From: Eubacteriales bacterium
GTDB lineage: Bacteria > Bacillota > Clostridia > Oscillospirales > CAG-272
Assembly (NCBI GenBank): GCA_045533435.1
Contig: JAZSHT010000104.1
Location: 1,590-65,589, forward strand
Direction: 5' to 3'
Length of the DNA stretch: 64,000 nt
Part shown: one piece after another, positions 1 through 64,000 of the stretch
Layout of the letters: every line of letters begins with the position of its first letter
Position numbering within the stretch: position 1 is the stretch's first letter
Notes under the pieces: model-generated
The model's database searches: none
What the model was told of the DNA's origin: nothing
Seen by the model: the letters and a program-made list of their open reading frames with translations, nothing else
Translations under genes and position numbers: made by a program

Positions 1-2
1 AA

Positions 3-281
3 AACATCAATGCAGTAATTGATGCTGATACTACCGAAAAGCTGTCCTCAACACGAATAAATAAATGGCTAACCGACAAAGGCTTTTTTGAATCTAGAAA
101 GGTTCAAACAGTAGTTAATAAAACTGTATTAACACCATCCAAGCTTGCAAACAAAATAGGAATTACCTGCGAGGACTCAGTTGACAAAAAGACAGGCGAA
201 GTAAAATCGCAAATAAAGCTTGAGCCAAGCGCACAGCTATTTATAGTAGAAAATCTAGAGGAAATTATTTCAAGCACATAA
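3..281 (+). CDS. C-terminal fragment of a protein that starts upstream of the window (possibly a RecQ-type helicase tail; uncertain)
   Basis: Frame 3 is open from the window edge to TAA at 279-281 (...INKWLTDKGFFESRKV...IVENLEEIISST*). The functional guess rests only on my recollection of similar helicase C-termini. Confidence 0.35.
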   Translation, partial: NINAVIDADTTEKLSSTRINKWLTDKGFFESRKVQTVVNKTVLTPSKLANKIGITCEDSVDKKTGEVKSQIKLEPSAQLFIVENLEEIISST

Positions 282-352
282 ATATTTAACCCTATTATGA
301 ATATGCATACCTTTGTTGCAATTTAAACGAAAATAATTAAAGGAGTTAACCT

Positions 353-661
353 ATGAGCGAATATCAAAACCCAATTGATGCATTATTTGATGAAGAAAAC
401 AATGATGCAATCGTACTCTTTAACGAAAGGGGAGAGGAAATAGCATTTGAACAAATTGCGCTAATTCCATTAAATGAAAGAGTATATGCAATTTTAAAGC
501 CTGTAATGCCCCTTGAAGGCTTAGGCGAAAACGAAGCGCTCGTTTTCTCTATTGAAGAAAATGATGAAACAAATGAGGAATGCCTTGTATTAGTAGTAGA
601 TGTAGAAATAATTGATAAGGTATTTGATGTGTACGATAAGCTAGTAGAGGATAGCAAATAA
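353..661 (+). CDS. DUF1292 family small acidic protein
   Basis: 102-aa ORF with RBS AAAGGAG upstream. Sequence pattern is typical of DUF1292 (IVLFNERGEEIAFEQIALIPL...YAILKPV). Terminator hairpin directly downstream. Confidence 0.8.
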   Translation: MSEYQNPIDALFDEENNDAIVLFNERGEEIAFEQIALIPLNERVYAILKPVMPLEGLGENEALVFSIEENDETNEECLVLVVDVEIIDKVFDVYDKLVEDSK

Positions 662-688
662 AAAACGGCATTACGCCGTTTTTGTTTT
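662..688 (+). terminator. rho-independent terminator
   Basis: AAAACGGC-ATTAC-GCCGTTTT plus a T-run. Confidence 0.8.
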
Positions 689-689
689 A

Positions 690-721
690 TAAAACAAAAG
701 CGCCTCTTAATAGAAGCGCCT
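690..721 (-). terminator. rho-independent terminator of 734-976
   Basis: Minus strand: GGCGCTTCT-ATTA-AGAGGCGC (8 bp including one G-U pair) plus TTTTGTTTT. Confidence 0.6.
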
Positions 722-733
722 ATGTATTTTAAT

Positions 734-976
734 TTATTCAGCTAAAACTGTAATCTTATTGCTTGTAATTTCTGTAACAAGGTCAATGATCCAGAAAATA
801 AAGCCAAGACCAACGAAATTAAGAATACCAACAACAAGAGTAACGATATTCTTTGTTTCAAGAAAACGAACGATACGGTAAATGCCACCTACTAATGCAC
901 CAAGAAAAAGTTGGATGATAATCTTGATGATCTTTGGGAGTGCTTCGTATTGAGCAGTTAAAGATTGATTTGCCAT
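734..976 (-). CDS. small integral membrane protein (two TM helices), unknown function
   Basis: 80-aa ORF with RBS GAAAGGAG (reverse complement of 983-990). Hydrophobic segments; terminator downstream on the minus strand. Confidence 0.6.
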   Translation of the reverse strand: MANQSLTAQYEALPKIIKIIIQLFLGALVGGIYRIVRFLETKNIVTLVVGILNFVGLGFIFWIIDLVTEITSNKITVLAE

Positions 977-1105
977 AATGATTCTCCTTTCAAAAATTAC
1001 AACGAAACCGCTGTACTTTAATTATATCATATGTCATACCAAAAAATCAAGATACTAAATTAAAGAAATTTAAACAGTTTTCTATAATAATATATTATAA
1101 AAAAC

Positions 1106-1134
1106 TTGATTATTTAACGAAAATGTGTTAAAAT
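1106..1134 (+). promoter_or_regulatory. sigma-A-type promoter upstream of miaB
   Basis: TTGATT, 17 nt, TAAAAT. Confidence 0.55.
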
Positions 1135-1173
1135 AACTTAAATATAATAAAGAATAACATCAAAGAGGAAAAA

Positions 1174-2574
1174 ATGAGCTTTGTCAGTATAGAAGAAATG
1201 AAAAAACAAAAGCTCTTTATAGATAATGTTCGCACACTAATTAACCAAAAAGGACTTAAAGCCTGTGTATTCACTCTTGGCTGTCAGCAAAACGAAGCAG
1301 ATAGTGAAAGAATGAGAGGCATTTTAAAAAGCCTTGGCTATGAAATTACCTATAAGGAGGAAGAGGCAGATTTACTGCTTGTAAACACCTGTGCCATAAG
1401 AGAGCATGCCGAAAGACGCGCCCTTTCCATTATCGGCAGATATAAGCATTATAAAACTAAAAACCCCGACCTTATTATAGGCGTATGCGGATGTATGACC
1501 GCCCAACAGCATAGAATTGACCATTTTAAACGCTCATACCATTATGTTGATTTTGTATTCGGCACAGGCACAATGTATCGCTTGCCCGAATATGTTTCAA
1601 ACGCACTTAATAAAGGCAAAAGATTATTTACAATCGACCCACAAGCACCTGAAATTGCCGAGGGACTTCCAGTAGTCCGCGAAAGCAGCTACAAGGCATG
1701 GGTAAGCATTATGTACGGATGTAATAACTTCTGCACATACTGTATAGTGCCCTATGTTCGTGGTAGAGAGCGAAGCCGTAATATGGAAGATATTCTTGAA
1801 GAAATAAAGGAGCTTGCAAAAGAGGGCTACCACGATATAACATTACTTGGTCAAAATGTAAACTCCTACGGCAAGGATTTAGAAGGAAAGCCAACAATTG
1901 CCGACCTTCTTAACGAAATTGGCAAAATAGAGGGCGACTTCTTAATCCACTTAATGACCTCACACCCTAAGGATGCATCAAATGAAATGATAGAAGCATT
2001 AAAGAATAATAAGCATTGTGCTAATTGCTTCCATCTGCCTTTGCAATCTGGCTCAGATGATATTCTTAAAAAAATGAACCGTCATTACGATACTGAAAAA
2101 TATCTCTCTATCATAGACAAGCTACGAGAATGCAGAGAGGATACAGTTCTTACCACCGACATAATAGTAGGCTTCCCGGGAGAGACCGATGAGGATTTTG
2201 AAAAAACCATTGATATTATCAAAAAGGTAAAATACGACTCAATATTCAGTTTTATCTATTCAAGAAGAAAGGGCACTCCTGCTGACAAAATGGAGGACCA
2301 TATCCCTGAGGAAATAAAGCACATTCGCTATGACCGTCTATGTCAGGTGCAAAACGAAATTTCCTATGAGCTTAACGCCAAATATCTAAACAAAACAGTT
2401 AGAGTATTAGTTGACGGCAAAAGCAAAAATAACGAAAGCGTATATACCTCACGCACAGAGGGTGGCAAAATAGTCCACTTTGAATGCGACACCGACTATA
2501 CGGGACAGTTTATAACAGTAAAAATCATCAAAACAGACACCTTTGCGCTGTATGGTGAAATTATAGAAAAATAA
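1174..2574 (+). CDS. miaB: tRNA-2-methylthio-N6-dimethylallyladenosine synthase (radical SAM methylthiotransferase MiaB)
   Basis: 466 aa. N-terminal TLGCQQNEADSE motif, radical-SAM CNNFCTYC, C-terminal TRAM-like region. Synteny with ymcA-like, mutS and mutL as in Bacillus. Confidence 0.93.
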   Translation: MSFVSIEEMKKQKLFIDNVRTLINQKGLKACVFTLGCQQNEADSERMRGILKSLGYEITYKEEEADLLLVNTCAIREHAERRALSIIGRYKHYKTKNPDLIIGVCGCMTAQQHRIDHFKRSYHYVDFVFGTGTMYRLPEYVSNALNKGKRLFTIDPQAPEIAEGLPVVRESSYKAWVSIMYGCNNFCTYCIVPYVRGRERSRNMEDILEEIKELAKEGYHDITLLGQNVNSYGKDLEGKPTIADLLNEIGKIEGDFLIHLMTSHPKDASNEMIEALKNNKHCANCFHLPLQSGSDDILKKMNRHYDTEKYLSIIDKLRECREDTVLTTDIIVGFPGETDEDFEKTIDIIKKVKYDSIFSFIYSRRKGTPADKMEDHIPEEIKHIRYDRLCQVQNEISYELNAKYLNKTVRVLVDGKSKNNESVYTSRTEGGKIVHFECDTDYTGQFITVKIIKTDTFALYGEIIEK

Positions 2575-2593
2575 TAAAAAGGAGTATAAAATT

Positions 2594-2986
2594 ATGACAA
2601 TTATGGAACTTGCTGCTGAGCTTGGAAAAGCAATTAAGGCAGATGAAAGAATCACAAAAATGAACGAGGCAAGAGAAGCTTACGAAAAGGATGAGGACCT
2701 TCAAAAGCTTATGCTTGAATACAATGTTCAACAAACAGCACTTGCTGAGGAATACAAGAAGGAAACAGTTGACCCAGCAATCATTGAATCAATCGAAGCA
2801 AGACTTGATGCTATCGTTAAGGAAGTAACAGAAAAGGATGTTTTTGTTGCACTTAATGAGGCAAACGAAGCAGTTAACGCTCTTATGCAAGCAGTTAACG
2901 GCGAAATTGAATATAACATCACAGGTCAACGCCCATGTACACACGATTGCCATTCATGTGGCTCAGACTGTGGACACCACCACTAA
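2594..2986 (+). CDS. YlbF/YmcA family protein with a Cys/His-rich C-terminal tail
   Basis: 130 aa with RBS AAAGGAG. Helical YmcA-like sequence located between miaB and mutS. Tail is CTHDCHSCGSDCGHHH. Confidence 0.8.
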   Translation: MTIMELAAELGKAIKADERITKMNEAREAYEKDEDLQKLMLEYNVQQTALAEEYKKETVDPAIIESIEARLDAIVKEVTEKDVFVALNEANEAVNALMQAVNGEIEYNITGQRPCTHDCHSCGSDCGHHH

Positions 2987-3027
2987 TTTAAACTATTAAA
3001 CTAAAACCAAGAGGAAGGTAAAACAAT

Positions 3028-5607
3028 ATGACTCAAATGATGCTACAATATCTCGAGATAAAAAAGCAATATAAGGATTTTATATTGTTTTACCGTCTTG
3101 GAGATTTTTATGAAATGTTCTTTGATGATGCTATTACTGCATCAAGAGAGCTTGAATTAACATTAACAGGTAGAGACTGCGGAGAGCCTGAAAGAGCGCC
3201 AATGTGTGGCGTACCATACCATAGCTGCGAGGGCTATATCGGCAAGCTTATCTCCAAGGGCTATAAGGTTGCAATTTGCGAGCAAATGGAGGACCCCTCA
3301 CAAGCAAAGGGCATTGTAAGGCGTGAGGTTGTAAGAGAAATTACTCCGGGTACAGTAGTTGAAACCAACCTTTTAACTGAAAATAAAAACAACTATCTTT
3401 GCTCACTTTACTTTGAGGGAGATAGCGTAGGCGTATGCTTTGCCGATGTTTCAACAGGCGAAATCTATGCTACTACCATTGAAAATGAGCAAGCTAAGCT
3501 TTTAAATGAGCTTGGCACATATGCGCCAAAGGAAATCATAACCAACATACCTAAGCTTGCAGGCGGATATATTGGCGAGTTTGCAAAATCAAGACTTAGC
3601 GCGCTTTGCGGCTTTGAAATGACAGAGTATTTTAACAAAAACGAGTGCGATGACAGAGTATTTTGTCAATTCGGTCAGGACTTTATAAACAAATACGAGT
3701 CTGACAGCCACCTAATGTGTGCCATCGGCGCAATCTTAGAGTACATATTAAAAACTCAAAAAACAGATATTTCATATATCAACAACATAAGCATTTACGG
3801 TGAGGGACAATATCTTGAAATGGACCTTAACACTCGCCGTAACCTTGAATTATGCGAGTCAATGAGAACTAAGGAAAAGCGCGGAAGCCTTTACTGGGTT
3901 CTTGACAAAACAAAAACATCAATGGGCGCAAGAATGCTTCGCCATTTCGTTGAGCATCCGCTAATTGATGTGCAAAGAATTATTGCCCGCCAAGGCGCAA
4001 TAAACACCCTTTATTCTAATATGGTGCTAAGAGATGAAATCTCAAAGCTTTTATCAAGCGTTCTTGACCTTGAAAGACTTATGACAAAGGTAGTATATGG
4101 CACCGCGAATGGAAAGGATGCAAGAGCAATCGCATCCACAATAAAGGTAATTCCTGAAATTAAAAACCTTCTCTATACAGTAAACGATAGAGAGCTTTCC
4201 GAAATTAGAGAAAATCTTGATACCCTTGAGGATATCTATACACTAATTGATGATATGCTTATAGAGCTTCCACCATTCTCTGTAAGAGAGGGCGGCTTTA
4301 TTAAGGATGGCTACAATAAGGATATTGACTATCTCCGTACAGTAATGAGTGATGGTAAGGGCTGGATTTCTAAAATTGAAGAGGGAGAAAGAGAGCTCAC
4401 AGGAATTAAAACACTTAAAATAGGCTATAACAGAGTATTTGGCTACTATATAGAGGTAACAAAATCCTTTATAAACCAAGTGCCTGATAGATATATAAGA
4501 AAGCAAACATTATCCAACTGTGAAAGATACATCACAGAGGATTTAAAAAATATGGAATCAACGGTGTTAGGAGCAAAGGACAAGCTCTGTACCCTTGAAT
4601 ATGAGCTTTTTGTAGCACTTCGCGCCAAGCTTGAGGAAAACCTAAAGCGTGTTCAAAAATCTGCAAATATGCTTGCAAAATTAGATACCTATATCTCACT
4701 TGCCGAGGTAGCAATTAAGAATAACTATGTTTGCCCTGAGGTTGATTATAGCGATATAATCGACATTAAGGACGGCAGACATCCGGTAGTTGAGCAATTT
4801 GTTAAGGATAGCTATTTTGTTCCAAACGACACCTATCTTAATACCACAAGCGACCGCTTAGCGCTTATTACAGGACCGAATATGGCAGGTAAATCAACAT
4901 ATATGCGCCAAAGTGCTTTAATAGTTTTAATGGCACAAATCGGCTCATTTGTTCCCGCTAAGCAAGCAAGAATAGGCATAGTAGATAAATTATTTACAAG
5001 AGTAGGCGCATCTGATGACTTAGCGTCAGGTCAGTCAACATTTATGCTTGAAATGACCGAGGTTGCCTACATTCTTGCAAATGCAACTAAAAAGAGCTTT
5101 ATCATTTATGATGAAATCGGCAGAGGCACATCAACCTATGATGGTATGAGCATAGCAAGAGCTATTGCCGAATATACCGCAGGCAAAAAAATCGGTGCAA
5201 AATCAATGTTTGCCACCCACTACCACGAGCTAACATCACTTGAAAACGGACAAAATGGTATAGTAAACTACAATATTGCCGCTAAAAAGCGTGGCGAGGA
5301 TATTATATTCCTTCGTAAAATCGTTAAAGGTCCAACAGATGATAGCTACGGTATTGAGGTTGCCAAATTAGCAGGCGTGCCAAATGAGGTAGTTAAACGC
5401 GCAAAGAGTATTCTTGCTGAAATGATAGAAAATGGCGTTGTTACCGAAAAAGCTCCTAAACCAAAAACAACCGAAATCGGTATGGAAATGTCCTTTGAGG
5501 ATATGAGTGTTTACGAGGCAGCCGACAGAATTAAAAAGGTAGATATAAACACATTAACACCAATCGAGGCCATGAACTTCATATTTGAGCTTAAAAAGCT
5601 TTTTTAG
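3028..5607 (+). CDS. mutS: DNA mismatch repair protein MutS
   Basis: 859 aa with N-terminal mismatch-binding motif (FYRLGDFYEMF) and Walker A GPNMAGKST. The TAG stop is the first unit of a TAGCCGT array. Confidence 0.97.
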   Translation: MTQMMLQYLEIKKQYKDFILFYRLGDFYEMFFDDAITASRELELTLTGRDCGEPERAPMCGVPYHSCEGYIGKLISKGYKVAICEQMEDPSQAKGIVRREVVREITPGTVVETNLLTENKNNYLCSLYFEGDSVGVCFADVSTGEIYATTIENEQAKLLNELGTYAPKEIITNIPKLAGGYIGEFAKSRLSALCGFEMTEYFNKNECDDRVFCQFGQDFINKYESDSHLMCAIGAILEYILKTQKTDISYINNISIYGEGQYLEMDLNTRRNLELCESMRTKEKRGSLYWVLDKTKTSMGARMLRHFVEHPLIDVQRIIARQGAINTLYSNMVLRDEISKLLSSVLDLERLMTKVVYGTANGKDARAIASTIKVIPEIKNLLYTVNDRELSEIRENLDTLEDIYTLIDDMLIELPPFSVREGGFIKDGYNKDIDYLRTVMSDGKGWISKIEEGERELTGIKTLKIGYNRVFGYYIEVTKSFINQVPDRYIRKQTLSNCERYITEDLKNMESTVLGAKDKLCTLEYELFVALRAKLEENLKRVQKSANMLAKLDTYISLAEVAIKNNYVCPEVDYSDIIDIKDGRHPVVEQFVKDSYFVPNDTYLNTTSDRLALITGPNMAGKSTYMRQSALIVLMAQIGSFVPAKQARIGIVDKLFTRVGASDDLASGQSTFMLEMTEVAYILANATKKSFIIYDEIGRGTSTYDGMSIARAIAEYTAGKKIGAKSMFATHYHELTSLENGQNGIVNYNIAAKKRGEDIIFLRKIVKGPTDDSYGIEVAKLAGVPNEVVKRAKSILAEMIENGVVTEKAPKPKTTEIGMEMSFEDMSVYEAADRIKKVDINTLTPIEAMNFIFELKKLF

Positions 5608-5646
5608 CCGTTAGCCGTTAGCCGTTAGCTGTTAGCGAGTAACTCT
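5605..5646 (+). repeat. heptamer array, class TAGCCGT (about 5 units: 3 x TAGCCGT, TAGCTGT, TAGCGAG)
   Basis: Read directly. The first TAG is the mutS stop codon. Confidence 0.9.
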
Positions 5647-5694
5647 AACGCCTTTTCCTACCCATTCCCCCCCTACTACGAAAGGAAGGTCAAA

Positions 5695-7686
5695 ATGCCA
5701 AAAATTAATGTATTAGGCTTTGATATTGCCAATTTAATAGCCGCAGGCGAGGTTGTTGACCGTCCTTCCTCTGTGGTTAAGGAGTTACTTGAAAACGCCA
5801 TAGACTCAGGCGCAGACAAGATAACAGTAGAAATTAAAAACGGTGGCACATCCTTTATAAGAATTGCCGATAACGGATGCGGCATTGAATACGAGGATTT
5901 ACCAACTGCGCTTTTACGCCATGCCACAAGCAAAATTAAGGAAGCATCGGACCTTGATAGCATAATTACCTTAGGCTTTAGAGGTGAAGCACTTGCTGCC
6001 ATCTCATCAGTATCCAAGGTAAGAATTTTATCTAAAACAAAAAATAATGAAATGGGCGCAATGCTTGAAGCACATGCGGGTAAGGTTTTAACTCACATAA
6101 ATGCAGGCTGTCAAGAGGGTACAACAGTAATTGTTGAGGACTTATTTTATAATGTCCCTGCAAGAAAAAAATTCTTAAAGCGTGATGCAACCGAAGCATC
6201 CTATATAACATCAATAGTTGAAAAGGTTGCAATGTCTCGCCCTGATATTTCCTTTAAATACATAATTGACGGCGAGGTTAAGTTTATAACCTCAGGCGAT
6301 AACAGTACCCAAAATGCAATCTATGCAATTTTAGGTAGTGATGTAGCCAAGAAAATAATTAAGGTTTTCCGTGAGGAAAACGGCATTAAAATTGAAGGCT
6401 TTATCTCATCCCCTAACCTAAACAGAAGCAACAGAAACCTTGAAATTTTTTACATAAACTCACGCTATATAAGAAGCGCCGTTATGGTAAAGGCGCTTGA
6501 GCAAGCATTTGACTCTTATATACCAGGCGATAAATTCCCCGTTTGTGTAATCAATGTAGAAATTGACCCAAGATATGTAGATGTCAATGTTCATCCATCT
6601 AAGTTAGAGGTTAAATTTTCAAACGAGCAAGTAATTTTTGATGCAATATATTATGCCGTAAGAACAGCATTAGCCACAAAAATTGAACGCCCAACGCTCT
6701 TTAACGAGCCAAAGGAAAGCATTGCAAATGCACCATTTAAGGCATTTGATAGAGAAGCACCTAAAAATGAAAAAATCGTATTTGATACAAATGGTAATAT
6801 AGGCACAGAAAATAAGGATAAAACCATATCCTATATTCAACCAATACAACCTATACAAAAAACAGAGGCTCAAAGCAAACCAATACAGACAACAAAAATA
6901 GAGCTACCAAGCGAGGATGATTTCGTTCCCGATTTCCTTAGAAAGTATGATAACCCTGTATCATCACAGTTAAAGGTATCTGCATCATTTACTCCAAGAG
7001 CTACAACCGAGAATAATAAAGCTATCATTCCCGAAATCAAGGTAGATGAAGCACAAGAAGCACCAAAAGAAGAAATAAAAGAAGAAATCATAGCTCCCAA
7101 AATAGTCCCCGACTATAAAATCATAGGCGAAGCATTTAATTCCTATGTAATCGTAGAATTAGGCGAAATACTTTATCTTATAGATAAGCATGCCGCCCAC
7201 GAAAGAATTATTTTTGAGGACTTAAAAAAGAAAATAAGCGAAGCAAATCCATCATCGCAAATGCTCTTAATTCCTCTTGAAATTTCCCTTGCAAGTGAGG
7301 AAATAGCTGCACTAAACGAGTACAAGGAAGAAATAAATAAAACAGGCTACGGCTTTACAATTGAAGAAAGATGCGCATATGTAAACGAAATCCCATCTGA
7401 AATCGAAGTGAGTGCAGGCACAGATGCATTTTTAGAGCTTGTATCAAAGCTTGCAAGCGGCAAGGAAGCATCAAAGTCAAGATACGAAATATTTGAAAAA
7501 GCGCTTTATCAATCATCATGCAAAGCAGCAATTAAGGCGGGCAGAATTTACGATAGCGCCCATATTAAATGGATAGTTGAAAGAACACTAACTCTCGATA
7601 ATATCAAATATTGCCCACACGGTCGCCCCGTAGCATTTGAAATTACAAAGCACTTCCTTGAAAAGGAATTTGAGCGCATTAAATAA
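5695..7686 (+). CDS. mutL: DNA mismatch repair protein MutL
   Basis: 663 aa. GHKL ATPase N-terminus (IAAGEVVDRPSSVVKELLENAIDSGA), low-complexity linker, C-terminal dimerisation/endonuclease region. Confidence 0.96.
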   Translation: MPKINVLGFDIANLIAAGEVVDRPSSVVKELLENAIDSGADKITVEIKNGGTSFIRIADNGCGIEYEDLPTALLRHATSKIKEASDLDSIITLGFRGEALAAISSVSKVRILSKTKNNEMGAMLEAHAGKVLTHINAGCQEGTTVIVEDLFYNVPARKKFLKRDATEASYITSIVEKVAMSRPDISFKYIIDGEVKFITSGDNSTQNAIYAILGSDVAKKIIKVFREENGIKIEGFISSPNLNRSNRNLEIFYINSRYIRSAVMVKALEQAFDSYIPGDKFPVCVINVEIDPRYVDVNVHPSKLEVKFSNEQVIFDAIYYAVRTALATKIERPTLFNEPKESIANAPFKAFDREAPKNEKIVFDTNGNIGTENKDKTISYIQPIQPIQKTEAQSKPIQTTKIELPSEDDFVPDFLRKYDNPVSSQLKVSASFTPRATTENNKAIIPEIKVDEAQEAPKEEIKEEIIAPKIVPDYKIIGEAFNSYVIVELGEILYLIDKHAAHERIIFEDLKKKISEANPSSQMLLIPLEISLASEEIAALNEYKEEINKTGYGFTIEERCAYVNEIPSEIEVSAGTDAFLELVSKLASGKEASKSRYEIFEKALYQSSCKAAIKAGRIYDSAHIKWIVERTLTLDNIKYCPHGRPVAFEITKHFLEKEFERIK

Positions 7687-7703
7687 AAGAAAAGGAAACA
7701 GAA

Positions 7704-8840
7704 ATGTTAAAAATATTAAAAACTGACGGCAGAGCAAGAAGATGTGAATTTGAAACAGTTCACGGAACAATTCAAACACCTGTCTTTATGAATGTAGGCA
7801 CATGCGCCGCAATCAAGGGCGGTATATCCTCAATGGACTTAAAGGATGTAAAATGTCAGGTTGAATTATCAAATACATACCACCTACACATTCGCCCGGG
7901 TGATAGACTTATTCACGATTTAGGCGGACTTCATAAGTTTATGAATTGGGATAAGCCAATCTTAACCGATAGCGGCGGATTTCAGGTTTTCTCCCTTGCT
8001 CAATTACGCAAAATAACCGAAGAGGGCGTTAAATTCGCATCTCACATTGATGGTAAGCGTATTTTTATGGGTCCTGAGGAATCAATGCAAATTCAATCAA
8101 ACCTAGGCTCAACAATCGCTATGGCATTTGATGAATGTATTGAAAACCCTGCCAAATATGACTATACCAAGCAGTCCTGCGACCGTACAGTAAGATGGTT
8201 AAAGCGTTGTAAGGTAGAACTTGACAGACTTAATTCACTTCCCGATACAATCAATAAAAACCAAATGCTTTTCGGTATTAACCAAGGTAGCACATACGAG
8301 GATTTAAGAATTAAGCATATGCAAGAAATTGCAGAGCTTGACCTTGACGGCTACGCAATCGGTGGTCTTGCCGTAGGCGAGGAAACTGAGGAAATGTATC
8401 GTATAATTGACATCGTAGAGCCACATATGCCTGTAAATAAGCCAAGATACCTAATGGGCGTAGGCACACCCTGTAACATTCTTGAAGCGGTACATCGCGG
8501 TATTGACTTCTTTGACTGTGTAATGCCATCAAGAAACGCAAGACACGGTAACCTCTTTACATGGCACGGTAAAATGAATATCATGAACGAAAAATACCGT
8601 GATGATGCGAAGCCAATAGATGAAAACTGTAAATGCCCTGCTTGTCAGCATTATTCAAGAGCATATATAAGACATCTTATCAAGGCAAAGGAAACACTCG
8701 GTATGCGCCTTTGCGTGCTTCATAACCTCTATTTCTATAATGACCTTATGGAAAAAATCAGAGAAGCGCTTGATAATGACTACTTTGAAAGCTTCTACCA
8801 AAAGTATCGCAATATCTTAGGCGATAGAAGCACTAACTAG
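7704..8840 (+). CDS. tgt: queuine tRNA-ribosyltransferase (tRNA-guanine transglycosylase)
   Basis: 378 aa with TPVFMNVGT, DSGGFQV and the Zn site CxCxxC...H (CKCPACQHYSRAYIRH). The TAG stop is followed directly by 6 x TGGTCAG. Confidence 0.96.
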   Translation: MLKILKTDGRARRCEFETVHGTIQTPVFMNVGTCAAIKGGISSMDLKDVKCQVELSNTYHLHIRPGDRLIHDLGGLHKFMNWDKPILTDSGGFQVFSLAQLRKITEEGVKFASHIDGKRIFMGPEESMQIQSNLGSTIAMAFDECIENPAKYDYTKQSCDRTVRWLKRCKVELDRLNSLPDTINKNQMLFGINQGSTYEDLRIKHMQEIAELDLDGYAIGGLAVGEETEEMYRIIDIVEPHMPVNKPRYLMGVGTPCNILEAVHRGIDFFDCVMPSRNARHGNLFTWHGKMNIMNEKYRDDAKPIDENCKCPACQHYSRAYIRHLIKAKETLGMRLCVLHNLYFYNDLMEKIREALDNDYFESFYQKYRNILGDRSTN

Positions 8841-8882
8841 TGGTCAGTGGTCAGTGGTCAGTGGTCAGTGGTCAGTGGTCAA
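8838..8882 (+). repeat. heptamer array, class TGGTCAG (TAG + 5 x TGGTCAG + TGGTCAA)
   Basis: Read directly. Starts at the tgt TAG stop. Followed by hairpins CCTTCTCC-TTGA-GGAGAAGG (8886-8905) and GTCAAC-TTT-GTTGAC (8907-8921). Confidence 0.95.
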
Positions 8883-8954
8883 CAGCCTTCTCCTTGAGGA
8901 GAAGGTGTCAACTTTGTTGACGGATGAGGTGTAAATAAAGAAAGGGAAAAAACT

Positions 8955-9779
8955 ATGACAAACAATTTTATGTGTTATCCAAATTGGAAGGAAAAAGCAT
9001 TAACCTTCAGCTACGATGATGGAAACATCAAGGATAGAGACTTAGTAGCATTATTTAATAAATACGGAGTTAAAGGTACATTTAATTTAAATAGTGAAAT
9101 TTTCGCTGAAAATGGAAAGCCAAACAACATTTCTAAAACTGAGGTAAAGGAGCTCTATAAGGGACACGAGGTAGCTGTTCACACAGTTACACACCCACGC
9201 TTAGAGCTTTTACCAAGCAACCTTATTTCCCAGGAAATAACTGAGGATAAAGCCAACCTTGAAGCACTTTCCGACACCATAGTACAAGGTATGGCATACC
9301 CATTTGGTACATATAACGATAATGTTGTAGATATCTGTGGTAAAGCTGGTATTAAATATTCAAGAACAGTACATTCCACACACAATTTTGAAGTTACACA
9401 CGATTGGCTAAGACTCCCTGCAACATGCCATCACGCCGATGATAAGCTCTTTGAGCTTGCAGAAAAATTCATAGCAGGCGAGCCTAGCAAGGAATGGTTT
9501 AAATACACAGGATGGCTCTTTTATGTATGGGGACACTCTTACGAATTCAGAACAGAAGAGGATTGGCTCCGTATGGAGGGCTTTGTATCAATGGTATCAA
9601 ATCGTGAGGACACATGGTACGCAACCAATATTGAAATTTACGAATATGTAGAAGCATATCGTAATCTTATCTACTCACAAGATAAATCAAAGGTATATAA
9701 CCCATCAGCGCTTCCCGTATATATGATCCACGAAGGCAAAAAATACGTAGTAAACCCTGGCGAAACAGTAACATTCTAA
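8955..9779 (+). CDS. polysaccharide deacetylase (NodB-homology) family protein
   Basis: 274 aa with FSYDDG and VAVHTVTHP motifs and no signal peptide. Perfect 18-bp terminator follows. Confidence 0.75.
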   Translation: MTNNFMCYPNWKEKALTFSYDDGNIKDRDLVALFNKYGVKGTFNLNSEIFAENGKPNNISKTEVKELYKGHEVAVHTVTHPRLELLPSNLISQEITEDKANLEALSDTIVQGMAYPFGTYNDNVVDICGKAGIKYSRTVHSTHNFEVTHDWLRLPATCHHADDKLFELAEKFIAGEPSKEWFKYTGWLFYVWGHSYEFRTEEDWLRMEGFVSMVSNREDTWYATNIEIYEYVEAYRNLIYSQDKSKVYNPSALPVYMIHEGKKYVVNPGETVTF

Positions 9780-9780
9780 A

Positions 9781-9824
9781 AACAATCTCTCCATTAGGTC
9801 TGCCTAATGGAGAGATTGTTTTAT
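9781..9824. terminator. bidirectional terminator
   Basis: Perfect 18-bp stem AACAATCTCTCCATTAGG / CCTAATGGAGAGATTGTT with loop TCTG. Lies between convergent genes. Confidence 0.85.
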
Positions 9825-10177
9825 TAAAAATTAAAGAAATCGGAAAAATATTCTTTTCCATATTTGTTTCTGAATATATTAATATCTAATCTGAATGATT
9901 TTGAGCTTCTTTTATCAATAAAAATTTCAGGAATATTGTGTATAGCATCAGCAAAATCAAATATTTTTTCATTATTTCCTTCATTTAGACAATTAAATAA
10001 TGTATCTATGCAGTATATTAGAATTGAGTAATCATTATTCGAAGAAAATTGTTCTTTTATCTGTTTTAAACTTTTAATTTCTTTATCTAATTCGTCTTTA
10101 TTGTAGTGACCGGTTGTATGATAAAATCGCACCATAATAAAGCTATGTTGTAGCTTTTCAAACACCGAAATATCCAT
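9824..10177 (-). CDS. hypothetical protein
   Basis: 117-aa ORF with RBS AAGGGGGA. No recognisable motifs. Shares a bidirectional terminator with the upstream gene. Confidence 0.55.
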   Translation of the reverse strand: MDISVFEKLQHSFIMVRFYHTTGHYNKDELDKEIKSLKQIKEQFSSNNDYSILIYCIDTLFNCLNEGNNEKIFDFADAIHNIPEIFIDKRSSKSFRLDINIFRNKYGKEYFSDFFNF

Positions 10178-10336
10178 AAAATCCCCCTTGCGATTTTTTT
10201 ACATTATAGCACATAGATAAAAACAAATCAATCGAAATAATAAAAATTACATAAAAGCGGAGCTTTTGGCTTGCTTTTGCGATAGTAGCAGCTTTCAAAG
10301 TAGCAAACCCCGTTTTCCATGTTGGAAGCTTTTTAG

Positions 10337-10376
10337 CGTGGGATGTGGGAAAATCTTGATTTTTCCACTTTCCACG
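10337..10376 (+). repeat. imperfect hairpin built from GTGGGAT/GTGGGAA units and their complement
   Basis: CGTGGGATGTGGGAAAA / TTTTCCACTTTCCACG gives 17 pairs with 1 mismatch and 2 G-T pairs (favouring a plus-strand RNA fold). Its end lies 1 nt upstream of the -35 box at 10378. Confidence 0.75.
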
Positions 10377-10377
10377 A

Positions 10378-10406
10378 TTGACAATATTCTTATTTAGTTG
10401 TATAAT
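10378..10406 (+). promoter_or_regulatory. consensus sigma-A promoter for the PHP/DMT operon
   Basis: TTGACA, 17 nt, TATAAT. Confidence 0.7.
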
Positions 10407-10436
10407 CTACTTATAAAATAAAGAAGGAAAATTATT

Positions 10437-11132
10437 ATGGCAAGCTATAAATATCAAATGCATATTCACACATCCCCTTGCTCAGCCTGTGGCAGAATGT
10501 CCCCTGCCGAGTTATGTCAAGCACTGTACGAAAAAGGATACAAAGGCACAGTTTTAACAAACCACTTTTACCACGGAAACTCAGGTGTTGACAGAAGCTT
10601 ATCATGGAACGATTTTGTATCCGCATATGAAAAGGACTACCTTGAATGCTTAGAGGAAGCAAAAAAATACGACCTTGACATTATCTTTAGCGTTGAAGAG
10701 GTGCTTATTCCGGGTCTTGAAATTCTTTGCTATGGCGTAACACCTGAAATTCTTTACGCTAACCCCGAGCTAAGAGACTGTACTCCTGAAAGAAAGGTGG
10801 AAATTTTACGCCAAAATGGAGTATTACTTATCCAACCTCACCCGTTTAGAGAGGCGTTTTACATTCCCAATCCGGGACATTTACCGCTTGAATCTATAGA
10901 CGGCGTTGAGGTTTACAACAGAGGAAATAGCACACAGGAAATGAACCAAAAGGCAGTAGATTTTGCAAACGAAAACCCACACCTTATAAAAACCTCAAGC
11001 GCAGATGCCCATACGGTAGATAGAGTTGATTGTGGCGGTATTATCACAGAAAAGCGCATTAAAAATCCAAAGGATTTAGTATCAACACTTCGTAATGGCA
11101 ACTATACATTAATCATTCCGGAGCAAGAGTAA
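10437..11132 (+). CDS. PHP-domain metal-dependent phosphoesterase
   Basis: 231 aa with N-terminal HIHT motif. A consensus sigma-A promoter lies 30 nt upstream. Confidence 0.75.
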   Translation: MASYKYQMHIHTSPCSACGRMSPAELCQALYEKGYKGTVLTNHFYHGNSGVDRSLSWNDFVSAYEKDYLECLEEAKKYDLDIIFSVEEVLIPGLEILCYGVTPEILYANPELRDCTPERKVEILRQNGVLLIQPHPFREAFYIPNPGHLPLESIDGVEVYNRGNSTQEMNQKAVDFANENPHLIKTSSADAHTVDRVDCGGIITEKRIKNPKDLVSTLRNGNYTLIIPEQE

Positions 11133-11135
11133 TTT

Positions 11136-12008
11136 ATGACATTTATACCTGCATTGCTTTTATTTTGTAGCGCACTGCTCGGAGCTACCAAGAATGTTTT
11201 AATTAAAGGATTTTCGGGATATTCAATTAAAACCCGTGAATTTTTTATGCTTCAAGCATCACTTTTTGGTGCAGGCGCAGTAGTGCTAACAGTAATAAAT
11301 CTGTTTACCTTTAATGGATTATCACTCTATACAGTTATTTGTTCATTACTTTATGCCATAATGCTTTTAGGTGGCTTATGGGGATACACATTAGCGCTTA
11401 GCCAAGGTAAAACCGCAGTTTGCGCAACAGTCTATTCCTTTGGCTTTATTGTGCCAACACTTTCAGGTACTTTATTTTGGAACGAAACCATTTCAGTTTT
11501 CGGCTACTTAGGTATTATTACCTTAATTCCTATCCTTATAATTTCAGGCACAAGTCCTAAAAAACAGGATAATAAGCAAACAACAAAAGCATTCATTATT
11601 CCACTCATAATTGCGCTTCTATCATCGGGCGGACTTGGTGTTATGCAAAAAATACACCAAAAATCAGATAGTGCAAGCCAAATGAACACTTTTTTATTGC
11701 TCTCGTTTATATTTGCATTTATTGTATCACTTATATTTACACTTGCATTAAAGAAGGGACAAAGCTTAATCGAGAAAAAAACCGCCATATCCTCATTATC
11801 AGTAGGAGCAATTTTCTCAATCTGCAATATTTTAAATACATACTTAGCAGGAGTCCTTGATAGCGCCGTATTATTCCCGGTTTTAAATATCGGCACAATT
11901 TTAATATCACTTGCACTTAGCGTGATCATCTATAAAGAAAGGCTTGACAAACGCGATACAATTATCATAATTTTAGGTGCATTAGCAATAATTTTAGTAA
12001 ACCTTTAA
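11136..12008 (+). CDS. polytopic membrane protein, DMT/EamA-like transporter
   Basis: 290 aa with about 10 hydrophobic helices. Tightly coupled to the PHP gene (3-nt gap). Confidence 0.6.
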   Translation: MTFIPALLLFCSALLGATKNVLIKGFSGYSIKTREFFMLQASLFGAGAVVLTVINLFTFNGLSLYTVICSLLYAIMLLGGLWGYTLALSQGKTAVCATVYSFGFIVPTLSGTLFWNETISVFGYLGIITLIPILIISGTSPKKQDNKQTTKAFIIPLIIALLSSGGLGVMQKIHQKSDSASQMNTFLLLSFIFAFIVSLIFTLALKKGQSLIEKKTAISSLSVGAIFSICNILNTYLAGVLDSAVLFPVLNIGTILISLALSVIIYKERLDKRDTIIIILGALAIILVNL

Positions 12009-12020
12009 AATTGCATAGCA

Positions 12021-12056
12021 AAAAAAGAATTTGCAAAGTTGCAAATTCTTTTTTTG
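12021..12056. terminator. bidirectional terminator
   Basis: A-run, GAATTTGC-AAAGTT-GCAAATTC, T-run. Confidence 0.75.
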
Positions 12057-12130
12057 TGCTAAAAATCTATAAAAAACGCCAAAAATATAGTAAATATATG
12101 AACATATTCGCATATAATAATATAAAAAAC

Positions 12131-12172
12131 AACAAAAAACAAAGCAAATCGGCATAAAATCAACCGATTTGC
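12131..12172 (-). terminator. terminator of 12181-14235
   Basis: GCAAATCGG / CCGATTTGC stem, followed on the minus strand by TTTGTTTTTT. Confidence 0.7.
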
Positions 12173-12180
12173 TCCAATTT

Positions 12181-14235
12181 TTATCGTTCAATCAAAATTG
12201 CATTAAGTCCACTAACAGTAAACTCCTCGCCATCAAGCTTAAAGCTAACCGCCTCATTTTCGGGATTAACAATGATATATGCACTTTTACCATAATCGCC
12301 TTCCCAAACAGAAGAAAGCAATCTTGGAAGAAAAGCACTCTTGCGACCTCTAAAAAGCGGAATTTCAATAGTATCACATTCAATGGTATTTGCATATTTC
12401 ATTTTACCACTATAAAGATATTTCTTGCCAGCCTCATTATAGAACCTCATCACATTTTTAATAAATTTAAGTGTCAAATCAAAATCAGGCTTATTTTCAA
12501 AATCGTGTGTACCCCAATGGCTCATAAGTCCACCGTAAGGATTTAAAATAAGTGTCATCATATCTCCAATGGAGAATGAATAAGCAAGACGATATCTTAA
12601 TGTGTCAACACTTGGTTCAAATGGACAACCGCATTGATTTCCCATAAAGTTTCTTAAATATTCGTGGTAAATAAAAGCAAAAAGCGGCACCACATCACCA
12701 AATGGATAGTTTAATTCAAATCTGTTATCACTCATTAAAAGATTGCCGATAAATGGCTCTGCCGCAGTGCTTTCACAACCGAAAATCATATTAGGATTAT
12801 CCTTATTCCACTGAGATAAAAGCTCTTGCATATTTGTAGTCATCCATTCTCCAGGCATAGGTGGATGATTATGCTCCCTTGCAAAGCACATATATTGACC
12901 GCCACCGTGATTTTGGTCAAGAATTTGCGCATAGTCAACACCGCTTTCAAATAGAGGCTTAAATCCCTCATTTATAATCTCACGACCACGCTTAGAGGCA
13001 GGGCAAATATCATATCCATATCTTTGATAAGGCGTACAGGTTTTACCAAGCTCAGGCCTATTTTCAGGAGAGCAGCATACACCCTCAAGAACATTATCAT
13101 CCTTGATTTTTTGCTCACAGTCATAGTCCATTAAGGTGCTTCGTAATGTGTAGCCAAATCCCGAGCAATAAACTCCAAGCAAATCTCCGTTTTTATGTAG
13201 TGTGTCTCTAAATTCATTAAACATATCAATACCGCCATAAGGTGGCCAAACATAAGGCGGAGCCCAAGGTGCTGTGCCCTCCCAATGCATAAGTAGAGAC
13301 ATTAAACGGCAATTTGTTTCCTTCTTGATTTTATCAAAAATAGGCAATACATTTTTGTATGGAAACAAAGGATTAGGCTCCATCTTGTCCATATCAAAAA
13401 TTCCCCTTACAGGATAGGTAACAATTAAAGGTATATCCTCATACCATTTCGGTAAGGACTTATTTTCCTTAGTTGGCACAACATTAGATGGTAAATTTTT
13501 CTCAAACCAGCTTCTGTAAATTTCCGCACTTGCTCTCCAATCCCCACAAGATACCTGCCATACAATAGGATAATCAGTCTTAAATCCGTCCCCATAGTTA
13601 GCACCCGAATATAAACGAATTTGCAAGGCAAGTCCATCATTATAAGGATAAAAATCAATTCCCTTTAAAGCTCTTTTTGTATCATGTGCGCCAATGTAAA
13701 GTCCAAAGTCCTCAAATAAATACGACATAAACTGAGATGATACCATATTAGGAAACATAAAGTAAGCACCCGAGGAAGGAAATTCCATCTCATATCTTGG
13801 CAGTAGCTTCTCATCTGAAACAATCATTCCCTCATTATATGGAAACAAAATTCTACCACCGTTTTTATCGTTTTGGGTTAAACGGGGTAAGCATATTTTA
13901 GGAAATTCTACATACTCAATAGCATACTTATCGCACACACCTTGAATTTCTATTCCCCAGGAAATATTTTCTCCCTCTAAAACGCTTACAGTAACAAAAA
14001 TATCCCCATATGTGTCGCTAAAACCACCATATATAAAGCCAACTCCACCCATGGAAAGTAGCTTTCCCTCAGTAGAATTTATGTAATAGCATTTTCCCTC
14101 TAAATCACGAAGTCTAATAACAAAAATAGGGCATTTATCTACACAGACCTCACGATTTTTTATTTTTAGAGATGAAATAACACCATTTTCTGTGTCAATC
14201 TCTAAATTTAAATCGCTACATGAAAAAATTCTCAT
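12181..14235 (-). CDS. large cytosolic DUF6259-like protein, putative glycoside hydrolase
   Basis: The ORF track starts at 14274, but the ATG at 14235 has RBS AAGGAG (MRIFSCSDLNL...). No signal peptide. Function is inferred only weakly from composition and context. Confidence 0.7.
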   Translation of the reverse strand: MRIFSCSDLNLEIDTENGVISSLKIKNREVCVDKCPIFVIRLRDLEGKCYYINSTEGKLLSMGGVGFIYGGFSDTYGDIFVTVSVLEGENISWGIEIQGVCDKYAIEYVEFPKICLPRLTQNDKNGGRILFPYNEGMIVSDEKLLPRYEMEFPSSGAYFMFPNMVSSQFMSYLFEDFGLYIGAHDTKRALKGIDFYPYNDGLALQIRLYSGANYGDGFKTDYPIVWQVSCGDWRASAEIYRSWFEKNLPSNVVPTKENKSLPKWYEDIPLIVTYPVRGIFDMDKMEPNPLFPYKNVLPIFDKIKKETNCRLMSLLMHWEGTAPWAPPYVWPPYGGIDMFNEFRDTLHKNGDLLGVYCSGFGYTLRSTLMDYDCEQKIKDDNVLEGVCCSPENRPELGKTCTPYQRYGYDICPASKRGREIINEGFKPLFESGVDYAQILDQNHGGGQYMCFAREHNHPPMPGEWMTTNMQELLSQWNKDNPNMIFGCESTAAEPFIGNLLMSDNRFELNYPFGDVVPLFAFIYHEYLRNFMGNQCGCPFEPSVDTLRYRLAYSFSIGDMMTLILNPYGGLMSHWGTHDFENKPDFDLTLKFIKNVMRFYNEAGKKYLYSGKMKYANTIECDTIEIPLFRGRKSAFLPRLLSSVWEGDYGKSAYIIVNPENEAVSFKLDGEEFTVSGLNAILIER

Positions 14236-14300
14236 AATACGCTCCTTGAAAAAAAGTATAGTAAAATTATACATTAAATCAAAGCATAATTCAATATCAA

Positions 14301-14340
14301 AATAAAAAATCGTTATACAGACATAAGCCTGTATAACGAT
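14301..14340 (-). terminator. terminator of the DUF11 gene
   Basis: 12-bp stem ATCGTTATACAG / CTGTATAACGAT, with a T-run on the minus strand. Confidence 0.8.
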
Positions 14341-14346
14341 TTAAAG

Positions 14347-15198
14347 CTATATTGTACCGGTAACTACAACAGTAGATGTGCCAGGAGTAACATTCCAAGC
14401 ACCTGTTATTGGGTCTTGAGTAAATGTTGCAGCAGGTACAGTAATGCTTCCTGCCACGCTCTCAAATAAACCAGTAGCCTCAGTATAGTTGTAATCTGTG
14501 CCCTCGGTCCATAATGTGCCGTTGAATGTTGCGCTTACATTAGAAAGTGTTGGGTCAAATAAATCTGTAATAAATGAATTATCAGTTGACACAACAGGAG
14601 TATTACCTGTATTTTGAATAACAAATGTGTATGTTACAACACCATTATCATTTACAGGCACTGGACTAATTGACTTAGTAATTGTTAAGCTTGGTGCACT
14701 TGCAACAGTAATTGTTTCATCATCTGTAACTGGAGTAAAGCCATTTCCTGATACTGTGGCGGTATTTGTAATCGTAGAGTCAAGGGATAGCGGAGCAAAT
14801 TCATTTGTAGATACCTCATAAACTAAGGTAGCATTACCATTTGCAGGAACGGAAATACCGTTTATTGTTAAATCTCCAACTGCACTAACCGTAGGAGCAG
14901 GCTGCAAGACACCATTGACATAATATCTAATTGTTCCATCAGTATAGGTAAGAGGAACAAGTGTACCAACGGTTGATGAATACGCGCCTAAATTATCGTT
15001 TAAGGTAAGCCCTGTAATAGCAGTAGCACCTGTATTAACAATGCTTACAATATAGGTTACAGTATCATTAGAGCCATATATATTTGAAACAGCAGTTTTG
15101 CTTACAGAAAGCACCTCTAAAACCTCGCCAACTGCAATATTTGAGTTGGTAACAGTATCTCTGTAAGTCAACTGTGCTTGATTAGTAAAGCTTGCCAT
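14347..15198 (-). CDS. DUF11 / conserved-repeat beta-sandwich protein without a signal peptide
   Basis: 283 aa, Thr/Asn/Val-rich, with two repeats of the pattern TYT(F/I)V(I/S)(Q/V)NTGN(T/A). Has an RBS and its own terminator. Confidence 0.7.
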   Translation of the reverse strand: MASFTNQAQLTYRDTVTNSNIAVGEVLEVLSVSKTAVSNIYGSNDTVTYIVSIVNTGATAITGLTLNDNLGAYSSTVGTLVPLTYTDGTIRYYVNGVLQPAPTVSAVGDLTINGISVPANGNATLVYEVSTNEFAPLSLDSTITNTATVSGNGFTPVTDDETITVASAPSLTITKSISPVPVNDNGVVTYTFVIQNTGNTPVVSTDNSFITDLFDPTLSNVSATFNGTLWTEGTDYNYTEATGLFESVAGSITVPAATFTQDPITGAWNVTPGTSTVVVTGTI

Positions 15199-15271
15199 AA
15201 TAATTCCTTTCCGAGAGGAAACCTCTCATCTATATATTATGACAAAAATACAAAAATGACAATGTTAAGCT

Positions 15272-16516
15272 CTAATAATTCATTCCTCTGCAAAGTCGCA
15301 TAAGAGTAACTCTGTTTCGTACTAACGGAGAATATTCAAGCAAAATATCAAGCCTATTTTCCGAAATTCCAATATCATTAAGAGAGGAATATGCACCAAG
15401 CACGCTGTACTTTTCTAAAAGCTCCTCATATGTAGGAATAGATTCAATAATTTTGCATATTTCATCCCACTTATTTAAAATATCACTTGCTTTTATATTA
15501 GAAGCGCAATCGCTTTCATTTTCATGAATTATAGAAAGACTTAATCTGTCCCCAAACATTTTATAAATGTATTCATCATCAGCTTTTTTGTAGTCCTTCC
15601 ATGATGAAATATCGCAGCATTTTATTCTGTGGTATTCCTTGCATGCAAGTAAAGTGCCAACGCCAACCTTTTCTCCATGTAAAGCATCGCTACAAGCATC
15701 TAAGCCCTCTGGCTGCATCTCAATTAGATGCGAAATATGATGCTCAGCACCTGAAGCGCACCTTGAATTACCAAGCAACTGCATTGCAAGCCCCGACATT
15801 AAAAGCCCGTAAATAAGCTTTTCAAATGCAGAGAGGTCTCCATTTTTAATTGCTTCTGTGCTTTCTATAACAGCTTTCGTAGCGTTTAATGTCATATCGT
15901 GTATGGTAGAACAAAAATATTCTCCCGTCAAAGCATGAGCGATTTTCCAATCTGCTAAAGCAATAAATTTTCCTATCATATCGCCAAAACCCGAATTAGT
16001 AAGAAAAGAAGGTGCTTTTGATATTATATCAAGGTCCGCAACAACAATTTTAGGTGCAACAGCAGTAAAGGTCTTTTTAAAACCATCCCAAGTCATAGCT
16101 GCAACGGAAGAACAAAAGCCATCAACACTTGCAGCAGTCGGACATGAAATAAATGGTACATTTTTATTGTAAGCAATGTATCTCGTAATATCATGTACAG
16201 TACCAGACCCCACCGCAATTAAATAATCAAAATTTAAAGGCAGCTGCGCCATAGCAAGAGCCACACCGTGATTATCTGCATGTAACCCATCTGGGCAGAG
16301 TATAATTTCCTTATCTGCATAAGGATGCACTCCATCAGTTGCGCGATATGTATTTTCATCATATATAGCCACACAATAACCACTCAAACCACAGTTTTTA
16401 ATATAAGTGCCTATATTCTTTAAAGCACCCGCCTCAATGAAGCACGCTTCCGTTGTCATTTCATGCTTTTTACCGCATGGGCAATCAATATTATATTTTT
16501 TGCTATCTATAATCAT
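15272..16516 (-). CDS. AraM-like sn-glycerol-1-phosphate dehydrogenase (iron-containing alcohol dehydrogenase superfamily), paralog 1
   Basis: 414 aa. Motifs shared with B. subtilis AraM: AVGSGTVHDITRY, PTAASVDGF, GFGDMIGK, ASGAEHHISHLIEM. Confidence 0.8.
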   Translation of the reverse strand: MIIDSKKYNIDCPCGKKHEMTTEACFIEAGALKNIGTYIKNCGLSGYCVAIYDENTYRATDGVHPYADKEIILCPDGLHADNHGVALAMAQLPLNFDYLIAVGSGTVHDITRYIAYNKNVPFISCPTAASVDGFCSSVAAMTWDGFKKTFTAVAPKIVVADLDIISKAPSFLTNSGFGDMIGKFIALADWKIAHALTGEYFCSTIHDMTLNATKAVIESTEAIKNGDLSAFEKLIYGLLMSGLAMQLLGNSRCASGAEHHISHLIEMQPEGLDACSDALHGEKVGVGTLLACKEYHRIKCCDISSWKDYKKADDEYIYKMFGDRLSLSIIHENESDCASNIKASDILNKWDEICKIIESIPTYEELLEKYSVLGAYSSLNDIGISENRLDILLEYSPLVRNRVTLMRLCRGMNY

Positions 16517-16802
16517 AAAAGCTCCTAGATATGTAAAATTGTAATAAATCTATTTTAGCATAACATCACGATTTTTTCAATCATTATAAGCAAATTTAAA
16601 AGCTATAAAAGCAGTATAATAAAAGCAGCATTATCATTTATAAAGACTATTTTCGCCGACTGTTTAATTATTCCATAACCGCCGACTTGTACGCCATATA
16701 AGCACCAATTTATGAAAGAAACTAAATCAAAATAATAGTTTTGTTTACTTTTAGCGCAGCGCCAAAAAGTAAAAGCCCGATTAATTTTTAGCATAAAGCG
16801 AT

Positions 16803-16902
16803 GACAATGTTGTGGGAAACTCCACAGTAAATTAAATTTATCAAATTAAATTTTCAATTTAAACAAGCATAAATTTTACTAAGAGTTTTCCATCGCATTG
16901 TC
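16803..16902 (+). repeat. 20-bp inverted repeat (GACAATGTTGTGGGAAACTC / GAGTTTTCCATCGCATTGTC) with a 60-nt AT-rich loop
   Basis: Paired by hand: 20 positions, 1 mismatch, 3 G-T pairs. Shares the GTGGGAAA/TTTTCCAT motif with 10311-10376. Confidence 0.7.
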
Positions 16903-17221
16903 AAAAAATTAATTTGCGCCGGCTCGAGGCGCTTCTTTTAGAAATCAACTAACAGCTTAGGCTAAACTATCCCGCTTTTCTGTTCCTAAGAAAAGCACAA
17001 TTAAAACTAACAACAGCACCATCGGTATATTAAGCGTCCAGCTTTTATTATCGTAAATTAACGGAAATGAATGTATTTGGCAAACTTCATGCAATAAATA
17101 CAAAAAAATAGGCTCTCCAACAAATCGGGGCGCTCAAAATAGCGTTGCCCTCATATCAGGAAAAGCCTACAGTTATAGTGTAGCAGATTTTATACAAAAA
17201 GTCAAGGGCACTTTTGTGTGG

Positions 17222-17236
17222 TCGAGATAATAGGAT
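17222..17236 (-). repeat. duplicated copy of the 3' end of tRNA-Pro (att-like direct repeat)
   Basis: TCGAGATAATAGGAT matches TCGAGATGATAGGAT at 17398-17412 in 14 of 15 positions, same orientation, 176 bp apart. Confidence 0.6.
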
Positions 17237-17328
17237 GACTTCGCTTCGCTCGTAACACCTCACTTGGCGTTGGTGAACAAGCTCCCCACGCCTGCGTGGG
17301 CTAGGCGAACCTAATTCAAGCAAAGCTT

Positions 17329-17354
17329 GAGGTAGGTTCAAATCCACATCATCG
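17329..17354 (+). pseudogene. degenerate tRNA 3'-half-like fragment (T-loop GGTTCAAATCC plus acceptor-like tail)
   Basis: GAGGTAGGTTCAAATCCACATCATCG mirrors the tRNA-Pro T-arm/acceptor in the opposite orientation. The T-stem does not pair and no 5' half is present. Confidence 0.4.
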
Positions 17355-17360
17355 TAAAAC

Positions 17361-17392
17361 AAAAATACCGTACCAAAAGGTACGGTATTTTT
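17361..17392. terminator. terminator downstream of tRNA-Pro
   Basis: AAAATACCGTACC-AAAA-GGTACGGTATTTT. Confidence 0.85.
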
Positions 17393-17397
17393 ATTTA

Positions 17398-17470
17398 TCG
17401 AGATGATAGGATTCGAACCTACGGCATCATGGTCCCAAACCATGCGCGCTACCAACTGCGCTACATCTCG
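17398..17470 (-). tRNA. tRNA-Pro (anticodon UGG)
   Basis: The reverse complement folds as a cloverleaf: acceptor CGAGATG/CATCTCG, D arm GCGC-AGTTGGTA-GCGC, anticodon stem CATGG/CCATG with loop TTTGGGA, T arm GTAGG-TTCGAAT-CCTAT. CCA is not encoded. A terminator lies downstream. Confidence 0.93.
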
Positions 17471-17639
17471 ATAGGTGCTTTTCTTGATTGCCTACATATT
17501 ATAGCAGACAAATATCTATTTGTCAATAGTAAATTTAATTTTTTTGAAAATATTTTTTACAAGCAAAAATATCCATCAAAATCAACAAATTTACGCTTAT
17601 TTATGCTATACTTAAGTAAATAAAATATGAGGATCTATT

Positions 17640-18998
17640 ATGGAAAGCATTAAATTATCAATAGAAGCGCTACTTAAAAATGTAGCCGCAAAAAATATAA
17701 GCCTATATTCTAAATTAACTGATGTAGCCTACCTAACAGACTACAAGTCAAACAACGGAATTTGGACAGAAGCATTTCAAGCTGCTCTTAACGAACATCA
17801 AATTGTCATTATTCCAAGCGCCAATGAGCCATACTATATTGATAACTCCATCATAATTCCATCAAACCGCAGAATTATAGCCGAAGCAGGCGCTGTTATT
17901 CGCTTAACAGATACAACAAAGGTTTTAATGCTCCGTAACTCAAACACCGCCGATGGCACTCATATGCCAATTACCTCACCACGCAACCAAAACATCTCAA
18001 TAGAGGGTGGCAGATGGGAGGATTGGTGTCCTCACAGAATGGGTTACGGTAATAGCGGAAAATACGATGAGCAAAGAAGCTTTTACGGCGTATCAACCTA
18101 CATGCTTTTTGAAAATATCGACAACTTAACTCTAAAAAATATGGTCTTTAAAAATTGTGGCGGTTTCGCTATCCAAATAGGCGAAGCAAAAAATATTATA
18201 ATTGAAAATATCGTATTTGAAAACTGCTTTGCAGACGGAATTCATGTTAACGGAAATACAGAAAACATCCACATAAAAAATGTCCGCGGAGAAGTAGGGG
18301 ATGATTTAGTTGCATTTAATATGTTTGACTGGCAAGATTCATCGGTAAATTTTGGGCCTTGTAAAAACGCCATTTGCGAGGATTTAACGCTGTCCTTAAA
18401 TAGCCATTATAAAGCAATTCGCATAGAGCCGGGCATTTATACCTTTGATGATGGCTCAGCCGTTGATTGCTCCCTAACAAACGCAATTTTTCGCCGCATT
18501 CACAACATAAAAACCTTTAAGCTATATTGCCAAACTCCACCGTATTTCCCTGGAAATAACCCCGAAAAAGCAGATGTTGGCAGCGGCAATAACATCTTTT
18601 TTGAAGATATTAGCGTAAATCTTGATGCCCCCATTGACCTAATCGGCGGCTATATAACCAACGATGAAAAAACAGGCACCTTTGCAGCATTTGAGCTTGG
18701 CTTGAATGCCAAAAACATCAGCTTCAAAAATATAAATATTACACTCTACCGTGAAAAGTATCCGTTTTCCTACCTTATCTGCATAGGACCAAAATCCGTT
18801 CGCTTCGATGATGGCAGAGAGGTCTTCGACCCCTATTTTTCATCAACTGTCGAAAATATCCACCTCGAAAACATTACCGTAAACGGAGAAAAACCAGCAG
18901 ATATAACACCATTTGTAAAACAAATAGAGTTTAACAACCTCTATACAGACATTCCTTCCACAGCTAACGGCAAAATTCAAAACATAATCTATAAATAA
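17640..18998 (+). CDS. right-handed parallel beta-helix protein (pectate-lyase/GH28-like fold)
   Basis: 452 aa with repeated NI(x)I(x)N-type beta-helix rungs (NLTLKNMVFKNCGGFAIQIGEAKNIIIENIVFENCFADGIHVNG). No signal peptide. Confidence 0.7.
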   Translation: MESIKLSIEALLKNVAAKNISLYSKLTDVAYLTDYKSNNGIWTEAFQAALNEHQIVIIPSANEPYYIDNSIIIPSNRRIIAEAGAVIRLTDTTKVLMLRNSNTADGTHMPITSPRNQNISIEGGRWEDWCPHRMGYGNSGKYDEQRSFYGVSTYMLFENIDNLTLKNMVFKNCGGFAIQIGEAKNIIIENIVFENCFADGIHVNGNTENIHIKNVRGEVGDDLVAFNMFDWQDSSVNFGPCKNAICEDLTLSLNSHYKAIRIEPGIYTFDDGSAVDCSLTNAIFRRIHNIKTFKLYCQTPPYFPGNNPEKADVGSGNNIFFEDISVNLDAPIDLIGGYITNDEKTGTFAAFELGLNAKNISFKNINITLYREKYPFSYLICIGPKSVRFDDGREVFDPYFSSTVENIHLENITVNGEKPADITPFVKQIEFNNLYTDIPSTANGKIQNIIYK

Positions 18999-19034
18999 AA
19001 AATGCTTGTTGCCAAGTGCAACAAGCATTTTCTA

Positions 19035-19757
19035 TTATAGTAAAGCCTCTACAACCTTGTAAAAATCTCTGTAATCATCAATAGTCAAATAATTAAAGTC
19101 CGACTTATAAACTGATTCATCATTACCACCATATCCGTAATCATCGCCAATGTAAACTACATTTTCATGACTCAAACCGTTTTCCTTGCAATATAAGTCC
19201 AATGCATAATACTTGTTATATGGCTTAGGCGACATATCAAATGATGAAGACCCACCAACAAATACATTGTAATCACTAAAAACAGAGCATACCTCATCAT
19301 AAAATAATCTGCGTTTACTTCTGTCAGGGTCAAAGGATAGCTTTTCCTCTTGTATAGCCTTAGTTCCTAAAATAGGAAAAGTAACACAGCCTGAAGCATG
19401 GTATTCCACATTATCCCCACGATACTCCGTATATCCATACTTTTCTCTGAAAAAATTAACCTTGCTTTCAATACTGTCTTTATCCACATCAAAGGTCATA
19501 TCCCTTTTAATATCCATAGTGCAAGTGTCCCTATTATAAGTAGCATATTGCAATCCGTAGTTACCGATTATATCAATAGGAAACTTATCCATTTGATTGA
19601 AAATTCTCATAACCTGACCTGCACCCACCATAATAAGCTTATATCTTTGTGCAAGCTTACTTAAAATTTCTCTATGCTTTTCGCTTAGCTTTTCCTTATG
19701 CTGTGTTAGTGTTCCATCAAGGTCCATTGCCACAACCTTAATTTTGCTTATATCCAT
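19035..19757 (-). CDS. HAD-IIB family hydrolase (sugar-phosphate phosphatase-like)
   Basis: 240 aa with DLDGTL motif I and C-terminal GDDYGYGGND. Immediately downstream of AraM-like paralog 2 on the same strand. Confidence 0.8.
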   Translation of the reverse strand: MDISKIKVVAMDLDGTLTQHKEKLSEKHREILSKLAQRYKLIMVGAGQVMRIFNQMDKFPIDIIGNYGLQYATYNRDTCTMDIKRDMTFDVDKDSIESKVNFFREKYGYTEYRGDNVEYHASGCVTFPILGTKAIQEEKLSFDPDRSKRRLFYDEVCSVFSDYNVFVGGSSSFDMSPKPYNKYYALDLYCKENGLSHENVVYIGDDYGYGGNDESVYKSDFNYLTIDDYRDFYKVVEALL

Positions 19758-19777
19758 TGTAAATTACTCCAATTTAA

Positions 19778-21049
19778 TTATTCAATTTCATCTTTTACGC
19801 CAAATAAATCATAGTATAACCAAAGAACCGTATATCTGTCCTTTAAGTCCTTAGCATAGTGAACAGCAGTATTGATTTTATCCTTGCCATATAATTTATA
19901 AAACTCACTCAAATCAATTTCTGCAATTTCAAGCATCTTAATAATTTCACAAGGCGCAGGCATCTCTCTTAAAATACCTCTAATTTCATCCTCTTTTTCT
20001 TTATATGTAGAAAGTCTATCCTTGTAATTGCCAATTCTATCCTGCAATTTAATACATTCCTCTGCAATTACACTGTAAACATCCTTCATCTTGCTTTCAT
20101 AATCGCTTCTATCCATCTTATAACTTACAGACGGAAACTCATTATTTAAAATGAACTCTCTTATCTTACTTGTAATGACAGTAGAGTAAACCACATCAAT
20201 TCCATGTGGAAAATATTCCTCACCATTAATAATTCCTGTAATCTCAAAAAAGTGTGATAAATGATGCTCACTACCTGAAGCAGGTCTTGATGTTGTAGCA
20301 AAGCTCATCATAATTCCCACAATCATAAGCGCCTCAGTTAAAATCTTAACGCTATTTTCATCTCTTTCTAAAAGTCCTGATGCTACATTAAGTGTCTTTA
20401 AAATCATATCATATGTAGTGTCATAAATATACTTACAAAAATATTCGCCGTTTACACATGTTGCAAGCTTCCAGTCATTAAGTGCAGAGTATTTACCGAT
20501 AATATCCCCATATCCCGCCTTAATCATATCCATTGGCGCATTTTTTAAAACCTCAGTATCTGCTATAATTGCATATGGCAAGGAAGCAGGCACAGTTTCC
20601 TTCATTCCTTTAAGTATCATTGCCGCACCACTTGAAGCATAACCGTCCATTGATGGAGCAGTTGCCACTATCATATAAGGTATGTGAGCAAAATGAGCAA
20701 CATATTTACATAAATCCTGCATAACGCCTGAGCCAATACCGATAATTAAATCAACACCCTCAAGCTCATTTCTTACACACTCGATAGCATTTTCATCAGG
20801 TATTACAACACTCTTACCGCTAAAAATAACCTTTTTATATTCCTTACCGCAAAGAGCAGACTCAACCTGCTTTCCACTTGCGTTAAAGGTATTTTCGTCA
20901 GCCACAATTAAAATTTTATTGTAGCCCACACATAAATCCGTTAAATGCTTGCAAGCATCCTTTTCAATATATATATATTTAATAGTACAATCGTGCATTT
21001 TTCCACATGCATCACATTTTACACCACTTAAAATTGAGTTAATATCCAT
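19778..21049 (-). CDS. AraM-like sn-glycerol-1-phosphate dehydrogenase family protein, paralog 2
   Basis: The ORF track starts at 21073, but the ATG at 21049 has RBS GGGGAGA (MDINSILSG...). Motifs: GIGSGVMQDLCKY, ATAPSMDGY, GYGDIIGK, ASGSEHHLSHFFE. Confidence 0.8.
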   Translation of the reverse strand: MDINSILSGVKCDACGKMHDCTIKYIYIEKDACKHLTDLCVGYNKILIVADENTFNASGKQVESALCGKEYKKVIFSGKSVVIPDENAIECVRNELEGVDLIIGIGSGVMQDLCKYVAHFAHIPYMIVATAPSMDGYASSGAAMILKGMKETVPASLPYAIIADTEVLKNAPMDMIKAGYGDIIGKYSALNDWKLATCVNGEYFCKYIYDTTYDMILKTLNVASGLLERDENSVKILTEALMIVGIMMSFATTSRPASGSEHHLSHFFEITGIINGEEYFPHGIDVVYSTVITSKIREFILNNEFPSVSYKMDRSDYESKMKDVYSVIAEECIKLQDRIGNYKDRLSTYKEKEDEIRGILREMPAPCEIIKMLEIAEIDLSEFYKLYGKDKINTAVHYAKDLKDRYTVLWLYYDLFGVKDEIE

Positions 21050-21132
21050 ATTTATCTCCCCGATAGTTGACATTTTACTTTTATTACATTATAATATTTT
21101 TGATGTAAAATTTCAATATAAAAAGGTAAATT

Positions 21133-21759
21133 ATGAAAATACTTTTATTAGCAAACCACAAAAGCGAAAATTATATAAAAGACATCGAAGCCTTTGGTGC
21201 AGAAGCCATTCTAAATCAGGACACAACCGATTGCGACGGACTTATCCTCTGCGGTGGCAACGATATCCAACCCTCATATTACGGCGAAAATATAAATGGT
21301 AGCTATGATTTTGATATAGAGAGGGATAAAAGAGAATTTGAAATTACAAAAAAATTCCTTGAAACAGGCAAGCCTATTTTAGGAATATGCCGAGGTCATC
21401 AGCTTTTAAATGTCATTTTAGGTGGCAATCTTATTCAGCACCTATCAAATGCATCTGACCATACTTCAAAAAATGGCAGTGATAACATTCACACATTAAA
21501 GGCTAATCCTAAAAGCGTGTTATTTAATCTGTACGGCGATTATTTCTTTGTCAATAGCTCCCACCACCAAGCCATAAAGAATTTAGGAGAGGGACTTATA
21601 GCAACCGCCTATTCAATGGATGGAGTAATTGAAGCAATTGAGCACATTTCAAAGCCCTACTTAACCGTTCAATTCCACCCCGAAAGAATGACCACCGATA
21701 AAACCGAAAACGGATTAGAAATTTTCAAATATTTCATTGACCTTTGTAAGAAAATATGA
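21133..21759 (+). CDS. class I glutamine amidotransferase / peptidase C26 (gamma-glutamyl-GABA hydrolase-like)
   Basis: 208 aa with GICRGHQLLNV (Cys nucleophile), SSHHQA and QFHPE motifs. Confidence 0.85.
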   Translation: MKILLLANHKSENYIKDIEAFGAEAILNQDTTDCDGLILCGGNDIQPSYYGENINGSYDFDIERDKREFEITKKFLETGKPILGICRGHQLLNVILGGNLIQHLSNASDHTSKNGSDNIHTLKANPKSVLFNLYGDYFFVNSSHHQAIKNLGEGLIATAYSMDGVIEAIEHISKPYLTVQFHPERMTTDKTENGLEIFKYFIDLCKKI

Positions 21760-21801
21760 TATCATAAAGACGTAGAACAGTATGTGAAAAGGAGAAGCAG
21801 T

Positions 21802-22761
21802 ATGATTTTTGAAAAGCAAATTTTAAACCTATATAAGAGTATGATGCATAAAAGATGCGATGATACTGAAACTGTATTCTATTTTTCAAACGAGGATTTT
21901 AAAGGACTTCAAAAAACAGCGCACTCCTTTAAATCATCTAAGAATCATACACTTAAAGGCTACTTTTATCAGTACGAAAATCCAATTCCAAACAGATTAG
22001 TAATTTTTGACCACGGCTTTGGCGGTGGACACAGAGCATATATGAAGGAAATTGAGCTTTTATGCAGACACGGCTACAAGGTTTTTTCCTACGACCATAC
22101 AGGATGTATGGAATCCGAGGGCGAAACTCCAAACGGTCTTGCTCAATCCTTATGCGACCTTAACGATTGTATTACCATGCTTAAATCCCACGATGAATAT
22201 GCATCATACGACATTTCAGTAATGGGACATAGCTGGGGCGCGTTTTCTACGTTAAATATTACCGCATTACATTCCGACATTTCGCATATTGTAGCAATGT
22301 GCGGCTTTGTATCGGTTGATAAAATGATAGGCACGTTCTTCCCAGGAATATTAAAAGGATATCGCAAGACCATTGTAGACTTTGAAAGACAGTGTAATCC
22401 AAAATTTGTTGAATTTAATTCCTTAGAATCACTAAGCAACTCAAATGTAAAGGCACTTCTGATTTATTCTGAGGATGACCAAATGTGCAAAAAATTACAT
22501 TATGATATACTAAAAAACGGACTTGAAGATAAGAAAAACATAAAATTCTTGCTTGCTCAAAATAAGGGACATAATCCAAATTATACAGAAAATGCAGTGA
22601 AATATCTTCAAGAATTCGGTAAAAAAAGAGCAAAGCTTGCCCGTAATAAAAAAGCAACAAAGGAAGAAAAATCGCTTTTTGTTTCGTCATTTGATTGGGA
22701 TAAAATGACTGAGCAGGACGAAACTGTTTGGAACGAAATATTTAACCACTTAGACAGTTAA
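21802..22761 (+). CDS. alpha/beta hydrolase
   Basis: The ATG at 21802 is preceded by AAAGGAGAAG; the track's GTG at 21784 lacks an RBS. Nucleophile elbow GHSWG. Confidence 0.75.
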   Translation: MIFEKQILNLYKSMMHKRCDDTETVFYFSNEDFKGLQKTAHSFKSSKNHTLKGYFYQYENPIPNRLVIFDHGFGGGHRAYMKEIELLCRHGYKVFSYDHTGCMESEGETPNGLAQSLCDLNDCITMLKSHDEYASYDISVMGHSWGAFSTLNITALHSDISHIVAMCGFVSVDKMIGTFFPGILKGYRKTIVDFERQCNPKFVEFNSLESLSNSNVKALLIYSEDDQMCKKLHYDILKNGLEDKKNIKFLLAQNKGHNPNYTENAVKYLQEFGKKRAKLARNKKATKEEKSLFVSSFDWDKMTEQDETVWNEIFNHLDS

Positions 22762-22771
22762 GGAGAAGACT

Positions 22772-23344
22772 ATGAAAAATAATAAGGACATGATTCGTAA
22801 AATAGCTTTGGTAGGAATTTTAACTGCATTGGCTGCTGTATTGAGCTTTATTAAAATTCCTATTTTTAGCCAAGTTACAATAACTCTTGTGTTACCTGTG
22901 GTGGTAATTGGTGGTGCGTTATGTGGTCCGATAGTTGGAGCATGGCTAACAGTAATCCCGGCAATAGTAGCAATACCGGAAGCAACGTTGTTTGTTCAAT
23001 ACAGTCCAGCAGGTGGAATTGCAACAATGCTATTAAAGGGACTTTTGGCAGGCTTTTTATCTGCACTTGCATATAAGTTGTTATCAAAAAAACATCCAAA
23101 TGGAGCAGTATTTTGCTCTGCAATAATAGCACCGATTGTTAACACTGGTGTTTTCTTCCTTGGCTGTTTCATCTTTATCATTGATGATCTTATGGTATTA
23201 GCAAACGAAGCTGGCGTAGGTATGGGAATGTTATTAGTTGGACTTGGAGGAATTAATTTCGTTATAGAATTAGTATTAAATATTATTCTATGCCCATCTA
23301 TTTTACGCATCATAGAAATCGCCAAAAAAAGATTTGTTAAATAA
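22772..23344 (+). CDS. ECF-transporter S-component-like membrane protein
   Basis: 190 aa with 5-6 TM helices and an N-terminus typical of ECF S components (IALVGILTALAAVLSFIKIPI). RBS AAGGAG. Confidence 0.55.
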   Translation: MKNNKDMIRKIALVGILTALAAVLSFIKIPIFSQVTITLVLPVVVIGGALCGPIVGAWLTVIPAIVAIPEATLFVQYSPAGGIATMLLKGLLAGFLSALAYKLLSKKHPNGAVFCSAIIAPIVNTGVFFLGCFIFIIDDLMVLANEAGVGMGMLLVGLGGINFVIELVLNIILCPSILRIIEIAKKRFVK

Positions 23345-23370
23345 AAATTGCTCTTCGGAGCAATTTTTTC
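23343..23370 (+). terminator. rho-independent terminator
   Basis: AATTGCTC-TTCG-GAGCAATT plus TTTT. Confidence 0.8.
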
Positions 23371-23447
23371 TTTATACTATATTGACATTTTAATATTTAG
23401 TGCTAAAATAAATACCATAAAATCTACAATTATATAAGAGGCGTGAA

Positions 23448-25028
23448 ATGTTTATCAAAAAATATTTAACCATGCTCAAAAATGAGTTTAGTGGTTATAA
23501 TGCAAAAAAATTTTCAAAGGACCTCCTTGCTGGTCTTACAGTTACCGCAGTAGCATTACCACTTGCACTCGCATTCGGTATTCAATGCGGAGCAAGCGCT
23601 GAGGCAGGACTTATTACTGCAATAATCGCAGGACTTATTATTGGCGCATTATCAGGCGCATCATTCCAAATAAGCGGACCGACAGGCGCTATGTCAGCCG
23701 TGCTTATTGGTGTTGTAGGCTCATCCTTAGGACTTAAGGGTGTATTTGTAGTTTCATTCTTTGCCGGCATTTTAATTTTGCTTTGCGCAGTGTTTAAGCT
23801 CGGCAGATTTGTTTCTAAAATTCCACGCCCTGTAATCACAGGCTTTACATCAGGCATTGCTCTTATTATCGCATTCGGTCAGGTTCAAAACTTCTTTGGA
23901 CTTCCAAACCTAGTAGAAAAGCACGAAAACTCCTTTTTAAACATAATCGGTTTTATCAAGGAGGGCTTTCAGTTTAATATCTACTCAGTATTTATGGGCT
24001 TAATTGTCATTGTAGTTATGATAGCTTGGCCTAAAAAGCTAAATGCAGTAGTGCCATCATCATTAGTAGGTATTATTGTTGCTACACTTTTATCCTTAAT
24101 TCCAATTTTCGGTGGCGAAAATATGGCTGTTGTTGGCGACATTCCAAAGAAAATATTCCTTGATGAAAGATTTTCATTTAACTCAATTCAGTGGAAAAGC
24201 TTTTTCTCATACATATCCCCTGCATTTAGCGTGGCAGCGCTTGCTATAATTGAAAGCTTACTTTGTGGCGCATCTGCCTCAAAAATGAAAAATGAAGAAT
24301 TTGATGCAAACCAAGAATTAATCGCACAGGGTGTGGGAAATATAGTAATACCATTCTTTGGTGGCGTACCTGCAACTGCAGCTATTGCAAGAACAAGCGT
24401 AGCTATCAAATCAGGCTGTCAAACAAGAATTGCAGGTATCATTCACGCTCTTGGCTTACTTGCTTCAATGTTCCTTCTAGGCCCTGTAATGGCAAAAATT
24501 CCACTTGCCGCACTTGCAGGTGTATTAATGGTAACTGCATTTAGAATGAACGAATGGAAATCAATTAAAGAAATTTTCTCTAAAAAATACTATATTGCCA
24601 TTGCAGAATTCTTAATCACAATGATTGCAACCGTTGCATTTGATTTAACAATCGCTATTATTATCGGTATCGTATTTTCAATTTTCTCATATCTTATTAC
24701 CGTTAAGTTTAAGCCAACAAAAACAACAGTAGAGCTAAACAGACAGTACATAAGAAGCCAAATTAACATAAACGGCTCAATTTTCTTTAATAATATTGAG
24801 AAAATAGAGAAAGTAATTTTGTCAACTGAAACCACAAATACACTTCTTTCCTTAGAGAATGTAATCTATATTGATGCATCGGGAATTGAAATGCTAACAG
24901 AGGCTAAAAAGCTACTTGAAGAAAACGGAAAAACACTTATTATTCACACACCAAGCCACCAAATTGAAAAAATCATGGCTAAAACAGGTATTGTAGATGA
25001 TTACACCCCTGTAACCTATGAGGAATAA
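23448..25028 (+). CDS. SulP family inorganic anion transporter with C-terminal STAS domain
   Basis: 526 aa with SulP N-terminal motif (DLLAGLTVTAVALPLALAFG), polytopic, C-terminal STAS-like segment. Confidence 0.88.
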   Translation: MFIKKYLTMLKNEFSGYNAKKFSKDLLAGLTVTAVALPLALAFGIQCGASAEAGLITAIIAGLIIGALSGASFQISGPTGAMSAVLIGVVGSSLGLKGVFVVSFFAGILILLCAVFKLGRFVSKIPRPVITGFTSGIALIIAFGQVQNFFGLPNLVEKHENSFLNIIGFIKEGFQFNIYSVFMGLIVIVVMIAWPKKLNAVVPSSLVGIIVATLLSLIPIFGGENMAVVGDIPKKIFLDERFSFNSIQWKSFFSYISPAFSVAALAIIESLLCGASASKMKNEEFDANQELIAQGVGNIVIPFFGGVPATAAIARTSVAIKSGCQTRIAGIIHALGLLASMFLLGPVMAKIPLAALAGVLMVTAFRMNEWKSIKEIFSKKYYIAIAEFLITMIATVAFDLTIAIIIGIVFSIFSYLITVKFKPTKTTVELNRQYIRSQININGSIFFNNIEKIEKVILSTETTNTLLSLENVIYIDASGIEMLTEAKKLLEENGKTLIIHTPSHQIEKIMAKTGIVDDYTPVTYEE

Positions 25029-25029
25029 A

Positions 25030-25683
25030 ATGAATAAGTACACTACTATTTTATTTGACTTGGACGGAACGCTAACCGACCCCGGCGAGGGTATAATCAA
25101 CTCTGTTGAGTATGCTTTAAATAAATATGGTATATCCGTTGAAGACAAAAAATCACTTTGCAAATTTATAGGCCCACCTCTTGTAGATTCATTTTCAAAA
25201 TATTATGGCTTCAATGAAGAAAAATCAAGAAAAGCAATAGAAATTTACAGAGAATACTATAAGGCTAAGGGCATAAACGAGTGCAAGCTTTTTGATGGCA
25301 TTAAGGAGCTTCTTGAATCATTAAAGAATAGCGACTATGAAATTGCCCTGGCCACCTCAAAGCCAGAGCTTTTCGCACACATAGTCCTACAAAATTATGA
25401 TATTCACAAATATTTTGACTTTATCAGCGGCGCAACAATAGATGAAAAAACACGCTATACAAAGGAGCATGTTATTGAATACGCTCTTGATAATATCAAG
25501 GAAAAGGATAGAACAAAAATCCTTATGATAGGCGACAGATGCTTTGACATAAACGGAGCAAAAGCATATAGCCTTGACTCAATTGGCGTAACCTTCGGCT
25601 ATGGCACTTATGAGGAATTAAAGGAAGCGGGAGCTACTTATATTGTGTCATCTCCAAAGGAAATAGAAAATCTACTTGTATAA
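25030..25683 (+). CDS. HAD-IA family hydrolase (phosphoglycolate phosphatase/5'-nucleotidase-like)
   Basis: The ATG at 25030 has RBS GAGGA and gives MNKYTTILFDLDGTLTD. The track start at 25018 overlaps the SulP gene. GDRCFD motif. Confidence 0.85.
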   Translation: MNKYTTILFDLDGTLTDPGEGIINSVEYALNKYGISVEDKKSLCKFIGPPLVDSFSKYYGFNEEKSRKAIEIYREYYKAKGINECKLFDGIKELLESLKNSDYEIALATSKPELFAHIVLQNYDIHKYFDFISGATIDEKTRYTKEHVIEYALDNIKEKDRTKILMIGDRCFDINGAKAYSLDSIGVTFGYGTYEELKEAGATYIVSSPKEIENLLV

Positions 25684-25717
25684 AAAAATGCTACGCATCA
25701 AGCGTAGCATTTTTTTA
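25682..25717. terminator. bidirectional terminator
   Basis: A-run, ATGCTACGC-ATCAA-GCGTAGCAT, T-run. Lies between convergent genes. Confidence 0.85.
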
Positions 25718-27040
25718 ATATTCGTTTATTGCGTCCTTGGTAATAGGTATTTCCACAGTAACATTTTCAACACCTGTTAATGTTGATCTTTCAACTGTAA
25801 CATATAGTGTATCTCCAACTCTTGCATTCAAAAGAAAATCAATGATTTGGTGCTGCTGTGTAATTTCTATTTCCTTATCATTTAATTTAGCAGAAAGTAA
25901 AACATCATTTTTCTTTAGCTTGCCATAAGCAATTCCACCACTATTTACCTCAGAAACAAATACTGTTTCCTTAATCATTACATGTCCATCATCTGTTAAA
26001 TATGCACTTGAATCGGAAATTCCCACGGTAATGTTTAGTAAAGCTCTTTGAACTCTTTCAAGCTCTGTGCCGTAGCAATGGTCAATTATATTGTCAGCCA
26101 CAGCCTTTACAATATTAGATGGAATAGCATATCCAATGTTTTCAAGACTTGTATCACTTGTTTTTGCATTTACAATTCCAATAAGCTTACCATTTTCATT
26201 GTATAGACCACCACCGCTGTTACCGGAGTTAACAGGAGTGTCAATTCTCATAACGCGAAGGGAAACAGCACCGCCAATATTTAAAGTGATATGCTCAGAA
26301 TATACACTTACAATACCGTAAGATGCCGAAATTCCCGCACCATCAGGATTACCAATCGCAATAGCGCTTTGACCTGCATATATTTTGTCCGAGTCATCAA
26401 AATCAGCTTCAATAAATACATTGTTTTTGAAATATTCGCAATTATCAATTCTTAAAACAGCAATATCATAATTGTTTGAACCGCCAACGAATGTAGCAGA
26501 CACCTTCATATCACCATATTCGCTACCGTAAAATAAAACATTAATACTGTCAGCAATACCATTTTTATTTACCGCGTTTTCATTATAAACAACATGATAA
26601 TTTGTAATGATAAATGCGCTGCTTGCTTCCTTATCAATTTTATATATTACGCCGGAGCCGGCAGAAGCAGATGTAGATAAACCACCGTATTTATTGTAAA
26701 CATTATGAACACATTGTATGCTAACCGCGCTGCGAAGACCATTTGCCACAGCAAATGAAGCATCGTTGCTATTTCCGTTTATGTCAACATTTACGCTTCC
26801 ATCTTTACCGACAACACTTCCAAGGTTCTGTACGCTACCATTGGTATAAGTAATTATTAGCTCCCCATCGTTATTTATATCAACAGAGCTTATTTGAAGC
26901 CCCTCGTTTTTATCAGGCTTCATATCATCTGTTGAAGCAGAAGAGTCTAGATAGCTACTAAGAAACATACAGCTTGTCATGCCAAGTACAAATAATAGCG
27001 TTAACATTAAAAGCAAAGCTTTAGAAATTTTTTTGTTCAT
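25715..27040 (-). CDS. trypsin-like (S1C/HtrA-type) serine protease lipoprotein
   Basis: 441 aa with signal peptide and lipobox (LGMTSC). Motifs TNYHV and GNSGGGL (catalytic Ser). Confidence 0.85.
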   Translation of the reverse strand: MNKKISKALLLMLTLLFVLGMTSCMFLSSYLDSSASTDDMKPDKNEGLQISSVDINNDGELIITYTNGSVQNLGSVVGKDGSVNVDINGNSNDASFAVANGLRSAVSIQCVHNVYNKYGGLSTSASAGSGVIYKIDKEASSAFIITNYHVVYNENAVNKNGIADSINVLFYGSEYGDMKVSATFVGGSNNYDIAVLRIDNCEYFKNNVFIEADFDDSDKIYAGQSAIAIGNPDGAGISASYGIVSVYSEHITLNIGGAVSLRVMRIDTPVNSGNSGGGLYNENGKLIGIVNAKTSDTSLENIGYAIPSNIVKAVADNIIDHCYGTELERVQRALLNITVGISDSSAYLTDDGHVMIKETVFVSEVNSGGIAYGKLKKNDVLLSAKLNDKEIEITQQHQIIDFLLNARVGDTLYVTVERSTLTGVENVTVEIPITKDAINEY

Positions 27041-27168
27041 TTAATATATCCTCACAAATCGTCATTAATTTGATTCATAAGCTTATTTTACCACATTTTT
27101 TCAAAAAATGTTCGTTTTTTTCAAAAAATATTAATGAATAAATATTCACAAAAAATTTCAAAAATATA

Positions 27169-27200
27169 TTGACTTGAAAAAATCATTGTGCTATTATAAT
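27169..27200 (+). promoter_or_regulatory. sigma-A promoter of ilvE with a TGn extended -10
   Basis: TTGACT, 17 nt, TATTAT, preceded by TGC. Shares AATCATTGTGCTAT with the typA promoter. Confidence 0.6.
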
Positions 27201-27239
27201 TTACATAGTATTTTAGCAAATTAAAACGAGGATACAACA

Positions 27240-28304
27240 ATGGAAATCACAATTACAAAATCACAAAATAAAACAGAATTACCAAACGAAGCTTCATTAG
27301 GCTTTGGCAAGGTATTTACAGACCATATGTTTATTATGGATTATGAAATGGGTAAAGGATGGCAAAATGCAAGAATTGTACCATTTGGATACCTTTCAAT
27401 CCACCCCGCATCAACTGTTTTACATTACGGCTCTGAGATCTTTGAGGGCTTAAAGGCATATAGAACAGAAAGCGGCGAAATTCGCTTATTTAGACCAATG
27501 GAAAATATCAGAAGAATGAACGCTTCAGCTAACCGTATGTGCTTACCTGAAATTGATGAAAATGACTTCTTACAAGCTCTCACAACATTCGTTGAGCTTG
27601 AAAAGGACTTTGTTCCACACTCATTCGGTACATCATTATACCTTCGCCCATATATGTTCGGTAATGATGAAACATTAGGCGTTCACACAGTACATAGAGC
27701 AACATTTATGATTATTGCATCCCCAAGCGGAAGCTATTATGCAGAGGGAATAAATCCAGTTAAAATTATGATTGAAAACGAGGATGTAAGAGCAGTAAAG
27801 GGCGGTACAGGCGCAGTAAAATGTGGCGGTAACTATGCAGCATCAAACAGAGCAGGCGAAAAGGCAGCTAAGAAGGGCTACTCTCAGGTATTATGGCTTG
27901 ACGGTATTCATAGAAAATATATCGAAGAGGTTGGCGCTATGAATGTTATGTTTAAGCTTGATGGCGAAATCGTAACTCCTGAGCTTTCAGGCTCAATCCT
28001 TCCAGGTATTACAAGAAAATCTTGCATTGAGGTTTTAAAGAAAATGGGCTACAAGGTAAGCGAAAGACTTATTTCTGTCGATGAGCTTATCGAAGCATTA
28101 AAGAACGGCAAATTAGAGGAAGCGTGGGGATGCGGAACAGCCGCAGTTGTTTCTCCAATCGGCAGATTTTTCTATGATGGCGTTGAATATGATGTTAATA
28201 ACGGACAAATCGGTGAGGTTACTCAAAAGCTCTACGATACCTTAACAGGCATCCAATGGGGCAAGCTAAGCGACGACTTTGGATGGATATACAAAATATG
28301 CTAA
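27240..28304 (+). CDS. ilvE: branched-chain amino acid aminotransferase
   Basis: 354 aa, fold-type IV PLP aminotransferase pattern (FEGLKAYR..., GGTGAVKCGGNYAAS). Consensus promoter upstream. Confidence 0.93.
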   Translation: MEITITKSQNKTELPNEASLGFGKVFTDHMFIMDYEMGKGWQNARIVPFGYLSIHPASTVLHYGSEIFEGLKAYRTESGEIRLFRPMENIRRMNASANRMCLPEIDENDFLQALTTFVELEKDFVPHSFGTSLYLRPYMFGNDETLGVHTVHRATFMIIASPSGSYYAEGINPVKIMIENEDVRAVKGGTGAVKCGGNYAASNRAGEKAAKKGYSQVLWLDGIHRKYIEEVGAMNVMFKLDGEIVTPELSGSILPGITRKSCIEVLKKMGYKVSERLISVDELIEALKNGKLEEAWGCGTAAVVSPIGRFFYDGVEYDVNNGQIGEVTQKLYDTLTGIQWGKLSDDFGWIYKIC

Positions 28305-28440
28305 AATTAGAGGGGATGTTGCAATAAGAACCTGCTACGCAGAACCTTGTTACTCGCAGGCTCGTAATAAGCACAGACCAAAAACAGACACATATCTCAT
28401 AAAAAAGTTCTATTTGTAATTCAAAATATTCTTTAATGTT

Positions 28441-28478
28441 GAGAACTTGCATTTTTTTGCAAGTTCTCTTCATTTTTA
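28441..28478 (+). terminator. terminator-like hairpin about 140 nt downstream of ilvE
   Basis: 11-bp stem GAGAACTTGCA / TGCAAGTTCTC with a T6 loop, then TTCATTTTT. Confidence 0.55.
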
Positions 28479-28490
28479 TGTCTGTTTTTT

Positions 28491-28644
28491 AGACGCGAAC
28501 ACAGGCGGTCATAGGGCCCCCCGTAAAAATCTGTCAAGATTTTTGGGGAATGACTATTCCGTACGCAAGTACGCTTACGAGAACCCCCTAAACTCATACT
28601 TCGTTTTGGGGAACCCCTATTACGCTCCGTGTTAAAGCGCGTCT
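28491..28644 (+). ncRNA. candidate structured RNA (closing helix plus three internal hairpins, one with a GCAA tetraloop)
   Basis: P1 is AGACGCG/AACAC (28491-28502) pairing with GTGTT/CGCGTCT (28629-28644). P2 is 28519-28548, P3 is CGTAC-GCAA-GTACG at 28560-28573, P4 is 28585-28611. It sits between two terminator-like hairpins. I recognise no family. Confidence 0.3.
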
Positions 28645-28671
28645 TCTGCACTCATTTCACTATCCCCATTC

Positions 28672-28715
28672 AAAAAAGGGGCTTTTGCTTAACGCAACAG
28701 CCCCTTTTATTTTTG
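28672..28715 (+). terminator. rho-independent terminator
   Basis: AAAAGGGGC ... GCCCCTTTT plus a T-run. Confidence 0.7.
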
Positions 28716-28744
28716 TTGACAACTCTATAATATAATGATATACT
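28716..28744 (+). promoter_or_regulatory. sigma-A promoter of the GH38/CotH operon
   Basis: TTGACA, 17 nt, TATACT. Confidence 0.65.
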
Positions 28745-28778
28745 GAGTATAACTACGGACAAACAAGGGCGGTTTATT

Positions 28779-31196
28779 ATGAAAAAAAGAATACACTTAG
28801 TATGTAATGCCCACATTGACCCTATTTGGCAATGGGACTGGCCTGAGGGAGTTAGCGCAACACTCTCCACCTTCTATACGGCAGCAAGACTTTGTGATGA
28901 ATTTGACTATATTTTTTGCCATAACGAAGTAACGGTTTACAAATATATTGAGGAGTATGCTCCGGAGCTTTTTGAAAAAATCAAAGAGCTTGTAAAGCTA
29001 GGCAAGTGGCACATAATGGGTGGCTGGTATTTACAGCCAGACTGTAATTTGATTTGTGGAGAGAGCTTCGTAAGACAAATAAGAGAGGGACAACGATACT
29101 TTAAGGAAAAGTTCGGCGTTTGTCCTAAAACTGCCATAAACCTTGACCCATTCGGCCACACGGTGGGTCTTGTTCAAATTGTAAAAAAGTGCGGTCAGGA
29201 CAGCTATTTATTCATGCGTCCCTACGGTAGCGAAATATCGTTACCAAGCGACCACTTTATTTGGCGTGGACTTGACGGCAGCGAAATAAAGGCTGTAAGA
29301 ATTACAGGCGGCTATAACACACCTCTTGGCAAAAGCGCAGAATCCCTTTACCATAAAACAAAGTGGCAGCCCTTTGACGTGGGCGTGGCTCTTTGGGGTG
29401 TTGGTAATCACGGCGGTGGTCCTTCAAAAAAGGATTTAGAGGACATTAAAAATCAGCTTTTATGCAATACCGAAAAGGAATTTATCCACTCTACTCCCGA
29501 TAAATTTTTCAGCGAAATAGAGCCAAGTGATGTTGTTGATACCTCACTTCGCATTTCTATGCCCGGCTGCTATACGTCTATGTACCGTGTAAAGAAGCTA
29601 CACGCTCAGCTTGAAAATGAAATTTTAATGGCGGAAAAAATTGCATCTGTGGCTTATCTAAAGGGAGCTATTGATACCTATCCCGAAAAGGAAATAAAAA
29701 TCGCAACCGAGGATTTATTAAACGCTCAGTTCCACGATGTATTACCCGGCACATCCGTTCAATGCGGAGAGGACGCAGGTCTTAGATACTTAAATCACGG
29801 CATGCTTGAAGCTGAAAGAGTTAAAATTAAGTCTTATTTTGCACTTTCTCAGGAGCAGGGAGTTGCAAAGGAAGGGGAATATCCATTCGTAATATTCAAC
29901 CCTAATCCATATGAGCTATGTGATAACGTGGAGTGTGAATTTACTCTCGCCGACCAAAACTGGAATGAGAATATAAATTCCGTTTTAAGAGTCGTTGACG
30001 AAAACGGAAACGCAGTTCCTTACCAAATTATAAAAGAGGATAGCAACCTTAATCTTGACTGGCGTAAGCGCGTTATTTTCGAGGCAAAATTAAAGCCAAT
30101 GTCCTTGGCGCGTTACAGCGTTTACGTTGATTTTAAGGATAAAGAGGAAAAGTCCCTTGACTCCGTATTTACATACGATAACGGAAGAAAGCACGTTGAA
30201 ATAGACAAAAACACAGGTCTTTTAAAATCATATAAAATTGACGGTATTGAATATTTAAAAGACGGTTTTGGTTTATGCAGTTTTGACGATAACGCTGACC
30301 CATGGGGAATGGGCAAAAATCAGCTTTTAAGAGTGGGCGAAAATGAAAAACCCTTCTCCCTCTCAAAAAATCCTCACGGCGTATTTGATGGCATGAAGTC
30401 CGTGCAGATTATCGAAAACGGCGATATTTACCTAGGCATTGAAGCGTTTTTTGAGTGTGATGACACCAAGGCTAGAATTTTATACAAGATTTATAAAAAC
30501 AACGATAACGTTGATATTGACGTTAATCTGTATTTAGGCGATGTTAATAAGATAATCAAGCTAAAAGTACCATTTAATGCTTCGGGCAGCCTTATGGGTC
30601 AAACTGCATTCGGCACGCAGGAGCTATTTACTGATGGCAGAGAAAACGTTGCACATCGCTTTGTTGCTCTTGACATGGGAGAAAAGTGCGTATCATTTAT
30701 GAATACAAGCGTTTACGGCAGCCACTTTGAAAATAACGCTCTTTATATGTCCCTTGTCCGCGGCGTTACCTACTGCGCACATCCTATTGGGGAAAGAGAG
30801 CTTATCCCAAGCGACAGATTTACAAAGAAAATCGACCAAGGGGAAAATAATTATTCATTTAGACTTACAGTAACAAACAGAAGTCAGCTTGAAAGAAAAG
30901 CAAGTGAGTTTATTTCAAAGCCTTACGCTCTTAACATTTTCCCAATTCCAAATAGCAAGTCGTTATCAAGCCTTGATATACGTGTAGGCGGAGAGGTAAT
31001 TTCATTAGTAACAATGAAAAAAGCATACGATAAGGATGCAGTTATTTTCCGTTTAATAAACAACACTCCATGCACCGAAAAATCATATATAAAGGTAAAC
31101 AATACCCAGCTTGACCTATCCTTTGGCAAATACGAGGTAAAAACAGTAGTTTACGAAAACGGAGCTTTAACCGAAAGCTATGAGCTACTGATATAA
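28779..31196 (+). CDS. GH38 family alpha-mannosidase (cytosolic)
   Basis: 805 aa with N-terminal HLVCNAHIDPIWQW and DPFGH motifs. Consensus promoter TTGACA-17-TATACT upstream. Confidence 0.88.
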   Translation: MKKRIHLVCNAHIDPIWQWDWPEGVSATLSTFYTAARLCDEFDYIFCHNEVTVYKYIEEYAPELFEKIKELVKLGKWHIMGGWYLQPDCNLICGESFVRQIREGQRYFKEKFGVCPKTAINLDPFGHTVGLVQIVKKCGQDSYLFMRPYGSEISLPSDHFIWRGLDGSEIKAVRITGGYNTPLGKSAESLYHKTKWQPFDVGVALWGVGNHGGGPSKKDLEDIKNQLLCNTEKEFIHSTPDKFFSEIEPSDVVDTSLRISMPGCYTSMYRVKKLHAQLENEILMAEKIASVAYLKGAIDTYPEKEIKIATEDLLNAQFHDVLPGTSVQCGEDAGLRYLNHGMLEAERVKIKSYFALSQEQGVAKEGEYPFVIFNPNPYELCDNVECEFTLADQNWNENINSVLRVVDENGNAVPYQIIKEDSNLNLDWRKRVIFEAKLKPMSLARYSVYVDFKDKEEKSLDSVFTYDNGRKHVEIDKNTGLLKSYKIDGIEYLKDGFGLCSFDDNADPWGMGKNQLLRVGENEKPFSLSKNPHGVFDGMKSVQIIENGDIYLGIEAFFECDDTKARILYKIYKNNDNVDIDVNLYLGDVNKIIKLKVPFNASGSLMGQTAFGTQELFTDGRENVAHRFVALDMGEKCVSFMNTSVYGSHFENNALYMSLVRGVTYCAHPIGERELIPSDRFTKKIDQGENNYSFRLTVTNRSQLERKASEFISKPYALNIFPIPNSKSLSSLDIRVGGEVISLVTMKKAYDKDAVIFRLINNTPCTEKSYIKVNNTQLDLSFGKYEVKTVVYENGALTESYELLI

Positions 31197-31205
31197 GGAG
31201 ATTTT

Positions 31206-33173
31206 ATGGTAAATAAAAAGCTATTTTTGGCGCTTTGCTTTATTATAGCGTTGCTTGCCTTAGCATCATGCTATAACACTACGCCAAATGACACAATATC
31301 AACTGATACTGAAATTATAGACACATTACCTAGCGAAACGGACACGGATACTGAAAATACAGACAAGGAGCAAGGCTATTTTGTGGCAACCGTTGCTAAA
31401 AGCGAATATTTTGTAGCCACTCCATACACCGATGGTAACGAGGTTGAAAATGAGCTAAAAGGCATTTTCTACTCAGCAGACTCTCCTGGTGGAAAGCCAA
31501 AAAATGATGGGAGCGGTAAAATATATCTTTCAGTAAAGCCACAAAAAACATACAATGTAACAAAATTAGTAATTGGTGGAGAATATTCATCCGTTGAAAA
31601 AATCGGTATGGATTTGTGGTGTATTCACGGTGTTAAGTCCGACCTTACAGTAAATGCCAACACAATTACAATGATTTCTACTCAAAAGGAATATTTTAAG
31701 GACTACGGCTATTATATTTCCGATGATGGCAAGCTATCTATTTCTTGGATGGAAAGCGAAAACGACCCACTTCGCTATGTGGAAATAAGCTACAATGATA
31801 AATATGGCTCATATACCTCTTATGTGGATGCTAAGGAATATAAAAAAGAGCTTTTTACAATGAATGAAAACGAGGTTTACTCAGTTTCTATAAGAGCCGT
31901 GGGAGAGACGCGTTTAGGCAAGAAAATTGACCTTTCCTGTTGCTTTATGAAAGCACCAAAGGATGTAAAATTCCCACGAATTGAAATCACTACTGAAAAT
32001 TATGTATTGCCAAGCTGTGATTTTGTTTCATCCCCTGAGGGATGCTGGGGTGCAGGAATTACAAATGCGCTTTACGAAAGGTGTGTGGCTGTAATTTATA
32101 ACGAAAATAACGAAATTGTTTATTCCTCAGCCGATACGCAAGACGACATATATCAAGGCGCAAAGCTAAAAATTAGAGGAAACACAAGCGCAAGATACGC
32201 TTCAAGCGGTAGATTTCCGTATAAATTAAAGCTTGATAAAAAGTCCGACCTTTTAGCTCCCCTTATTGGCAGAATCGATGATAGCAACATTTACGCGGAT
32301 AAGGATTGGCTTTTACTTAACTACGGAAGTGATGGCTACCGTATCCTTGGAGATGCTATTGCAGATGGCGTAAATACAGAGTGGTCTCCCGATTATTGCT
32401 ATGTTACATTATACATAAATGGCGAATACAGAGGGCTTTATGTTTTATCAGAGGCAGTTGAAGAGGGAAGCGGAAACGAAGAGGACAGATGGCGTGTAAA
32501 TGTTGATGCAGATGGCTATGTGTTTGAATGTGATGCATATTGGTGGAATGAGGAGCACTATTTTAGCACGCCCTTAACTGAAAATACACCTATGTATTTT
32601 ACATTTAAGTATCCCGACCCCGATTTAGCTCCCGACTACACATATTTAAGAGATTATTTGATTAAATTTGAGGAAGCCTTAATGAAGGATGATGATTCCT
32701 ACCTTGAATATATCGACCTTGATTCCTTTGTTAAGTGGCTGCTTGTGTCCGATATACTTTGTATTGAGGATGGCGGCGGATGTAATCTATTCCTTTATAA
32801 AAAGAATTCAAGCGATGACACAAAAATCTGTATGGGACCCAACTGGGATTTTGACTCCTATATGGGAAGCGTTGATGGTCTTTCAGTAATTAGAATGAAA
32901 TGGAATGGCGCGCCATTTTATTATCAATACTTAATTGAAAAAGAGTCATTTGTTAAGCGCTACACCGAGCTATTTTATCAGGTTAAGGACAATTTAGCTA
33001 AGTATGTAAACGCTGAATTTGACAAAATTGACATAGAAGCACATTCACTTCTTTTAAATTATGACAACATGCGCTTTGGTACATCAAAAACAACGCTAAG
33101 CACAAGAAAGCAACGCTTTTTAACATGGCTTGCGGAGCATATTGCTTGGATGGAAACACAATTTCCGCAATAA
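31206..33173 (+). CDS. CotH kinase-family lipoprotein
   Basis: 655 aa with lipobox LALASC. CotH-type motifs LKIRGNTSARY and YVTLYINGEYRGLYVLSE. Confidence 0.82.
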   Translation: MVNKKLFLALCFIIALLALASCYNTTPNDTISTDTEIIDTLPSETDTDTENTDKEQGYFVATVAKSEYFVATPYTDGNEVENELKGIFYSADSPGGKPKNDGSGKIYLSVKPQKTYNVTKLVIGGEYSSVEKIGMDLWCIHGVKSDLTVNANTITMISTQKEYFKDYGYYISDDGKLSISWMESENDPLRYVEISYNDKYGSYTSYVDAKEYKKELFTMNENEVYSVSIRAVGETRLGKKIDLSCCFMKAPKDVKFPRIEITTENYVLPSCDFVSSPEGCWGAGITNALYERCVAVIYNENNEIVYSSADTQDDIYQGAKLKIRGNTSARYASSGRFPYKLKLDKKSDLLAPLIGRIDDSNIYADKDWLLLNYGSDGYRILGDAIADGVNTEWSPDYCYVTLYINGEYRGLYVLSEAVEEGSGNEEDRWRVNVDADGYVFECDAYWWNEEHYFSTPLTENTPMYFTFKYPDPDLAPDYTYLRDYLIKFEEALMKDDDSYLEYIDLDSFVKWLLVSDILCIEDGGGCNLFLYKKNSSDDTKICMGPNWDFDSYMGSVDGLSVIRMKWNGAPFYYQYLIEKESFVKRYTELFYQVKDNLAKYVNAEFDKIDIEAHSLLLNYDNMRFGTSKTTLSTRKQRFLTWLAEHIAWMETQFPQ

Positions 33174-33238
33174 AATCAGAGCCGCAGTAAGCATAATAGC
33201 TCACAAAATTTTAAAATTAAGATATTTTTGAGGTTTTT

Positions 33239-33424
33239 ATGAGAAATAAAGAAAACAAGCATCTTGGAATAGAAATTGACAAGGAATTACATTACAAATT
33301 GCATTATATTTCAAAATACTACGGCAGAAGTGCCAATGGAGAAATCTTATTTTTAATAAGACAGGCAATTAAGGAATTTGAAAAGCTTGAGGGCGAAATT
33401 GATTTTCCACCAAAGGAAGACTAA
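33239..33424 (+). CDS. ribbon-helix-helix (Arc/CopG-like) small DNA-binding protein
   Basis: 61 aa. A beta-strand then two helices pattern (LGIEIDKELHYKLHYISKYYGRSANGEILFLIRQAIKEFEK). Confidence 0.6.
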   Translation: MRNKENKHLGIEIDKELHYKLHYISKYYGRSANGEILFLIRQAIKEFEKLEGEIDFPPKED

Positions 33425-33433
33425 GAGGTAAAA

Positions 33434-33676
33434 ATGAACATAGGAGCAGCTACAAGATTGCGTATTATTGAGCTATGCGAGCAAAAAAACATAACCCTAA
33501 ACAAGCTATCAACCATTTGTGGAATTACTCAATCAACACTTAACAATATCGTATGTGGCAGAAATAAAAGCACAACTATTTCAACCATTAAAAAAATTTG
33601 TGATGGCTTAGAGATTGATGTTCGTGAATTTTTTAATTCCAAGCTATTTGACAACTTAGAGCAAGAAATAAAATAG
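33434..33676 (+). CDS. XRE-family helix-turn-helix protein
   Basis: 80 aa with HTH_3 pattern (ITLNKLSTICGITQSTLNNIVCGRN), RBS AAGAGG, terminator follows. Confidence 0.8.
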   Translation: MNIGAATRLRIIELCEQKNITLNKLSTICGITQSTLNNIVCGRNKSTTISTIKKICDGLEIDVREFFNSKLFDNLEQEIK

Positions 33677-33683
33677 AAGTAAG

Positions 33684-33709
33684 GAGCAGAGAAATCTGCT
33701 CTTTATTTT
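33684..33709 (+). terminator. rho-independent terminator
   Basis: GAGCAGA-GAAA-TCTGCTC plus TTTATTTT. Confidence 0.75.
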
Positions 33710-33710
33710 A

Positions 33711-33739
33711 TTGACAGGCTTTTATTTGTGTGATAAAAT
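33711..33739 (+). promoter_or_regulatory. sigma-A promoter of the serine hydrolase gene
   Basis: TTGACA, 17 nt, TAAAAT. Confidence 0.65.
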
Positions 33740-33772
33740 GCTTATATAATATTATTTAAGGTAGGTAGAGTT

Positions 33773-35245
33773 ATGTTTAGAAATGTAACGCCAGAAAGCG
33801 TTGGTGTTGACTCTAAAAATCTTTTTAAGCTTATAAAAAGGCTAAACGCCTTGCATATGCACAGCCTTTTAGTAGCAAGGGGCAACGATATTTTTTGCGA
33901 ATGCTATTGGAAGCCATTTGATAAGGACTTTAACCACAGAATGTATTCTGTTACAAAGAGCTTTGTGTCGGTTGCAATCGGTCTATGTGTAGAGGATGGC
34001 TTGCTTGAATTAGATGACCCAATTATAGAATATTTTCCTGAAAAAATCAAAAAAGAGCCAGGGGAGTATCTAAAAAAGCAAACAATTCGCGATATGCTTA
34101 CCATGACAACGGTAGGATTTTGTCAAGATTGGTTTAAAGAAAAGCCTTATGACAGAACGGAATTTTATTTAAATGACCAAAACAAAAAGCATCCAAGCGG
34201 AACACTTTGGGAATATGATAGCGCAGGGTCGCAGGTGCTTTCATCATTGGTTGAAAAGGTAACAGGCAAGAGCATTTTTGATTTCTTAAATGAAAGAATT
34301 TTCACAAAATTAGATGCATTTAAAAATGCCACCATATTAAAGACACCTAACGGCGATAGCTGGGGCGATTCGGCTCTTATTTGCACACCGAGGGATTTAC
34401 TCGCATTTGCTCGCTTCGTGTTAAATTACGGCGTATATAACGGCGAAAGGCTGATGAATGAGGACTATCTAAGAGAAGCAACCGCAAGACATAAGGATAA
34501 CTCTCCATCTGCCCACAGGGATTCCTTGCACCGTGGCTACGGCTATCAATTTTGGCGCGCGCCCAATGATAGCTTTGCATTTGTGGGAATGGGAAATCAG
34601 CTTGCTATTTGTGTGCCAGGCAAGGACTTAATTTTCGTTTGCACCGCAGACAATCAAGGCAGTGAATTTTCAACAGAGCTTATTGTAAACGGCTTTTATG
34701 AGTACATTGTTGATGAAATAAGCGACACTCCCCTGCCTGAAAATGAAAATAATTCAAAAATGCTTAATTCTCTCATAAATTCCCTTGAGCTTTACTGTGA
34801 ATACGGCTATGTTGACTCCCCATACCGTGAAATTATAAATGGCGTAACATATAAGTGCGAGGAAAATCAAATGGGAATTAAAAGCTTCCGCTTTGATTTT
34901 GCAAACGATAAAGAGGGAACACTTACATACGAAAATGAAAACGGTACAATGGTATTGCCATTTAAGATAAACTCAAACTATTTTGGTAAGTTCCCTGAGG
35001 AAGGCTATTCCAACGAATATGGCTCTTTACGCACACAGGATGGCTTTAAATATAACTGTGCAACAAGTGGTGCTTGGACACAAACGGACAAAATAACAGT
35101 ATTTTCACAAATTATTGATAAATACTTCGGCAATGTAACATTTTCATTCTATTTTAAGGATGATTTAGCATTTTTAAGATGCGAAAAAACTGCCGAGGAC
35201 TTCCTTTGGCAATACAAAGGCGACGCCGTTGGCGTCAGGGTATAG
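33773..35245 (+). CDS. serine hydrolase, beta-lactamase/transpeptidase-like family
   Basis: 490 aa with SxxK motif (SVTKSF). The last codons and the TAG stop are encoded by a TAGGGTA-class heptamer array. Confidence 0.82.
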   Translation: MFRNVTPESVGVDSKNLFKLIKRLNALHMHSLLVARGNDIFCECYWKPFDKDFNHRMYSVTKSFVSVAIGLCVEDGLLELDDPIIEYFPEKIKKEPGEYLKKQTIRDMLTMTTVGFCQDWFKEKPYDRTEFYLNDQNKKHPSGTLWEYDSAGSQVLSSLVEKVTGKSIFDFLNERIFTKLDAFKNATILKTPNGDSWGDSALICTPRDLLAFARFVLNYGVYNGERLMNEDYLREATARHKDNSPSAHRDSLHRGYGYQFWRAPNDSFAFVGMGNQLAICVPGKDLIFVCTADNQGSEFSTELIVNGFYEYIVDEISDTPLPENENNSKMLNSLINSLELYCEYGYVDSPYREIINGVTYKCEENQMGIKSFRFDFANDKEGTLTYENENGTMVLPFKINSNYFGKFPEEGYSNEYGSLRTQDGFKYNCATSGAWTQTDKITVFSQIIDKYFGNVTFSFYFKDDLAFLRCEKTAEDFLWQYKGDAVGVRV

Positions 35246-35263
35246 GATATAGGGTATAGGGGT
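35236..35263 (+). repeat. heptamer array, class TAGGGTA (CAGGGTA TAGGATA TAGGGTA TAGGGGT)
   Basis: Read directly. Supplies the last codons and the TAG stop (35243-35245) of the upstream CDS. Confidence 0.85.
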
Positions 35264-35383
35264 TCACTTCGCTCACAGGGGTAATTTCCTACTAAGAAGT
35301 AATAATCTCGCTACGAAACGAAGTTGAGTAATTTCGCTATTATTGCATAACACTTAACAAAGTTAAGTTCATAACTTAAAACA

Positions 35384-35414
35384 AAAAATCCTATGCACTC
35401 GCATAGGATTTTTG
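35384..35414. terminator. bidirectional terminator
   Basis: AAAAAATCCTATGC-ACTC-GCATAGGATTTTT. Confidence 0.85.
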
Positions 35415-35417
35415 TTA

Positions 35418-36149
35418 TTAAAATTTTGGTTCAAAGCAAGGCATAAGCTCCAATTTGAATAGGTTGTTTTTATGCTTTCTATCAATGATTTCCTTTTTAT
35501 TTAAATCATCAATTTCGCCGGTGCGGATATATCTATCTAGCTCTGCATAGGTAAAGCCGAGATTTTCCTCATCGGTTTTTCCGCAAAGGCCGTCAATAGG
35601 CACCTTTTCAACAAGCTCATAGGGCAAATTAAGAAGATGTCCAATCTCCTTGACCTCTGTTACAGTAAGTCTTGAAAGAGGGCTAAAATCGCCTACGGAA
35701 TCGCCATAGCGTGTTGAGTATCCAACCCAATCCTCTGAAAGATTACATGTATTTGCAACTCTGCCGTTACAGCTTTGGGAAACTGCATAAACTGTCGCCA
35801 TACGGATTCTTGCAGGGAGATTTTGAAGAGTCATAGGTGTTAATTCAAGGTCAGATGGAATGCTATTTATAACTCCATCAACCGCATCCTTGATATTAAC
35901 AACATAGTGCTTAATTCCTAAATGATTTACTAATTTATATGATGCGGAAATGTCCTTTTGCTCACCCTGTGGCATTAAAACGCCTATAACTCTGTCCTTG
36001 CCAAGGGCCTCAACACAAAGTGCCGCCACGATTGAGCTATCCTTTCCGCCTGAAACTCCAAGCACCGCATTACAGCCTTTACCGTTTTTTTCAAAAAAAT
36101 CTCTTATCCATTCTACACATTCATTTTTTATCTTTTCTGCATTAAACAT
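35418..36149 (-). CDS. nadE: ammonia-dependent NAD+ synthetase
   Basis: The ATG at 36149 has RBS GAGGT (MFNAEKIKNECVEWIRDFF). PP-loop motif GVSGGKDSS. Confidence 0.92.
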   Translation of the reverse strand: MFNAEKIKNECVEWIRDFFEKNGKGCNAVLGVSGGKDSSIVAALCVEALGKDRVIGVLMPQGEQKDISASYKLVNHLGIKHYVVNIKDAVDGVINSIPSDLELTPMTLQNLPARIRMATVYAVSQSCNGRVANTCNLSEDWVGYSTRYGDSVGDFSPLSRLTVTEVKEIGHLLNLPYELVEKVPIDGLCGKTDEENLGFTYAELDRYIRTGEIDDLNKKEIIDRKHKNNLFKLELMPCFEPKF

Positions 36150-36238
36150 AAATATTACCTCACAATTTTTATATATAAATTTTATCATAACAGAGCTTTT
36201 GTGTCAAGAAATTTAATGGAATAATTACCTAATAATTA

Positions 36239-36267
36239 TTGACAAAGCTTGCGCGCCGTATTAAAAT
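36239..36267 (+). promoter_or_regulatory. sigma-A promoter of the CopZ-like gene
   Basis: TTGACA, 17 nt (GC-rich AAGCTTGCGCGCCGTAT), TAAAAT. Confidence 0.6.
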
Positions 36268-36298
36268 AAATACATAAAACAATATAGGAGTATATAAT

Positions 36299-36556
36299 AT
36301 GATAGAAACAACATTAAAAATTGATGGCATGATGTGTCCACATTGCGAAAATCATGTAAACGAAACAATACGAAACGGCTTTAATGTAAAAAGCGTAAGG
36401 TCCTCACATAAGGATGGCACAACAGTAATTACATCAAAGAATAAAATTGAGAAAATCGCTCTTGAAAAAGCAGTTACTGCCCTTGGCTATAAGCTGCTTG
36501 ATGTTAGCGAAAGAGAAGTTGAAAAGAAATGTATTTTTTCCTTCTTAAAAAAGTAA
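36299..36556 (+). CDS. heavy-metal-associated (HMA) domain protein, CopZ-like metallochaperone
   Basis: 85 aa with GMMCPHC metal-binding motif. Consensus promoter TTGACA-17-TAAAAT at 36239-36267. Confidence 0.82.
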   Translation: MIETTLKIDGMMCPHCENHVNETIRNGFNVKSVRSSHKDGTTVITSKNKIEKIALEKAVTALGYKLLDVSEREVEKKCIFSFLKK

Positions 36557-36558
36557 AA

Positions 36559-36597
36559 TAGCCGCCAGCCGTTAGCAGCCAGCGGTCAGCCGTTAAC
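36559..36597 (+). repeat. heptamer array, class TAGCCGT (TAGCCGC CAGCCGT TAGCAGC CAGCGGT CAGCCGT TAAC)
   Basis: Read directly. Starts 2 nt after the TAA stop of the CopZ-like gene. Confidence 0.85.
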
Positions 36598-36643
36598 AAA
36601 TCTTATGATATTAAAGAATAGGCGCTACAATATCGAATAAAAC

Positions 36644-36676
36644 AAAATTCCCACACAGGTGTGTGGGAATTTTTTT
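36644..36676. terminator. bidirectional terminator
   Basis: AAAATTCCCACAC-AGGT-GTGTGGGAATTTT. Confidence 0.85.
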
Positions 36677-36682
36677 ACTTAA

Positions 36683-36904
36683 TTAGATATCGAGACTGTT
36701 AAGTAATTCTTTGAGGTTCTTCATTTCTACCTCTGTAAGAGTAATACCCTTGCCAAGCTTATCGTGGCCCTCTTGCCATACACGGATATCATATACTGGC
36801 TCTTTTTCGTTCCAGCTAACTAAGTTAACTTCCTTAACCCATCCGCTCTTATTTTCTGAAATAAGACCAAAGCTTTTTACAATGTCAAACTTGAATTCTG
36901 GCAT
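36683..36904 (-). CDS. YdbC-like PC4-fold single-stranded DNA-binding protein
   Basis: 73 aa starting at the ATG at 36904 with RBS AAGGAGGG (MPEFKFDIVKSFGLISENKSGWVKEVNLVSWN...GKGITLT). The 157-aa track ORF is an upstream extension without support. Confidence 0.82.
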   Translation of the reverse strand: MPEFKFDIVKSFGLISENKSGWVKEVNLVSWNEKEPVYDIRVWQEGHDKLGKGITLTEVEMKNLKELLNSLDI

Positions 36905-37028
36905 AGTAATCAATCCCTCCTTAAGAATTTTTGACAGTCCCCTGTCAGTTATCCTCATTGTATCACATATTTTTCCAAATTGCAATATATTATTATAATA
37001 TTTTTTATATTTTTTATATAATATATAT

Positions 37029-37070
37029 AAATGTAGAAAATCACGCACGCGCGTGAGATTTTCTACATTT
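37029..37070. other. 18-bp-stem palindrome in the divergent promoter region
   Basis: AAATGTAGAAAATCACGC / GCGTGAGATTTTCTACATTT: 14 + 4 bp with a 2-nt bulge and a 4-nt loop. Confidence 0.7.
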
Positions 37071-37265
37071 ATGCTTGATGTGGCAACATCGTTTAATAAC
37101 ATAAAATTAAATAGCTTTTTCTCACAAAATGCAAAATAAAGCGCTCTATTTTGCATTTTTTGCTAAAATAGATACGGTTATTTTGCACTTTTTGATATTT
37201 ATTTTGATTGTAAAGTATGGTATAATTATTACAACATAGATAATTGAGCTTTAGGGGGGCGTTAT

Positions 37266-37889
37266 ATGGGAGCAATGTATTATTTAGTTTATTGCTTAAT
37301 TGCCATAGTTTTACTTGGTATATTTTTGCCAAATGATATAGGCGGAGAAATACATAATCCATATTTATTGCTTTTCCTTTCAATAGTGGCGGTAACTATT
37401 TTAGCAGTTAAATTTTTTAAGTATCTGCATTTTTGCTTATCCGTTAAAAAGGAGCTTAAAAGCAAATGCTACGAAATCATTCATTTTAGTATAATGCCTA
37501 TTCCTTTAAGAAAAAAGCAAAGCATTATTGCAAAAAAGAATGAAAAAACGGTTAGTGTATCGCTAATTTATGTTACAAGGAAGTATTTAAGATACCATTT
37601 TGAAAGCATAAATAGGATCGAGCTATATAAATCAACAAGGTTAGCAATTAAGCCAAGTCCAAGGCAAGCAAATATGATTTCCTCTAAGGTTGAAACAAGA
37701 AATGTGTCAACCAAAATTTTAAAGTGGGAAGAAAGCGCAGAGGAGCAAACAAAATTAGTTGTATTTAATGTCTTTCCTAACCTAATTACAGACACATATA
37801 GCCACGAAGGACTTTATTTTGGCGATAAAATCGCAAAGGAATGTTATCTTTACGATTTAAAGCATTTAGACAAATTTGCCGGCTTGTAA
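37266..37889 (+). CDS. hypothetical membrane-anchored protein
   Basis: 207 aa with two N-terminal TM helices and a basic soluble C-terminal domain. No recognisable motif. Confidence 0.55.
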   Translation: MGAMYYLVYCLIAIVLLGIFLPNDIGGEIHNPYLLLFLSIVAVTILAVKFFKYLHFCLSVKKELKSKCYEIIHFSIMPIPLRKKQSIIAKKNEKTVSVSLIYVTRKYLRYHFESINRIELYKSTRLAIKPSPRQANMISSKVETRNVSTKILKWEESAEEQTKLVVFNVFPNLITDTYSHEGLYFGDKIAKECYLYDLKHLDKFAGL

Positions 37890-37976
37890 ACCACAGGTTA
37901 GCAAGATGTAACCTTAGGTTGCTTGAAAAAACAAAAAACATATATTACAATATACAAAAAGTACAAGGAGATAAAA

Positions 37977-39623
37977 ATGAAAGAACAAACATCAACATTA
38001 TTATTAAAAATCCTATTTGCCGTGATTTTGGTGGCACTTGTAGGTTACGCTATATTCTATTTTGCATTACCTGCATTTAACTTCCGCTCCCCTGGATTTT
38101 ACATTTATATTTCAATTCTTGCTATTGTAGGTGCGTTACCGTTTACGGGATTTAGAATTAACCACCAACGAAACAAAGTTAAAAAAGGTAACAGAAATTA
38201 TTATCAATCATCATATCACGTTGACTTTAACAAGTGGACACTTTTTGCTTTAATTCCTCTTGCGGTTTTGATTTTAGGTCTTATCTTTTCATCCACATTC
38301 TTTAATGCAAGACGCTATGCAGATGTAATTGAGGTTAAGGAAGCAGATTTTGCTACCGATTTACCCGAAACCACGGAAATTACAAATATCGCACTTATGG
38401 ATACTGCATCTGCTAAAATCTTAGGCAACCGTACACTTGGCTCACTTTCCAATGTGGTATCTCAATACACCTTAAACGATTATTATACTCAAATAAACTA
38501 CAAGGGGTCCCCTAAAAAGGTTACAACCCTTGAATATGATGGATTTTTCAAATGGGCAATTAACAATCACGAGGGTATTCCCGGTATGGTTATGGTTGAC
38601 CCTGTAAAAAGTAGTGCAGAGTATGTGAAATTTGAAAATCCTATATTCTATACAGAAAGCGGATATTTCAAAGAAGACCTTCAGAGAAAATTAAGATTTG
38701 AATATCCAACAAAGATTTTTCAGTCCATCAGCTTTGAAATTGATGATAACGGTCAACCGTTCTATATAGTATCCTGTGCTAAACCAAAGGTATCACTTTT
38801 TGGTGCTATGGATATAAATGAAGTAATTATTTTTAACCCAACAAACGGCGAAAGCGAAATTTACTCTCTTGAAAATACACCCTCTTGGATTGACATTGTT
38901 TATACAGGCGATTTAGCATGTAAAAAATACGACTGGCACGGCGAGCTTTCCGGTGGCTTCTTTAATAGCATTATCGGTAATGTAGGCTGTAAGCATTCAA
39001 CTGATGACTTCGGTTATATTGTTATCGGCGATGATGTGTGGTATTTTACCGGTGTAACATCTGCCGTTTCAAACGATAAATCAAATATCGGTTTCTTACT
39101 CACAAATGCAAGAACAGGCGAATATAAATTTTATTCCGTAATTGGCGCAGAGGAGCATTCCGCAATGGATGCAGCAGAGGGCGAAGTACAAGAAAAGGGC
39201 TATGTAGCATCCTTCCCATCCCTTGTTAATATTTCAGGTCAAGCAACCTATATTATGGTATTAAAGGATGATGCAGGACTTGTTAAGCTATACGCGTTAG
39301 TTAATGTGGAAAATTACAGTATTGTAGCCACAGGCTCAACTCAAGCAGATGCAATGAGTGCATACAAAAAGCTCTTAAAGCAAAACAATATTGATATCGG
39401 TGCAGATACAAGCGTTGATATTACAGTAGAAAATGTTCGTATTGCATTAGTATCAGGAGTTTCAACAGTTTATATCACATCAACCGATGGCAAGGTATAT
39501 AAGGGCTATCTTGAAGCAGATGAATCACTTATTCTAGTCCGCCAAGGAGATAAATTAAATATTTCCTACACCGAAAGCGATAAGAAGGATATTTTCATAA
39601 TTTCTTCGTGGAGGTTTAATTAG
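37977..39623 (+). CDS. hypothetical membrane-anchored protein with a large extracytoplasmic domain
   Basis: The ATG at 37977 has RBS AAGGAG (MKEQTSTLLLKILF...); the track's TTG start at 37923 is unsupported. 3 TM segments then about 420 aa. The TAG stop abuts a conserved box and a heptamer array. Confidence 0.7.
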   Translation: MKEQTSTLLLKILFAVILVALVGYAIFYFALPAFNFRSPGFYIYISILAIVGALPFTGFRINHQRNKVKKGNRNYYQSSYHVDFNKWTLFALIPLAVLILGLIFSSTFFNARRYADVIEVKEADFATDLPETTEITNIALMDTASAKILGNRTLGSLSNVVSQYTLNDYYTQINYKGSPKKVTTLEYDGFFKWAINNHEGIPGMVMVDPVKSSAEYVKFENPIFYTESGYFKEDLQRKLRFEYPTKIFQSISFEIDDNGQPFYIVSCAKPKVSLFGAMDINEVIIFNPTNGESEIYSLENTPSWIDIVYTGDLACKKYDWHGELSGGFFNSIIGNVGCKHSTDDFGYIVIGDDVWYFTGVTSAVSNDKSNIGFLLTNARTGEYKFYSVIGAEEHSAMDAAEGEVQEKGYVASFPSLVNISGQATYIMVLKDDAGLVKLYALVNVENYSIVATGSTQADAMSAYKKLLKQNNIDIGADTSVDITVENVRIALVSGVSTVYITSTDGKVYKGYLEADESLILVRQGDKLNISYTESDKKDIFIISSWRFN

Positions 39624-39636
39624 TTCGCTTCGCTCA

Positions 39637-39671
39637 CAGCGGTCAGCCGTTAGCCGTTAGCGGTTAGCGAG
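39637..39671 (+). repeat. heptamer array, class TAGCCGT (CAGCGGT CAGCCGT TAGCCGT TAGCGGT TAGCGAG)
   Basis: Read directly. Preceded by the TAG stop (39621-39623) and the box TTCGCTTCGCTCACAG. Confidence 0.88.
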
Positions 39672-39795
39672 ATTTGTTTAGCGAATGTAGCTTCACTCTG
39701 ATTTAATACTAAATTTTTCTATGGCAGAGAAGGGGGAAAACCGCCACCTCCTGCGGTCCCCTCTCTCTGTCTTTTTGCAAAGAAAGGAGCGGATT

Positions 39796-40335
39796 ATGAA
39801 AAACAGAATTTATGCACCAAAGCAATCAAAGAGCATTTTTATAGTTGGAATCGCTTTTTTCATATTTTCTATGATTTTAAGCATATTTATAGTCGCTCTG
39901 ACATTTTCAAGTGAAGATATTGTTGCTTCCATTGTGTTGTCAATTATCATTTTTTCTTTTTCCATCTCTATGTTAATAAGCTGTTTATTTGTTATGAACA
40001 GAGAATGTGGCAAAATGTGGTATGATACGGAAAGCAAGGAAATATGCAGAGAAGGGTACATAAAATTCTTTAAGCATACGGTAAAATTAGAAAACATTAA
40101 AGACATTATAATAATACCAATATACAGAGCCGGTCTTTATTTTCAGCTTGTGGAAGAAGATAACGAAAATTGTAGCAAAGCATCAAAAAAGCATCCTATC
40201 CGCTTGCCATTAACCGATAAAAGCATTGAATTTATAAAAGTGTTTTGGGATAAGCCAATAACACATAAATTAGATTCCCACGGCAATGTATTAGATATTA
40301 CCGATTACGAAAGAAGACTTTACGGCTTGAAATAA
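39796..40335 (+). CDS. hypothetical membrane protein (TM hairpin plus small cytosolic domain)
   Basis: The ATG at 39796 has RBS AAAGGAG (MKNRIYAPKQ...). The track start at 39721 would read through a hairpin in the spacer. Confidence 0.6.
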   Translation: MKNRIYAPKQSKSIFIVGIAFFIFSMILSIFIVALTFSSEDIVASIVLSIIIFSFSISMLISCLFVMNRECGKMWYDTESKEICREGYIKFFKHTVKLENIKDIIIIPIYRAGLYFQLVEEDNENCSKASKKHPIRLPLTDKSIEFIKVFWDKPITHKLDSHGNVLDITDYERRLYGLK

Positions 40336-40353
40336 AATCATTTTACTAATTTG

Positions 40354-40388
40354 CTGACCACCGACCACTAAACACTGACCACTAAAAA
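40354..40388 (-). repeat. heptamer array, reverse orientation of class TGGTCAG (CTGACCA CCGACCA CTAAACA CTGACCA CTAAAAA)
   Basis: Read directly. Overlaps the start of a rho-independent terminator. Confidence 0.8.
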
Positions 40389-40419
40389 TACAGGATGTAA
40401 CCCACATCCTGTATTTTTT
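40386..40419 (+). terminator. rho-independent terminator
   Basis: AATACAGGATGT-AACCC-ACATCCTGTATT plus TTTT. Confidence 0.85.
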
Positions 40420-40501
40420 GTTAAAAAAGTCTTGCAATTTAATTACATTTATTTTATTATATATATAACTATAACTTTTTGAATTCTCGGGGAGAAATAT
40501 T

Positions 40502-41947
40502 ATGAAAATTGACGAAAGAAAATTAACCTTGCTTTGCGACTTTTACGAGCTTACTATGGCAAGAGGATATTTTCACTCTGAAATTAAGGACAAGATTGCA
40601 TACTTTGATGTGTTTTTTAGAAAAGTGCCAGACAATGGCGGTTATGCTATTTTCTGCGGTCTTGAACAAATTATTGAATATATTAAGTCTATCAAATTTG
40701 AGGATGATGATATTGAATATCTTCGTTCAAAGGGAATTTTTGACGAGGAATTTTTAGCTTACTTAAAGGACTTTAAGTTCAGAGGCGACATTTGGAGCGT
40801 TCCTTCAGGCACGGTAATTTTCCCAAATGAGCCTATTATGACTGTTCGCGGAACTGCTATGGAAGCACAATTTATTGAAACATTTATTCTTTTAGTTGTA
40901 AACCATCAAAGCTTAGTTGCAACTAAAGCATCAAGAATTGTAAGAGCCGCAAATGGCAGACCTGTATCCGAATTTGGAGCAAGACGCGCCCACGGTCCTG
41001 ATGCTGCAATTTATGGCTCACGAGCTGCATATATTGGCGGATGTGCATCTACATCATGCGCTATTTCCGATAAAATGTTTGGCGCAAAGGCAGGTGGCAC
41101 TATGGCGCACTCCTGGATTCAAATGTTTGACACAGAGTACGATGCTTTTAAAACCTACTGCACTCTCTATCCCGATAATCCAACGCTTTTAATTGATACC
41201 TACGATGTATTAAACAGCGGTCTTCCAAATGCTATTAAAGCATTCAAGGACTGTCTAAGTGAGGAGCAAAGAGAGCATTGCGCTATCCGCATTGATAGCG
41301 GCGATATTACCTATCTTACAAAAAAGATAAGAAAAATCCTTGATAATAGCGGACTTACAAAATGCAAGATTGTAGTTTCTAACTCCCTTGATGAATACAT
41401 TATAAGAGATATTCTTTTACAAGGCGCGCAGATTGATATGTTTGGCGTTGGCGAAAGACTTATTACTGCAAAGAGCGAGCCTGTTTTCGGTGGTGTATAT
41501 AAGCTATGCGCAGTTGAGGATGAAAGAGGAATTACACCAAAAATCAAAATAAGTGAAAATGCCGCAAAGATTACAAATCCCGACTTTAAAAAGGTATATC
41601 GCTTCTATTCAAAGGACACAGGCAAGGCAGAGGCAGACCTTCTTACAATTCATGATGAGGTTATTGATACATCAAAGCCTTATGAGCTTTTTGACCCAGA
41701 CCACACATGGAAGCGTAAGGTAATGGATAATTACACATTAAGAGAATTACTTGTTCCTGTATTTGTAAAAGGCGAATGTGTTTACGAAAATCCAACCATT
41801 GAAGAAATTCGCGCATACTGTCAAAGGGAGCTTGATTCCATGTGGGATGAGGTGCTTCGCTTTGAAAATCCACATAATTATTATGTTGACTTGTCTCAAA
41901 AATTGTTTGATGAGAAGCATAAATTACTTCGTCAAGGACGGAAGTAA
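40502..41947 (+). CDS. pncB: nicotinate phosphoribosyltransferase
   Basis: 481 aa with a typical NAPRTase N-terminus (LTLLCDFYELTMARGYF) and the HSWIQ motif. Confidence 0.93.
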   Translation: MKIDERKLTLLCDFYELTMARGYFHSEIKDKIAYFDVFFRKVPDNGGYAIFCGLEQIIEYIKSIKFEDDDIEYLRSKGIFDEEFLAYLKDFKFRGDIWSVPSGTVIFPNEPIMTVRGTAMEAQFIETFILLVVNHQSLVATKASRIVRAANGRPVSEFGARRAHGPDAAIYGSRAAYIGGCASTSCAISDKMFGAKAGGTMAHSWIQMFDTEYDAFKTYCTLYPDNPTLLIDTYDVLNSGLPNAIKAFKDCLSEEQREHCAIRIDSGDITYLTKKIRKILDNSGLTKCKIVVSNSLDEYIIRDILLQGAQIDMFGVGERLITAKSEPVFGGVYKLCAVEDERGITPKIKISENAAKITNPDFKKVYRFYSKDTGKAEADLLTIHDEVIDTSKPYELFDPDHTWKRKVMDNYTLRELLVPVFVKGECVYENPTIEEIRAYCQRELDSMWDEVLRFENPHNYYVDLSQKLFDEKHKLLRQGRK

Positions 41948-41949
41948 TT

Positions 41950-41983
41950 TAGTGGTCAGTGATCAGTGGTCAGTGATCAGTAG
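41950..41983 (+). repeat. heptamer array, left arm of an inverted pair (TAG TGGTCAG TGATCAG TGGTCAG TGATCAG TAG)
   Basis: Starts 2 nt after the pncB TAA. Complementary to 42073-42103. Confidence 0.92.
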
Positions 41984-42072
41984 ATTTCTTGACAATTGTA
42001 ACTAAAAAAGAATAGTAAGGATAAGCTTTTAAGCAGTACAGCTTTCGTTGTTTTTGGTCGTTTGCTAAACAT

Positions 42073-42103
42073 CTGACCACTGACCACTGACTACTGACCA
42101 CTG
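42073..42103 (-). repeat. heptamer array, right arm of an inverted pair (CTGACCA CTGACCA CTGACTA CTGACCA CTG)
   Basis: Ends 17 nt before the ymdB ATG. The reverse complement matches the left arm except at 2-3 positions. Confidence 0.92.
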
Positions 42104-42120
42104 CTTAAAGCGGATATATT

Positions 42121-42918
42121 ATGAACAACCTAAGACTTCTAGCAATCGGCGATATTGTAGGGCCGAGTGCGGTAGAATATATAAGAAAAAATTTATGGGC
42201 AATAAGAAAAAAGTACAAGATTGATGGTGTTATTGCCAACGGCGAAAATGCGTCTGAGCCAAACGGTATTGACAGGCAAACTGCCGAAACGCTTTTTGAA
42301 AGCGGTGTTGATGCAATCACAACAGGAAATCATGTATTTAGAAAAACTACGGTTTTTAAATATCTTGATGATGAGGATAGAATTTTACGCCCTCTCAATT
42401 TTGTTTCATCTTGTCCCGGACATGGAGATGCAATAATAAATATAAACGGCTATAAAATGCTACTTTTAAATGCTTTAGGTCAGGTTTATTCCGATAATCC
42501 ACCTAACTGCCCCTTTGAAGCCATAGAAAAAGCACTCAAAAGAAACGAGGGCGACTATGATTTTGCGGTTTTAGATTTTCATGCAGAGGCAACGGGAGAA
42601 AAGAAAGCAATCGCTTACAATTTTGCCGACAAAATAGGCGTAATATTCGGCACTCACACTCATATTCAAACTAATGACGCAAGAATACTTGAGGGTAAAT
42701 GCGCATATGTTACCGACATTGGTATGTGTGGCGCATATGATAGCATTTTAGGTGTTAAAAAGGAAGCTATTATATTTAAGTTAAAAAATAAAATGCTTTC
42801 AAAATTTGATTTTGCAGAAGGCGAGATTGAATTTAACGGAGCAATTTTTGAAATAGACACAGACACAGGAAAAGGCATTTCCTGTGAATTAGTAAACATT
42901 AAAGGAGATATAAAATGA
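42121..42918 (+). CDS. ymdB: YmdB-family metallophosphoesterase (2',3'-cyclic-nucleotide phosphodiesterase-like)
   Basis: 265 aa with motifs LAIGDIVG, ANGENA, TTGNH, GTHTHIQTND. Confidence 0.9.
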   Translation: MNNLRLLAIGDIVGPSAVEYIRKNLWAIRKKYKIDGVIANGENASEPNGIDRQTAETLFESGVDAITTGNHVFRKTTVFKYLDDEDRILRPLNFVSSCPGHGDAIININGYKMLLLNALGQVYSDNPPNCPFEAIEKALKRNEGDYDFAVLDFHAEATGEKKAIAYNFADKIGVIFGTHTHIQTNDARILEGKCAYVTDIGMCGAYDSILGVKKEAIIFKLKNKMLSKFDFAEGEIEFNGAIFEIDTDTGKGISCELVNIKGDIK

Positions 42919-44195
42919 AAACAACTGAGCTTTTAAATTATGTAAAAAACGGAGAATTAAACGCTAAGCTTAACGATATTTACGGCGAGGAAAATGTTGA
43001 AAGCCAAAAAGCAAGATACGAGGAAGCAATTAACGACTTTTTAAATATTTACGGAGATAGAGAGGTTTCAATTTTCTCAGTTCCAGGCAGAAGCGAAATT
43101 TCAGGTAACCATACCGACCATAACCACGGTAAGGTGCTTGCAGGCTCAATTAACCTTGATATTATTGCTATTGCATCAAAGACAGATGATGGTGTAATTA
43201 GAATTAAGTCAAAGGGTTTTGATGAGGATAAAATCGACACAAATACATATACAGAGCCAAATGAAAAGGACTTTTTCAAATCAGGCGCTTTAATTGCAGG
43301 TATGGCAAAAGCATTTACAAATGCAGGCTACAACAAGGGCGGTTATATCGCCTATACAACATCAAATGTATTTAAGGGCTCAGGACTTTCTTCCTCTGCG
43401 GCATTTGAGGTTATGGTTGGTAATATCCTTAACTATTTCTATAATGACGGCAAGGTTGACAATGTAGAAATTGCAAAAATGGCGCAATTTTCAGAGAATG
43501 TATTCTTTGGTAAGCCTTGCGGACTTATGGACCAAATGGCTTGCGCAGTTGGTGGCTTTGTTTATATTGACTTTGAGGACACAAAAAATCCTAAGATTGA
43601 AAAAATTGACTTTAACCTAAGTGGTGCAGGCTATGCGCTTTGTATTGTAAATACAGGTGGCAACCACGCAGACTTAAACGATGATTATGCTTCAGTTCCA
43701 AGTGAAATGAAAGCAGTTGCAAAGGAGCTTGGCTGCGAATATTTAAGACAAACCTGTCTTGGCGAGGTTATGGCAAATATAAAGGAGCTTCGCGAAAAGG
43801 TTGGCGACCGTGCAATTTTAAGAGCATATCACTTCTTTAACGAAAACGATAGAGTATCAGCCCAAGCAAGCTACTTAAAGGAAAATGATGTTGAAAGCTT
43901 CCTTGAATTTGTATTAAAGTCAGGAAATTCAAGCTTTAAATTCTTACAAAATGTATATACAACAAAGAATGTAAGTGAGCAGGGGCTTTCCCTTGCGCTT
44001 GCAATTACTGAAAATATCCTTTGTGATACAGGCGCAGCTTGGCGTGTTCACGGTGGTGGCTTTGCAGGTACAATTCAAGCATTCGTACCTTTTGCACAGG
44101 TTTCCGCTTATAAGGAAGAAATTGATGCAGCACTTGGCGAGGGCGCTTGTCATATTTTAAGAATCCGTCCTTACGGCGCAATTCAAGTAATGTAA
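42915..44195 (+). CDS. galactokinase-family GHMP kinase
   Basis: 426 aa with GRSEISGNHTDHNHG (galactokinase signature-like) and GHMP motif GSGLSSSAA. Overlaps the ymdB stop by 4 nt. Confidence 0.8.
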   Translation: MKTTELLNYVKNGELNAKLNDIYGEENVESQKARYEEAINDFLNIYGDREVSIFSVPGRSEISGNHTDHNHGKVLAGSINLDIIAIASKTDDGVIRIKSKGFDEDKIDTNTYTEPNEKDFFKSGALIAGMAKAFTNAGYNKGGYIAYTTSNVFKGSGLSSSAAFEVMVGNILNYFYNDGKVDNVEIAKMAQFSENVFFGKPCGLMDQMACAVGGFVYIDFEDTKNPKIEKIDFNLSGAGYALCIVNTGGNHADLNDDYASVPSEMKAVAKELGCEYLRQTCLGEVMANIKELREKVGDRAILRAYHFFNENDRVSAQASYLKENDVESFLEFVLKSGNSSFKFLQNVYTTKNVSEQGLSLALAITENILCDTGAAWRVHGGGFAGTIQAFVPFAQVSAYKEEIDAALGEGACHILRIRPYGAIQVM

Positions 44196-44203
44196 TATTA
44201 TTA

Positions 44204-44376
44204 GTTATGAATCCGCTATGCGAATGTTATGAACTTGCTACGCAAGCGTTATGAATTTTGCGAAACAAAATGTTATGATATGATTGCCAAACGCCGTCAG
44301 GCTCATAACACGCGTAGCGTTCATAACGACGAAGTCTCATAACTTGTCCTGAGGCTTCGCGGAAGGCAATCATAAC
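44204..44376. repeat. zipper element: 4 x GTTATGA then 4 x TCATAAC, each separated by 8-26 nt
   Basis: GTTATGA at 44204, 44226, 44248, 44272. TCATAAC at 44303, 44321, 44337, 44370. Spacers contain mini-hairpins (CTTGC-TAC-GCAAG). Confidence 0.85.
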
Positions 44377-44377
44377 T

Positions 44378-44410
44378 GTTCTCCTTTCGGAGAACGAAAG
44401 GAGAACTATG
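44378..44410 (+). promoter_or_regulatory. alternative hairpins involving the Shine-Dalgarno sequence of the MBL gene
   Basis: GTTCTCCTTTC (44378-44388) is exactly complementary to GAAAGGAGAAC (44396-44406, the RBS). Its first 7 nt also pair with GGAGAAC (44389-44395). Confidence 0.5.
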
Positions 44411-45181
44411 ATTACTGCATACACACTTTTCTCAGGCTCAGGTGGGAACTGTACATATGTAACAGATGGAAAAGCAAAAATACTTATTGATGCCGGAAAG
44501 AGCTGTCTTGCCATTGAAAAAGCTCTTAATGCTCTTGGCGCATCACTTTCAAGCATCAACGATATTTTTGTAACTCACGAGCATAGCGACCACACCGTAG
44601 GGCTTGAGGTAATTTCTAAAAAATATAATATTCCTGTGCATTTTGCTTACCCTTCATACGATAAGGCAATTCAAAACACCACATATTTAAAGCGTAGTGC
44701 TATTCGCCACGAGGTGCTTTTTGAGAAAAAGGTGGGGGATGTGTTAATAAAATCCTTTGAGGTGCCACACGATAGTATGCAAAATCTTGGCTACATAATA
44801 AGTGATGGCGAGGACACCTTCGGCACTGCTACCGATATGGGACATGTTACCGAAAGCCTTGCAAATGAGCTTATAAAATGTAGATGTGTTTTAATTGAAG
44901 CAAACCACGATAAAAAGATGCTTAAGGAAGGAAAGTATCCACAGTTTTTAAAGGATAGAATTTTGTCCCCACACGGACATTTATCAAATGAAAACTGCGC
45001 CCGCCTTGCTTGCTATCTTGCAGATAACGGAGTTAAATGCATCACTCTTGGGCATTTAAGCAAGGAAAATAATTTACCAAAAATTGCACTTGACACAGTA
45101 AATAACTTACTTGAAGCAAATAATTTATCCGTCGATTTATCTGTCGCTTCATCTGAAGAAGCGGTATTGCTTACAAGGTAA
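44408..45181 (+). CDS. MBL-fold metallo-hydrolase (YycJ/WalJ-like)
   Basis: 257 aa with HEHSDH motif. The RBS is embedded in alternative hairpins. Confidence 0.85.
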   Translation: MITAYTLFSGSGGNCTYVTDGKAKILIDAGKSCLAIEKALNALGASLSSINDIFVTHEHSDHTVGLEVISKKYNIPVHFAYPSYDKAIQNTTYLKRSAIRHEVLFEKKVGDVLIKSFEVPHDSMQNLGYIISDGEDTFGTATDMGHVTESLANELIKCRCVLIEANHDKKMLKEGKYPQFLKDRILSPHGHLSNENCARLACYLADNGVKCITLGHLSKENNLPKIALDTVNNLLEANNLSVDLSVASSEEAVLLTR

Positions 45182-45187
45182 GCAATA

Positions 45188-45218
45188 TAGTGGTCAGTGG
45201 CTAGTGGTCAGTGGTCAG
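45188..45218 (+). repeat. heptamer array, left arm (TAG TGGTCAG TGGCTAG TGGTCAG TGGTCAG)
   Basis: Starts 6 nt after the TAA of the MBL gene. Complementary to 45330-45356. Confidence 0.92.
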
Positions 45219-45329
45219 TAAGCTTGCTATACGACTTTTACAACTAACCGCTAATTATGTACCGCTTATTAAAATGACGTTTAACGCTTATCTTTGTTTT
45301 TGTTCGTGTTCTTTGGTCTATCCGCTTGT

Positions 45330-45356
45330 CACTGACCACTGACCACTGATCACTAC
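45330..45356 (-). repeat. heptamer array, right arm (CA CTGACCA CTGACCA CTGATCA CTAC)
   Basis: Followed by AAAA and then CGACTGAAAGGAG (45361-45373) and the rsmG ATG. Confidence 0.92.
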
Positions 45357-45378
45357 AAAACGACTGAAAGGAGTTTTT

Positions 45379-46098
45379 ATGTTCACAGAAAAACTAATAA
45401 GCGTAGCAAACAGAAACGATGCTACTAAAAACTTAATAAATGAGGAAAATGCACGCAGGCTTGAAGCATTATCAAGCCATATGCTTGAGGTAAATAAAAC
45501 ATTAAATCTTACCGCTATTAAGGATGAGGATGGTGTTATTTTAAAGCACTTAGTTGACTCATCTGCGGTTGTGAATTTCATTCCCGAAAACGCAAGTCTT
45601 TGCGATATTGGCTGTGGTGGTGGCTTTCCATCACTTGTAATTGCAATTTTACGCCCTGATGTGTCTGTATTTTCAGTTGATAGCGTATCAAAAAAGGTTG
45701 CTTATGTTGAAAGCGCTGCACAAAAATTCGGTCTTAAAAACGAAAAAACCTCAAACGAAAGAGCCGAGGCTTTAGGACAAGGCAATAAGCGCGAGAGCTT
45801 TGATGTTGTTACTGCAAGAGCCGTTGGCAGACTTAATCTTATAAGTGAGCTTTGTATTCCGCTAGTTTCGGTAGGTGGCGTATTCCTTGCAATGAAATCC
45901 CTCTCAACTGATGAGGAATTAGAGGAAGCACAAAAAGCCATAGCTTTACTGGGTGGTAAGGTGGAAAATGTGTTTACCTACACGCTTACCGATGACAACG
46001 AGGAAATTGAGCGCTCAATCGTAGTTATACGAAAAATAAAAAACACTCCGCCTAAGTATCCACGAAATAATTCGCAGATTGCAAAGAAGCCGCTTTGA
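45379..46098 (+). CDS. rsmG: 16S rRNA (guanine527-N7)-methyltransferase
   Basis: 239 aa with SAM motif DIGCGGGFPS, typical of RsmG/GidB. Confidence 0.93.
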   Translation: MFTEKLISVANRNDATKNLINEENARRLEALSSHMLEVNKTLNLTAIKDEDGVILKHLVDSSAVVNFIPENASLCDIGCGGGFPSLVIAILRPDVSVFSVDSVSKKVAYVESAAQKFGLKNEKTSNERAEALGQGNKRESFDVVTARAVGRLNLISELCIPLVSVGGVFLAMKSLSTDEELEEAQKAIALLGGKVENVFTYTLTDDNEEIERSIVVIRKIKNTPPKYPRNNSQIAKKPL

Positions 46099-46110
46099 AA
46101 AGGAGTATAT

Positions 46111-47124
46111 ATGTTAATTAACGATAACCATTACTTAACCGTTATAGAAAATATAAAAGCGCAGATAGAAAATTCCCGACATAAGGCAGCTCTCAAGGTT
46201 AATCAAGAGTTAATTTTGCTCTATTACAACATTGGAAAAATCATTAATGAAAATAAATCTTGGGGAAATAAATTTATAGACACACTTGCTAAGGATATAA
46301 AAATAATGTATCCAAGCTCCACGGGATATTCGGTGCGAAATTTGAAATATATGTCAAAATTAGCGGAATCCTACACGGATATAGAATTTGTGCAACAGGC
46401 TGTTGCACAAATTCCTTGGGGACATAATACAGTAATTTTAGATAAAATAGAATCATCCGAATCAAGAAATTGGTACATCCAAAAAACTATTGAAAACGGT
46501 TGGTCCCGTTCTATTCTATCTCATCAAATAGATACCAAGTTATATGAAAGGCAAGCTATCGCTAACAAAGTTTCAAATTTTGAAAAGCAGCTTCCTTCTC
46601 CACAAAGCGAGCTTGCCTCTCAAGCCATGAAGGACCCGTATATATTTGATTTTATTACCTTCAAAGAAGATATGCTTGAAAGAGATTTGGAAAATGAGCT
46701 AATTAAAAAAATCACATCTCTTCTATTAGAATTGGGAACAGGATTTGCTTTCGTTGGAAATCAATATCATATGAATGTCGGCGGCGAAGATTTCTACATC
46801 GACCTTTTATTCTATAACATAAATTTAAGATGCTATGTTGTGATAGAATTAAAAACTGATGACTTTAAGCCAGAATATGCAGGAAAATTAAATTTTTATC
46901 TTTCTGCAGTTGATGACATCTTAAAAAAGGATGGAGACAATCCAACCATAGGACTTTTACTGTGTCAAAGCAAAAATAATATAATTGCCGAATACTCACT
47001 AAGAGATATGTCAAAGCCTATGGGAGTAAGCGAATATAAAATCACTTGTAGCTTGCCTAAAGACTTAGAAAAGCAATTACCTTCCATCGAAGATATTCAA
47101 AAACGCATTTCTAATAAATTTTAA
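46111..47124 (+). CDS. DUF1016 / YhcG-type PD-(D/E)XK nuclease family protein
   Basis: 337 aa with a characteristic DUF1016 N-terminus (...NQELILLYYNIGKII...GYSVRNLKYM...IPWGHN) and a C-terminal D...ELK nuclease core (DLLFYNINLRCYVVIELK). Confidence 0.85.
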   Translation: MLINDNHYLTVIENIKAQIENSRHKAALKVNQELILLYYNIGKIINENKSWGNKFIDTLAKDIKIMYPSSTGYSVRNLKYMSKLAESYTDIEFVQQAVAQIPWGHNTVILDKIESSESRNWYIQKTIENGWSRSILSHQIDTKLYERQAIANKVSNFEKQLPSPQSELASQAMKDPYIFDFITFKEDMLERDLENELIKKITSLLLELGTGFAFVGNQYHMNVGGEDFYIDLLFYNINLRCYVVIELKTDDFKPEYAGKLNFYLSAVDDILKKDGDNPTIGLLLCQSKNNIIAEYSLRDMSKPMGVSEYKITCSLPKDLEKQLPSIEDIQKRISNKF

Positions 47125-47135
47125 GGTATAAAATT

Positions 47136-47495
47136 ATGACCGAGCAAGAAATATTAAATCTTAAAAAATGCGTTGCAAGTGATAATGCTACACAAAAAAA
47201 GATAAATATAAGCGTTTTTTATGTTGCAAGAGCCTCATTTAACGATGAAATGCTTGTGGAAAGCCTTGAAATAAAGATTGAGGACATTAAGGACAAGGAC
47301 CTTTATTGGTTTGACTTATATTTAGGCAGAAAAAGCGACAACAAAATTAAAATTGCCATAGCATATATAGAAAATGAATACATTCATTTTCTTTTTGATG
47401 ATGGCGAAAAAATTAAGGCTGTTAAGAACGCTTACACAGTTTTAGCAAGTGATGACCTTAATGATAGCTACCTAATTGCAACTCATATATGGTAA
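47136..47495 (+). CDS. hypothetical protein
   Basis: 119-aa ORF coupled to the DUF1016 gene, followed by a terminator. No motifs recognised. Confidence 0.55.
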   Translation: MTEQEILNLKKCVASDNATQKKINISVFYVARASFNDEMLVESLEIKIEDIKDKDLYWFDLYLGRKSDNKIKIAIAYIENEYIHFLFDDGEKIKAVKNAYTVLASDDLNDSYLIATHIW

Positions 47496-47516
47496 AATTT
47501 TCACATTAAATTCAAG

Positions 47517-47550
47517 AAAAGAGCGAAATTTAAGCTCTTTTCTGTTTTTG
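47517..47550 (+). terminator. rho-independent terminator
   Basis: AAAAGAGC-GAAATTTAA-GCTCTTTT plus CTGTTTTT. Confidence 0.75.
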
Positions 47551-47697
47551 ATATATATAATGATGAATAAAAATGCAAATTTTATTTAAAAAATGCAACA
47601 AATTTTCATTTGTTAACACATTGTTCATAATTATGTGATAGAATAAAGTATATTTTTTTATTTTATATAATAATTAATTTATATTAGCTTATGATAT

Positions 47698-47735
47698 CTG
47701 CTGACGGCTGACAGCTAACGGCTGGTGGCTGTTCA
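47698..47735 (-). repeat. heptamer array, reverse orientation of class TAGCCGT (CTG CTGACGG CTGACAG CTAACGG CTGGTGG CTGTTCA)
   Basis: Read directly. Lies in the 5' UTR, ending 26 nt before the citrate synthase ATG. Confidence 0.85.
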
Positions 47736-47761
47736 TTTGCGCAAAGCGGAAAGGAACTACT

Positions 47762-49135
47762 ATGGCAAGAGTAAAGAAAGAATTAACACAATTAACTCCA
47801 CAGCTTATGGGTTATGTAGAAAAATGCTCAATCAATACAACTATTGAAGCAGAGCTTTTTGACAAATATAATGTAAAAAGAGGACTTAGAGAAAAGGACG
47901 GTAAGGGTGTAGTTGTAGGTCTTACTGAAATTTCCGAGGTACAGGGCTTTAAGTATGTTGATGGCGTAAGAACTCCTTGCGAGGGCGAGCTTTTCTACCG
48001 TGGTATCAATATTTATGACCTTGTTGATGGATTTTTAAATGATGGCAGACACGGCTACGAGGAAACTATTTACCTTCTTCTTTTCGGTGTTCTTCCAAAT
48101 AAAGAGGAGCTTGATGATTTTATAAAGCTACTTTCAAAATATCGTTCACTTCCAAAGAATTTCGTTCGTGATATTCTTATGAAGGCATCAGGCAAGGACA
48201 TGATGAACTCACTTGCACGAAGCGTGCTTACTCTTTATGCTTATGATGACAAGGCAGATGATACATCAATTCCTAATGTGCTTCGCCAAAGCTTACAGTT
48301 AATTTCAGAGTTTCCACTTTTAGCGGTTTATGCATATCATGCATATGAATTCTATGAAAAGAAAAATAGCTTAGTTATTCGCCCACCAAAGGCGGGACTT
48401 TCAACTGCGGAAAACTTCCTTTATATGCTAAGAAAGGATGGAAAATATACTCCACTTGAAGCAAGAATTCTTGATGTTGCGTTAGTTTTACACGCAGAGC
48501 ACGGTGGCGGTAACAACTCCACCTTTACAACTCATGTTGTTTCATCATCCGGTACAGACACATACTCAACAATTGCCGCATCCCTTGGCTCACTTAAGGG
48601 TCCAAGACACGGTGGCGCTAACATTAAGGTTGTTGAAATGATTGAAGACATTAAGAAAAATGTTAAGGATTGGACAGATGAAAACCAAATTTCCGATTAC
48701 CTAAACAAAATCTTAAATAAAGAAGCATTTGATGGCAAGGGACTTATTTACGGTATGGGACATGCCATTTACTCTAAATCCGACCCAAGAGCTTGTATTT
48801 TAAGAAGATTTGTTGAAAAGCTTTCAAAGGAAAAGGGCAAGGATAAGGACTATAAGCTTTGTCAGTTAATTGAAAGACTTGCACCCAAAATCATCGCAGA
48901 GCATAAAGCAATTTTCAAGGGCGTAAGCGCAAATATTGACTTTTATAGTGGATTTATCTATGATATGCTTGATATTCCTCACGAGCTATATACACCACTC
49001 TTTGCAATTTCTCGTATTGCAGGCTGGAGCGCACACCGCCTTGAGGAAATCTTAATGAACGGTAAAATCATCCGTCCTGCTTATCAGGAAATCATCCCAA
49101 GAGGCACTTATGTTCCTATGGAAGAAAGAAAATAG
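47762..49135 (+). CDS. citrate synthase
   Basis: 457 aa with motifs HAEHGGGNNSTF, GPRHGGAN, GMGHAIY. The TAG stop is followed directly by a TGGTCAG array. Confidence 0.93.
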   Translation: MARVKKELTQLTPQLMGYVEKCSINTTIEAELFDKYNVKRGLREKDGKGVVVGLTEISEVQGFKYVDGVRTPCEGELFYRGINIYDLVDGFLNDGRHGYEETIYLLLFGVLPNKEELDDFIKLLSKYRSLPKNFVRDILMKASGKDMMNSLARSVLTLYAYDDKADDTSIPNVLRQSLQLISEFPLLAVYAYHAYEFYEKKNSLVIRPPKAGLSTAENFLYMLRKDGKYTPLEARILDVALVLHAEHGGGNNSTFTTHVVSSSGTDTYSTIAASLGSLKGPRHGGANIKVVEMIEDIKKNVKDWTDENQISDYLNKILNKEAFDGKGLIYGMGHAIYSKSDPRACILRRFVEKLSKEKGKDKDYKLCQLIERLAPKIIAEHKAIFKGVSANIDFYSGFIYDMLDIPHELYTPLFAISRIAGWSAHRLEEILMNGKIIRPAYQEIIPRGTYVPMEERK

Positions 49136-49163
49136 TGGTCAGTGGCTAGTGATCAGTAGTTAG
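49133..49163 (+). repeat. heptamer array (TAG TGGTCAG TGGCTAG TGATCAG TAG TTAG)
   Basis: The first TAG is the citrate synthase stop. Followed by TTAGCTTTTGCACAACATTACA, which is homologous to the sequence next to the array at 52941-52974. Confidence 0.92.
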
Positions 49164-49191
49164 CTTTTGCACAACATTACACATACTAAAA

Positions 49192-49221
49192 AACGCATAC
49201 ATCTTTTCGGTGTATGCGTTT
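49192..49221 (+). repeat. 30-bp direct repeat copy 1 (terminator hairpin AACGCATACATCTTTTCGGTGTATGCGTTT)
   Basis: Identical 30-mer at 52070-52099. The two copies bracket the R-M cassette. Confidence 0.95.
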
Positions 49222-49344
49222 ATTTTTAGTAAAATGAAAATAATTATTAGAATAGCTCACGATTTTTTAAAATTGCATTTTGGATCTTGATTTTGTTCGA
49301 TAAATAGAATATAATAGACTTATAAAATATAAGGAGACAATTTT

Positions 49345-50415
49345 ATGCTTCAATATATGTCTTGCCGAGATGCTGCCGAAAGATGGAATATATCACAACG
49401 CAGAGTTTCTGTTTTATGCGCTGAAAATCGCATACCCAATGTTGCTATGCTCGGCAATATGTGGATAATTCCCATAAATGCCGAAAAGCCAACGGATGCA
49501 CGAAAAAATAACGGTGCAAAGCCAACTAATGAAAAAGCTCATCCTTTTATAAAATGGGCAGGTGGTAAAACTCAGCTTTTAGATGTACTTAAAAGTAATT
49601 TACCAAGTGGTATTGGTACTACTATTAGAAAATATGCAGAGCCTTTTGTTGGTGGCGGTGCATTCCTTTTCTCTATACTCGAGGAATACAACTTTGAGGA
49701 AATTTACATTAGCGATAACAATAAAGAGCTTATGAATGTTTATGTCGCCATTAGGGATAACTGTAACCAGCTTTTAAATGCTCTCAACACCTTGCAAAAC
49801 GAATATAATGGACTTAGTGCCGAATTGCAAGAGAAATTTTATTATGAAAAGCGCGAGGAATTTAATACAGTTGAATTGACCGATAAAACAAGTGTTCAAA
49901 AGGCTTCATTGTTTATTTTCTTAAATAAATCTTGTTTTAATGGTTTATTTAGGGTTAACAAAAAGGGCAAATATAATGTTCCTTTTGGAAAACACAAGTC
50001 TGTTTCAATTTGCGATAGCGATAATTTAACTAAAATTTCTGCTATGCTACAAAATGTTATAATAAAGGCTTGCGATTATCAAGAGGTTATGAGCTTTGCT
50101 GATAGCTCAACTCTTGTATATTTTGACCCACCATATAGACCCTTGAATGTAACATCAGGCTTTACCTCATATACCGAGGATGATTTTTCTGATAAAAATC
50201 AAATAGATTTAGCAAATTGCTTCAAGGCTCTTTCAAAAAAAGGCGTTAAAGTAATGCTTAGCAACTCAGACCCAAAAAACACAAACGAAAATGACAATTT
50301 CTTTGACGATTTGTATGCAGATTTTAACATTTTGCGTGTTGAAGCCTCTCGTATGATAAACAGTAAAGGCTCATCAAGAGGAAAAATCAAAGAGCTTTTA
50401 ATTAAGAATTATTAA
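49345..50415 (+). CDS. Dam-type N6-adenine DNA methyltransferase (GATC-type) with N-terminal HTH domain
   Basis: 356 aa. The first ~50 aa are HTH-like (CRDAAERWNISQRRVSVLCAENRIPN), followed by the Dam pattern KWAGGK...EPFVGGGA...YFDPPY. Confidence 0.9.
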   Translation: MLQYMSCRDAAERWNISQRRVSVLCAENRIPNVAMLGNMWIIPINAEKPTDARKNNGAKPTNEKAHPFIKWAGGKTQLLDVLKSNLPSGIGTTIRKYAEPFVGGGAFLFSILEEYNFEEIYISDNNKELMNVYVAIRDNCNQLLNALNTLQNEYNGLSAELQEKFYYEKREEFNTVELTDKTSVQKASLFIFLNKSCFNGLFRVNKKGKYNVPFGKHKSVSICDSDNLTKISAMLQNVIIKACDYQEVMSFADSSTLVYFDPPYRPLNVTSGFTSYTEDDFSDKNQIDLANCFKALSKKGVKVMLSNSDPKNTNENDNFFDDLYADFNILRVEASRMINSKGSSRGKIKELLIKNY

Positions 50416-50424
50416 GGAGTAGAT

Positions 50425-51303
50425 ATGAAAAGAAATTTTAACGAATGGCTTGCTAATTTCAGAGAAAGCATAGCTGACTACAAGTATTATATTGATTTTG
50501 ACAAAGTACATAGAAATGTTGATAGCATAAAGATTGAGTTGAATATATTAAATACACTTGTAGGCTCTAAAAACATTGAAGCTGACTTTATAAACTTAGT
50601 AAAGAAATATCCTGAAACATTAAAGGTTATTCCTATTCTACTTGCAAAGAGAGAAAGTGAAATATATTGCCAAGATCAAAATTTAGCACGAACATTTGAA
50701 TTTTCCAAAAATATTCCCATAGATGCAGATGAGAAATTTTTCAAAGAGTATTGCTATTTTATGAGAGAAACAGGGCTTTTTGATCTATTACAAAATCGCA
50801 TTATAAGCAACTTGGTTGATTATGTAACAGGCGTTGAAACAGGCTTGGATTCAAACGGCAGAAAAAACCGTGGCGGTCATTTAATGGAAAATTTAGTTGA
50901 AAGCTATATTCAACAGGCTGGATTTATAAAAAATGAAACTTATTTTAAAGAAATGAACCTTTCAGATATAGAACATCTTTGGGGAATTGACTTATCTGCA
51001 ATTTCAAACACAGGTAAAACGGAAAAACGATTTGATTTTGTAGTGAAAACCAACAACAAAATTTATGGAATAGAAGCAAACTTTTATTCAAGTGGCGGCT
51101 CTAAGCTAAATGAAACAGCAAGAAGCTATAAAAATATAGCTATTGAGTCAAAAGAAATAGATGGGTTTGAATTTGTATGGTTTACCGACGGAAACGGTTG
51201 GAAATCTGCAAGACACAATTTAGAAGAAACCTTTGATGTAATGGAACACATTTATTCTATTGCCGACTTAGAAAACGGCATAGCAAACGAATTATTTAAC
51301 TGA
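50425..51303 (+). CDS. DpnII/MboI-family type II restriction endonuclease (GATC)
   Basis: 292 aa, collinear with my recollection of DpnII: ...LNILNTLVGSKNIE..., NLVDYVTGVETGLDSNGRKNRGG, KRFDFVVK, NFYSSGGSKLNETARSYK. Confidence 0.88.
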   Translation: MKRNFNEWLANFRESIADYKYYIDFDKVHRNVDSIKIELNILNTLVGSKNIEADFINLVKKYPETLKVIPILLAKRESEIYCQDQNLARTFEFSKNIPIDADEKFFKEYCYFMRETGLFDLLQNRIISNLVDYVTGVETGLDSNGRKNRGGHLMENLVESYIQQAGFIKNETYFKEMNLSDIEHLWGIDLSAISNTGKTEKRFDFVVKTNNKIYGIEANFYSSGGSKLNETARSYKNIAIESKEIDGFEFVWFTDGNGWKSARHNLEETFDVMEHIYSIADLENGIANELFN

Positions 51304-51304
51304 T

Positions 51305-52042
51305 ATGGCAAAGAAAATACCTTTACAACCAGAAAATTTTGAGCTTGAAACAAATACTGTTTGGAGCTTTCCAAATAGGGGAAAATGGGCAACTCACGAT
51401 GCCAAATACCGCGGAAATTGGTCGCCTTATATCCCAAGAAATATAATTTTAAGATATTCAAACGAGGGTGATACAGTTCTTGATCAATTTGTTGGCGGTG
51501 GTACAACTATGGTTGAAGCCAAGCTGACAGGCAGAAATGCAATAGGAGTTGATATTAACCCAAATGCAGTTGAATTGTCTTTGAAAAAATGTAATTTTGA
51601 ATACGAATCAAGTTCACAAATTAAAATAATGCAAGGTGATGCAAGATATCTTAATTTAGAGAACGAAAGCATTGATCTTATTTGCACTCATCCACCCTAT
51701 GCTGATATTATCAAGTATAGCGAAGATATTAAAGGCGATTTGTCGCACCTTAAAATAAAAGATTTTTTAACAGAGATCTACAAGGTAGCGCAGGAAAGCT
51801 ATCGAGTTTTGAAAAAAGGCAAGTTTTGTGCTATTTTAATGGGAGATACCCGCAAAAACGGCATGGTTCAACCTCTCGCTTTTGAAACAATGCGTCTTTT
51901 TGAACTTGTTGGATTTAAGACAAAAGAAATTATAATAAAAGAACAACATAATTGTAAAGCAACGGGTTTTTGGAAAACTAATAGCATAAAACACAATTTT
52001 TTGTTACTTGCCCACGAATATTTATTTGTATTCAAAAAATAA
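51305..52042 (+). CDS. second SAM-dependent DNA methyltransferase of the R-M cassette
   Basis: 245 aa with motif I FVGGGTT and motif IV THPPY. Its start is 1 nt after the endonuclease stop codon. Confidence 0.82.
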   Translation: MAKKIPLQPENFELETNTVWSFPNRGKWATHDAKYRGNWSPYIPRNIILRYSNEGDTVLDQFVGGGTTMVEAKLTGRNAIGVDINPNAVELSLKKCNFEYESSSQIKIMQGDARYLNLENESIDLICTHPPYADIIKYSEDIKGDLSHLKIKDFLTEIYKVAQESYRVLKKGKFCAILMGDTRKNGMVQPLAFETMRLFELVGFKTKEIIIKEQHNCKATGFWKTNSIKHNFLLLAHEYLFVFKK

Positions 52043-52069
52043 AATCTTATTTTAAATATTTTAAAAAAT

Positions 52070-52099
52070 AACGCATACATCTTTTCGGTGTATGCGTTT
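52070..52099 (+). repeat. 30-bp direct repeat copy 2
   Basis: Identical to 49192-49221. Also serves as a bidirectional terminator for 51305-52042 (+) and 52101-52433 (-). Confidence 0.95.
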
Positions 52100-52100
52100 T

Positions 52101-52433
52101 TTAGTATTCAATAAAGGTTAGCTTATCTATTTTTTCGCACATATTATAAAATTTTACGGCTTCTGTAAATTGGTCAATGGTTGTTCTGTACGCTTCTATT
52201 TTCTCTTTTTCATAATTTTGCACCATTTCAATTATATCATTTTCCGCACACCTAATAGCATCGTCCACGGTCATAGAGGAGTATTTTTTTATATGCCCTA
52301 TACGGAGAAGTCTGTATGCACAATGATAATATTTATCCTCTAATAGCTCCTTGTGGCAATAAAAATATGCAAGCTCTCTTACTCTTATATAATCAGCCGC
52401 TTGTTCAATCATTCCATCTATTCCGTATAACAT
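52101..52433 (-). CDS. hypothetical protein
   Basis: 110-aa ORF with RBS AGAGGT, divergent from an XRE regulator. No motifs recognised. Confidence 0.55.
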   Translation of the reverse strand: MLYGIDGMIEQAADYIRVRELAYFYCHKELLEDKYYHCAYRLLRIGHIKKYSSMTVDDAIRCAENDIIEMVQNYEKEKIEAYRTTIDQFTEAVKFYNMCEKIDKLTFIEY

Positions 52434-52476
52434 AATTACCTCTCTATCAATTTAAAATGTGTACTAATTATATTAT

Positions 52477-52562
52477 ACATAATTCAATTATGTGTGTCAA
52501 GTATATTCTTTCATTGTATTATGTATAAACCTTATGTGTGTATGATACAATTATACATAAGG
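52477..52562. promoter_or_regulatory. operator-like inverted repeats ACATAATT-C-AATTATGT and CCTTATGT-N17-ACATAAGG between the divergent 110-aa ORF and the XRE gene
   Basis: Perfect 8-bp half sites at 52477-52484/52486-52493 and 52530-52537/52555-52562. The second overlaps the XRE RBS. Confidence 0.5.
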
Positions 52563-52572
52563 TGGTGATTTT

Positions 52573-52881
52573 GTGTTTGATGAACAACTGTTTTATAAAA
52601 GACTAACAGAATTAAGAGTGGCGAAGGATGTTTCTGCAAGAGACATGAGCTTGTCGCTTGGTCAAAGCGAAAACTATATAAACGCTATTGAAAATAAGCG
52701 TGCATTCCCATCTATGCAAGTATTTTTCTATATCTGCGATTATTTTGGTATTTCCCCAATGGAATTCTTTGATTTTGACAACACCAATCCTACTAAGTTA
52801 CAGGAAATTATCAAAAAATTAAAGTCTCTTAACAATGACCAATTAAAGCTTATTGAAACTATGATTGACAACATGAAATAA
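52573..52881 (+). CDS. XRE-family helix-turn-helix transcriptional regulator
   Basis: 102 aa with a GTG start and RBS AAGGTGG. HTH_3 pattern (VSARDMSLSLGQSENYINAIENKR). Confidence 0.8.
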   Translation: MFDEQLFYKRLTELRVAKDVSARDMSLSLGQSENYINAIENKRAFPSMQVFFYICDYFGISPMEFFDFDNTNPTKLQEIIKKLKSLNNDQLKLIETMIDNMK

Positions 52882-52885
52882 AATA

Positions 52886-52911
52886 ACGCATACGGATTTC
52901 CGTATGCGTTT
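52886..52911. terminator. terminator related in sequence to the 30-bp direct repeats
   Basis: AACGCATACGG-ATTT-CCGTATGCGTT. Same ACGCATAC/GTATGCGT stem ends as 49192 and 52070. Confidence 0.8.
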
Positions 52912-52940
52912 TATTATTTGTAAGCTTGTGCAAAATCTAA

Positions 52941-52974
52941 CTGCTGACCGCTGACCACTGATCACTGACCACTA
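52941..52974 (-). repeat. heptamer array (reverse complement: TAG TGGTCAG TGATCAG TGGTCAG CGGTCAG CAG)
   Basis: This TAG is the stop of the minus-strand gene 52972-53847. Inverted counterpart of the array at 49133-49163. Confidence 0.92.
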
Positions 52975-53847
52975 AATATTTATTGTTTGATTTGCGTAAA
53001 TATCCACACATGTGTCGCTATTTTCAAGGATTAAGGACACAGGGGTGTCAAAAATTTCAGTTGGCAAGTCGGTTTTGAGTGTAACCTGTGTGCCGTTTTC
53101 GGTGTTTTCAACTACTAACTCGGAGTTATCACGAAGGTAAATATATTTTACCATATCGTTATATGAGCAGAGCCAAATGTTATTTTTGTTTGCTTGCTCA
53201 GCAAGGTACATACATTCAGGCAAGAATGTTTCGTACTTTTGGGCGTGGTGGGTATCCTGCTCCTTTTTAGAAAGCCAATGGTTCATTTGAACTGTCCAAC
53301 CGCCCTCGCTTATTGTCTTATCAATATTATCAATATATGGCTGTAAATCGTAAACAAAGCGAGTTGTAAATGTGCCAACATCATATAAATTCATGTTATA
53401 TGTGTCGTTAATTCTGTCATTTCCGTTTCGGTTTGAATAGTAATATTCCTTTAAAATGTTCCAACCCTCCTGTGTGCTACCGCCACCGGGAGTTACATAT
53501 GCAATTACAGGTGTGCCGTAAATTTCCTCAAGTTTTTCCTTAGTTTCCTTAGCATCCTTATGTAATTTTTCGGGGTCGGTTTCGCCATTATAGCATAAGC
53601 AATGGTCAATACTGTGTCCGCAAATATCAAAATAGCCCTCGTTAATAAGGTCCTTCCACATTTTAATTATCCATTCGTGCAAGAAGCCAACAGTTTGAGC
53701 AGAGGTAATTTTGATTTTTTGTCCTGTCTTTTCGTAAACCTCTTTTAAATTTTCGTATGCATCAAGAGTTGACTCGCGATAGCATCCATCATCAAATACA
53801 AAGCTGTATGCACTTTTTGCGTTGTTATAGTAAGTTGCAATTTTCAT
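52972..53847 (-). CDS. polysaccharide deacetylase-like protein
   Basis: 291 aa with FVFDDG and GHSIDH motifs. The TAG stop is followed, in gene orientation, by a TGGTCAG array. The 5' UTR carries the CCCTAT array plus CGACTGAAAGGAG. Confidence 0.7.
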   Translation of the reverse strand: MKIATYYNNAKSAYSFVFDDGCYRESTLDAYENLKEVYEKTGQKIKITSAQTVGFLHEWIIKMWKDLINEGYFDICGHSIDHCLCYNGETDPEKLHKDAKETKEKLEEIYGTPVIAYVTPGGGSTQEGWNILKEYYYSNRNGNDRINDTYNMNLYDVGTFTTRFVYDLQPYIDNIDKTISEGGWTVQMNHWLSKKEQDTHHAQKYETFLPECMYLAEQANKNNIWLCSYNDMVKYIYLRDNSELVVENTENGTQVTLKTDLPTEIFDTPVSLILENSDTCVDIYANQTINI

Positions 53848-53874
53848 AATTGTTTTACTCCTTTCAGTCGTAAA

Positions 53875-53910
53875 CAGGGAATAGGGTATAGGGAATAGGA
53901 GATAGGGAAA
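53875..53910 (+). repeat. heptamer array, class TAGGGTA (CAGGGAA TAGGGTA TAGGGAA TAGGAGA TAGGGAA)
   Basis: Lies in the 5' UTR of the minus-strand gene and reads CCCTAT-type in that mRNA. Adjacent to CGACTGAAAGGAG (reverse complement of 53858-53870). Confidence 0.9.
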
Positions 53911-53961
53911 TTTGCCTTACTCCTATTTCATTATAAATATTCTAACATTTTATAATATAAG

Positions 53962-53980
53962 TGTCAATAAAATATTGACA
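53962..53980. promoter_or_regulatory. palindrome TGTCAATAAAATATTGACA carrying back-to-back -35 boxes of divergent promoters
   Basis: Plus strand: TTGACA (53975-53980), 17 nt, TATTAT (53998-54003). Minus strand: TTGACA (reverse complement of 53962-53967), 17 nt, TAGAAT (reverse complement of 53939-53944). Confidence 0.6.
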
Positions 53981-54170
53981 AATAGATAAAAAAGTTGTAT
54001 TATGCTTTGGGAATAATTTTTTAACTAGCAGATGAACACTGACCAGTAATATGCAATCTTCGGTTGATTCCATACAATCCTTGACTGATTGCATATGACC
54101 TTCGGTCAATTCCATACAATGCTTTGCGTTGATTACATACACATCTGCGATGTGATTGCGACTTTGTCGC

Positions 54171-54204
54171 ATCCCTATCCCCTATCCCCTATATCCTATC
54201 CCCC
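54171..54204 (-). repeat. heptamer array, CCCTATC-type (ATCCCTA TCCCCTA TCCCCTA TATCCTA TCCCCC)
   Basis: Lies in the 5' UTR of the transporter gene. Followed by AAAG and then CGACTGAAAGGAG (54209-54221). Confidence 0.9.
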
Positions 54205-54226
54205 AAAGCGACTGAAAGGAGCGAAA

Positions 54227-55345
54227 ATGAAGACCGTATATAAATTTTTTGCAGGTCATGCTGTTTTAACGGTTGCAATGATTATTGCGCTTGTTACAAT
54301 GGTAATTGTGCCGCCTGATGTTACATACTTTGACTACATAGACTTTAAAACGCTTTTCTGTCTTTTTGCTACGCTTCTTGTGGTGTGTGCTTTAAAGAAT
54401 ATTCGCTTTTTTACCTTAATTTCAAGAAAGATTGTTCACGCTACGCCTAACCTTAGAGTATGCGTTTTGGCGCTTTTGTATATCACATTTATTGGCTCAC
54501 TTTTTATTGCCAACGATATGGCGCTTATTACATTTTTGCCCCTTGGATATTTCGTATTAAGCGACACAGGTAACCATAAATATATGGCTTGGGTGTTTGT
54601 TTTACAGAATATTGCCGCAAATTTAGGTGGAATGCTAACACCATTTGGCAATCCTCAAAACCTATATTTATACACTAAATTTAACATACCAACTCTTGAA
54701 TTTATGGGTATTATGGTATTTCCGTTTTTGCTTGCAGTTTTAATGCTAACATTATCCGTGCTATTTTTCCCAAAAACAAAAATGGAATTGTCCATAAGCG
54801 ATGATATAATTGAGTTTAAGCCTAAGCGCACCGCAATTTACATAGTGCTTTTTGCGGTATCAATCCTTGCGGTATTTTCAGTAATTCATTATTTAATTGC
54901 CGCTGTTATAATCGCAGTTGGAATTTTTATGCTTGATAAAAAAGCATTTTTAAAGGTTGACTATCCCTTGCTTTTAACATTTTTAATGTTCTTTATTTTT
55001 GCGGGAAATATGTCAAGAATAGACTTAATTCGTGATTTTATGTCGGGACTTTTAGAAAAAAACACACTTTTAGTGTCCGCTTTATCATGTCAGTTTATTT
55101 CAAATGTGCCATCCGCGGTGTTATTATCTCAGTTTACCGATAACTATAAATCACTTTTGCTTGGCGTTAATATCGGTGGCACAGGCACAATTATAGCATC
55201 CTTAGCAAGCTTAATCACATTTTCGGAGTTTTCACGCTATCAGCCTGAGAATAAAAAGAAATATTTTGGCGTTTTCACGCTTCTAAATGTAATATTTTTG
55301 ATGGTTCTCTTAATTTTTTGTGTTTTTCTTGAAAAAATTTTATAA
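54227..55345 (+). CDS. ArsB/NhaD-superfamily ion transporter (CitMHS-like permease)
   Basis: The ATG at 54227 has RBS GAAAGGAG (MKTVYKFFAG...). The track start at 54089 would translate the heptamer array and leader. Polytopic membrane protein. Confidence 0.75.
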   Translation: MKTVYKFFAGHAVLTVAMIIALVTMVIVPPDVTYFDYIDFKTLFCLFATLLVVCALKNIRFFTLISRKIVHATPNLRVCVLALLYITFIGSLFIANDMALITFLPLGYFVLSDTGNHKYMAWVFVLQNIAANLGGMLTPFGNPQNLYLYTKFNIPTLEFMGIMVFPFLLAVLMLTLSVLFFPKTKMELSISDDIIEFKPKRTAIYIVLFAVSILAVFSVIHYLIAAVIIAVGIFMLDKKAFLKVDYPLLLTFLMFFIFAGNMSRIDLIRDFMSGLLEKNTLLVSALSCQFISNVPSAVLLSQFTDNYKSLLLGVNIGGTGTIIASLASLITFSEFSRYQPENKKKYFGVFTLLNVIFLMVLLIFCVFLEKIL

Positions 55346-55360
55346 AAACACTTTATTTTT

Positions 55361-55380
55361 TGAAATCATTGTGCTATAAT
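55361..55380 (+). promoter_or_regulatory. extended -10 promoter of typA
   Basis: AATCATTGTGCTATAAT, i.e. TGcTATAAT. The -35 is weak. Confidence 0.5.
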
Positions 55381-55491
55381 ATTGCCGCTTTATATTTTAT
55401 ATATAATTTATCTTTATATAAACACTAAATTTAGAGCCTTAGAGAGCGAGGAAAGATGTTTCCAGCCTGTAAGGGTCGCAAAGGAGAATTT

Positions 55492-57318
55492 ATGATTAGA
55501 GACGACTTAAGAAATGTAGCAATTATTGCTCACGTTGACCACGGCAAAACAACTCTTGTTGACGGTATGCTTCAGCAAGGTGGCGCATATCACGAAAACC
55601 AAGCAACTACTGACAGAGTAATGGACTCTAACGCTCTTGAAAAGGAAAGAGGAATTACTATCCTTGCAAAAAATACTGCTATTCACTATGGCGACAAAAA
55701 AATCAATGTAATTGACACCCCAGGCCACGCTGACTTTGGCGGCGAGGTTGAAAGAATTCTTAAAATGGTTAACGGTGTTATCCTTCTTGTTGATGCAGCA
55801 GAGGGACCAATGCCACAAACAAGATTCGTTCTTCGCAAGGCTATGGAATTAAATCACAGAATTATCGTTGTTGTTAATAAGATTGACCGTCCTGATGCTC
55901 GTGTAACTGAGGTTATTGATGAGGTTTTAGAGCTTCTTATTGACTTAAATGCAACTGATGAGCAGCTTGACTCTCCAATGCTTTTCTGCTCAGGTAGAGC
56001 AGGCACAGCGTCATTCTCTCCTGATGTAGAGGGCGAAAACTTAATTCCACTTCTTGATACAATCGTAAATTACATTCCAGCTCCAGAGGGAGAAGAGGAT
56101 GAAAGCCTTCAATTACTCGTTTCATCTATTGACTATAACGAGTATGTTGGTAAAATCGGTGTAGGTAGAATTGAAAGAGGCTCACTTAAGGTAAACCAAG
56201 AGGTTACAGTATGTAACTTCCACTCAGATGAAGCTCCAAGAAGAGCAAAAATCGTTTCAATTTATCAATTTGATGGTCTTTCCCGTACACAGGTACAAAG
56301 TGCAACAGTTGGCGATATCGTATGCTTCTCAGGTGTTGAAGAGCTTTCAATCGGCGATACACTTTGCTCTGCTGGTAATGTTGAGCCACTTGAATTTGTA
56401 AAGGTTTCAGAGCCTACTCTTGAAATGACATTTGCAGTTAACGATAGCCCATTTGCAGGCAAAGAAGGTAAATTCGTAACATCCCGCCAAATTAGAGACC
56501 GCCTTTACAAGGAAACACTTAAGGATGTATCTCTCCGTGTAAGCGATGGCGACACTACCGACTCATTTAGAGTTGCAGGTAGAGGCGAAATGCACTTATC
56601 AATCCTTATTGAAACAATGCGCCGTGAGGGCTTTGAGCTTTGCTGCTCAACTCCAAGAGTGCTTTATAAAACAATTGATGGCATTTTACATGAGCCAATG
56701 GAAAGAGTTTCTATTGATGTACCGGCAGAGAGCGCAGGCGCAGTTATTCAAAAGCTTAGCGCAAGAAAGGGCGAGCTTTTAGAAATGGACCCAACAGGCT
56801 CAAGAACTAAGCTTGAATATATTATTCCATCAAGATGCTTACTTGGTTACAGAAACGAGTTTATGACAGATACAAAGGGCGAGGGCATTTTAAATACACT
56901 CTTTGATGGCTATCAACCATTCAAGGGAGAGGTTGTAACAAGATTTACAGGCTCACTTATCGCATCCGAAACAGGCGAAGCAACATCATACGGTCTATTT
57001 AAGACACAAGACAGAGGCGCTATGTTTATCGGCGTTCAAACTCCTGTTTATGAGGGAATGATTGTTGGCGAATGTCCAAAGATGGAGGATATCGTTCTTA
57101 ATGTTTGCCAAAAGAAGCACTTAACTGCTATTCGTTCAAAGGGCGCAGATGAGGCTTTAATTCTCGTTCCACCAAAGCAATTATCCCTTGAGCAAGCTAT
57201 TGAGTATATTGCGGATGATGAGCTTATTGAGGTAACACCTAAGTCAATTAGATTAAGAAAGAAAATTCTTGATACTGCATTAAGACTTAAGGCGCAAGCG
57301 AAATTAAAAAAGCAGTGA
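55492..57318 (+). CDS. typA: translational GTPase TypA/BipA
   Basis: The ATG at 55492 has RBS AAAGGAG ([24 protein letters not shown]). The TGA stop lies inside the first TGATCAG unit of an array. Confidence 0.95.
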
Positions 57319-57350
57319 TCAGTGGTCAGTGGTCAGTGTTCAGCAGCTAG
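57313..57350 (+). repeat. heptamer array (CAG TGATCAG TGGTCAG TGGTCAG TGTTCAG CAG CTAG)
   Basis: The typA TGA stop (57316-57318) is part of the first unit. Confidence 0.9.
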
Positions 57351-57382
57351 ACTAACGAATAGATTTCAATTAAATACGCAAG

Positions 57383-57404
57383 GCCACTCTGTGAGTGGCT
57401 TTTG
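57383..57404 (+). terminator. typA terminator
   Basis: GCCACTC-TGT-GAGTGGC plus TTTTG. Confidence 0.65.
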
Positions 57405-57468
57405 TGAAATATAATGTAAAAATACAAACGGTTTTGAATAACTACCGTTGTCCCATTTCTTTTGCTAA

Positions 57469-57492
57469 GCTTTTCTTTCTGAAAAGAAAAGC
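57469..57492 (+). promoter_or_regulatory. perfect 10-bp Y-tract/R-tract hairpin abutting the RBS of the ynbB-like gene
   Basis: GCTTTTCTTT-CTGA-AAAGAAAAGC, followed directly by GGAAAGGA and the ATG at 57507. Confidence 0.5.
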
Positions 57493-57506
57493 GGAAAGGA
57501 TAGAAA

Positions 57507-58754
57507 ATGTTTTCAGAAAAGATATTAAATATAGCATCTGAGGCGGAAAGGGAGCTTGCTCCGATTTTTGCTAAGATTGATGAAATTTCATTTAAAAATA
57601 CACAAAGAGTGCTTGAAAGCTTTAAGGAATTTAAGGTTGCCGAGAGTATGTTTGCAGGCACAACTGGTTATGGCTACGATGATATTGGCAGAGACACACT
57701 TGATAAAATTTATGCCGATGTTTTCGGAGCAGAAAGTGCATTTGTAAGACACTCAATAGCCAACGGCACAAGCGCACTTACAATCGGATTGTTTGGACTT
57801 TTAAGACCAAATGATGTGCTTTTATCAGTTACAAATCAACCATATGATACTCTTTGCGAGGTAATCGGCATTAACGGTGCAAACGGAGATGGCTCACTTG
57901 CGGATTTTGGTGTAAAATACGATCAGGTTGACTTTAAAAACGAGGAAATTGACTTTGAGGGAATTGAGAAAAAGCTCAATGAATATGGAGATAGCGTTAA
58001 GGTTGTTTTCATTCAACGCTCAAAGGGATATTTAAATAGACCGACACTTACAATAGACCAAATTGGCGAAATTTGCGATTTTGTTCACAAAAGAAGCAAA
58101 TCGTATGTGGTTGTTGACAACTGCTATGGCGAATTTTGCGAGGATAGAGAGCCTTGCCATGTGGGAGCAGATATGATAATCGGCTCACTTATTAAAAATC
58201 CAGGTGGCGGAATTGCCGAAAGCGGTGGATATATTGCAGGCACAAAAAGAGCAGTTGAGTTAGCTTCCTACCGTTTAACCTCTGCCGGCACAGGATGCGA
58301 GGTAGGTGCATCTTTAGGTCAAAACAGAAATATGTTCAAGGGATTTTTCTTAGCACCTCACATTGTGGCTCAGGCTATTAAAACTGCACATTTTGCCGCA
58401 TATGTGTTTGAAAAATTAGGCTTTGATGTATCTCCAAGGTATAACGAAATGCGCTCGGATATTATCCAAACAATTAAGTTTGGATACGCTGATGGTCTTA
58501 TTAAATTCTGCCAAGGAATTCAAAGCGCATCCCCTGTTGACTCTTATGTAACTCCTGTGCCATGGGCAATGCCAGGCTATCAGGATGAGGTAATTATGGC
58601 AGCAGGCGCATTTACTCAAGGCTCATCAATAGAAATTTCAGCAGACGGTCCTATTCGCATACCATATACCGCATTTTTACAAGGCGGTCTAACCTTTGAA
58701 AGCGGAAAAATCGCAATATTAACAGCAGCTTCGCTGCTAGGGGATAGGATATAG
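57507..58754 (+). CDS. YnbB / aluminium-resistance family PLP-dependent (Met gamma-lyase-like) protein
   Basis: 415 aa with the typical FAGTTGYGYDDIGRDTLD N-terminal region. The last 4-5 codons and the TAG stop are encoded by the TAGGGGA/TAGGATA array. Confidence 0.85.
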   Translation: MFSEKILNIASEAERELAPIFAKIDEISFKNTQRVLESFKEFKVAESMFAGTTGYGYDDIGRDTLDKIYADVFGAESAFVRHSIANGTSALTIGLFGLLRPNDVLLSVTNQPYDTLCEVIGINGANGDGSLADFGVKYDQVDFKNEEIDFEGIEKKLNEYGDSVKVVFIQRSKGYLNRPTLTIDQIGEICDFVHKRSKSYVVVDNCYGEFCEDREPCHVGADMIIGSLIKNPGGGIAESGGYIAGTKRAVELASYRLTSAGTGCEVGASLGQNRNMFKGFFLAPHIVAQAIKTAHFAAYVFEKLGFDVSPRYNEMRSDIIQTIKFGYADGLIKFCQGIQSASPVDSYVTPVPWAMPGYQDEVIMAAGAFTQGSSIEISADGPIRIPYTAFLQGGLTFESGKIAILTAASLLGDRI

Positions 58755-58772
58755 GATATAGGGGATAGGGAT
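58738..58772 (+). repeat. heptamer array (TAGGGGA TAGGATA TAGGATA TAGGGGA TAGGGAT)
   Basis: Spans the end of the ynbB-like CDS (stop TAG at 58752-58754) and the entire 18-nt spacer up to the rlmH ATG at 58773. Confidence 0.92.
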
Positions 58773-59255
58773 ATGTTGAATATCAAAATTATAGCCACAG
58801 GCGATGTAAAGGAAGCATATTGGCAAAACGCCATTAAGGAATATCAAAAAAGACTTGGCGCTTGGTGCAAAATTGAGGAAATTATTTTAAAGGAAGAAAG
58901 ACTTCCCGATAATCCCACACAATCACAAATTGACAAAGCCCTTGAATGTGAGGAAAAGCGAATTTTAGAAAAGCTTTCCTCAAAATCATATGTGATTGCA
59001 ATGTGCGTTGAGGGTAAGCAGTTATCAAGCGAGGAGCTTGCCTCAAAGATAACCGATATAACAAATTTAGGCAAAAGCGAGATAGTTTTTATCATCGGCT
59101 CATCCTTTGGTCTATCCAAAAAGGTCAAGGAAGTGTCTGATTTTAAGCTCTCAATCTCAAAATTAACCTTCCCACATCAATTATTAAGAGTTATTTTACA
59201 CGAAACGATTTATAGGTCATTAAGTATTATTTATGGTACGAAGTACCATAAATAA
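58773..59255 (+). CDS. rlmH: 23S rRNA (pseudouridine1915-N3)-methyltransferase
   Basis: 160 aa in the SPOUT family (IGSSFGLS...LSISKLTFPHQL). The start codon directly follows the heptamer array. Confidence 0.92.
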   Translation: MLNIKIIATGDVKEAYWQNAIKEYQKRLGAWCKIEEIILKEERLPDNPTQSQIDKALECEEKRILEKLSSKSYVIAMCVEGKQLSSEELASKITDITNLGKSEIVFIIGSSFGLSKKVKEVSDFKLSISKLTFPHQLLRVILHETIYRSLSIIYGTKYHK

Positions 59256-59287
59256 GCGGTCAGCCGTTAGCAGTTAGCTGTTAGCAG
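59256..59287 (+). repeat. heptamer array, class TAGCCGT (GCGGT CAGCCGT TAGCAGT TAGCTGT TAGCAG)
   Basis: Starts immediately after the rlmH TAA. Confidence 0.88.
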
Positions 59288-59353
59288 ATTTACTTATGAT
59301 TTTTTAACAATTTATTCAATGTTTTCAACTCAATAAATCAAAATTGTTACTTG

Positions 59354-59381
59354 CTGTAAGCTGGCGGCTGGCGGCTATAAC
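59354..59381 (-). repeat. heptamer array, reverse-type (CTGTAAG CTGGCGG CTGGCGG CTATAAC)
   Basis: Partially complementary to 59256-59287, separated by a 66-nt AT-rich loop. Confidence 0.8.
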
Positions 59382-59619
59382 AAAAAGCTTCGGCAAAACC
59401 AGAAGCTCAGAGGGTGAGGGAAAATTCGTGAACGCGTACACGTCGGCGTACTGGTGTACGACAGAGTAGCGGTCGCGAATAGAAAAGCAAAAATGGAATT
59501 TCTCCCAAAGGGAAAATTCCTTCCTTGAATAGCTTCTTTATCGTATTGAAAAACAGGCAGCAATATATATTTTGCTTTTCGGTTTCACCAGCCTGTGAGT
59601 TTCTCATTGGAGGATTTAT

Positions 59620-61494
59620 ATGAAATCAGCACAGATATGCGTAATAGGCGCAGGCCACGCAGGAATAGAAGCATCTTTAGCATCCGCAAGAATGGGAATG
59701 GACACCATTCTTTTCACAATGTCCCTAGATGCTATTGCAAATATGCCTTGCAATCCATCAATCGGTGGTACTGCAAAGGGTCATTTAGTATATGAAATTG
59801 ACGCTCTTGGCGGAGAAATGGGCAGAGGCGCAGATAATGTTACCTTGCAATCAAGAACATTAAATTTAGGCAAGGGTGCGGCTGTTTACTCAAAGAGAGT
59901 ACAAGCGGACAGAATGAAATACCGTGATATAATGAAGTCCACTCTTGAAAATACGCCTAACCTTCGTGTAATTCAAGCAGAAATTGTTGATATTAAAACA
60001 ATAGAGGAAAACGGTATTAAGAAAATTGATAGCGTGATTACCCGTTTAGGCGAGGAATATAAGACACAGTGTGCCATTATTTGCACAGGTACATATCTTA
60101 ATGCCACCATTCACACAGGTAATATCTGTTATCAAAGCGGACCGGACTCCCTTTCAGGGGCTAATTTCTTAACGGAAGCGTTAAAGCGTGAGGGTATAAA
60201 TCTTATGCGCTTTAAAACAGGCACGCCTTCAAGAATTCATGCGGACAGTATTGATTATTCTAAGCTTGAAATTCAAGAGGGAGAAAGCGACACTCTTCCT
60301 TTCTGCTGGGAAACCGATGAAAAGGAATACCAAAAAAAGAGCCAAATTCCTTGCTATATCGTTTATACAAACTTAAATACTCACGAAATTATAAAGTCTA
60401 ACATAAAGAAAAGTGCAATGTATTCAGGCAATATTACAGGCACAGGTCCAAGATATTGCCCATCTATTGAAGACAAAATCGTGCGCTTTGCCGACAAGGA
60501 AAGACATCAGCTTTTCGTTGTGCCTATGGGCTTAAATACTAAGGAAATTTACTTACAAGGCTTTTCAACAAGTATGCCTATTGATGTTCAAGAAAAGATG
60601 GTACACTCTCTGGTTGGCTTTGAAAATGCAAAAATTATGCGTTATGCATACGCAATTGAATATGATTGCACCGACCCACAAGAGCTGCTTGCCACCCTTG
60701 AATACAAAAAAATCAGTGGTTTATACGGCGCAGGACAGTTTAATGGTACATCAGGCTATGAGGAAGCCGCAGCCCAAGGACTTGTGGCAGGTATCAATGC
60801 TGTATTAAAAATCAAAGGCGAAGAGCCTATGATTTTACCTCGTTCATCATCATATATTGGCACTTTAATTGATGACCTTGTAACAAAGGGCACAAATGAG
60901 CCATACAGAATGATGACCTCACGAAGCGAATACCGTTTGCTTTTACGCCAAGACAATGCGGACAAGCGTTTAACTCCTATCGGCCGCCGTGTAGGTCTTG
61001 TAAGTGATAAGCAATGGGACTACTACCAAAGAAAGCAACAAGCAATCGAAGCGGAAAAGGAAAGACTAAAAACCGTTCACATTAAGCCATCAAAAGAGGT
61101 AAATGAGGTAGTTGAAGCATTAGGCACAACTCCGCTTTATGCAGGAATGACTCTTTATGAGCTTATTAAAAGACCTCAAATTGACCTTAACAATATGGCA
61201 AAATTCGACACATCCCGCCCAATTTTGCCTCAAAGTGTAGTTTTCACCGCTCAAACAGACATTAAATACGATGGCTATGTAAAAAAACAGTTAGCCGAGG
61301 TTGCCCGTACCGAAAAATTAGAGGAAAAGCCTCTCCCCGCCGACCTTGATTACACCGAAATCAAAGGACTTCGCATAGAAGCATGTCAAAAGCTAAACAA
61401 GGTAAAGCCATTAACCTTAGGTCAAGCATCTCGTATCAGCGGCGTTTCCCCTGCGGACATTTCCGTTCTTTTGATTTACTTACAATCGAAATAG
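59620..61494 (+). CDS. mnmG: tRNA uridine-5-carboxymethylaminomethyl(34) synthesis enzyme MnmG (GidA)
   Basis: 624 aa with FAD motif VIGAGHAGIEA and the GTGPRYCPSIEDK motif. Confidence 0.96.
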   Translation: MKSAQICVIGAGHAGIEASLASARMGMDTILFTMSLDAIANMPCNPSIGGTAKGHLVYEIDALGGEMGRGADNVTLQSRTLNLGKGAAVYSKRVQADRMKYRDIMKSTLENTPNLRVIQAEIVDIKTIEENGIKKIDSVITRLGEEYKTQCAIICTGTYLNATIHTGNICYQSGPDSLSGANFLTEALKREGINLMRFKTGTPSRIHADSIDYSKLEIQEGESDTLPFCWETDEKEYQKKSQIPCYIVYTNLNTHEIIKSNIKKSAMYSGNITGTGPRYCPSIEDKIVRFADKERHQLFVVPMGLNTKEIYLQGFSTSMPIDVQEKMVHSLVGFENAKIMRYAYAIEYDCTDPQELLATLEYKKISGLYGAGQFNGTSGYEEAAAQGLVAGINAVLKIKGEEPMILPRSSSYIGTLIDDLVTKGTNEPYRMMTSRSEYRLLLRQDNADKRLTPIGRRVGLVSDKQWDYYQRKQQAIEAEKERLKTVHIKPSKEVNEVVEALGTTPLYAGMTLYELIKRPQIDLNNMAKFDTSRPILPQSVVFTAQTDIKYDGYVKKQLAEVARTEKLEEKPLPADLDYTEIKGLRIEACQKLNKVKPLTLGQASRISGVSPADISVLLIYLQSK

Positions 61495-61496
61495 CC

Positions 61497-61637
61497 CTTA
61501 CTTTTTCTTTGGAAAAAGAAAAAGTAGGCAAAAAGAAATCGAAAGGTACACACAAACAAAATCGTTAGTTTTCTTATTCTTTGGAAAAAGAAAAAGTAAG
61601 CAAAAAGAAATCAAAAAGACATACAAACATAAAAATT
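61497..61637 (+). repeat. tandem duplication, period about 72 bp, 2 copies, each starting with a Y-tract/R-tract hairpin
   Basis: The core CTTTGGAAAAAGAAAAAGTA(G/A)GCAAAAAGAAATC(G/A)AAA occurs at 61506 and 61578. Confidence 0.85.
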
Positions 61638-61670
61638 AAGCCCTGCTGATTTTGTCAGTAGGGCTTTGTT
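61638..61670. terminator. bidirectional terminator
   Basis: AGCCCTGCTGA-TTTTG-TCAGTAGGGCT (1 mismatch) plus TTTGTTTT. Confidence 0.75.
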
Positions 61671-62135
61671 TTATCCATTGTAATATGCATTTATTGCTTC
61701 AATAAGCTGTGGATTATTTATGTATATCAATTCCTTTTTAAAGATATAAAGCTTCATTTTATTTTTAACTAAAATGCTTTCGTTGTGCAATACTATAAAA
61801 TCATATTCTGTATATCCCGTTCCAAAGGGAACTAACACCTTTAAAGCGCTTTTTCTTACCTTTGACAAGTCCATAGAATTAACGATTTTTTCGCCATAAT
61901 AAACGGTAATTATGTTGTCCTTTATAGTTGCTTTTCTAAAATACATTCTTTTTTCGGCATATAATATAATCGGACATATTAGCAATAACGGAGCCATTAT
62001 TAAACAACATATAAAAAGCTCATTTACAAATATTGTGCAAATAATAAACGCAGCTTCAATCAATATTAAAACAATGGACAAATAAAGATAACCATAATAG
62101 TTGCTTCTTACATTTTTGTTATATATGTATTCCAT
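61671..62135 (-). CDS. hypothetical membrane protein (TM hairpin plus small domain)
   Basis: 154 aa with RBS AAAGGAG. Architecture resembles the protein at 39796-40335. Confidence 0.6.
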   Translation of the reverse strand: MEYIYNKNVRSNYYGYLYLSIVLILIEAAFIICTIFVNELFICCLIMAPLLLICPIILYAEKRMYFRKATIKDNIITVYYGEKIVNSMDLSKVRKSALKVLVPFGTGYTEYDFIVLHNESILVKNKMKLYIFKKELIYINNPQLIEAINAYYNG

Positions 62136-62314
62136 GGTATCTCCTTTAAATAATTTTCCTTATGTATAAATTATATCATTTTCCTTTATAAAAATAAATA
62201 GCACCAAACGCAAAATAAGGGCGTTTATTTTGCAAAAAGTGCAAAATATACGGCGGTATTTCTCAAAACTGAATTTTTCTTGACAAAAACATATTATTTA
62301 TGTATAATTAAATT

Positions 62315-62425
62315 AGAAAGAATAGATTTTGTAAGACAATGTTCATAAATAAATGACTATGTAACCTGTTGCCTTAAACTAATATAGCATATGAACAGCG
62401 TTTTACTGCTCATATGCTATTTTTT
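62315..62425 (+). ncRNA. candidate ~110-nt transcript (leader or sRNA) defined by a consensus promoter and a strong terminator
   Basis: Promoter TTGACA-17-TATAAT at 62280-62308. Terminator with a 15-bp stem (1 mismatch) at 62384-62420 plus TTTTT. Upstream of the lipoprotein gene. Confidence 0.35.
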
Positions 62426-62504
62426 GTTATTTTTAAATGGGAGTTGATTAAAGTGGGATATTTTTTAAATAAGTTATTGTGATTTTTAAAAAAGAGGTGA
62501 TATT

Positions 62505-63458
62505 ATGAAAAAATTTTTATTGATATTGTTGATGCTCATTTTAGCATTTTCTCTCATTGCTTGTAGTGTTGATGGTCCAGATACCGACACAAGCACAGAT
62601 AATCAGCCAACCGATAGCAACACAAATAAGGAACTTACCGAAAATACATTTGTGGTAAATAAAATTTACGACAGATATTTTGATAAGATTACGCCTGCAC
62701 CTGCGTATTTACTTGATGATATGGAAGAAATAAGAGGCTCATATAAAATCATAAAAACACATGAGGAATATGCGACCTGTGTAGATAAAACCGACGGTGT
62801 TAACGCTGAATTATTTAACGATAACTGTATTTTGATAGTTAAAAGCTCTACCACTGATTTTCACGCTGTTAAGCTTGACAATGTTTTAACCGAAAAAACT
62901 GTTGTTGTAGATGTTCAAAGCACTCTCGAGGCTGTACCTGCTTACATAATAGATCCAAATGCTGATTCCCAGAGATTATTATATAACATTTTTTTAGTTA
63001 TTCCAAAAAATTATGTACCGGAAAATATTGATTTACTTGGAAGACTAACATTTGAAATTAGTTCTTTTAAGGGATATTCATTTGAAGCTGAAGGTATTCA
63101 AAATTTAAATTCTGAAAATCTTAAGAAAAATGATGCTTTTGTATTTGATAACGCAAATGAATATTTAAGCTTTTTACAACAAATAAGCGGTGATGATTTT
63201 TATAGTATTATGGATAATAACTCATATGTTTTAGCCTTTTATTATGATATTAAAGATTCATCAACAATTAAAATATTCAAGAGCTTTTCTATTGATGGCT
63301 CAAATGTATATTTAACCTTAGATATCTATGACGCAATATCAAGCGAAGCAAATGAAGACAATGTTTTCTTTGTAAAAATTCCAAAAGAAAATGTTGAGGA
63401 AGTAAACCTTCCTGAAAATCCAATTTTCCATATTACAATTAATCAATATTATGACTAA
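62505..63458 (+). CDS. hypothetical lipoprotein
   Basis: 317 aa with signal peptide and lipobox (FSLIACS). RBS AAGAGGTG. Confidence 0.7.
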   Translation: MKKFLLILLMLILAFSLIACSVDGPDTDTSTDNQPTDSNTNKELTENTFVVNKIYDRYFDKITPAPAYLLDDMEEIRGSYKIIKTHEEYATCVDKTDGVNAELFNDNCILIVKSSTTDFHAVKLDNVLTEKTVVVDVQSTLEAVPAYIIDPNADSQRLLYNIFLVIPKNYVPENIDLLGRLTFEISSFKGYSFEAEGIQNLNSENLKKNDAFVFDNANEYLSFLQQISGDDFYSIMDNNSYVLAFYYDIKDSSTIKIFKSFSIDGSNVYLTLDIYDAISSEANEDNVFFVKIPKENVEEVNLPENPIFHITINQYYD

Positions 63459-63462
63459 ACAT

Positions 63463-63494
63463 AAAAAACTCGCACCGTGTGTGCGAGTTTTTTA
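63463..63494. terminator. bidirectional terminator
   Basis: AAAAAACTCGCAC-CGTGT-GTGCGAGTTTTTT. Confidence 0.8.
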
Positions 63495-64000
63495 GTTATT
63501 CATTAGCTTTCTATACTTTTTCTCATCAATTTTGCCTTCGGCAATCATTCTTTCACTCCAGATTTGGAGTGCTTCAACTGCCATTGAGATTTGTTCAAGC
63601 TCCTTTTGAATTTCGACAAAGTCCTCAAGCTCGGTGTCATCAACCATTCCGTCTCTTGCAATTTGCAAAATTCTTATTTTTTGCTCATCTAATGCATTTA
63701 AGGAAGCAAGCATTTCAACGGTTATTTCCTTAATACCCTCAATTTTAACCTCAGGCACATATTTCATACCGATAGGGCAATCGTTTGTGCAATAATGGTT
63801 GCAAATCATTGGCTCCTTGTATGCTTCTGCCATTGCCACAACATCATATGCATCAATTTTATTTATTTTTTCGTTTTCAATTCTTTCTATTCTTGATTGC
63901 TCAATGCCGGTAAGCTCACTTGCTTTCTCACGGCTAAGTCCTAATTTTTCTCTTGCTATTTGATATGTAGTCTTATTATCTTTTGTAGATGATTTTCCCA
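63492..64000 (-). CDS. XRE-family regulator with a Cys-containing C-terminal domain (N-terminus beyond the window)
   Basis: The reading frame stays open upstream of the track's GTG to the window edge and encodes an HTH (TTYQIAREKLGLSREKASELTGIEQSRIERIENEK). C-terminal part: CNHYCTNDCPIG... Confidence 0.7.
   Translation of the reverse strand, partial: GKSSTKDNKTTYQIAREKLGLSREKASELTGIEQSRIERIENEKINKIDAYDVVAMAEAYKEPMICNHYCTNDCPIGMKYVPEVKIEGIKEITVEMLASLNALDEQKIRILQIARDGMVDDTELEDFVEIQKELEQISMAVEALQIWSERMIAEGKIDEKKYRKLMNN

Follow-up and report, generated by a model that had tools for sequence, protein, structure and literature searches.

The stretch of DNA analysed here (the window, 64,000 nucleotides from an uncultured Clostridia lineage) carries 19 tandem arrays of 7-nt units placed at gene ends. 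The arrays hold a common polarity with respect to the neighbouring coding sequence, can pair across spacers, turn over among relatives and, in one spacer, co-vary between the two arms. They are heptanucleotide simple-sequence repeats of the STRR or long-SSR kind. As to their role, we tentatively favour structural modules in transcribed untranslated regions, acting in cis on RNA.

Heptanucleotide arrays in three unit classes

The window was searched with a strict lag-match scan (at least 4 units, at least 76% self-match), using 30 dinucleotide-preserving shuffles as the null. The scan yielded 15 period-7 arrays where the shuffles gave 0.1 on average (maximum 1), and no other period from 4 to 15 was in excess. 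Two-unit repeats were at chance level (18 observed, 17.7 expected). Tandem Repeats Finder (TRF) reported period-7 arrays at 18 of the 19 positions originally noted (period 14 at 40359). The remaining one, 49133-49163, is readable by eye as TAGTGGT CAGTGGC TAGTGAT CAGTAGT TAG. Identical copies are present in L205 and L206, two independent assemblies of one close relative, and four other relatives have arrays at the same sites. Therefore, the arrays are not an assembly artefact, a possibility that the original prediction had named as decisive. They match no Rfam family, as had been anticipated.

Most arrays in the window have 4-5 units. Sequence inspection showed the three unit classes already described, all in YAG-N4 phase; the YAG phase is fixed, the other four positions vary, and the consensus across classes is YAG-K-K-N-T. 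The class 1 unit CAGTGGT is also the cross-phylum consensus. The density is uneven, with 2 arrays in 1-35 kb and 17 in 35-60 kb, in agreement with the first description.

Position and polarity at gene ends

In 18 of the 19 arrays, the YAG strand runs 5′ to 3′ away from the nearest coding sequence (p = 8e-5). At gene 3′ ends, the YAG-N4 strand begins at the stop codon or supplies it, upstream of the terminator. At 5′ ends, it is the complementary strand that stops short of the start codon, by 17-27 nt in five of six arrays. The predicted placement, YAG at 3′ ends and its complement before ribosome-binding sites, held in 18 of 19 arrays, the exception being array 40354. The stop codon is supplied by the array in at least seven cases, and TAG stops are found in 7 of the 12 genes with a 3′ array as compared to 3 of the 40 without (Fisher p = 5e-4). 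Three 5′ arrays lie downstream of promoter-like sites and six 3′ arrays between the stop codon and a separate predicted terminator hairpin, promoter and terminator calls being consensus matches only. The genes beside the arrays have housekeeping roles (mutS, tgt, typA, rsmG, citrate synthase). The idea that the arrays are themselves terminators is not supported, as separate predicted intrinsic terminators follow the 3′ arrays.

Two 3′ arrays lie in the first 35 kb. The class 2 array 5605-5646 (plus strand, (TAGCCGT) x4.7) opens with the TAG stop codon of mutS, mutL starting 48 nt farther on. The class 1 array 8838-8882 (plus, TAG(TGGTCAG)x6, 100% matches) opens with that of tgt and is followed by a separate hairpin at 8886-8907. 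Further on, the class 3 array 35236-35263 (plus, AGGGTAT type) overlaps the final codons and TAG stop (35243-35245) of a beta-lactamase-like gene, 33773-35245. A degenerate class 2 array, 36559-36597 (plus), begins a few nucleotides past the stop of a small metal-binding ORF, with a predicted bidirectional terminator downstream (36644-36673). The ORF 39721-40335 is bracketed by two arrays: 39637-39671 (plus, class 2), 13 nt past the stop of ORF 37923-39623, and the exception to the polarity rule, 40354-40388 (minus, class 1-like, complementary CTGACCA orientation), 18 nt past the stop of the bracketed ORF and upstream of a predicted terminator.

Class 1 array 49133-49163 (plus) begins with the TAG stop of citrate synthase and has a predicted terminator downstream, at 49191-49221. 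The minus-strand deacetylase gene 52972-53847 has its TAG stop at the beginning of array 52941-52974 (class 1, read on the minus strand), which lies upstream of the predicted terminator of this gene (52910-52885). The class 1 array 57313-57350 (plus) contains the TGA stop of typA (57316-57318), a terminator hairpin being predicted near 57383-57403. The class 3 array 58738-58772 (plus) fills an entire junction: it encodes the final 5 codons and TAG stop of 57507-58754, supplies a Shine-Dalgarno-like GGGGA to the SPOUT methyltransferase gene and ends at the ATG (58773) of that gene.

Three further arrays lie at gene 5′ ends. The class 2 complement 47698-47735 (minus, CTGACGG/CTAACGG) ends 26 nt before the citrate synthase start. 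The class 3 arrays 53875-53910 (plus; CCCTAT-type on the minus strand) and 54171-54204 (minus, complement CCCTATC) belong to the 5′ UTRs of divergent genes. The former is 27 nt from the start of the deacetylase gene, downstream of a promoter-like site (53967-53939), and the latter ends 22 nt before the start of a citrate-transporter (CitMHS) gene, downstream of another (53975-54003).

Two earlier claims had to be qualified. Arrays had been said to lie outside gene bodies; three of them (35236, 57313 and 58738) overlap the last 6-17 nt of coding sequence. The claim stands for array 54171, because the listed ORF 54089-55345 truly starts at ATG 54227, giving a 372-aa protein of orthologue length. 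Arrays preceding genes had also been placed just before ribosome-binding sites in complement orientation, which does not hold for 58738, in YAG orientation directly before the start codon, nor for 59354, located 238 nt from the mnmG start.

Inverted pairs, turnover and occurrence elsewhere

Whenever two arrays share a spacer in the window, they are inverted, of the same class and able to form a stem of about 30 bp. One such pair separates the genes for nicotinate phosphoribosyltransferase (NAPRTase) and YmdB: the G-rich 5′ arm 41950-41983 (plus, class 1) lies 2 nt after the TAA stop and the 3′ arm 42073-42103 (minus, class 1 complement, CTGACCA) ends 17 nt before the YmdB start codon, with a promoter-like site at 41989-42016 in the loop. 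Between the metallo-beta-lactamase-fold (MBL) gene and rsmG, the 5′ arm 45188-45218 (plus, class 1) is 6 nt beyond the MBL stop, and the 3′ arm 45330-45356 (minus, class 1 complement) ends 22 nt before rsmG, followed by CGACTGAAAGGAG, which contains the Shine-Dalgarno site. Upstream of mnmG, the 5′ arm 59256-59287 (plus, class 2) begins immediately past the stop of 58773-59255 and is paired with 59354-59381 (minus, class 2 complement). Pairing of the arms across the spacer, as first proposed, is supported by predicted RNA stems of -59.6 (z -5.4; NAPRTase-YmdB), -57.3 (z -3.8) and -41.1 kcal/mol (z -3.5). The loops between arms measure 89-260 nt and contain putative promoters and terminators. 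In the divergent spacer 53848-54226, the arms belong to different transcripts and therefore their match cannot serve one RNA hairpin. The polarity is a property of the spacer rather than of the direction of transcription. It applies at either end of genes and also between the divergent genes; a pair with its G-rich arm first stays so when reverse-complemented.

Folding was also predicted for single arrays. Four of five leaders with a 5′ array fold weakly (-4 to -9 kcal/mol, z -1.5 to +0.6). The exception is the class 2 leader preceding citrate synthase (-23 kcal/mol, z -1.3). Class 1 3′ arrays are predicted to self-fold. The NAPRTase-YmdB arms co-vary, being both class 1 in the window and L209 and both class 2 in L207, and the predicted stem is kept in all three (-59.6, -87.4 and -60.5 kcal/mol).

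In relatives at 85-96% amino-acid identity, arrays occupy the same sites with a different copy number or unit class. The citrate synthase 5′ array is one 7-nt unit shorter in L205/L206 than in the window, a change by a whole unit that agrees with the expansion by slippage first suggested. At the 3′ site of this gene, the same base change is seen in every unit between the window and L205/L206, and the class is 1 in the window, 2 in L205/L206 and 3 in L209. The typA 3′ site holds class 1 in the window and L209, class 3 in L001 and nothing in L125, and the MBL to rsmG junction has five different fillings in five relatives. L210, which lies inside the array-bearing clade (87-90% identity), has zero arrays in 21 kb. 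L125, L002 and L003 have tight junctions at the array sites of the window, and junctions of 4-60 nt suffice in relatives for the array-adjacent housekeeping genes. Judged from these sequence comparisons, the turnover and the array-free relative indicate that the arrays evolve fast, are driven by slippage and can be dispensed with at any single gene.

The original view that Firmicutes have no equivalent did not survive: the same arrays with the same layout occur in two Oscillospiraceae MAGs (L047; L100 and L104) and in four close relatives of the window. About ten other phyla also have the (TGGTCAG)n unit with the same polarity, as do other Oscillospiraceae MAGs and viral contigs (405 arrays in 547 kb), and the exact class 1 unit was found in contigs of Calothrix, Anabaena, Moorena, Microcoleus and Coleofasciculus. 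For class 1 arrays of other phyla, TGGTCAG outnumbers CTGACCA 43 to 19 at 3′ ends, whereas CTGACCA outnumbers TGGTCAG 33 to 5 at 5′ ends. In non-class-1 arrays, the gene-leaving strand has more G than C in 94 cases and less in 22, and AGT is enriched 50 to 8 on this strand. The polarity at 3′ ends is 99 to 21. Among related arrays that neighbour each other, inverted pairs open with the G-rich arm 60 times and with the other arm 3 times. Some pairs in other phyla have non-complementary units and still keep the polarity.

Possible roles, origins and known relatives

On the reading that we tentatively favour, the arrays arise, resize and homogenise through replication slippage and template switching between arms. 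They are retained solely where putative transcription units are untranslated, close up against coding sequences. The G-rich YAG strand begins at the stop codon or within it, ahead of the predicted intrinsic terminator, and the complementary, mostly G-poor strand ends just 5′ of the Shine-Dalgarno site. As structure modules acting in cis on RNA, the 5′ arrays would provide an unstructured leader beside the ribosome-binding site, class 1 3′ arrays may self-fold via G.U pairs between stop codon and terminator, and paired arrays may join into a long-range stem of about 30 bp when transcription reads through. This stem could then be cut by a double-strand RNase such as RNase III or, alternatively, act as a stabiliser or insulator between adjacent transcription units. 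This reading takes the arrays to be transcribed and the stems to form in vivo, and it supposes some benefit to the cell. A filter at the RNA level accounts for the 5′-end orientation better than for the 3′-end orientation, which weighs against this reading, as do the array-free L210 inside the clade, the tight junctions of L125, L002 and L003, the MBL-rsmG junction filled in five ways, the divergent arms in separate transcripts and the polar, non-complementary pairs of other phyla. In addition, arm-to-arm template switching could keep complementarity without selection.

Nearly as likely as a structural role in RNA is a neutral or selfish origin, and it is possible that the arrays are a by-product of a lineage-specific mutational regime with no function of their own. 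Here, 7-nt slippage loops would be unseen by mismatch repair, template switching would occur at inverted repeats, and purifying selection would spare arrays only in untranslated stretches and in a harmless orientation. Rapid gain, loss and class swapping in the 85-96% identity relatives, one of them array-free, are consistent with this, as are the 4-60 nt junctions with which adjacent housekeeping genes manage, the uneven density in the window, the array-filled viral contigs and the slippage proposal of Mrazek, as relayed in PMC4679880 and PMC4692102. However, local slippage predicts a new unit per locus, yet the 19 loci share just three related classes, and about ten phyla show the consensus YAGTGGT. 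Two-unit seeds are not in excess, the 3′ polarity (99 to 21) and arm order (60 to 3) would need a selective filter on both kinds of UTR, and the mutS and mutL genes are intact in the window.

HutP reads UAG-N4-UAG-N4-UAG and the TRAP site is (G/U)AG-N2-3 repeated 11 times; the window arrays share with them NAG triplets at a fixed period, 7 nt for HutP. We consider it rather unlikely that the arrays are periodic sites for an oligomeric single-stranded RNA- or DNA-binding protein that reads one YAG(T) every 7 nt and serves as a global post-transcriptional regulator, or for a row of cold-shock or S1-type OB-fold domains of about 7 nt each. The fixed YAG phase with four variable positions, the usual 4-5 units and the keeping of sites while classes turn over would fit, and the patchy phylogeny would suit a factor gained and lost. 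S1, Csp and CsrA have been proposed for TAACTGA repeats (PMC4679880), and an unidentified partner in Nostoc (10.1101/2022.06.06.494920). However, the 5′ arrays show the complementary strand, so that one RNA-binding protein cannot read both kinds, and many units have CAG rather than UAG. The window has no HutP, TRAP or Csp gene, and its gene for a PC4-like single-stranded DNA-binding protein is also present in array-free L210. To our knowledge, HutP is restricted to Firmicutes, whereas the arrays occur in many phyla. HutP and TRAP sites lie in a single operon leader, have a dedicated protein and overlap an antiterminator or terminator, unlike the dozens of sites seen here, which lie at either end of genes and of which half are on the complementary strand.

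An action at the DNA level is improbable, be it through a cruciform or slipped structure, a class 3 G-quadruplex or a polar barrier, or as a signal for recombination or repair that brackets the regulatory part of each spacer; so is installation by an enzyme, for instance by telomere-like addition to 3′ ends at breaks. It would explain why polarity follows the spacer and not transcription, at both gene ends and in the divergent spacer. The G-rich strand runs 5′ to 3′ toward the spacer centre with the same unit on both sides, as expected from addition to two 3′ ends, and class 3 units match G4-forming GGGNATN repeats (PMC4692102). Yet the 89-260 nt loops, holding putative promoters and terminators, make cruciform extrusion unlikely, and classes 1 and 2 are unable to form G4. 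No candidate reverse transcriptase, primase-polymerase or nuclease is encoded in the window and nothing comparable is known to have been reported.

The REPIN-like mobile element of the original prediction, or a MITE-like one, moved by a RAYT or IS200-type Y1 transposase, is very improbable. Inverted pairs in spacers near gene 3′ ends and many genomic copies recall the REP, BIME and REPIN elements of Proteobacteria, which are also intergenic and structure-forming, often lie at gene 3′ ends inside transcripts and are proposed mRNA stabilisers or insulators. However, REPs are palindromes of 20-40 nt that carry a GTAG or CGTC tag (definition from PMC3733652), which the tandem heptamer is not; loops and flanks are unrelated between loci, single arrays are common and target duplications are absent. 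The window encodes no Y1/RAYT transposase, no reverse transcriptase and no other candidate. The arrays may be REP-like in their working; without palindrome, tag or RAYT, they do not belong to the REPs. Least likely of all are phase-variable contingency loci switching neighbouring genes on or off by copy-number change: whole-unit changes do occur between relatives, but a 7-nt step outside coding sequence and the -35/-10 spacer alters neither frame nor promoter geometry, and the neighbours are housekeeping genes.

The comparison with STRRs made at the outset is apt. The units CCCCAGT, TTGGTCA and CAACAGT were reportedly described in heterocystous cyanobacteria by Mazel et al. in 1990. Like them, the arrays studied here are short tandem runs of a 7-nt unit that recur in many spacers, draw on a few unit types in any one genome and have inverted copies giving hairpins between cistrons. 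A CAGT or GGTCA core is shared, STRR2 (TTGGTCA) matching the class 1 rotation GTGGTCA at 6/7 positions. The units are nevertheless not identical to STRR1-3, and they are found in a Clostridia lineage that is uncultured and has about 36% G+C. We know of no statement, for STRRs, of the rule that arrays abut or supply the stop codon or of the polarity rule.

The implied novelty is not supported. Hairpin-forming STRRs between the cyanobacterial cistrons hupS and hupL were proposed to raise transcript stability or couple translation (PMC2670836). The convergent pairing and closeness to the upstream ORF were described by Rehm et al. in 2015 for Xanthomonas GGGAATC and Nostoc GGGGA(T/C)T repeats, about 90% intergenic, mostly of about 4 units, with 70-75 convergent inverted pairs per genome and great differences in length and sequence among related species (PMC4692102). 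Their G-rich strand is nearer the ORF on the 5′ side (28 nt vs 160 nt; the 28-nt mean is that of the convergent Xanthomonas pairs), which is the polarity of the window arrays, and the class 3 units GGGAATA, GGGGATA and GGGTATA fit their consensus GGGANTN. They are, however, treated as G-quadruplex formers, which classes 1 and 2 cannot be, and their hosts are Proteobacteria and Cyanobacteria.

Related cases are the TAACTGA direct repeats of marine Beggiatoaceae, some Cyanobacteria and Bacteroidetes, arrays of 2-6 units a few nucleotides upstream of start codons with a proposed post-transcriptional role and one indirect repeat among 170 sets (MacGregor 2015, PMC4679880). They resemble the window arrays in lying upstream of starts, in their patchy distribution and in the ACTGA core common to the 5′ arrays (CCACTGA), but have a single unit type, mostly at 5′ ends, and almost no inverted pairs. 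Heptanucleotides are the commonest long-unit SSR in many prokaryotic genomes, with units of 5-11 nt (LSSR) sporadic across phyla and slippage as the proposed origin (Mrazek et al. 2007, as cited in PMC4679880 and PMC4692102). As presented there, LSSR is a statistical category that does not address unit sequence, polarity or pairing.

Overall, the kind of element is not new: the arrays mark a new host lineage for a repeat class long known from cyanobacteria and Xanthomonas, and represent a lineage-specific expansion within a small clade of uncultured Clostridia.

Period, units and position of the arrays

Tandem Repeats Finder detected period-7 arrays in the window at 18 of the 19 predicted positions, one of them being given as period 14, and the nineteenth array, at 49133, was evident by eye in the sequence. 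A lag-match scan (at least four units, at least 76% self-match) was controlled with 30 dinucleotide-preserving shuffles. It returned 15 period-7 arrays in the window as compared to a mean of 0.1 in the shuffles, with no excess at any other period from 4 to 15. Two-unit repeats occurred at the chance rate, so the arrays do not simply grade into shorter repeats. The heptamer arrays of the original prediction were therefore confirmed, and its division into three unit classes was borne out by the sequence. The class 1 unit is CAGTGGT, class 2 is TAGCCGT or CAGCGGT, and class 3 is TAGGGTA, TAGGGGA or TAGGATA, so that few unit types occupy many dispersed loci (19 arrays in three related classes over 64 kb). 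An assembly artefact, which the original prediction had named as a risk, was rejected because the arrays are shorter than a sequencing read and are present in independent assemblies.

Array density is uneven. From 35 to 60 kb, about 13 of 19 spacers carry an array, as compared to two of about 16 in the first 35 kb, and the difference noted originally between these two regions holds. GC skew is reversed in the array-poor stretch from 9.8 to 33 kb, whose genes are of accessory type (glycoside hydrolase, CotH, DUF6259). Housekeeping genes of the window include miaB-mutS-mutL-tgt, typA, rsmG and mnmG; the miaB-mutS-mutL-tgt content, together with nearest homologues from uncultured Clostridia, Eubacteriales and Oscillospiraceae MAGs, places the window in the Clostridia.

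The 19 arrays are confined to spacers, apart from overlaps of no more than 17 nt with the end of a coding sequence. At gene 3' ends, 12 arrays read on the sense strand as the G-rich YAG-N4 strand (W), and begin from 17 nt inside the coding sequence to 13 nt past the stop codon. The array supplies the stop codon of mutS, tgt, citrate synthase, a minus-strand deacetylase gene and three others, and TAG is the stop in 7 of the 12 genes with a 3' array as compared to 3 of 40 without (p = 5e-4). Five of the 3' W arrays, as well as the array at 40354, lie upstream of a separate intrinsic-terminator hairpin and should therefore be in the 3' UTR. Upstream of genes, six arrays read on the sense strand as the complement of W (C). 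In five of these six, 17-27 nt separate the array end from the start codon, the array stopping just short of the Shine-Dalgarno site; good promoter-like sites were observed upstream of three of the six. In the divergent spacer 53848-54226, each of the two 5' UTRs has its own class 3 C array.

These positions follow one rule, that the W strand reads 5' to 3' away from the nearest coding sequence, in 18 of the 19 arrays (p = 8e-5). The exception, 40354, brackets a 204-amino-acid ORF together with the array at 39637. This ORF (39721-40335), inside a W..C bracket (39637-40388; W arm first), has no Pfam match and is missing at this place in the relative L207. Since W..C reads W..C on either strand, polarity characterises the spacer, whichever way transcription runs. 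A CGACTGAAAGGAG motif directly follows three 5' arrays of classes 1 and 3 and runs into the Shine-Dalgarno site (45357-45375, 54205-54223 and, on the minus strand, 53848-53874); at these sites CGACTGA resembles a final class 1 unit (CCACTGA) in degenerate form.

Array pairs and their turnover among relatives

In each of the four window spacers with two arrays, the arrays share one class and are inverted with W leading. The three pairs belonging to a single transcript are predicted to form long-range stems of -59.6, -57.3 and -41.1 kcal/mol (z from -5.4 to -3.5), in agreement with the earlier suggestion that arrays sharing a spacer can pair across it. Four of the five folded leaders with a 5' C array are predicted to have hardly any structure (-4 to -9 kcal/mol, z from -1.5 to +0.6); the class 2 leader before citrate synthase is the fifth, with a predicted -23 kcal/mol (z -1.3). 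Class 1 W arrays are predicted to fold on themselves via G.U pairs. No T run follows the array pairs, and distinct terminator hairpins stand 30-60 nt downstream of 3' arrays; on both counts the arrays were rejected as intrinsic terminators, in which a U tract comes straight after a G+C-rich hairpin.

Relatives were gathered via two protein searches and contig look-ups. The window forms a clade with L207/L208, L209, L210 and L211, at 85-92% identity over three proteins, and L002 and L003 lie outside it (74-77% identity). Array-bearing relatives have 3-8 arrays per 10-18 kb: eight in the 16.6 kb searched of L209, four in 18.6 kb of L211 and three to four in 10.6 kb of L207. No array was found in the 21.3 kb searched of L210 (GCA_045645405.1), nor in about 21 kb each of L002 and L003, and almost none in about 885 kb of more distant Clostridia contigs (49-81% identity). 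Among the assemblies of relatives, GCA_054288305.1, GCA_054298155.1, GCA_017505905.1 and GCA_052843915.1 are array-rich, and GCA_017453255.1 is array-free like that of L210. A metagenome scan with the protein encoded at 57507-58754 gave no strain-level relative, the best match being 81% identical.

Orthologous sites were then compared. The 5' array of citrate synthase has five units in the window and four in the relatives L205 and L206. Its 3' array is class 1 in the window, class 2 in L205/L206 and class 3 in L209, and the same T/C difference separates the window from L205/L206 in every unit. The typA 3' array is class 1 in the window and L209, class 3 in L001 and absent from L125, where the junction is 10 nt. 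Between the nicotinate phosphoribosyltransferase and YmdB genes, a class 1 W..C pair is found in the window, a class 1 pair with other copy numbers in L209 and a class 2 pair in L207, both arms switching class together; L211 has class 3 in direct orientation, L210 a 9-nt remnant only and L002 nothing. The stem is kept in all three genomes having the pair (predicted -59.6, -87.4 and -60.5 kcal/mol, z from -4.2 to -8.6). The junction of the metallo-beta-lactamase-fold (MBL) gene and rsmG holds a class 1 W..C pair in the window and four other fillings in four relatives. It measures 4 nt in L210, and the inserts of the remaining three are unrelated: in L209 (7393-7519) two G+C-rich arms of 22 nt forming a perfect inverted repeat (GTAGGGGAGGGGTTATCCCTCC with its complement), in L207 (9180-9351) a 150-nt sequence with small hairpins, and in L211 (12040-12111) a class 3 array serving as Shine-Dalgarno site.

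Overall, these differences between orthologous sites indicate that the arrays are derived insertions with fast turnover, and that no particular gene needs them. As judged from the sequences compared, positions of the same kinds acquire arrays repeatedly, and complementarity between paired arms is retained.

Other features were observed in a relative and in the window. At 6160-6330 of L207, a tandem duplication of about 109 nt includes a complement-type class 2 array, leaving the spacer with one G-rich arm and two complementary arms. A different inserted element occupies the 212-nt spacer 44196-44407 between the GHMP kinase and MBL genes, which abut or overlap in L207, L209 and L211 and are separated by 37 nt in L210. 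Its left side consists of about three tandem units of 22 nt (GTTATGAA...GCTAnGCnAA) and its right side carries their complement (..CTCATAAC..), with a predicted fold of -79.4 kcal/mol (z -8.1); in the hairpin after the element, the Shine-Dalgarno site of the MBL gene is predicted to be paired. A DpnII-type GATC restriction-modification island (49345-52042; D12 adenine methylase, DpnII endonuclease and a second N6/N4 methylase) is bracketed by two copies of the terminator hairpin AACGCATACATCTTTTCGGTGTATGCGTT, at 49191-49221 and 52070-52098; it reflects a recent insertion or deletion, since L205 is without it and L206 has it. Two-copy tandem repeats of 31-32 nt at 37133-37194 and 62210-62268 lie upstream of the family-less ORFs 37266-37889 and 62505-63458 and may be operator-like sites.

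Known heptanucleotide systems and wider distribution

STRR (short tandemly repeated repetitive) heptanucleotide arrays have reportedly been known since 1990, and the units that Mazel is said to have described in that year as STRR1-3 were CCCCAGT, TTGGTCA and CAACAGT. Membership in STRR1-3 in the strict sense was rejected: the window units CAGTGGT, TAGCCGT and TAGGGTA differ, the nearest matching STRR2 at 6 of 7 positions, and the host must be a heterocystous cyanobacterium whereas the window is from Clostridia. In the wider sense of heptanucleotide long simple-sequence repeats or STRR-type elements, the window arrays are tandem 7-nt repeats, dispersed and intergenic, and change length by whole units, as seen in the 5' array of citrate synthase and in the arm copy numbers of the nicotinate phosphoribosyltransferase-YmdB spacer in the window and L209. 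As relayed by two later papers, heptanucleotides are the commonest long-unit simple-sequence repeats in many prokaryotes, and slippage has been put forward as the way they arise (Mrazek 2007, via PMC4679880, PMC4692102). Cyanobacterial STRRs are 7-bp repeats forming hairpins between cistrons such as hupS and hupL, and have been proposed to stabilise transcripts or couple translation (PMC2670836). In Xanthomonas, about 185 GGGAATC arrays, mostly of four units and about 90% intergenic, include 70-75 convergent inverted pairs and vary between species; the mean distance of their G-rich strand is 28 nt to the ORF at its 5' side and 160 nt to the ORF downstream (PMC4692102), the same polarity as that of the window arrays. 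The GGGANTN unit, conserved at positions 1-4 and 6 (Rehm 2015, PMC4692102), has its counterpart in class 3 only (rotated units GGGAATA, GGGTATA and GGGGATA, at 35236, 53875, 54171 and 58738), and a convergent inverted pair with the G-rich strand near the ORF on its 5' side (Rehm 2015) was found at 53875/54171. Beggiatoaceae carry TAACTGA arrays just upstream of start codons (PMC4679880); in that orientation the unit contains ACTGA, as do the 5' arrays of the window.

The original prediction had described a structure-forming family likened to STRRs that may expand by slippage and possibly act as a terminator or REPIN-like element. Its likeness to STRRs, pairing and whole-unit change stood; a REPIN unit is discarded for want of a palindrome, and a terminator role because separate hairpins are present. 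CRISPR, already discounted there, was rejected since repeats of 24-48 nt with unique spacers of about the same length are expected and the units are 7 nt and contiguous. At gathering score, Rfam matched only a tRNA-Pro in the window and no family at the arrays. We found no published description of such arrays in Clostridia or other Firmicutes, and nothing relevant in the literature on the unit sequence itself. Because heptamer arrays are described elsewhere, the window extends a known kind of element to a new host lineage.

An exact scan for (TGGTCAG)x3 over one genome per GTDB species gave at least 120 loci of 8 kb each. The matches listed include Acidobacteriota, Planctomycetota, Chloroflexota, Verrucomicrobiota, Bacteroidota, Cyanobacteria, Nitrospinota, Actinomycetota, delta- and gamma-Proteobacteria and two Oscillospiraceae MAGs. 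Period-7 arrays built from other units are also numerous in the 8-kb loci of these matches, with as many as 16 in a single locus. With genes called crudely as longest ORFs, 70% of the 3' arrays among the matches listed lie within -5 to +10 nt of a stop codon. In the other phyla, again among the matches listed, class 1 arrays read W in 43 cases and C in 19 at 3' ends, as compared to 5 and 33, respectively, at 5' ends. For the non-class-1 arrays among them, the strand that runs out of the gene is richer in G than in C in 94 cases and poorer in 22, and is enriched in AG (96:26), GT (90:23) and AGT (50:8); the anchored logo of their units, Y-A-G-T/g-G/t-G-T, is the class 1 unit. Related neighbouring arrays among the matches listed are inverted with W first in 57 cases (60 including the window) versus 3 in the reverse order, and the loops between neighbours in other phyla, mostly 7-90 nt in these matches, are not conserved. 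The Oscillospiraceae loci share the window layout: stop, W array, loop, C array, Shine-Dalgarno site, ATG. Array-rich organisms that can be cultured include Nostoc PCC 7120, Xanthomonas campestris and Acidobacteria bacterium AB60.

The class 1 unit also occurs in 68 IMG/VR viral stretches (L212-L279), with 405 period-7 arrays in 547 kb and an array bias of the same sign as in the window, though weaker. The (TGGTCAG)x3-bearing contigs, of which L214 has six exact class 1 matches in 10 kb, reach a density of 7.4 arrays per 10 kb and may be true phages of array-rich hosts or misfiled chromosomal pieces.

Origin and possible role of the arrays

The positions of the arrays are expected to be transcribed, and their orientation to the coding sequence is strongly constrained. 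Next to ribosome-binding sites they are mostly in the G-poor orientation, predicted to be largely unstructured, and paired arrays can form stems of about 30 bp with co-varying arms. As the best explanation, we tentatively favour an origin by slippage with a role as cis RNA structure modules in UTRs. Arrays would arise by slippage and be homogenised by slippage and template switching between arms. Where active at all, they may act as unstructured leaders, as 3' structures, or as stems that lie between transcription units and either insulate them or serve a double-strand RNase as substrate.

An origin that is neutral or selfish throughout, with selection only as a filter, would agree with the dispensability and rapid turnover of the arrays; set against the shared unit consensus and the strong 3'-end polarity, it is possible but on balance unlikely. 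One conserved, horizontally spread system could also install and maintain the polar (YAGTGGT)n arrays at coding-sequence boundaries, through an array-maker enzyme or a reader protein; it would be at work in ten or more bacterial phyla and their phages, with L210 as a lineage that has since lost it. We regard this as a rather unlikely reading. A PC4/YdbC-like single-stranded-DNA-binding protein gene is present in the window (36683-37156, minus strand), and does not track the arrays since it is kept in relatives including the array-free L210.

The regular 7-nt period might mark a periodic protein-binding site, which seems improbable. A HutP site has two sets of three UAG triplets with 4-nt spacing in a terminator-overlapping leader, along with a hutP gene. 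Such an antitermination site was rejected: period and TAG fit some arrays only, the arrays follow stop codons or, as complement, precede ribosome-binding sites, and no HutP match was found in the window. A DNA-level element or enzymatic installation is very doubtful; telomere-like addition at breaks was rejected because it predicts polarity and matching arms but not functional loops of 89-260 nt, as in the window. A REPIN-like mobile element is highly improbable. REP/REPIN elements require an imperfect palindrome of 20-40 nt with a GTAG or CGTC tag, the arrays being direct tandem heptamers, and no RAYT (Y1 transposase) gene was found among the scanned window ORFs. Phase variation is hardly plausible. 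A contingency repeat would switch expression by its unit number from within a coding sequence or from between the -35 and -10 elements, and was rejected because the arrays occupy no reading frame and are preceded by the promoter-like sites.

None of the ideas tried accounts for the polarity of all three classes. Rho (rut) sites on the C-rich inward-reading strand were rejected, as the arrays are short and Cyanobacteria, to our knowledge, lack Rho. Three-frame stop modules were dropped too: read inward, classes 1 and 2 contain CTGA or CTAA, and read outward, the TAG-type units contain TAG, but class 3 and class 1 behave oppositely, leaving no single rule. Shine-Dalgarno or anti-Shine-Dalgarno mimicry fits class 3 only, and self-complementarity of TGGTCA via G.T or G.U as the reason for the consensus fits class 1 only. 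Primase initiation trinucleotides (CTG/CTA) and Chi-like GT-rich polarity were dropped as short-motif coincidences.

These results add a Gram-positive, gut or rumen-type lineage to the hosts of heptanucleotide arrays. Several regularities are legible from sequence alone: the arrays adjoin coding sequences, whose stop codon they often provide, their W strand has a fixed polarity, leading away from the gene at either end, and their pairs are inverted, W first, with co-changing class. The consensus unit and the rules of position, polarity and pairing recur in distant phyla and in viral contigs. Of most use are these sequence rules, combined with a clade that has both array-rich genomes and, at about 90% protein identity, one array-free genome, since this makes a comparative search possible and opens a direct route to any factor responsible. 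If there is no such factor, the arrays would be a clean case of a mutational process and UTR selection shaping bacterial spacers.

Follow-up and report, generated by a model that had tools for sequence, protein, structure and literature searches.

Between ilvE (27240-28304) and a gene for a GH38 alpha-mannosidase (28779-31196), the 64,000 nucleotides of a Eubacteriales contig analysed here (the window) contain a gap of 470 bp (28305-28778), in which the initial annotation had placed a discrete multi-helix RNA of about 155 nt flanked by two terminator hairpins. The locus raises the question whether this fold belongs to an RNA encoded for this very place or to a sequence that has come from elsewhere. 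The name ilvE is based on close relatives of the gene product, which carry Pfam Aminotran_4. That the gap is non-coding, as had been stated, is borne out by the block that occupies most of it (28308-28701, delimited below): reading frames across it are not conserved, for which reason small-protein coding was rejected, and they are shifted by the indels that distinguish its two full copies. When all six frames of the block were translated and concatenated, no relative at E<=10 emerged among 5.8 billion proteins, and a Pfam search of the block gives no match.

Delimitation of the block

On the ilvE side, blastn and nhmmer searches for the block covered 80 ilvE loci, whose source species are related uncultured Clostridia living in animal and human guts (protein identity 70-85%); they detected only a terminator look-alike, in locus L004. 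Closer relatives were obtained by exact-protein look-ups. The closest, L081, whose IlvE is 99% identical at the amino acid level, shares 97.6% nucleotide identity with the window over 24240-28307, and this identity ends at 28307, three bases past the stop codon. Behind ilvE, L081 and L082 carry a short terminator and a Flg_new gene, and L083 carries a leuA leader; the block is missing from all three of these closest ilvE relatives. Towards GH38, seven loci whose GH38 proteins have 87-97% amino acid identity (L084-L090) align to the window from 28702 on, with nucleotide identities of 85-94%, the right flank being 94% identical to L084 and L085. In these loci the region upstream of GH38 holds a single Metallophos gene or a pair of them, together with a short GGGATAG/CTATCCC terminator and a TTGACA-17-TATACT promoter. 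The corresponding promoter of the window, with a TG extension, lies at 28716-28744 on the plus strand, outside the element, and it is conserved in relatives that have no element in front of GH38 (sequences of L084, L086, L088, and L090). Eight GH38 loci (L084-L090 and L142) lack the block, apart from a partial copy located before a Metallophos gene of L090.

Since identity on the left ends at 28307 and identity on the right begins at 28702, the segment 28308-28701 belongs to neither neighbour, and empty sites exist for both flanks, on the ilvE side and on the GH38 side. Among the ilvE and GH38 relatives compared, the adjacency of the two genes is seen solely on the present contig. No further copy of the block occurs elsewhere in the 64-kb window or in about 1.1 Mb of related DNA that was fetched. 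The initial annotation had named a lack of conservation in relatives as the observation that would speak against its RNA; at the orthologous positions such a lack is what is found, but for the dispersed copy described below it is not.

Palindromic anatomy and dispersed copies

The segment 28308-28701 is bounded by an imperfect inverted repeat of 26 nt (28303-28328 / 28688-28713) with 81% complementarity. The left arm contains a core, GGGGATGTTGCAATAAG (28312-28328), that begins 7 nt past the ilvE stop codon. Allowing up to three mismatches, this 17-mer occurs within the 64 kb only at the two ends of the element, and two matches were obtained in none of 100 shuffles. Taken together, the outer arms form a stem of the terminator type, and exactly this stem is found as an uninterrupted hairpin, GGGGCTGTTGC-ATACT-GCAACAGCCCC, in L004, where it is the terminator of ilvE. 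The end motif was detected only at copies of the element and at this L004 terminator. Because the arms make up a terminator stem that is whole in L004, the block can also be viewed as sequence inserted into a terminator-type hairpin at its loop, and judging from these sequences the outer arms may be halves of a terminator rather than sites for a transposase. The arms may travel with the element or may be its preferred target.

Inside the left arm, the window carries 43 nt (28329-28371) that have no counterpart in the other copies, L140 and L090, and of which no other copy exists in 141 loci or in viral contigs. They consist of 37 nt with a CTGC-TAC-GCAG mini-hairpin plus one unit of a direct AATAAG repeat. 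The degenerate units of 14-15 nt that had been reported for 28305-28440 could not be recovered: tandem units were rejected after a negative TRF result, and what is present instead is this 43-nt indel flanked by the direct AATAAG repeat. Nor does the mini-hairpin CTGCTACGCAG recur in the so-called zipper element, as had been thought; even with one mismatch it occurs once in the window, and the zipper (44204-44400) contains merely the looser TTGCTACGCAA.

An AT-rich arm follows (28366-28440), of which AAAAACAGACA (28380-28390) pairs with TGTCTGTTTTT (28479-28489) around the first terminator-type hairpin. This pairing comprises 11 nt with 100% complementarity and folds with a z-score of -5.63. 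The enclosed hairpin 1 (28441-28468, plus strand) was confirmed; it has 11 pairs, a loop of 6 nt and the T-run TTCATTTTTA reaching to 28478, and its fold z-score is -6.96. At the other end, terminator 2 (28672-28715) was likewise confirmed, consisting of an A-run, a stem at 28678-28688 / 28694-28704 with one mismatch, and a T-run; the right inverted-repeat arm (28688-28713) is at the same time the 3' half of this terminator. With an A-run on its 5' side and a T-run on its 3' side, it can serve as a terminator on either strand, and it folds equally well on both (z -4.84 and -4.60). In hairpin 1 and in terminator 2 a GC-rich hairpin directly precedes a U-run, as is characteristic of intrinsic terminators, and both structures are kept in L140. 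As a consequence of this layout, each strand has a terminator upstream of the core, namely hairpin 1 on the plus strand and terminator 2 on the minus strand.

Between the two lies the multi-helix core (28491-28644), composed of the helices P1 and P2 and the hairpins A, B, and C. Its relative GC richness, already noted at the outset, amounts to about 49% against 25-31% in the flanks and arms. The ends of the segment pair as proposed, forming the closing helix P1 (28491-28502 / 28629-28644) in the minimum-free-energy fold, which additionally contains the 6-bp helix P2 (AUAGGG, 28511-28516 / CCCUAU, 28615-28620) enclosing the three hairpins. Hairpins A (28517-28548) and C (28584-28611) are part of this same fold. 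Hairpin B (CGTAC-GCAA-GTACG, 28560-28573), the remaining one of the three hairpins initially listed, can be read in the sequence and is a predicted pairing in the L140 copy, but it is absent from the window's own minimum-free-energy fold, which pairs that stretch otherwise. Multi-helix folding between two terminator-type hairpins is thus present in the anatomy, and the core folds far better than dinucleotide shuffles: on the plus strand, 28485-28650 folds with -56.6 kcal/mol (z -4.35), and none of 200 shuffles is as good; on the minus strand the value is -64.3 kcal/mol (z -4.62), so that the minus-strand fold is the stabler one. As read from the sequence, the named helices consist exclusively of Watson-Crick pairs with no G-U, and the GCAA loop is for this reason the only feature that points to the plus strand. 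The GNRA loop that had been taken to favour the plus strand therefore exists, but it stands alone, and the stabler fold is that of the other strand.

A complete second copy was found on a metagenome contig of 1280 nt (L140), recovered in a metagenome scan with a 20-mer of the AT-rich arm together with one chance match (L141); a scan with a core pattern recovered none. In L140 the block has the opposite orientation and lies between a truncated parB, an ORF of 134 aa with ParB_N only, and a DHHA1 (RecJ-like) gene, whose 3' end is turned towards the block and is faced by hairpin 1. A third, partial copy opens the contig of L090 (GH38 87%): its positions 1-70 are the reverse complement of window 28435-28366 with 94% identity, followed by the left arm, and this inverted copy abuts the promoter of the Metallophos gene while the contig ends inside the element. 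The 17-mer GGGGATGTTGCAATAAG is identical in the window, L140, and L090. Both in the window, behind ilvE, and in L140, behind the recJ-like gene, the left arm begins 5-7 nt past the stop codon. The copies seen therefore amount to two full ones and a partial one in three assemblies, with a single one in the 64-kb window; the block is intergenic in all three contexts, and each of them shows a synteny break or a truncated gene.

Conservation between the window and L140 is uneven. The left arm matches at 17 of 17 positions, the AT-rich arm 28366-28440 at 72 of 75, and the 34 nt after hairpin 1 are identical (34/34), while hairpin 1 itself has identical stems and an altered loop. The right part of the core plus the spacer (28559-28666) matches at 107 of 108 positions, with a single 1-nt indel and no substitutions. 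Terminator 2, directly adjoining, has 35 matches, 7 mismatches and 10 gap columns, about a quarter of it being diverged, and it retains its hairpin with a compensatory change from U-A to C-G. Net indels of 43 and 49 nt separate the two copies. The block 28503-28558 (module A), which holds the 5' strand of P2 and hairpin A, is replaced in L140 by the 7 nt GGCTCTA, and it is a diverged duplicate of module C, with 33 matches and 8 mismatches. P1, B, and C are consequently retained in L140, but hairpin A is gone and so is the 5' strand of P2, whose 3' strand is left unpaired, which means that the four-way junction is not conserved.

Other collections did not enlarge the family. Plasmid and phage collections, searched with blastn in distant mode, gave chance matches of about 30 nt only, and scans of viral contigs with core, arm, and insert patterns did not detect the element; a loose pattern, TTTTGGGGAA-N45-65-TTTTGGGGAA, had 45 matches in viral contigs that are unrelated to it.

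Structured RNA or mobile repeat

We lean, with slightly better than even confidence, towards regarding 28308-28701 as one copy of a low-copy, non-coding, modular, MITE-like palindromic repeat of about 345-395 bp from an uncultured gut lineage of the Clostridia. This reading follows from the combination of a non-coding nature, inverted-repeat ends, absence at orthologous sites, occurrence in three unrelated contexts and in either orientation, and modular variation. Such behaviour is that of small dispersed palindromic repeats of the MITE, BOX, or SPRITE kind (PMC3049150, PMC10969869), for which AT-rich intergenic sites, terminal inverted repeats and tightly folded transcripts have been described as general properties of the MITE type, along with a modular organization in BOX and a likeness to terminators in SPRITE (PMC3049150, PMC10969869). 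Like MITEs, the present block is short, non-coding, and intergenic, and it has terminal inverted repeats. A target-site duplication, which belongs to the same picture, was not recognised at any of the three insertion sites (window …AATTAG | … | TTTATT…; L140 …ACAAA | … | TTATTC…); target-site duplications decay over time (PMC10969869).

Several further observations weigh against the MITE-like reading. Only two and a half copies from three assemblies are at hand, no autonomous partner with the same ends has been seen, and 395 bp is long for a bacterial MITE. The motif of the outer stem is also that of an ordinary ilvE terminator in L004. The unique junction of ilvE and GH38 could in principle be an assembly join. 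Finally, the position of a core matching at 107/108 beside a diverged terminator makes selection at the sequence level possible, which would favour a function as RNA or in protein binding.

The alternative that survives best, although we regard it as unlikely, is a mobile sRNA gene, in which a transcript of about 230 nt (~28479-28712 on the plus strand, ending at terminator 2), or a counterpart on the minus strand, would be the product for which the block is kept. The strong fold of the core, its GC richness relative to the flanks, the good intrinsic terminator directly 3' of it on the plus strand and the GCAA tetraloop on that strand all agree with such a gene, as does the 107/108 match of core and spacer to L140 beside a terminator that has diverged with a compensatory change. 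Yet there is no sigma-70-like promoter inside the element in either full copy, nor does anything resembling a promoter precede the core on the plus or the minus strand, and incoming transcription would be halted by hairpin 1 with its T-run on the plus strand and by terminator 2 on the minus strand. The junction is not conserved, since hairpin A and the 5' strand of P2 are missing from L140; the named helices display no strand asymmetry in the form of G-U pairs, and the minus strand is the stabler one. With 0 substitutions between the window and L140, the core offers no covariation. Nor could it be assigned to a known RNA family, as was already the case at the outset: Rfam 15 models produced no match there, either at the gathering threshold or at a permissive E<=10. 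The sole match above threshold in the window is a tRNA (17398-17470). Below threshold, the best matches are look-alikes of terminators, such as STnc50 with 25 bits where 55 are required, and none of them falls on the core. A group II intron domain 5 and a tRNA-like cloverleaf were rejected as candidates in the absence of a model match.

As for the discrete structured RNA belonging to this locus that was originally proposed, the comparative data do not support it: the block is missing from the orthologous loci of both ilvE and GH38, a promoter was not found and the junction is not conserved. According to the MITE-like reading, the "RNA" of 155 nt would be the fold that any transcript or single strand of nested palindromes adopts, with no dedicated RNA gene. 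That the fold is probably a property of the palindromic DNA is suggested by its equal presence on both strands, the lack of G-U pairs, the lack of a promoter, and the terminator upstream of the core on each strand.

A different doubt concerns the context and not the element. The arrangement ilvE-block-GH38 might be an assembly join through the repeat in a chimeric MAG contig, in which case the element would be real and its local surroundings would not; we hold this to be decidedly unlikely. It is the case that ilvE lies beside GH38 in no relative, that identity reaches 97.6% with L081 on the left flank and 94% with L084/L085 on the right, and that the contig of L090 breaks within the element. 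But recombination between copies of the repeat could equally yield the junction, and even a joined contig presupposes the element on either side of the join, which leaves its nature unchanged. The look-up of P0121 (GH38 protein, 100% identity) gave no contig as an independent assembly. Exact look-ups of the window's IlvE, the window's GH38, and P0121 found none on record, and the four Logan contigs for P0127 all begin within the Metallophos gene and stop short of the element.

There is also a small chance that the P1-closed core (~105-155 nt) is a mobile structured RNA under sequence constraint. It could, for example, serve a non-autonomous mobile element, as yet unrecognised and directed at terminator hairpins, as its guide or scaffold RNA or as its ribozyme. 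Such an RNA would explain the 107/108 match beside a diverged terminator, the splitting of terminator stems, and the synteny breakpoints in three contexts.

Inverted repeats of 26 nt around a 359-bp segment that adjoins a promoter might suggest an inverton, i.e., a segment flipped by a site-specific recombinase in order to switch the expression of neighbouring genes, and the L090 segment does have the opposite orientation relative to the homologous promoter. This is very improbable, as the segment has no promoter of its own, flipping a bidirectional terminator 2 would change little, and the two orientations are seen at different loci and not at a single one. Among 30 scanned ORFs, moreover, no invertase or integrase was found, and no transposase.

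Even less credit can be given to an element resembling a type I toxin-antitoxin system, with a small hydrophobic peptide (MQVLNIKEYFELQIELFYEICVCFWSVLI...) encoded on the minus strand, its start within hairpin 1 and the core as a structured 5' leader. The window, L140, and L090 have the ORF start and about 30 codons in common, a hairpin sequesters the start codon, and a dispersed, intergenic distribution would fit; but of the four substitutions in this common stretch about three are replacements and one is silent, as expected without selection, the frame leaves the element so that the C-terminus differs in each copy (84, 92, and ~36 aa), the Shine-Dalgarno sequence is weak and a promoter is lacking, and neither the 5.8 billion proteins nor Pfam contain a match.

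A cis-regulatory RNA, which a multi-helix domain followed by a terminator, 64 nt before the GH38 start codon, might bring to mind, is the least credible of all, since the conserved GH38 promoter (28716-28744) lies downstream of the element and relatives have the promoter without the element (eight GH38 loci, which led us to reject a GH38 riboswitch or leader), since ilvE relatives are likewise without it (which led us to reject an ilvE 3' UTR element), and since the block adjoins unrelated genes in L140.

Relation to known repeats and consequences for the locus

Among described families, BOX of Streptococcus pneumoniae and S. suis offers close organizational parallels, being non-coding, intergenic and tightly folded, with ends that pair with each other and lengths of up to several hundred bp (PMC3049150). 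In its boxA-boxB(n)-boxC arrangement, modules can be present, absent, or duplicated without loss of the outer pairing, as is the case here for module A, which is present or absent and is a paralog of module C. In contrast to BOX, to which it has no sequence similarity, the present element has modules that are not tandem copies of one unit, and it occurs in about three contexts instead of more than 100 copies per genome. With SPRITE it shares the dispersed distribution, the position shortly behind genes, and a fold into a hairpin that resembles a terminator and has a U-rich tract (PMC3049150; PMC10969869), although SPRITE is one long hairpin of less than 200 bp, whereas here two terminator hairpins accompany a core of 155 nt. 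The Correia elements of Neisseria and MITEs such as RUP, Nezha, and QMITE resemble it, according to PMC2649163 and PMC10969869, in having terminal inverted repeats of about 20-30 bp around a non-coding core and in being inserted at AT-rich intergenic sites near promoters or terminators, and the same papers ascribe to Correia elements and classical MITEs effects on the expression of neighbouring genes and on genome rearrangement. They differ in that they show target-site duplications, are present in many copies and can often be traced to a parent IS, and with 345-395 bp the present block is larger than most of them.

Insertion into palindromes has a precedent of its own. IS1397 and ISKpn1, or elements of the IS110 family, insert in the loops of REP/BIME sequences and are autonomous IS equipped with a transposase. 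The block is similar in that it resembles an insert in a terminator-type palindrome, the intact hairpin of which stands after ilvE in L004, and it is different in that these IS carry a transposase, whereas the block contains no gene.

The MITE-like reading may be extended to a model for the locus. The ends of the element would correspond to a GGGGNTGTTGC / GCAACANCCCC terminator stem split in two, and the element as a whole would be a long piece of DNA filling the loop of such a hairpin immediately behind a gene. Within it, perfect inverted repeats would be nested, with hairpin 1 enclosed in the longer 11-bp pairing, followed by the P1-closed core and the second, bidirectional terminator hairpin. 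Spreading might take place by transposition in trans or by recombination. If the MITE-like reading is true, one more family of small palindromic repeats that carry terminators would exist in a poorly studied, uncultured lineage of Clostridia, and the locus would represent a synteny breakpoint between very close strains, or possibly a mis-joined MAG. Such an element may also mislead those screens for ncRNAs that rely on fold stability alone. The finding would gain greater weight if the near-identical core were an RNA that acts in the element's own mobility.

For the neighbouring genes, the MITE-like reading implies that the element took over from ilvE's own terminator. Transcription of ilvE probably ends at hairpin 1, 137 nt past the stop codon, since the gene no longer has the short native terminator that is present in L081. 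Terminator 2 might insulate the GH38 promoter in both directions, from read-through as well as from antisense transcription, and the conserved promoter of GH38 itself is likely to drive this gene. As L142 (GH38 79%) shows, the genes downstream of GH38 stand in an ancient order.

Edges of the palindromic element in related genomes

The stem motif of the element's arms (28303-28328 / 28688-28713) and of terminator 2 (28672-28715) occurs in only one other place in the roughly 1.1 Mb examined, namely in the ilvE terminator of a relative (L004, 78% identical), which reads GGGGCTGTTGC-ATACT-GCAACAGCCCC (L004 5085-5111). This match could be a coincidence, or the relative's terminator could represent an uninterrupted target or ancestor. 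In the metagenome contig carrying a complete copy of the element (L140), the adjoining ParB-like ORF (66-470) encodes 134 amino acyl residues comprising the N-terminal domain only, and its stop is located where the HTH domain should start; it looks like a truncated gene lying at the element's edge.

Two other observations concern the surroundings of ilvE. At the locus of one of the closest ilvE relatives (L083), the gap between the 3' end of ilvE and leuA (4066-4552) contains a sequence (...AGAGTGGTACCGCG...) that by eye looks like a T-box leader preceding leuA. Within the window, a 49-nt stretch in the ilvE promoter region (27150-27198) recurs with 71% identity upstream of the BipA/TypA gene (55333-55381) and ends in AAATCATTGTGCTAT(T/A)ATA.

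Gene content around GH38 and CotH

Across some 70 nt, the promoter region of the GH38 alpha-mannosidase gene shares 77-89% identity with that of the Metallophos gene which precedes GH38 in relatives. Copies of this promoter module are found at 28702-28769 in the window and, at the loci of GH38 relatives, at L084 1962-2026, L088 1584-1653, and L090 63-132, and recombination between such repeats could delete the Metallophos genes. A variable spot lies 3' of the CotH gene (33173-33773; compared with L084, L085, L086, and L090), where a YpsA-like gene present in relatives is absent from the window. Relative to the window, the order of two segments of about 200-250 nt each (33226-33427 and 33423-33674), in which small HTH and 61-aa genes lie, is exchanged in L084 and L085, and these two loci possess an additional Sel1 gene.

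Heptamer arrays and the zipper region

Intergenic arrays of 4-6 heptamer units, of the types (AGTGGTC)n, (TTAGCCG)n, and (AGGGTAT)n, recur at gene ends across the whole window. They lie at 8839-8881, 41951-41981, 42073-42103, 45189-45219, 45330-45354, 52944-52973, and 57313-57343; 5604-5636, 36567-36600, 39638-39669, 47692-47733, and 59255-59288; and 35237-35261, 53876-53909, 54173-54203, and 58744-58774. The arrays may belong to an unusual system of terminators or repeats in this lineage. As they frequently form inverted pairs, with one array on each side of a gene or gap, paired arrays could fold into long "zipper" hairpins.

The "zipper element" of the initial annotation, said to share the CTGC-TAC-GCAG mini-hairpin of the palindromic element, is probably the repeat region 44204-44400, which separates a galactokinase-like gene from a metallo-beta-lactamase-fold gene. 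The region consists of three GTTATGAA-N14 units with a period of 22, followed by inverted units containing TCATAAC, and has only a loose GCTACGCA motif in common with the mini-hairpin region (28332-28342).

Follow-up and report, generated by a model that had tools for sequence, protein, structure and literature searches.

Mirror-image heptameric repeat arrays in the pncB-ymdB spacer of an uncultured gut Clostridia lineage

Heptameric repeats and hairpin elements in bacteria

Among the long microsatellites of bacteria, tandem heptamers are the most frequent, and to our knowledge no function or origin has gained acceptance for them since 1990, when short tandemly repeated repetitive (STRR) sequences were described in cyanobacteria. 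In that year, Mazel et al. reportedly found STRR heptamers, such as TTGGTCA and CCCCAGT, that occur several per genome and are mostly intergenic. The STRR2 unit TTGGTCA differs at one position from the GTGGTCA found here, and the lineage differs as well. We know of no description of mirror-image pairing or of stop/start polarity for STRRs. Heptameric simple-sequence repeats are also known from Nostoc and Calothrix, Beggiatoaceae and Geobacter.

Intergenic heptameric arrays have been described with the unit GGGAATC in Xanthomonas and GGGGAYT in Nostoc (Rehm et al. 2015, PMC4692102). Each Xanthomonas genome contains 70-75 convergent inverted GGGAATC pairs that are potential stem-loops, and its arrays most often have four units, at a distance of about 28 nt from the ORF on their upstream side, with differences even among closely related species (PMC4692102). 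These inverted pairs are the closest precedent for the arrays in the 64-kb stretch of DNA that we analyzed as a whole (the window). Here too, the units are 7 nt long and intergenic, the mode is four units, the arrays lie near an upstream stop codon and they vary extensively in length and sequence among close relatives. The units of one family in the window (family C, GGGGATA or GGGAATA) are identical to the Xanthomonas and Nostoc units at six of seven positions. In contrast to Xanthomonas and Nostoc, the present arrays are in a different phylum (low-GC Clostridia), several unit families are found in one genome, and the main units (TGGTCAG and CNGTYAG) are not G-quadruplex formers. In addition, array orientation relative to the genes follows a strict rule here, whereas in Xanthomonas it is about 50:50.

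The TAACTGA direct repeats of marine Beggiatoaceae were proposed to be binding sites for S1, Csp or CsrA, and one of 170 repeat sets is indirect (inverted) (MacGregor 2015, PMC4679880). Geobacter metallireducens has heptanucleotide elements with five copies of MTYCTGA or four of GGACCGG (PMC2700814). The arrays described here share with both the CTGA heptamers, in sense orientation and just 5' of start codons, often with no canonical ribosome-binding site, and the number of units (four to five). For example, the right arm of the pncB-ymdB spacer consists of CCACTGA repeats, and family B right arms consist of CGGCTGA or CGGCTAA. Unlike the Beggiatoaceae repeats, the arrays here are often mirror-paired, and their unit varies between strains.

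Several other classes of element form intergenic hairpins. Correia/NEMIS (Neisseria), ERIC and pneumococcal BOX elements are small intergenic inserts in operons, with complementary ends, that are co-transcribed as long hairpins. NEMIS hairpins are cleaved by RNase III, and BOX is modular with tandem internal units. These are families of conserved sequence with target duplications, whereas in the window hairpins only the architecture is conserved and the sequence is not. REPINs are extragenic elements of two inverted REPs with a spacer between them, for which a hairpin is predicted in ssDNA and in mRNA (Bertels & Rainey 2011, PMC3116915). Their arms are REP palindromes that belong to a defined family found across the genome, and REPINs have conserved spacing and a cognate RAYT (PMC3116915).

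The pncB-ymdB spacer is a further case of intergenic heptameric simple-sequence repeats, here in an uncultured gut Clostridia lineage: tandem units, many intergenic arrays, polymorphism and convergent inverted pairs are all present. We lean, with modest confidence, toward the view that the spacer is a strain-variable insert bounded by mirror-image heptamer microsatellites, the arms of which are matched at the DNA level by slippage and templated conversion.

The pncB-ymdB spacer and its alleles

pncB encodes a nicotinate phosphoribosyltransferase (ORF 40502-41947, plus strand; Pfam NAPRTase_N and NAPRTase_C) and ends with a TAA stop codon at 41945-41947. The left (5') arm of the spacer (41950-41983) is TAG, then TGGTCAG TGATCAG TGGTCAG TGATCAG, then TAG, in the G/U-rich orientation. 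The right (3') arm (42073-42103), CTGACCA CTGACCA CTGACTA CTGACCA CTG, is in the C-rich orientation and contains TGA in all three frames. Both arms are on the plus strand, belong to unit family A and enclose a loop of 89 nt (41984-42072). A linker of 17 nt, with a truncated AAAGCGGA ribosome-binding module, leads to the ATG of ymdB at 42121 (linker and start codon, 42104-42123); the ymdB product matches PF13277. The full module, AAAGCGGAAAGGA, is found at 47744 and 57489, and the sequence upstream of ymdB, AAAGCGGATATATTATG, read directly, has no good Shine-Dalgarno. Each arm has four tandem heptamers (TRF: period 7, 4.4 copies per arm) with the consensus unit YNGTYAG on the 5' arm and CTRACNR on the 3' arm, and the heptamer word TGGTCAGTGGTCAG, with up to two mismatches, occurs 26 times in the window versus 0.12 expected. 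The loop contains a promoter-like site, TTGACA-16 nt-AATAGT (41989-42016, plus strand; 10 of 12 positions, by consensus match only), that is not conserved in the homologous allele of other strains described below.

The arms are highly complementary. An inverted-repeat search returned 30-nt arms (41951-41980 and 42073-42102), 90% complementary and 92 nt apart, and over a register of 31 positions there are 27 Watson-Crick pairs, two G.U pairs and two A.C mismatches. The predicted fold of the spacer as sense RNA has -59.6 kcal/mol, compared to -37.4 +/- 3.8 for shuffled sequences (z -5.8; none of 200 shuffles was as good). The ssDNA (-30.3 kcal/mol, z -5.4) and the antisense RNA (-59.6 kcal/mol, z -7.9) also fold. 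The left arm alone as RNA reaches -16.2 kcal/mol, folding on itself only via G.U pairs, and the right arm taken by itself forms no structure (0 kcal/mol). The first-pass annotation described the spacer as being, in essence, a single long hairpin whose arms are heptamer arrays, with a stem of about 30 bp. This description agrees with these results, and its arm coordinates, loop length, 17-nt distance to the start codon, weak ymdB ribosome-binding site and promoter-like hexamers in the loop all hold. The right arm is followed by CTTAAAGCGGATATATT, with no U tract as in an intrinsic (Rho-independent) terminator, and a terminator scan did not list the arms. In Rfam 15, the only match in the window at the gathering score is one tRNA, and 41800-45500 has no match at E<=1.

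Strains with YmdB at least 98% identical have four unrelated alleles of this spacer, though one of them, allele 2 (in L001, L015-19 and L148), is homologous to the spacer in the window. Allele 2 keeps the 4+4 units, the inner flank (CAGCAAGATTTGTTAATTG versus CAGTAGATTTCTTGACAATTG) and islands of the loop, for which 0.3% of shuffles score equally high. At position 1 of the unit, T is replaced by C in all four left units, and A by G at the partner position in all four right units. In a count that covered five hairpins, pairing was present in 86.5% of cells, and double changes were seen at nine pairs. At position 1, all four pairs are C-G in three sequences, U-A in two and broken in none, and sliding the arm register reduces pairing to 11-54%. 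Compensatory changes between the arms, which the first-pass annotation had proposed to look for, are present. Close relatives also differ in unit family (A or B) at one locus. Unit number also varies. L013 and L014 have five units in the right arm, compared to four in the window, in spacers that are otherwise near-identical, and in L150 a stretch of about 110 nt, with the right arm in it, is present three times in tandem.

These changes could be true compensatory substitutions if the stem were a device selected on a polycistronic mRNA, either as an intercistronic site for processing or stabilization, by RNase III-type cleavage or as a barrier to exonucleases, or for coupling, by bringing the stop of pncB beside a ymdB start with a poor Shine-Dalgarno. 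The strong stem on the sense RNA, its position 2-3 nt from the stop and 17 nt from the start, and the covariation at four equivalent positions are all consistent with such a device. So is the distribution of ribosome-binding sites: the heptamer hairpins of alleles 1 and 2 have no good Shine-Dalgarno, and alleles 3 and 4, which have no heptamers, have ATAGGAG. However, folds just as good are predicted for the ssDNA and for the antisense RNA, and the arms may be unequal in length (four versus five units). Near-identical flanking genes carry four unrelated spacers, and sister loci sometimes have none, so no particular structure is required. Considering also the divergent and long-range pairs described below, we regard an RNA device as rather unlikely.

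Heptamer arrays across the window

The first-pass annotation related the spacer to one other element, at 45.2 kb. It is not a two-copy element, however: the window holds at least 19 period-7 arrays, of three unit families (A, B and C), and all of them are at gene boundaries, in spacers or overlapping stop codons. Except where indicated, those given here are on the plus strand. In family A, TAG(TGGTCAG)6 stands as a lone array at the stop of tgt (8834-8887), and another array has the TGA stop of typA inside its first unit (57309-57346). Family B arrays are at the mutS stop in the mutS-mutL spacer ((TTAGCCG)n, 5600-5641), 3 nt past the stop of an 85-aa ORF with an MxCxxC motif (36560-36597), past the stop of a 566-aa ORF (39636-39672) and, in a C-rich form (GCTGACG GCTGACA GCTAACG ...), just 5' of the citrate synthase ribosome-binding site (47700-47735). 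Family C arrays overlap the stop of a beta-lactamase-family gene ((AGGGTAT)n, 35237-35264) and fill the 18-nt gap between a methionine gamma-lyase-family gene and rlmH (58735-58772). A further spacer (44204-44376) is modular, with four copies of GTTATGA and mini-hairpins between them, mirrored by four copies of TCATAAC; its predicted fold has -81.4 kcal/mol (z -7.6), and other strains have AGCTAAATT or AATTTAGCT units, or no spacer, at this locus. mutS and mutL are both intact in the window, so the repeats are not a sign of lost mismatch repair.

Several arrays form inverted pairs: three co-directional, one in a divergent region and one spanning 3.7 kb. The gap between arms varies accordingly (89-92, 110-116 and about 55-62 nt, and 3.7 kb). 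The family B hairpin past the rlmH stop (59255-59378, with arms at 59255-59289 and 59345-59378) has 20 Watson-Crick and six G.U pairs among 33 positions, with seven positions unpaired, and folds with -39.9 kcal/mol (z -4.1). In the divergent region, a family C array of CCCTATN repeats in the 5' leader of a minus-strand deacetylase gene (53872-53909, minus strand) and another, (CCCTATC)n, in the 5' leader of a CitMHS transporter gene (54171-54205) are inverted partners across a divergent promoter region, with 28 Watson-Crick and two G.U pairs of 39. In this region (53848-54226), the two arms are of family C in the window, whereas L002 has family B units in both. In the long-range pair, a family A array with a unique inner flank (49134-49191) is matched by TAG TGGTCAG TGATCAG ... 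directly past the stop of the minus-strand deacetylase gene (52909-52975, minus strand; paired portion 52909-52966); the repeat is 58 nt, 81% complementary and 3717 nt apart, and includes the unique inner flanks.

A second hairpin lies at 45188-45356. Its left arm (45188-45219), TAG TGGTCAG TGGCTAG TGGTCAG TGGTCAG T, begins 6 nt past the stop of an MBL-fold hydrolase gene, and its right arm (45330-45355), CACTGACCACTGACCACTGATCACTA, is 26 nt, 88% complementary and 116 nt away. The arms of both hairpins are of one unit family, and the view that the two are the same kind of thing is borne out by the folds and by the inverted-repeat search. The stronger claim, that they are homologous composite elements, is weakly true. 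One island of 22 nt, GCTT-TCGTTGTTTTTGGTCGT versus GCTTATCTTTGTTTTTGTTCGT, is identical at 19 of 22 positions, and an equal score was reached by 0.2% of 2000 mononucleotide shuffles; the remaining loop sequence (89 versus 110 nt) does not align. The short islands that the pncB-ymdB loop has in common with the loop of this second element and with allele 2 are AATAGTAAGGA and ACAGCTTTC, and for the local alignments of loop islands 0.2-0.3% of mononucleotide shuffles score equally high. The right arm of the second hairpin is followed by the ribosome-binding module ACGACTGAAAGGAG (45360-45373). With two further occurrences, at 53858-53871 on the minus strand and at 54208-54221, this module is found three times behind right-type arrays of the window, compared to 0.01 matches expected. 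This strong ribosome-binding site is outside the stem and speaks against an RNA device. The whole insert is missing in six other strains, which have a spacer of 9-12 nt.

Variation of this kind raises the possibility of a REPIN or MITE, that is, a non-autonomous element moved by a RAYT or other transposase, with the arms as terminal inverted repeats, and the first-pass annotation had called the pncB-ymdB spacer a REPIN-like doublet. The likeness to REPINs lies in the inverted arms, the hairpin and the extragenic location. There are also empty sites for the MBL-rsmG and galK-MBL spacers in other strains, TAG...CTA at the ends of the arms, cargo of 60 nt to 3.7 kb between arms, and unit types that recur at several loci of one genome (AGCTAAATT units at three loci of L002). 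However, the arms are tandem microsatellite units instead of REP palindromes, the C-rich arm has no structure of its own, and neither spacing nor internal sequence is conserved. Between filled and empty alleles, the stop codon, the ribosome-binding site and the initial codons of the flanking genes are changed, so that there is no clean insertion, and comparing them at MBL-rsmG and galK-MBL revealed no target-site duplication. The loops are unrelated except for short islands, and a viral contig of 61% GC has a hairpin of the pncB-ymdB type with an unrelated loop. The window contains no parent transposon, and its approximately 50 ORFs include no Y1_Tnp, RAYT or other transposase and no reverse transcriptase. 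We therefore consider it very improbable that these hairpins are REPINs or MITEs.

Every break in the alignment of the window with L002 is at an array or modular spacer. The family B array at 39636-39672 and a C-rich family A array, CTGACCACCGACCACTAAACACTGACCACTAA (40354-40386), are the left and right borders of a strain-variable gene segment. A 95%-identical genome has four arrays in 20.8 kb. The corresponding loci of eight more distant relatives (YmdB 61-80% identical) have zero arrays, and those of two others have one or two. Among the relatives compared, the arrays are restricted to the lineage.

Orientation and unit number

In the window, arrays after a stop codon are G-rich in the sense strand of the gene in 12 of 12 cases and arrays before a start codon are C-rich in five of five; the array at 40354-40386 is the single exception to the orientation rule. 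Orientation follows the direction of the gene, including two minus-strand genes, as would also be expected of an RNA device. In unrelated metagenome contigs, post-stop arrays are of the G type in 31 cases and of the C type in 12. Pairs with the GTCAG core have the G-rich arm first in 14 of 15 cases in metagenome contigs (14:1) and 16 of 18 in viral contigs (16:2), compared to 3:4 and 3:7 for composition-matched control cores. Arrays with this core have four units in 46 cases and five in six; the controls have 21 versus 8 and 27 versus 9. Both the strictness of orientation and the steep fall in array number past four units suggest that some constraint acts in addition to neutral slippage.

Another explanation is a protein that binds single-stranded nucleic acid, with the arrays as its post-transcriptional binding sites and the complementary arm as an antagonist. 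C-rich arrays lie directly 5' of start codons, some of them without a Shine-Dalgarno, as do the TAACTGA repeats of Beggiatoaceae (PMC4679880); four units is the mode both in our own count and elsewhere (PMC4692102; PMC2700814); and the family C units contain GGA motifs. On the other hand, unit sequence is free. There are at least three families in one genome, the family can switch at one locus between strains, and the arms in unrelated organisms have nearly any NN dinucleotide in the unit. A sequence-specific binder cannot account for this freedom, and we hold this explanation to be very unlikely.

The G-arm-first asymmetry would also be expected if the arrays were the ends of an unrecognized insertion or repair product. 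If a spacer were broken or opened and repeats were added to, or recognized at, both of its 3' ends, the arrangement 5'-(NNGTCAG)n ... (CTGACNN)n-3' would follow automatically on either strand, and filler or cargo could be captured. Besides the bias itself, the variable cargo between arms, which can include genes, and the coincidence of alignment breaks with arrays fit such a product. There is, however, no candidate enzyme, and RNA constraints during transcription could also yield the asymmetry; for example, a C-rich arm that is never exposed before its partner might avoid Rho loading. Moreover, stop codon and array share one phase (TAG replacing CAG), which fits local slippage. In our judgment this origin is extremely unlikely.

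Origin of the matching arms

Paired arms always carry matching units, even when they are on different transcripts or surround kilobases of cargo. The match between the arms in the divergent leaders, which cannot share an RNA, argues for complementarity that arises in the DNA; the equally good match there and across 3.7 kb is not expected of an RNA device. We propose that replication slippage expands and homogenizes the units, that the 7-nt loops would evade MutS, and that a change in one arm could be copied to the other when the two inverted arms undergo template switching within the molecule or gene conversion (quasi-palindrome correction). Alternatively, the arms could change in concert through ectopic conversion, with other arrays as donors, or under selection for the RNA stem. 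Homogenization is imperfect, as seen in the two A.C mismatches of the pncB-ymdB stem and the seven unpaired positions of the hairpin at 59255; the six G.U pairs of that hairpin, tolerated only in sense RNA, favor selection on RNA.

Under slippage and conversion, RNA would still matter, as a filter on orientation and not on pairing as such: a G/U-rich arm may be tolerated after a stop codon and a C-rich arm before a start codon. If pncB and ymdB are co-transcribed, as we assume, the arms would pair into a nearly perfect dsRNA stem of about 30 bp with 89 nt looped out. Beginning 2-3 nt past the pncB stop and ending 17 nt before the ymdB start, the stem would bring stop and start together. From the general properties of the enzymes, it might serve as an RNase III-type substrate and a barrier to exonucleases. 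The promoter-like site in the loop, if functional, would weigh against co-transcription.

A broader reading is that mirror arrays are the ends of an unrecognized but widespread insert or cassette boundary in bacteria and phages, made or used by a directional DNA process, which may be templated repeat addition at two 3' ends of an opened spacer or an unknown recombinase. We consider this improbable. If true, it would account for the G-arm-first bias on both strands (controls about 1:1) and for the matching units, the range of cargo from a 60-nt loop to genes, and the four unrelated alleles at one locus within a species. Whatever the mechanism, it must account for the G-arm-first rule, a simple and falsifiable regularity of metagenome and viral contigs that are unrelated to the window.

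This lineage provides a natural allelic series at single loci between near-identical housekeeping genes, with an empty site, a heptamer hairpin of unit A, that hairpin with unit B, four versus five units, and a modular form of units plus mini-hairpins. With such a series, it becomes testable whether arm complementarity arises by DNA-templated conversion or by RNA selection, and what effect the stem has on a polycistronic mRNA.

Hairpins with heptamer arms in the pncB-ymdB and MBL-rsmG spacers

The spacer between pncB and ymdB is bounded by mirror-image heptamer arrays, and the structure that they form is real and highly non-random. On the plus strand, the pncB stop codon TAA (41945-41947; NAPRTase domains in the product) is followed by the left arm, TAG(TGGTCAG TGATCAG)x2 TAG (41950-41983), the right arm, CTGACCA CTGACCA CTGACTA CTGACCA CTG (42073-42103), and the start of ymdB (42121; PF13277 in the product). 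Both arms were read from the sequence, and re-reading reproduced exactly the layout described in the first-pass annotation. A repeat search gives arms of 30 nt each that are 90% complementary across a gap of 92 nt, and a manual register of 31 positions has 27 Watson-Crick pairs, 2 G.U pairs and 2 A.C mismatches. The spacer is predicted to fold as sense RNA (-59.6 kcal/mol vs -37.4 +/- 3.8 for shuffles; z -5.8), as ssDNA (-30.3 kcal/mol, z -5.4) and as antisense RNA (-59.6 kcal/mol, z -7.9). Because all three fold, the stem belongs to the DNA duplex itself and not to any one transcript.

A second hairpin (45188-45355), between the gene for an MBL-fold hydrolase and rsmG, is built alike, with arms of 26 nt that are 88% complementary, a gap of 116 nt and a fold z of -4.1. 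The two elements had been described as homologous composites. Their kinship is borne out by the common build and by one loop island (19/22 positions; 0.2% of mononucleotide shuffles reach that score), but it does not extend to the rest of the two loops, where no further alignment was found. The island has no other copy within the 64-kb window.

Two candidate functions for the pncB-ymdB loop were rejected. One strain allele of the spacer (allele 2) contains an ORF of 17 codons that has a ribosome-binding site, the allele of the window (allele 1) has no such ORF, and the promoter-like hexamers are not kept between alleles. Rfam at gathering score found one tRNA and nothing else in the whole window, and at E<=1 it gave no match over 41800-45500.

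Array families and orientation in the window

At least 19 period-7 arrays were found within the 64 kb by a lag-7 self-similarity scan and Tandem Repeats Finder, and they belong to three unit families. Family A (TGGTCAG / TGATCAG) is at 8834, 40354, 41950, 42073, 45188, 45330, 49134, 52937 and 57309; family B (CNGTYAG, e.g. CCGTTAG, CGGTCAG) is at 5600, 36560, 39636, 47700, 59255 and 59345; and family C (GGGTATA / GGGGATA) is at 35237, 53872, 54171 and 58735. The single pattern YNGTYAG covers families A and B, and a single transition separates CGGTCAG from TGGTCAG. All of the arrays lie at gene boundaries, and most have four units. The intact, adjacent mutS and mutL genes (3028-7686), with a family B array at the start of the spacer between them, indicate that this repeat richness does not come from loss of mismatch repair.

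The arrays follow an orientation rule. On the sense strand of the neighbouring gene, arrays after a stop codon are G-rich (12/12), and those directly 5' of a ribosome-binding site are C-rich (5/5). The rule is also kept at two minus-strand gene cases, and the array at 40354 is its sole exception in the window. The CAG of the preceding unit is often replaced by a stop codon, for example TAG directly before TGGTCAG. Directly 3' of C-rich arrays, irrespective of their unit family, is a ribosome-binding module, ACGACTGAAAGGAG (45360-45373; 53858-53871 on the minus strand; 54208-54221), with three copies vs 0.01 expected. Another module, AAAGCGGAAAGGA, lies 5' of the starts at 47762 and 57507, and ymdB is preceded by a truncated copy of it. 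The outward-facing arm has TGA in each frame in families A and B. A three-frame-stop insulator is nonetheless not general, because the stop in family C is TAG and lies on the inward-facing arm, and we rejected this function for the arms.

Other intergenic regions of the window also contain repeats or structure. Two copies of a tandem or palindromic motif of ~31 nt (AAAATAGAAACGCTTATTTTGCA...; 37117-37195 and 62210-62268) lie in divergent promoter regions and look like putative operator sites for one regulator. Two CTTACTTTTTCTTTGGAAAAAGAAAAAGTAAG-like palindromes, 48 nt apart, are found 3' of mnmG (61497-61600). Upstream of a GH38 mannosidase gene (28305-28778) and of mnmG (59380-59619) are two long spacers, GC-richer and apparently with local structure; Rfam matched neither of them at gathering score.

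Strain alleles and compensatory changes

A search with YmdB led to an uncultured gut lineage, with MAGs from faeces and ruminant gut that are labelled Eubacteriales, Clostridia or Oscillospiraceae. The order of pncB and ymdB is conserved in relatives. The arrays number four in 20.8 kb of the relative L002, the DNA of which is ~95% identical to the window, and one or two in the distant relatives L004 and L011; the loci of eight relatives that are further removed (YmdB 61-80% identical) have none. The alignment of the window with L002 breaks at array-bearing spacers and otherwise only at a restriction-modification insertion (49225-52070). This DpnII-type GATC cassette (49345-52042), which encodes a D12 methyltransferase, a DpnII endonuclease and a second N6 methyltransferase, is absent from L002 and L004, and its flanks (49187-49221 and 52068-52100) are a direct duplication of a terminator hairpin of ~33 nt. 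The family A units of the window strain include TGATCAG, a variant containing GATC.

Strain alleles were recovered by exact look-up of YmdB cluster members at >=98% identity; similar exact-protein look-ups of the window's PncB, MBL hydrolase and RsmG gave no match. Strains with YmdB at least 98% identical have four alleles of the pncB-ymdB spacer. Allele 1 (the window, L013 and L014) is the family A hairpin, with four right-arm units in the window; L013 and L014 have five, and their loop differs by 2 SNPs and a 1-nt indel. Allele 2 (L001, L015-19, L148 and L150) is a family B hairpin of 288 nt that has gained a second right arm by tandem duplication of ~110 nt, and a third in L150. In allele 3 (L002, L022, L025 and L146/147), small variable hairpins lie between AGCTAAATT units, which are mirrored by AATTTAGCT units. 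Allele 4 (L023/24 and L152) has GTTATGA units mirrored by TCATAAC; L152 is from a different species (YmdB 88% identical), and the same unit fills the galK-MBL spacer of the window (44204-44376).

Sequence comparison shows allele 1 to be homologous to allele 2. The two agree in having four units per arm, the same inner flank (CAGTAGATTTCTTGACAATTG vs CAGCAAGATTTGTTAATTG) and common loop islands (0.3% of shuffles reach that score). The first base of each left unit is T in allele 1 vs C in allele 2, and the last base of each right unit is A vs G. In a formal count over five hairpins of the lineage, 86.5% of cells are paired and nine pairs have changed on both sides; with a shifted register, pairing falls to 11-54%. 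At position 1, all four pairs are C-G in three sequences and U-A in two, with none broken, and they are not independent events because the units of one array evolve in concert. Compensatory changes between the arms, which the first-pass annotation had proposed as a check on the hairpin, are seen.

Other spacers are present in some strains and missing from others. The second hairpin (45188-45355) is missing in six other strains, in which the spacer is 9-12 nt, and others have a different insert. The galK-MBL spacer is empty in three strains, with stop and start overlapping as TAATG. The filled alleles do not have the same stop codon, ribosome-binding site or first codons as the empty ones, and comparing the two revealed no target-site duplication. 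A directional process of insertion or repair, of a kind not yet recognised, seems to us the least probable origin of the mirrored arrays; taken in a broader form it is still unlikely.

The galK-like/MBL spacer (44196-44407) is itself modular, with four GTTATGA units, differing small hairpins between them and four mirrored TCATAAC units (-81 kcal/mol, z -7.6). The same architecture is found in L002 (12056-12275) and L004 (3835-4420); in strains other than that of the window it is made of AGCTAAATT / AATTTAGCT or AATTCAT / ATGAATT units, or there is no spacer. Among paralogous modular spacers the units are kept and the stems of the mini-hairpins have changed, yet these can still pair. Just 5' of the MBL gene start (44378-44406), and in all strains with a spacer there, is GTTCTCC-TTTC-GGAGAAC-GAAA-GGAGAAC, in which an anti-Shine-Dalgarno is predicted to pair with either a decoy GGAGAAC or the real Shine-Dalgarno. 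In L004, a relative with an 80% identical YmdB, the loop of a mirrored-array spacer contains a gene (3972-4325) for a 117-aa 23S rRNA intervening-sequence protein (PF05635, E 1e-27). This family is associated with rRNA inserts that are excised by RNase III, and it also includes the Avd protein of diversity-generating retroelements.

Related arrays elsewhere and the origin of arm matching

Intergenic heptamer arrays are known from other bacteria. Xanthomonas has about 185 GGGAATC arrays per genome, with a mode of four units and a mean distance of 28 nt from the upstream ORF, and they vary between close species (Rehm et al., PMC4692102). Nostoc has similar GGGGAYT arrays (PMC4692102). In a published summary of Mrazek's findings, long microsatellites are most often built of heptanucleotides, with polymerase slippage as a possible cause. 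For the genome of Geobacter metallireducens, elements with four or five heptanucleotides in tandem are listed, among them MTYCTGA (PMC2700814). A literature search for the heptamer unit sequences gave unrelated primer matches only. The first-pass label of a REPIN-like doublet is not supported. Three features define a REPIN (PMC3116915): arms that are REPs, a doublet of conserved geometry, and a RAYT. The pncB-ymdB element lacks the first two, and a Pfam scan of about 50 ORFs of the window found no RAYT, transposase or reverse transcriptase. We consider a mobile REPIN or MITE very unlikely, and arrays that serve as protein-binding sites marginally more so.

Heptamer arrays in general are widespread. 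A scan with GTCAGNNGTCAGNNGTCAG gave at least 120 matches in JGI metagenome contigs (GC 33-71%) and at least 120 in IMG/VR viral contigs. Two composition-matched control cores likewise gave at least 120 matches each, so no enrichment of the GTCAG core can be claimed, and we dropped the idea that it is unusually abundant. Among the matches listed, 5'-(GTCAGNN)n ... (NNCTGAC)n-3' outnumbers the reverse by 14:1 in metagenomes (L026-L145) and 16:2 in viruses (L153-L272), vs 3:4 and 3:7 for the control cores. This arrangement, with the G-rich arm first, reads identically on both strands and is equivalent to a G-type array after a stop and a C-type array before a start. Arrays about 0-17 nt past the stop of long open frames are G-type in 31 cases vs C-type in 12 (matches listed), and in most of the C-type cases the frame is ended by the array's own TGA. 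There is a relative preference for exactly four core units (46 with four vs 6 with five, compared with 21 vs 8 and 27 vs 9 for the control cores, among the matches listed). Nearly all of 15 array pairs from unrelated organisms have complementary NN dinucleotides in their arms, counting G.U. A viral contig of 61% GC (L190, 2860-3010, IMG/VR) has TAG-(TGGTCAG)n ... (CTGACCA)n-CTG-CT-ATG between two genes; unit and layout are those of the window's hairpin, the host is unrelated and high-GC, and the loop is unrelated. Several viral contigs (L154, L190, L193 and L201) have 7-9 GTCAG-core arrays each.

Two cases speak for arm matching at the DNA level. The divergent promoter region 53848-54226 has conserved central promoters between its two arrays, each of which is therefore in the leader of a separate transcript; the two arms are of the same family in each genome, C in the window and B in L002. 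The arrays at 49134-49191 and 52909-52966 form an inverted repeat of 58 nt, 81% complementary across 3.7 kb, which includes ~25 nt of unique inner flank (TTTTGCACAA...). The interval contains terminators, the DpnII-type restriction-modification system, a 110-aa gene and a gene for an XRE-type regulator. Gene content also differs between strains in the segment 39636-40354. The change from four to five units in a single arm shows slippage. Since MutS acts on loops no longer than about 4 nt, slippage loops of 7 nt evade repair. The probable next step would be intramolecular template switching, by which one arm of a quasi-palindrome is copied onto the other.

The strict orientation relative to genes speaks for a filter that acts on RNA or on transcription. 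A device selected purely as RNA is the main rival to matching in DNA, and we give it a lesser but appreciable chance. Mismatches are too few for a G.U vs A.C asymmetry to bear on selection of the sense RNA, with 1-2 G.U vs 2 A.C in the pncB-ymdB stem and 6 G.U in the 59255 hairpin. As RNA, family A G-type arms are predicted to self-fold through G.U pairs (-6 to -14.5 kcal/mol), whereas C-type arms of families A and C have no self-structure (0 kcal/mol for A). This contrast does not hold for family C G-type arms or family B right arms, and it is small in unrelated metagenome arrays (-2.5 vs -1.4 kcal/mol). Self-structure is thus part of the answer at best, and we rejected it as the full cause of the orientation rule.

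Based on our results, we conclude that the pncB-ymdB spacer structure is a gut Clostridia case of the known intergenic heptamer microsatellites, a class that also occurs as inverted pairs. The account that we find most likely, with somewhat better than even confidence, combines matched arrays made in DNA, an RNA stem as their consequence and a filter on orientation. We postulate that slippage and templated conversion between the arms, both in DNA, create the arrays and keep them matched, and that orientation may be the main target of selection. Any pncB-ymdB co-transcript would necessarily form a double-stranded RNA stem of ~30 bp with the spacer looped out, and this stem could plausibly serve as an RNase III substrate or as a barrier to exonucleases.
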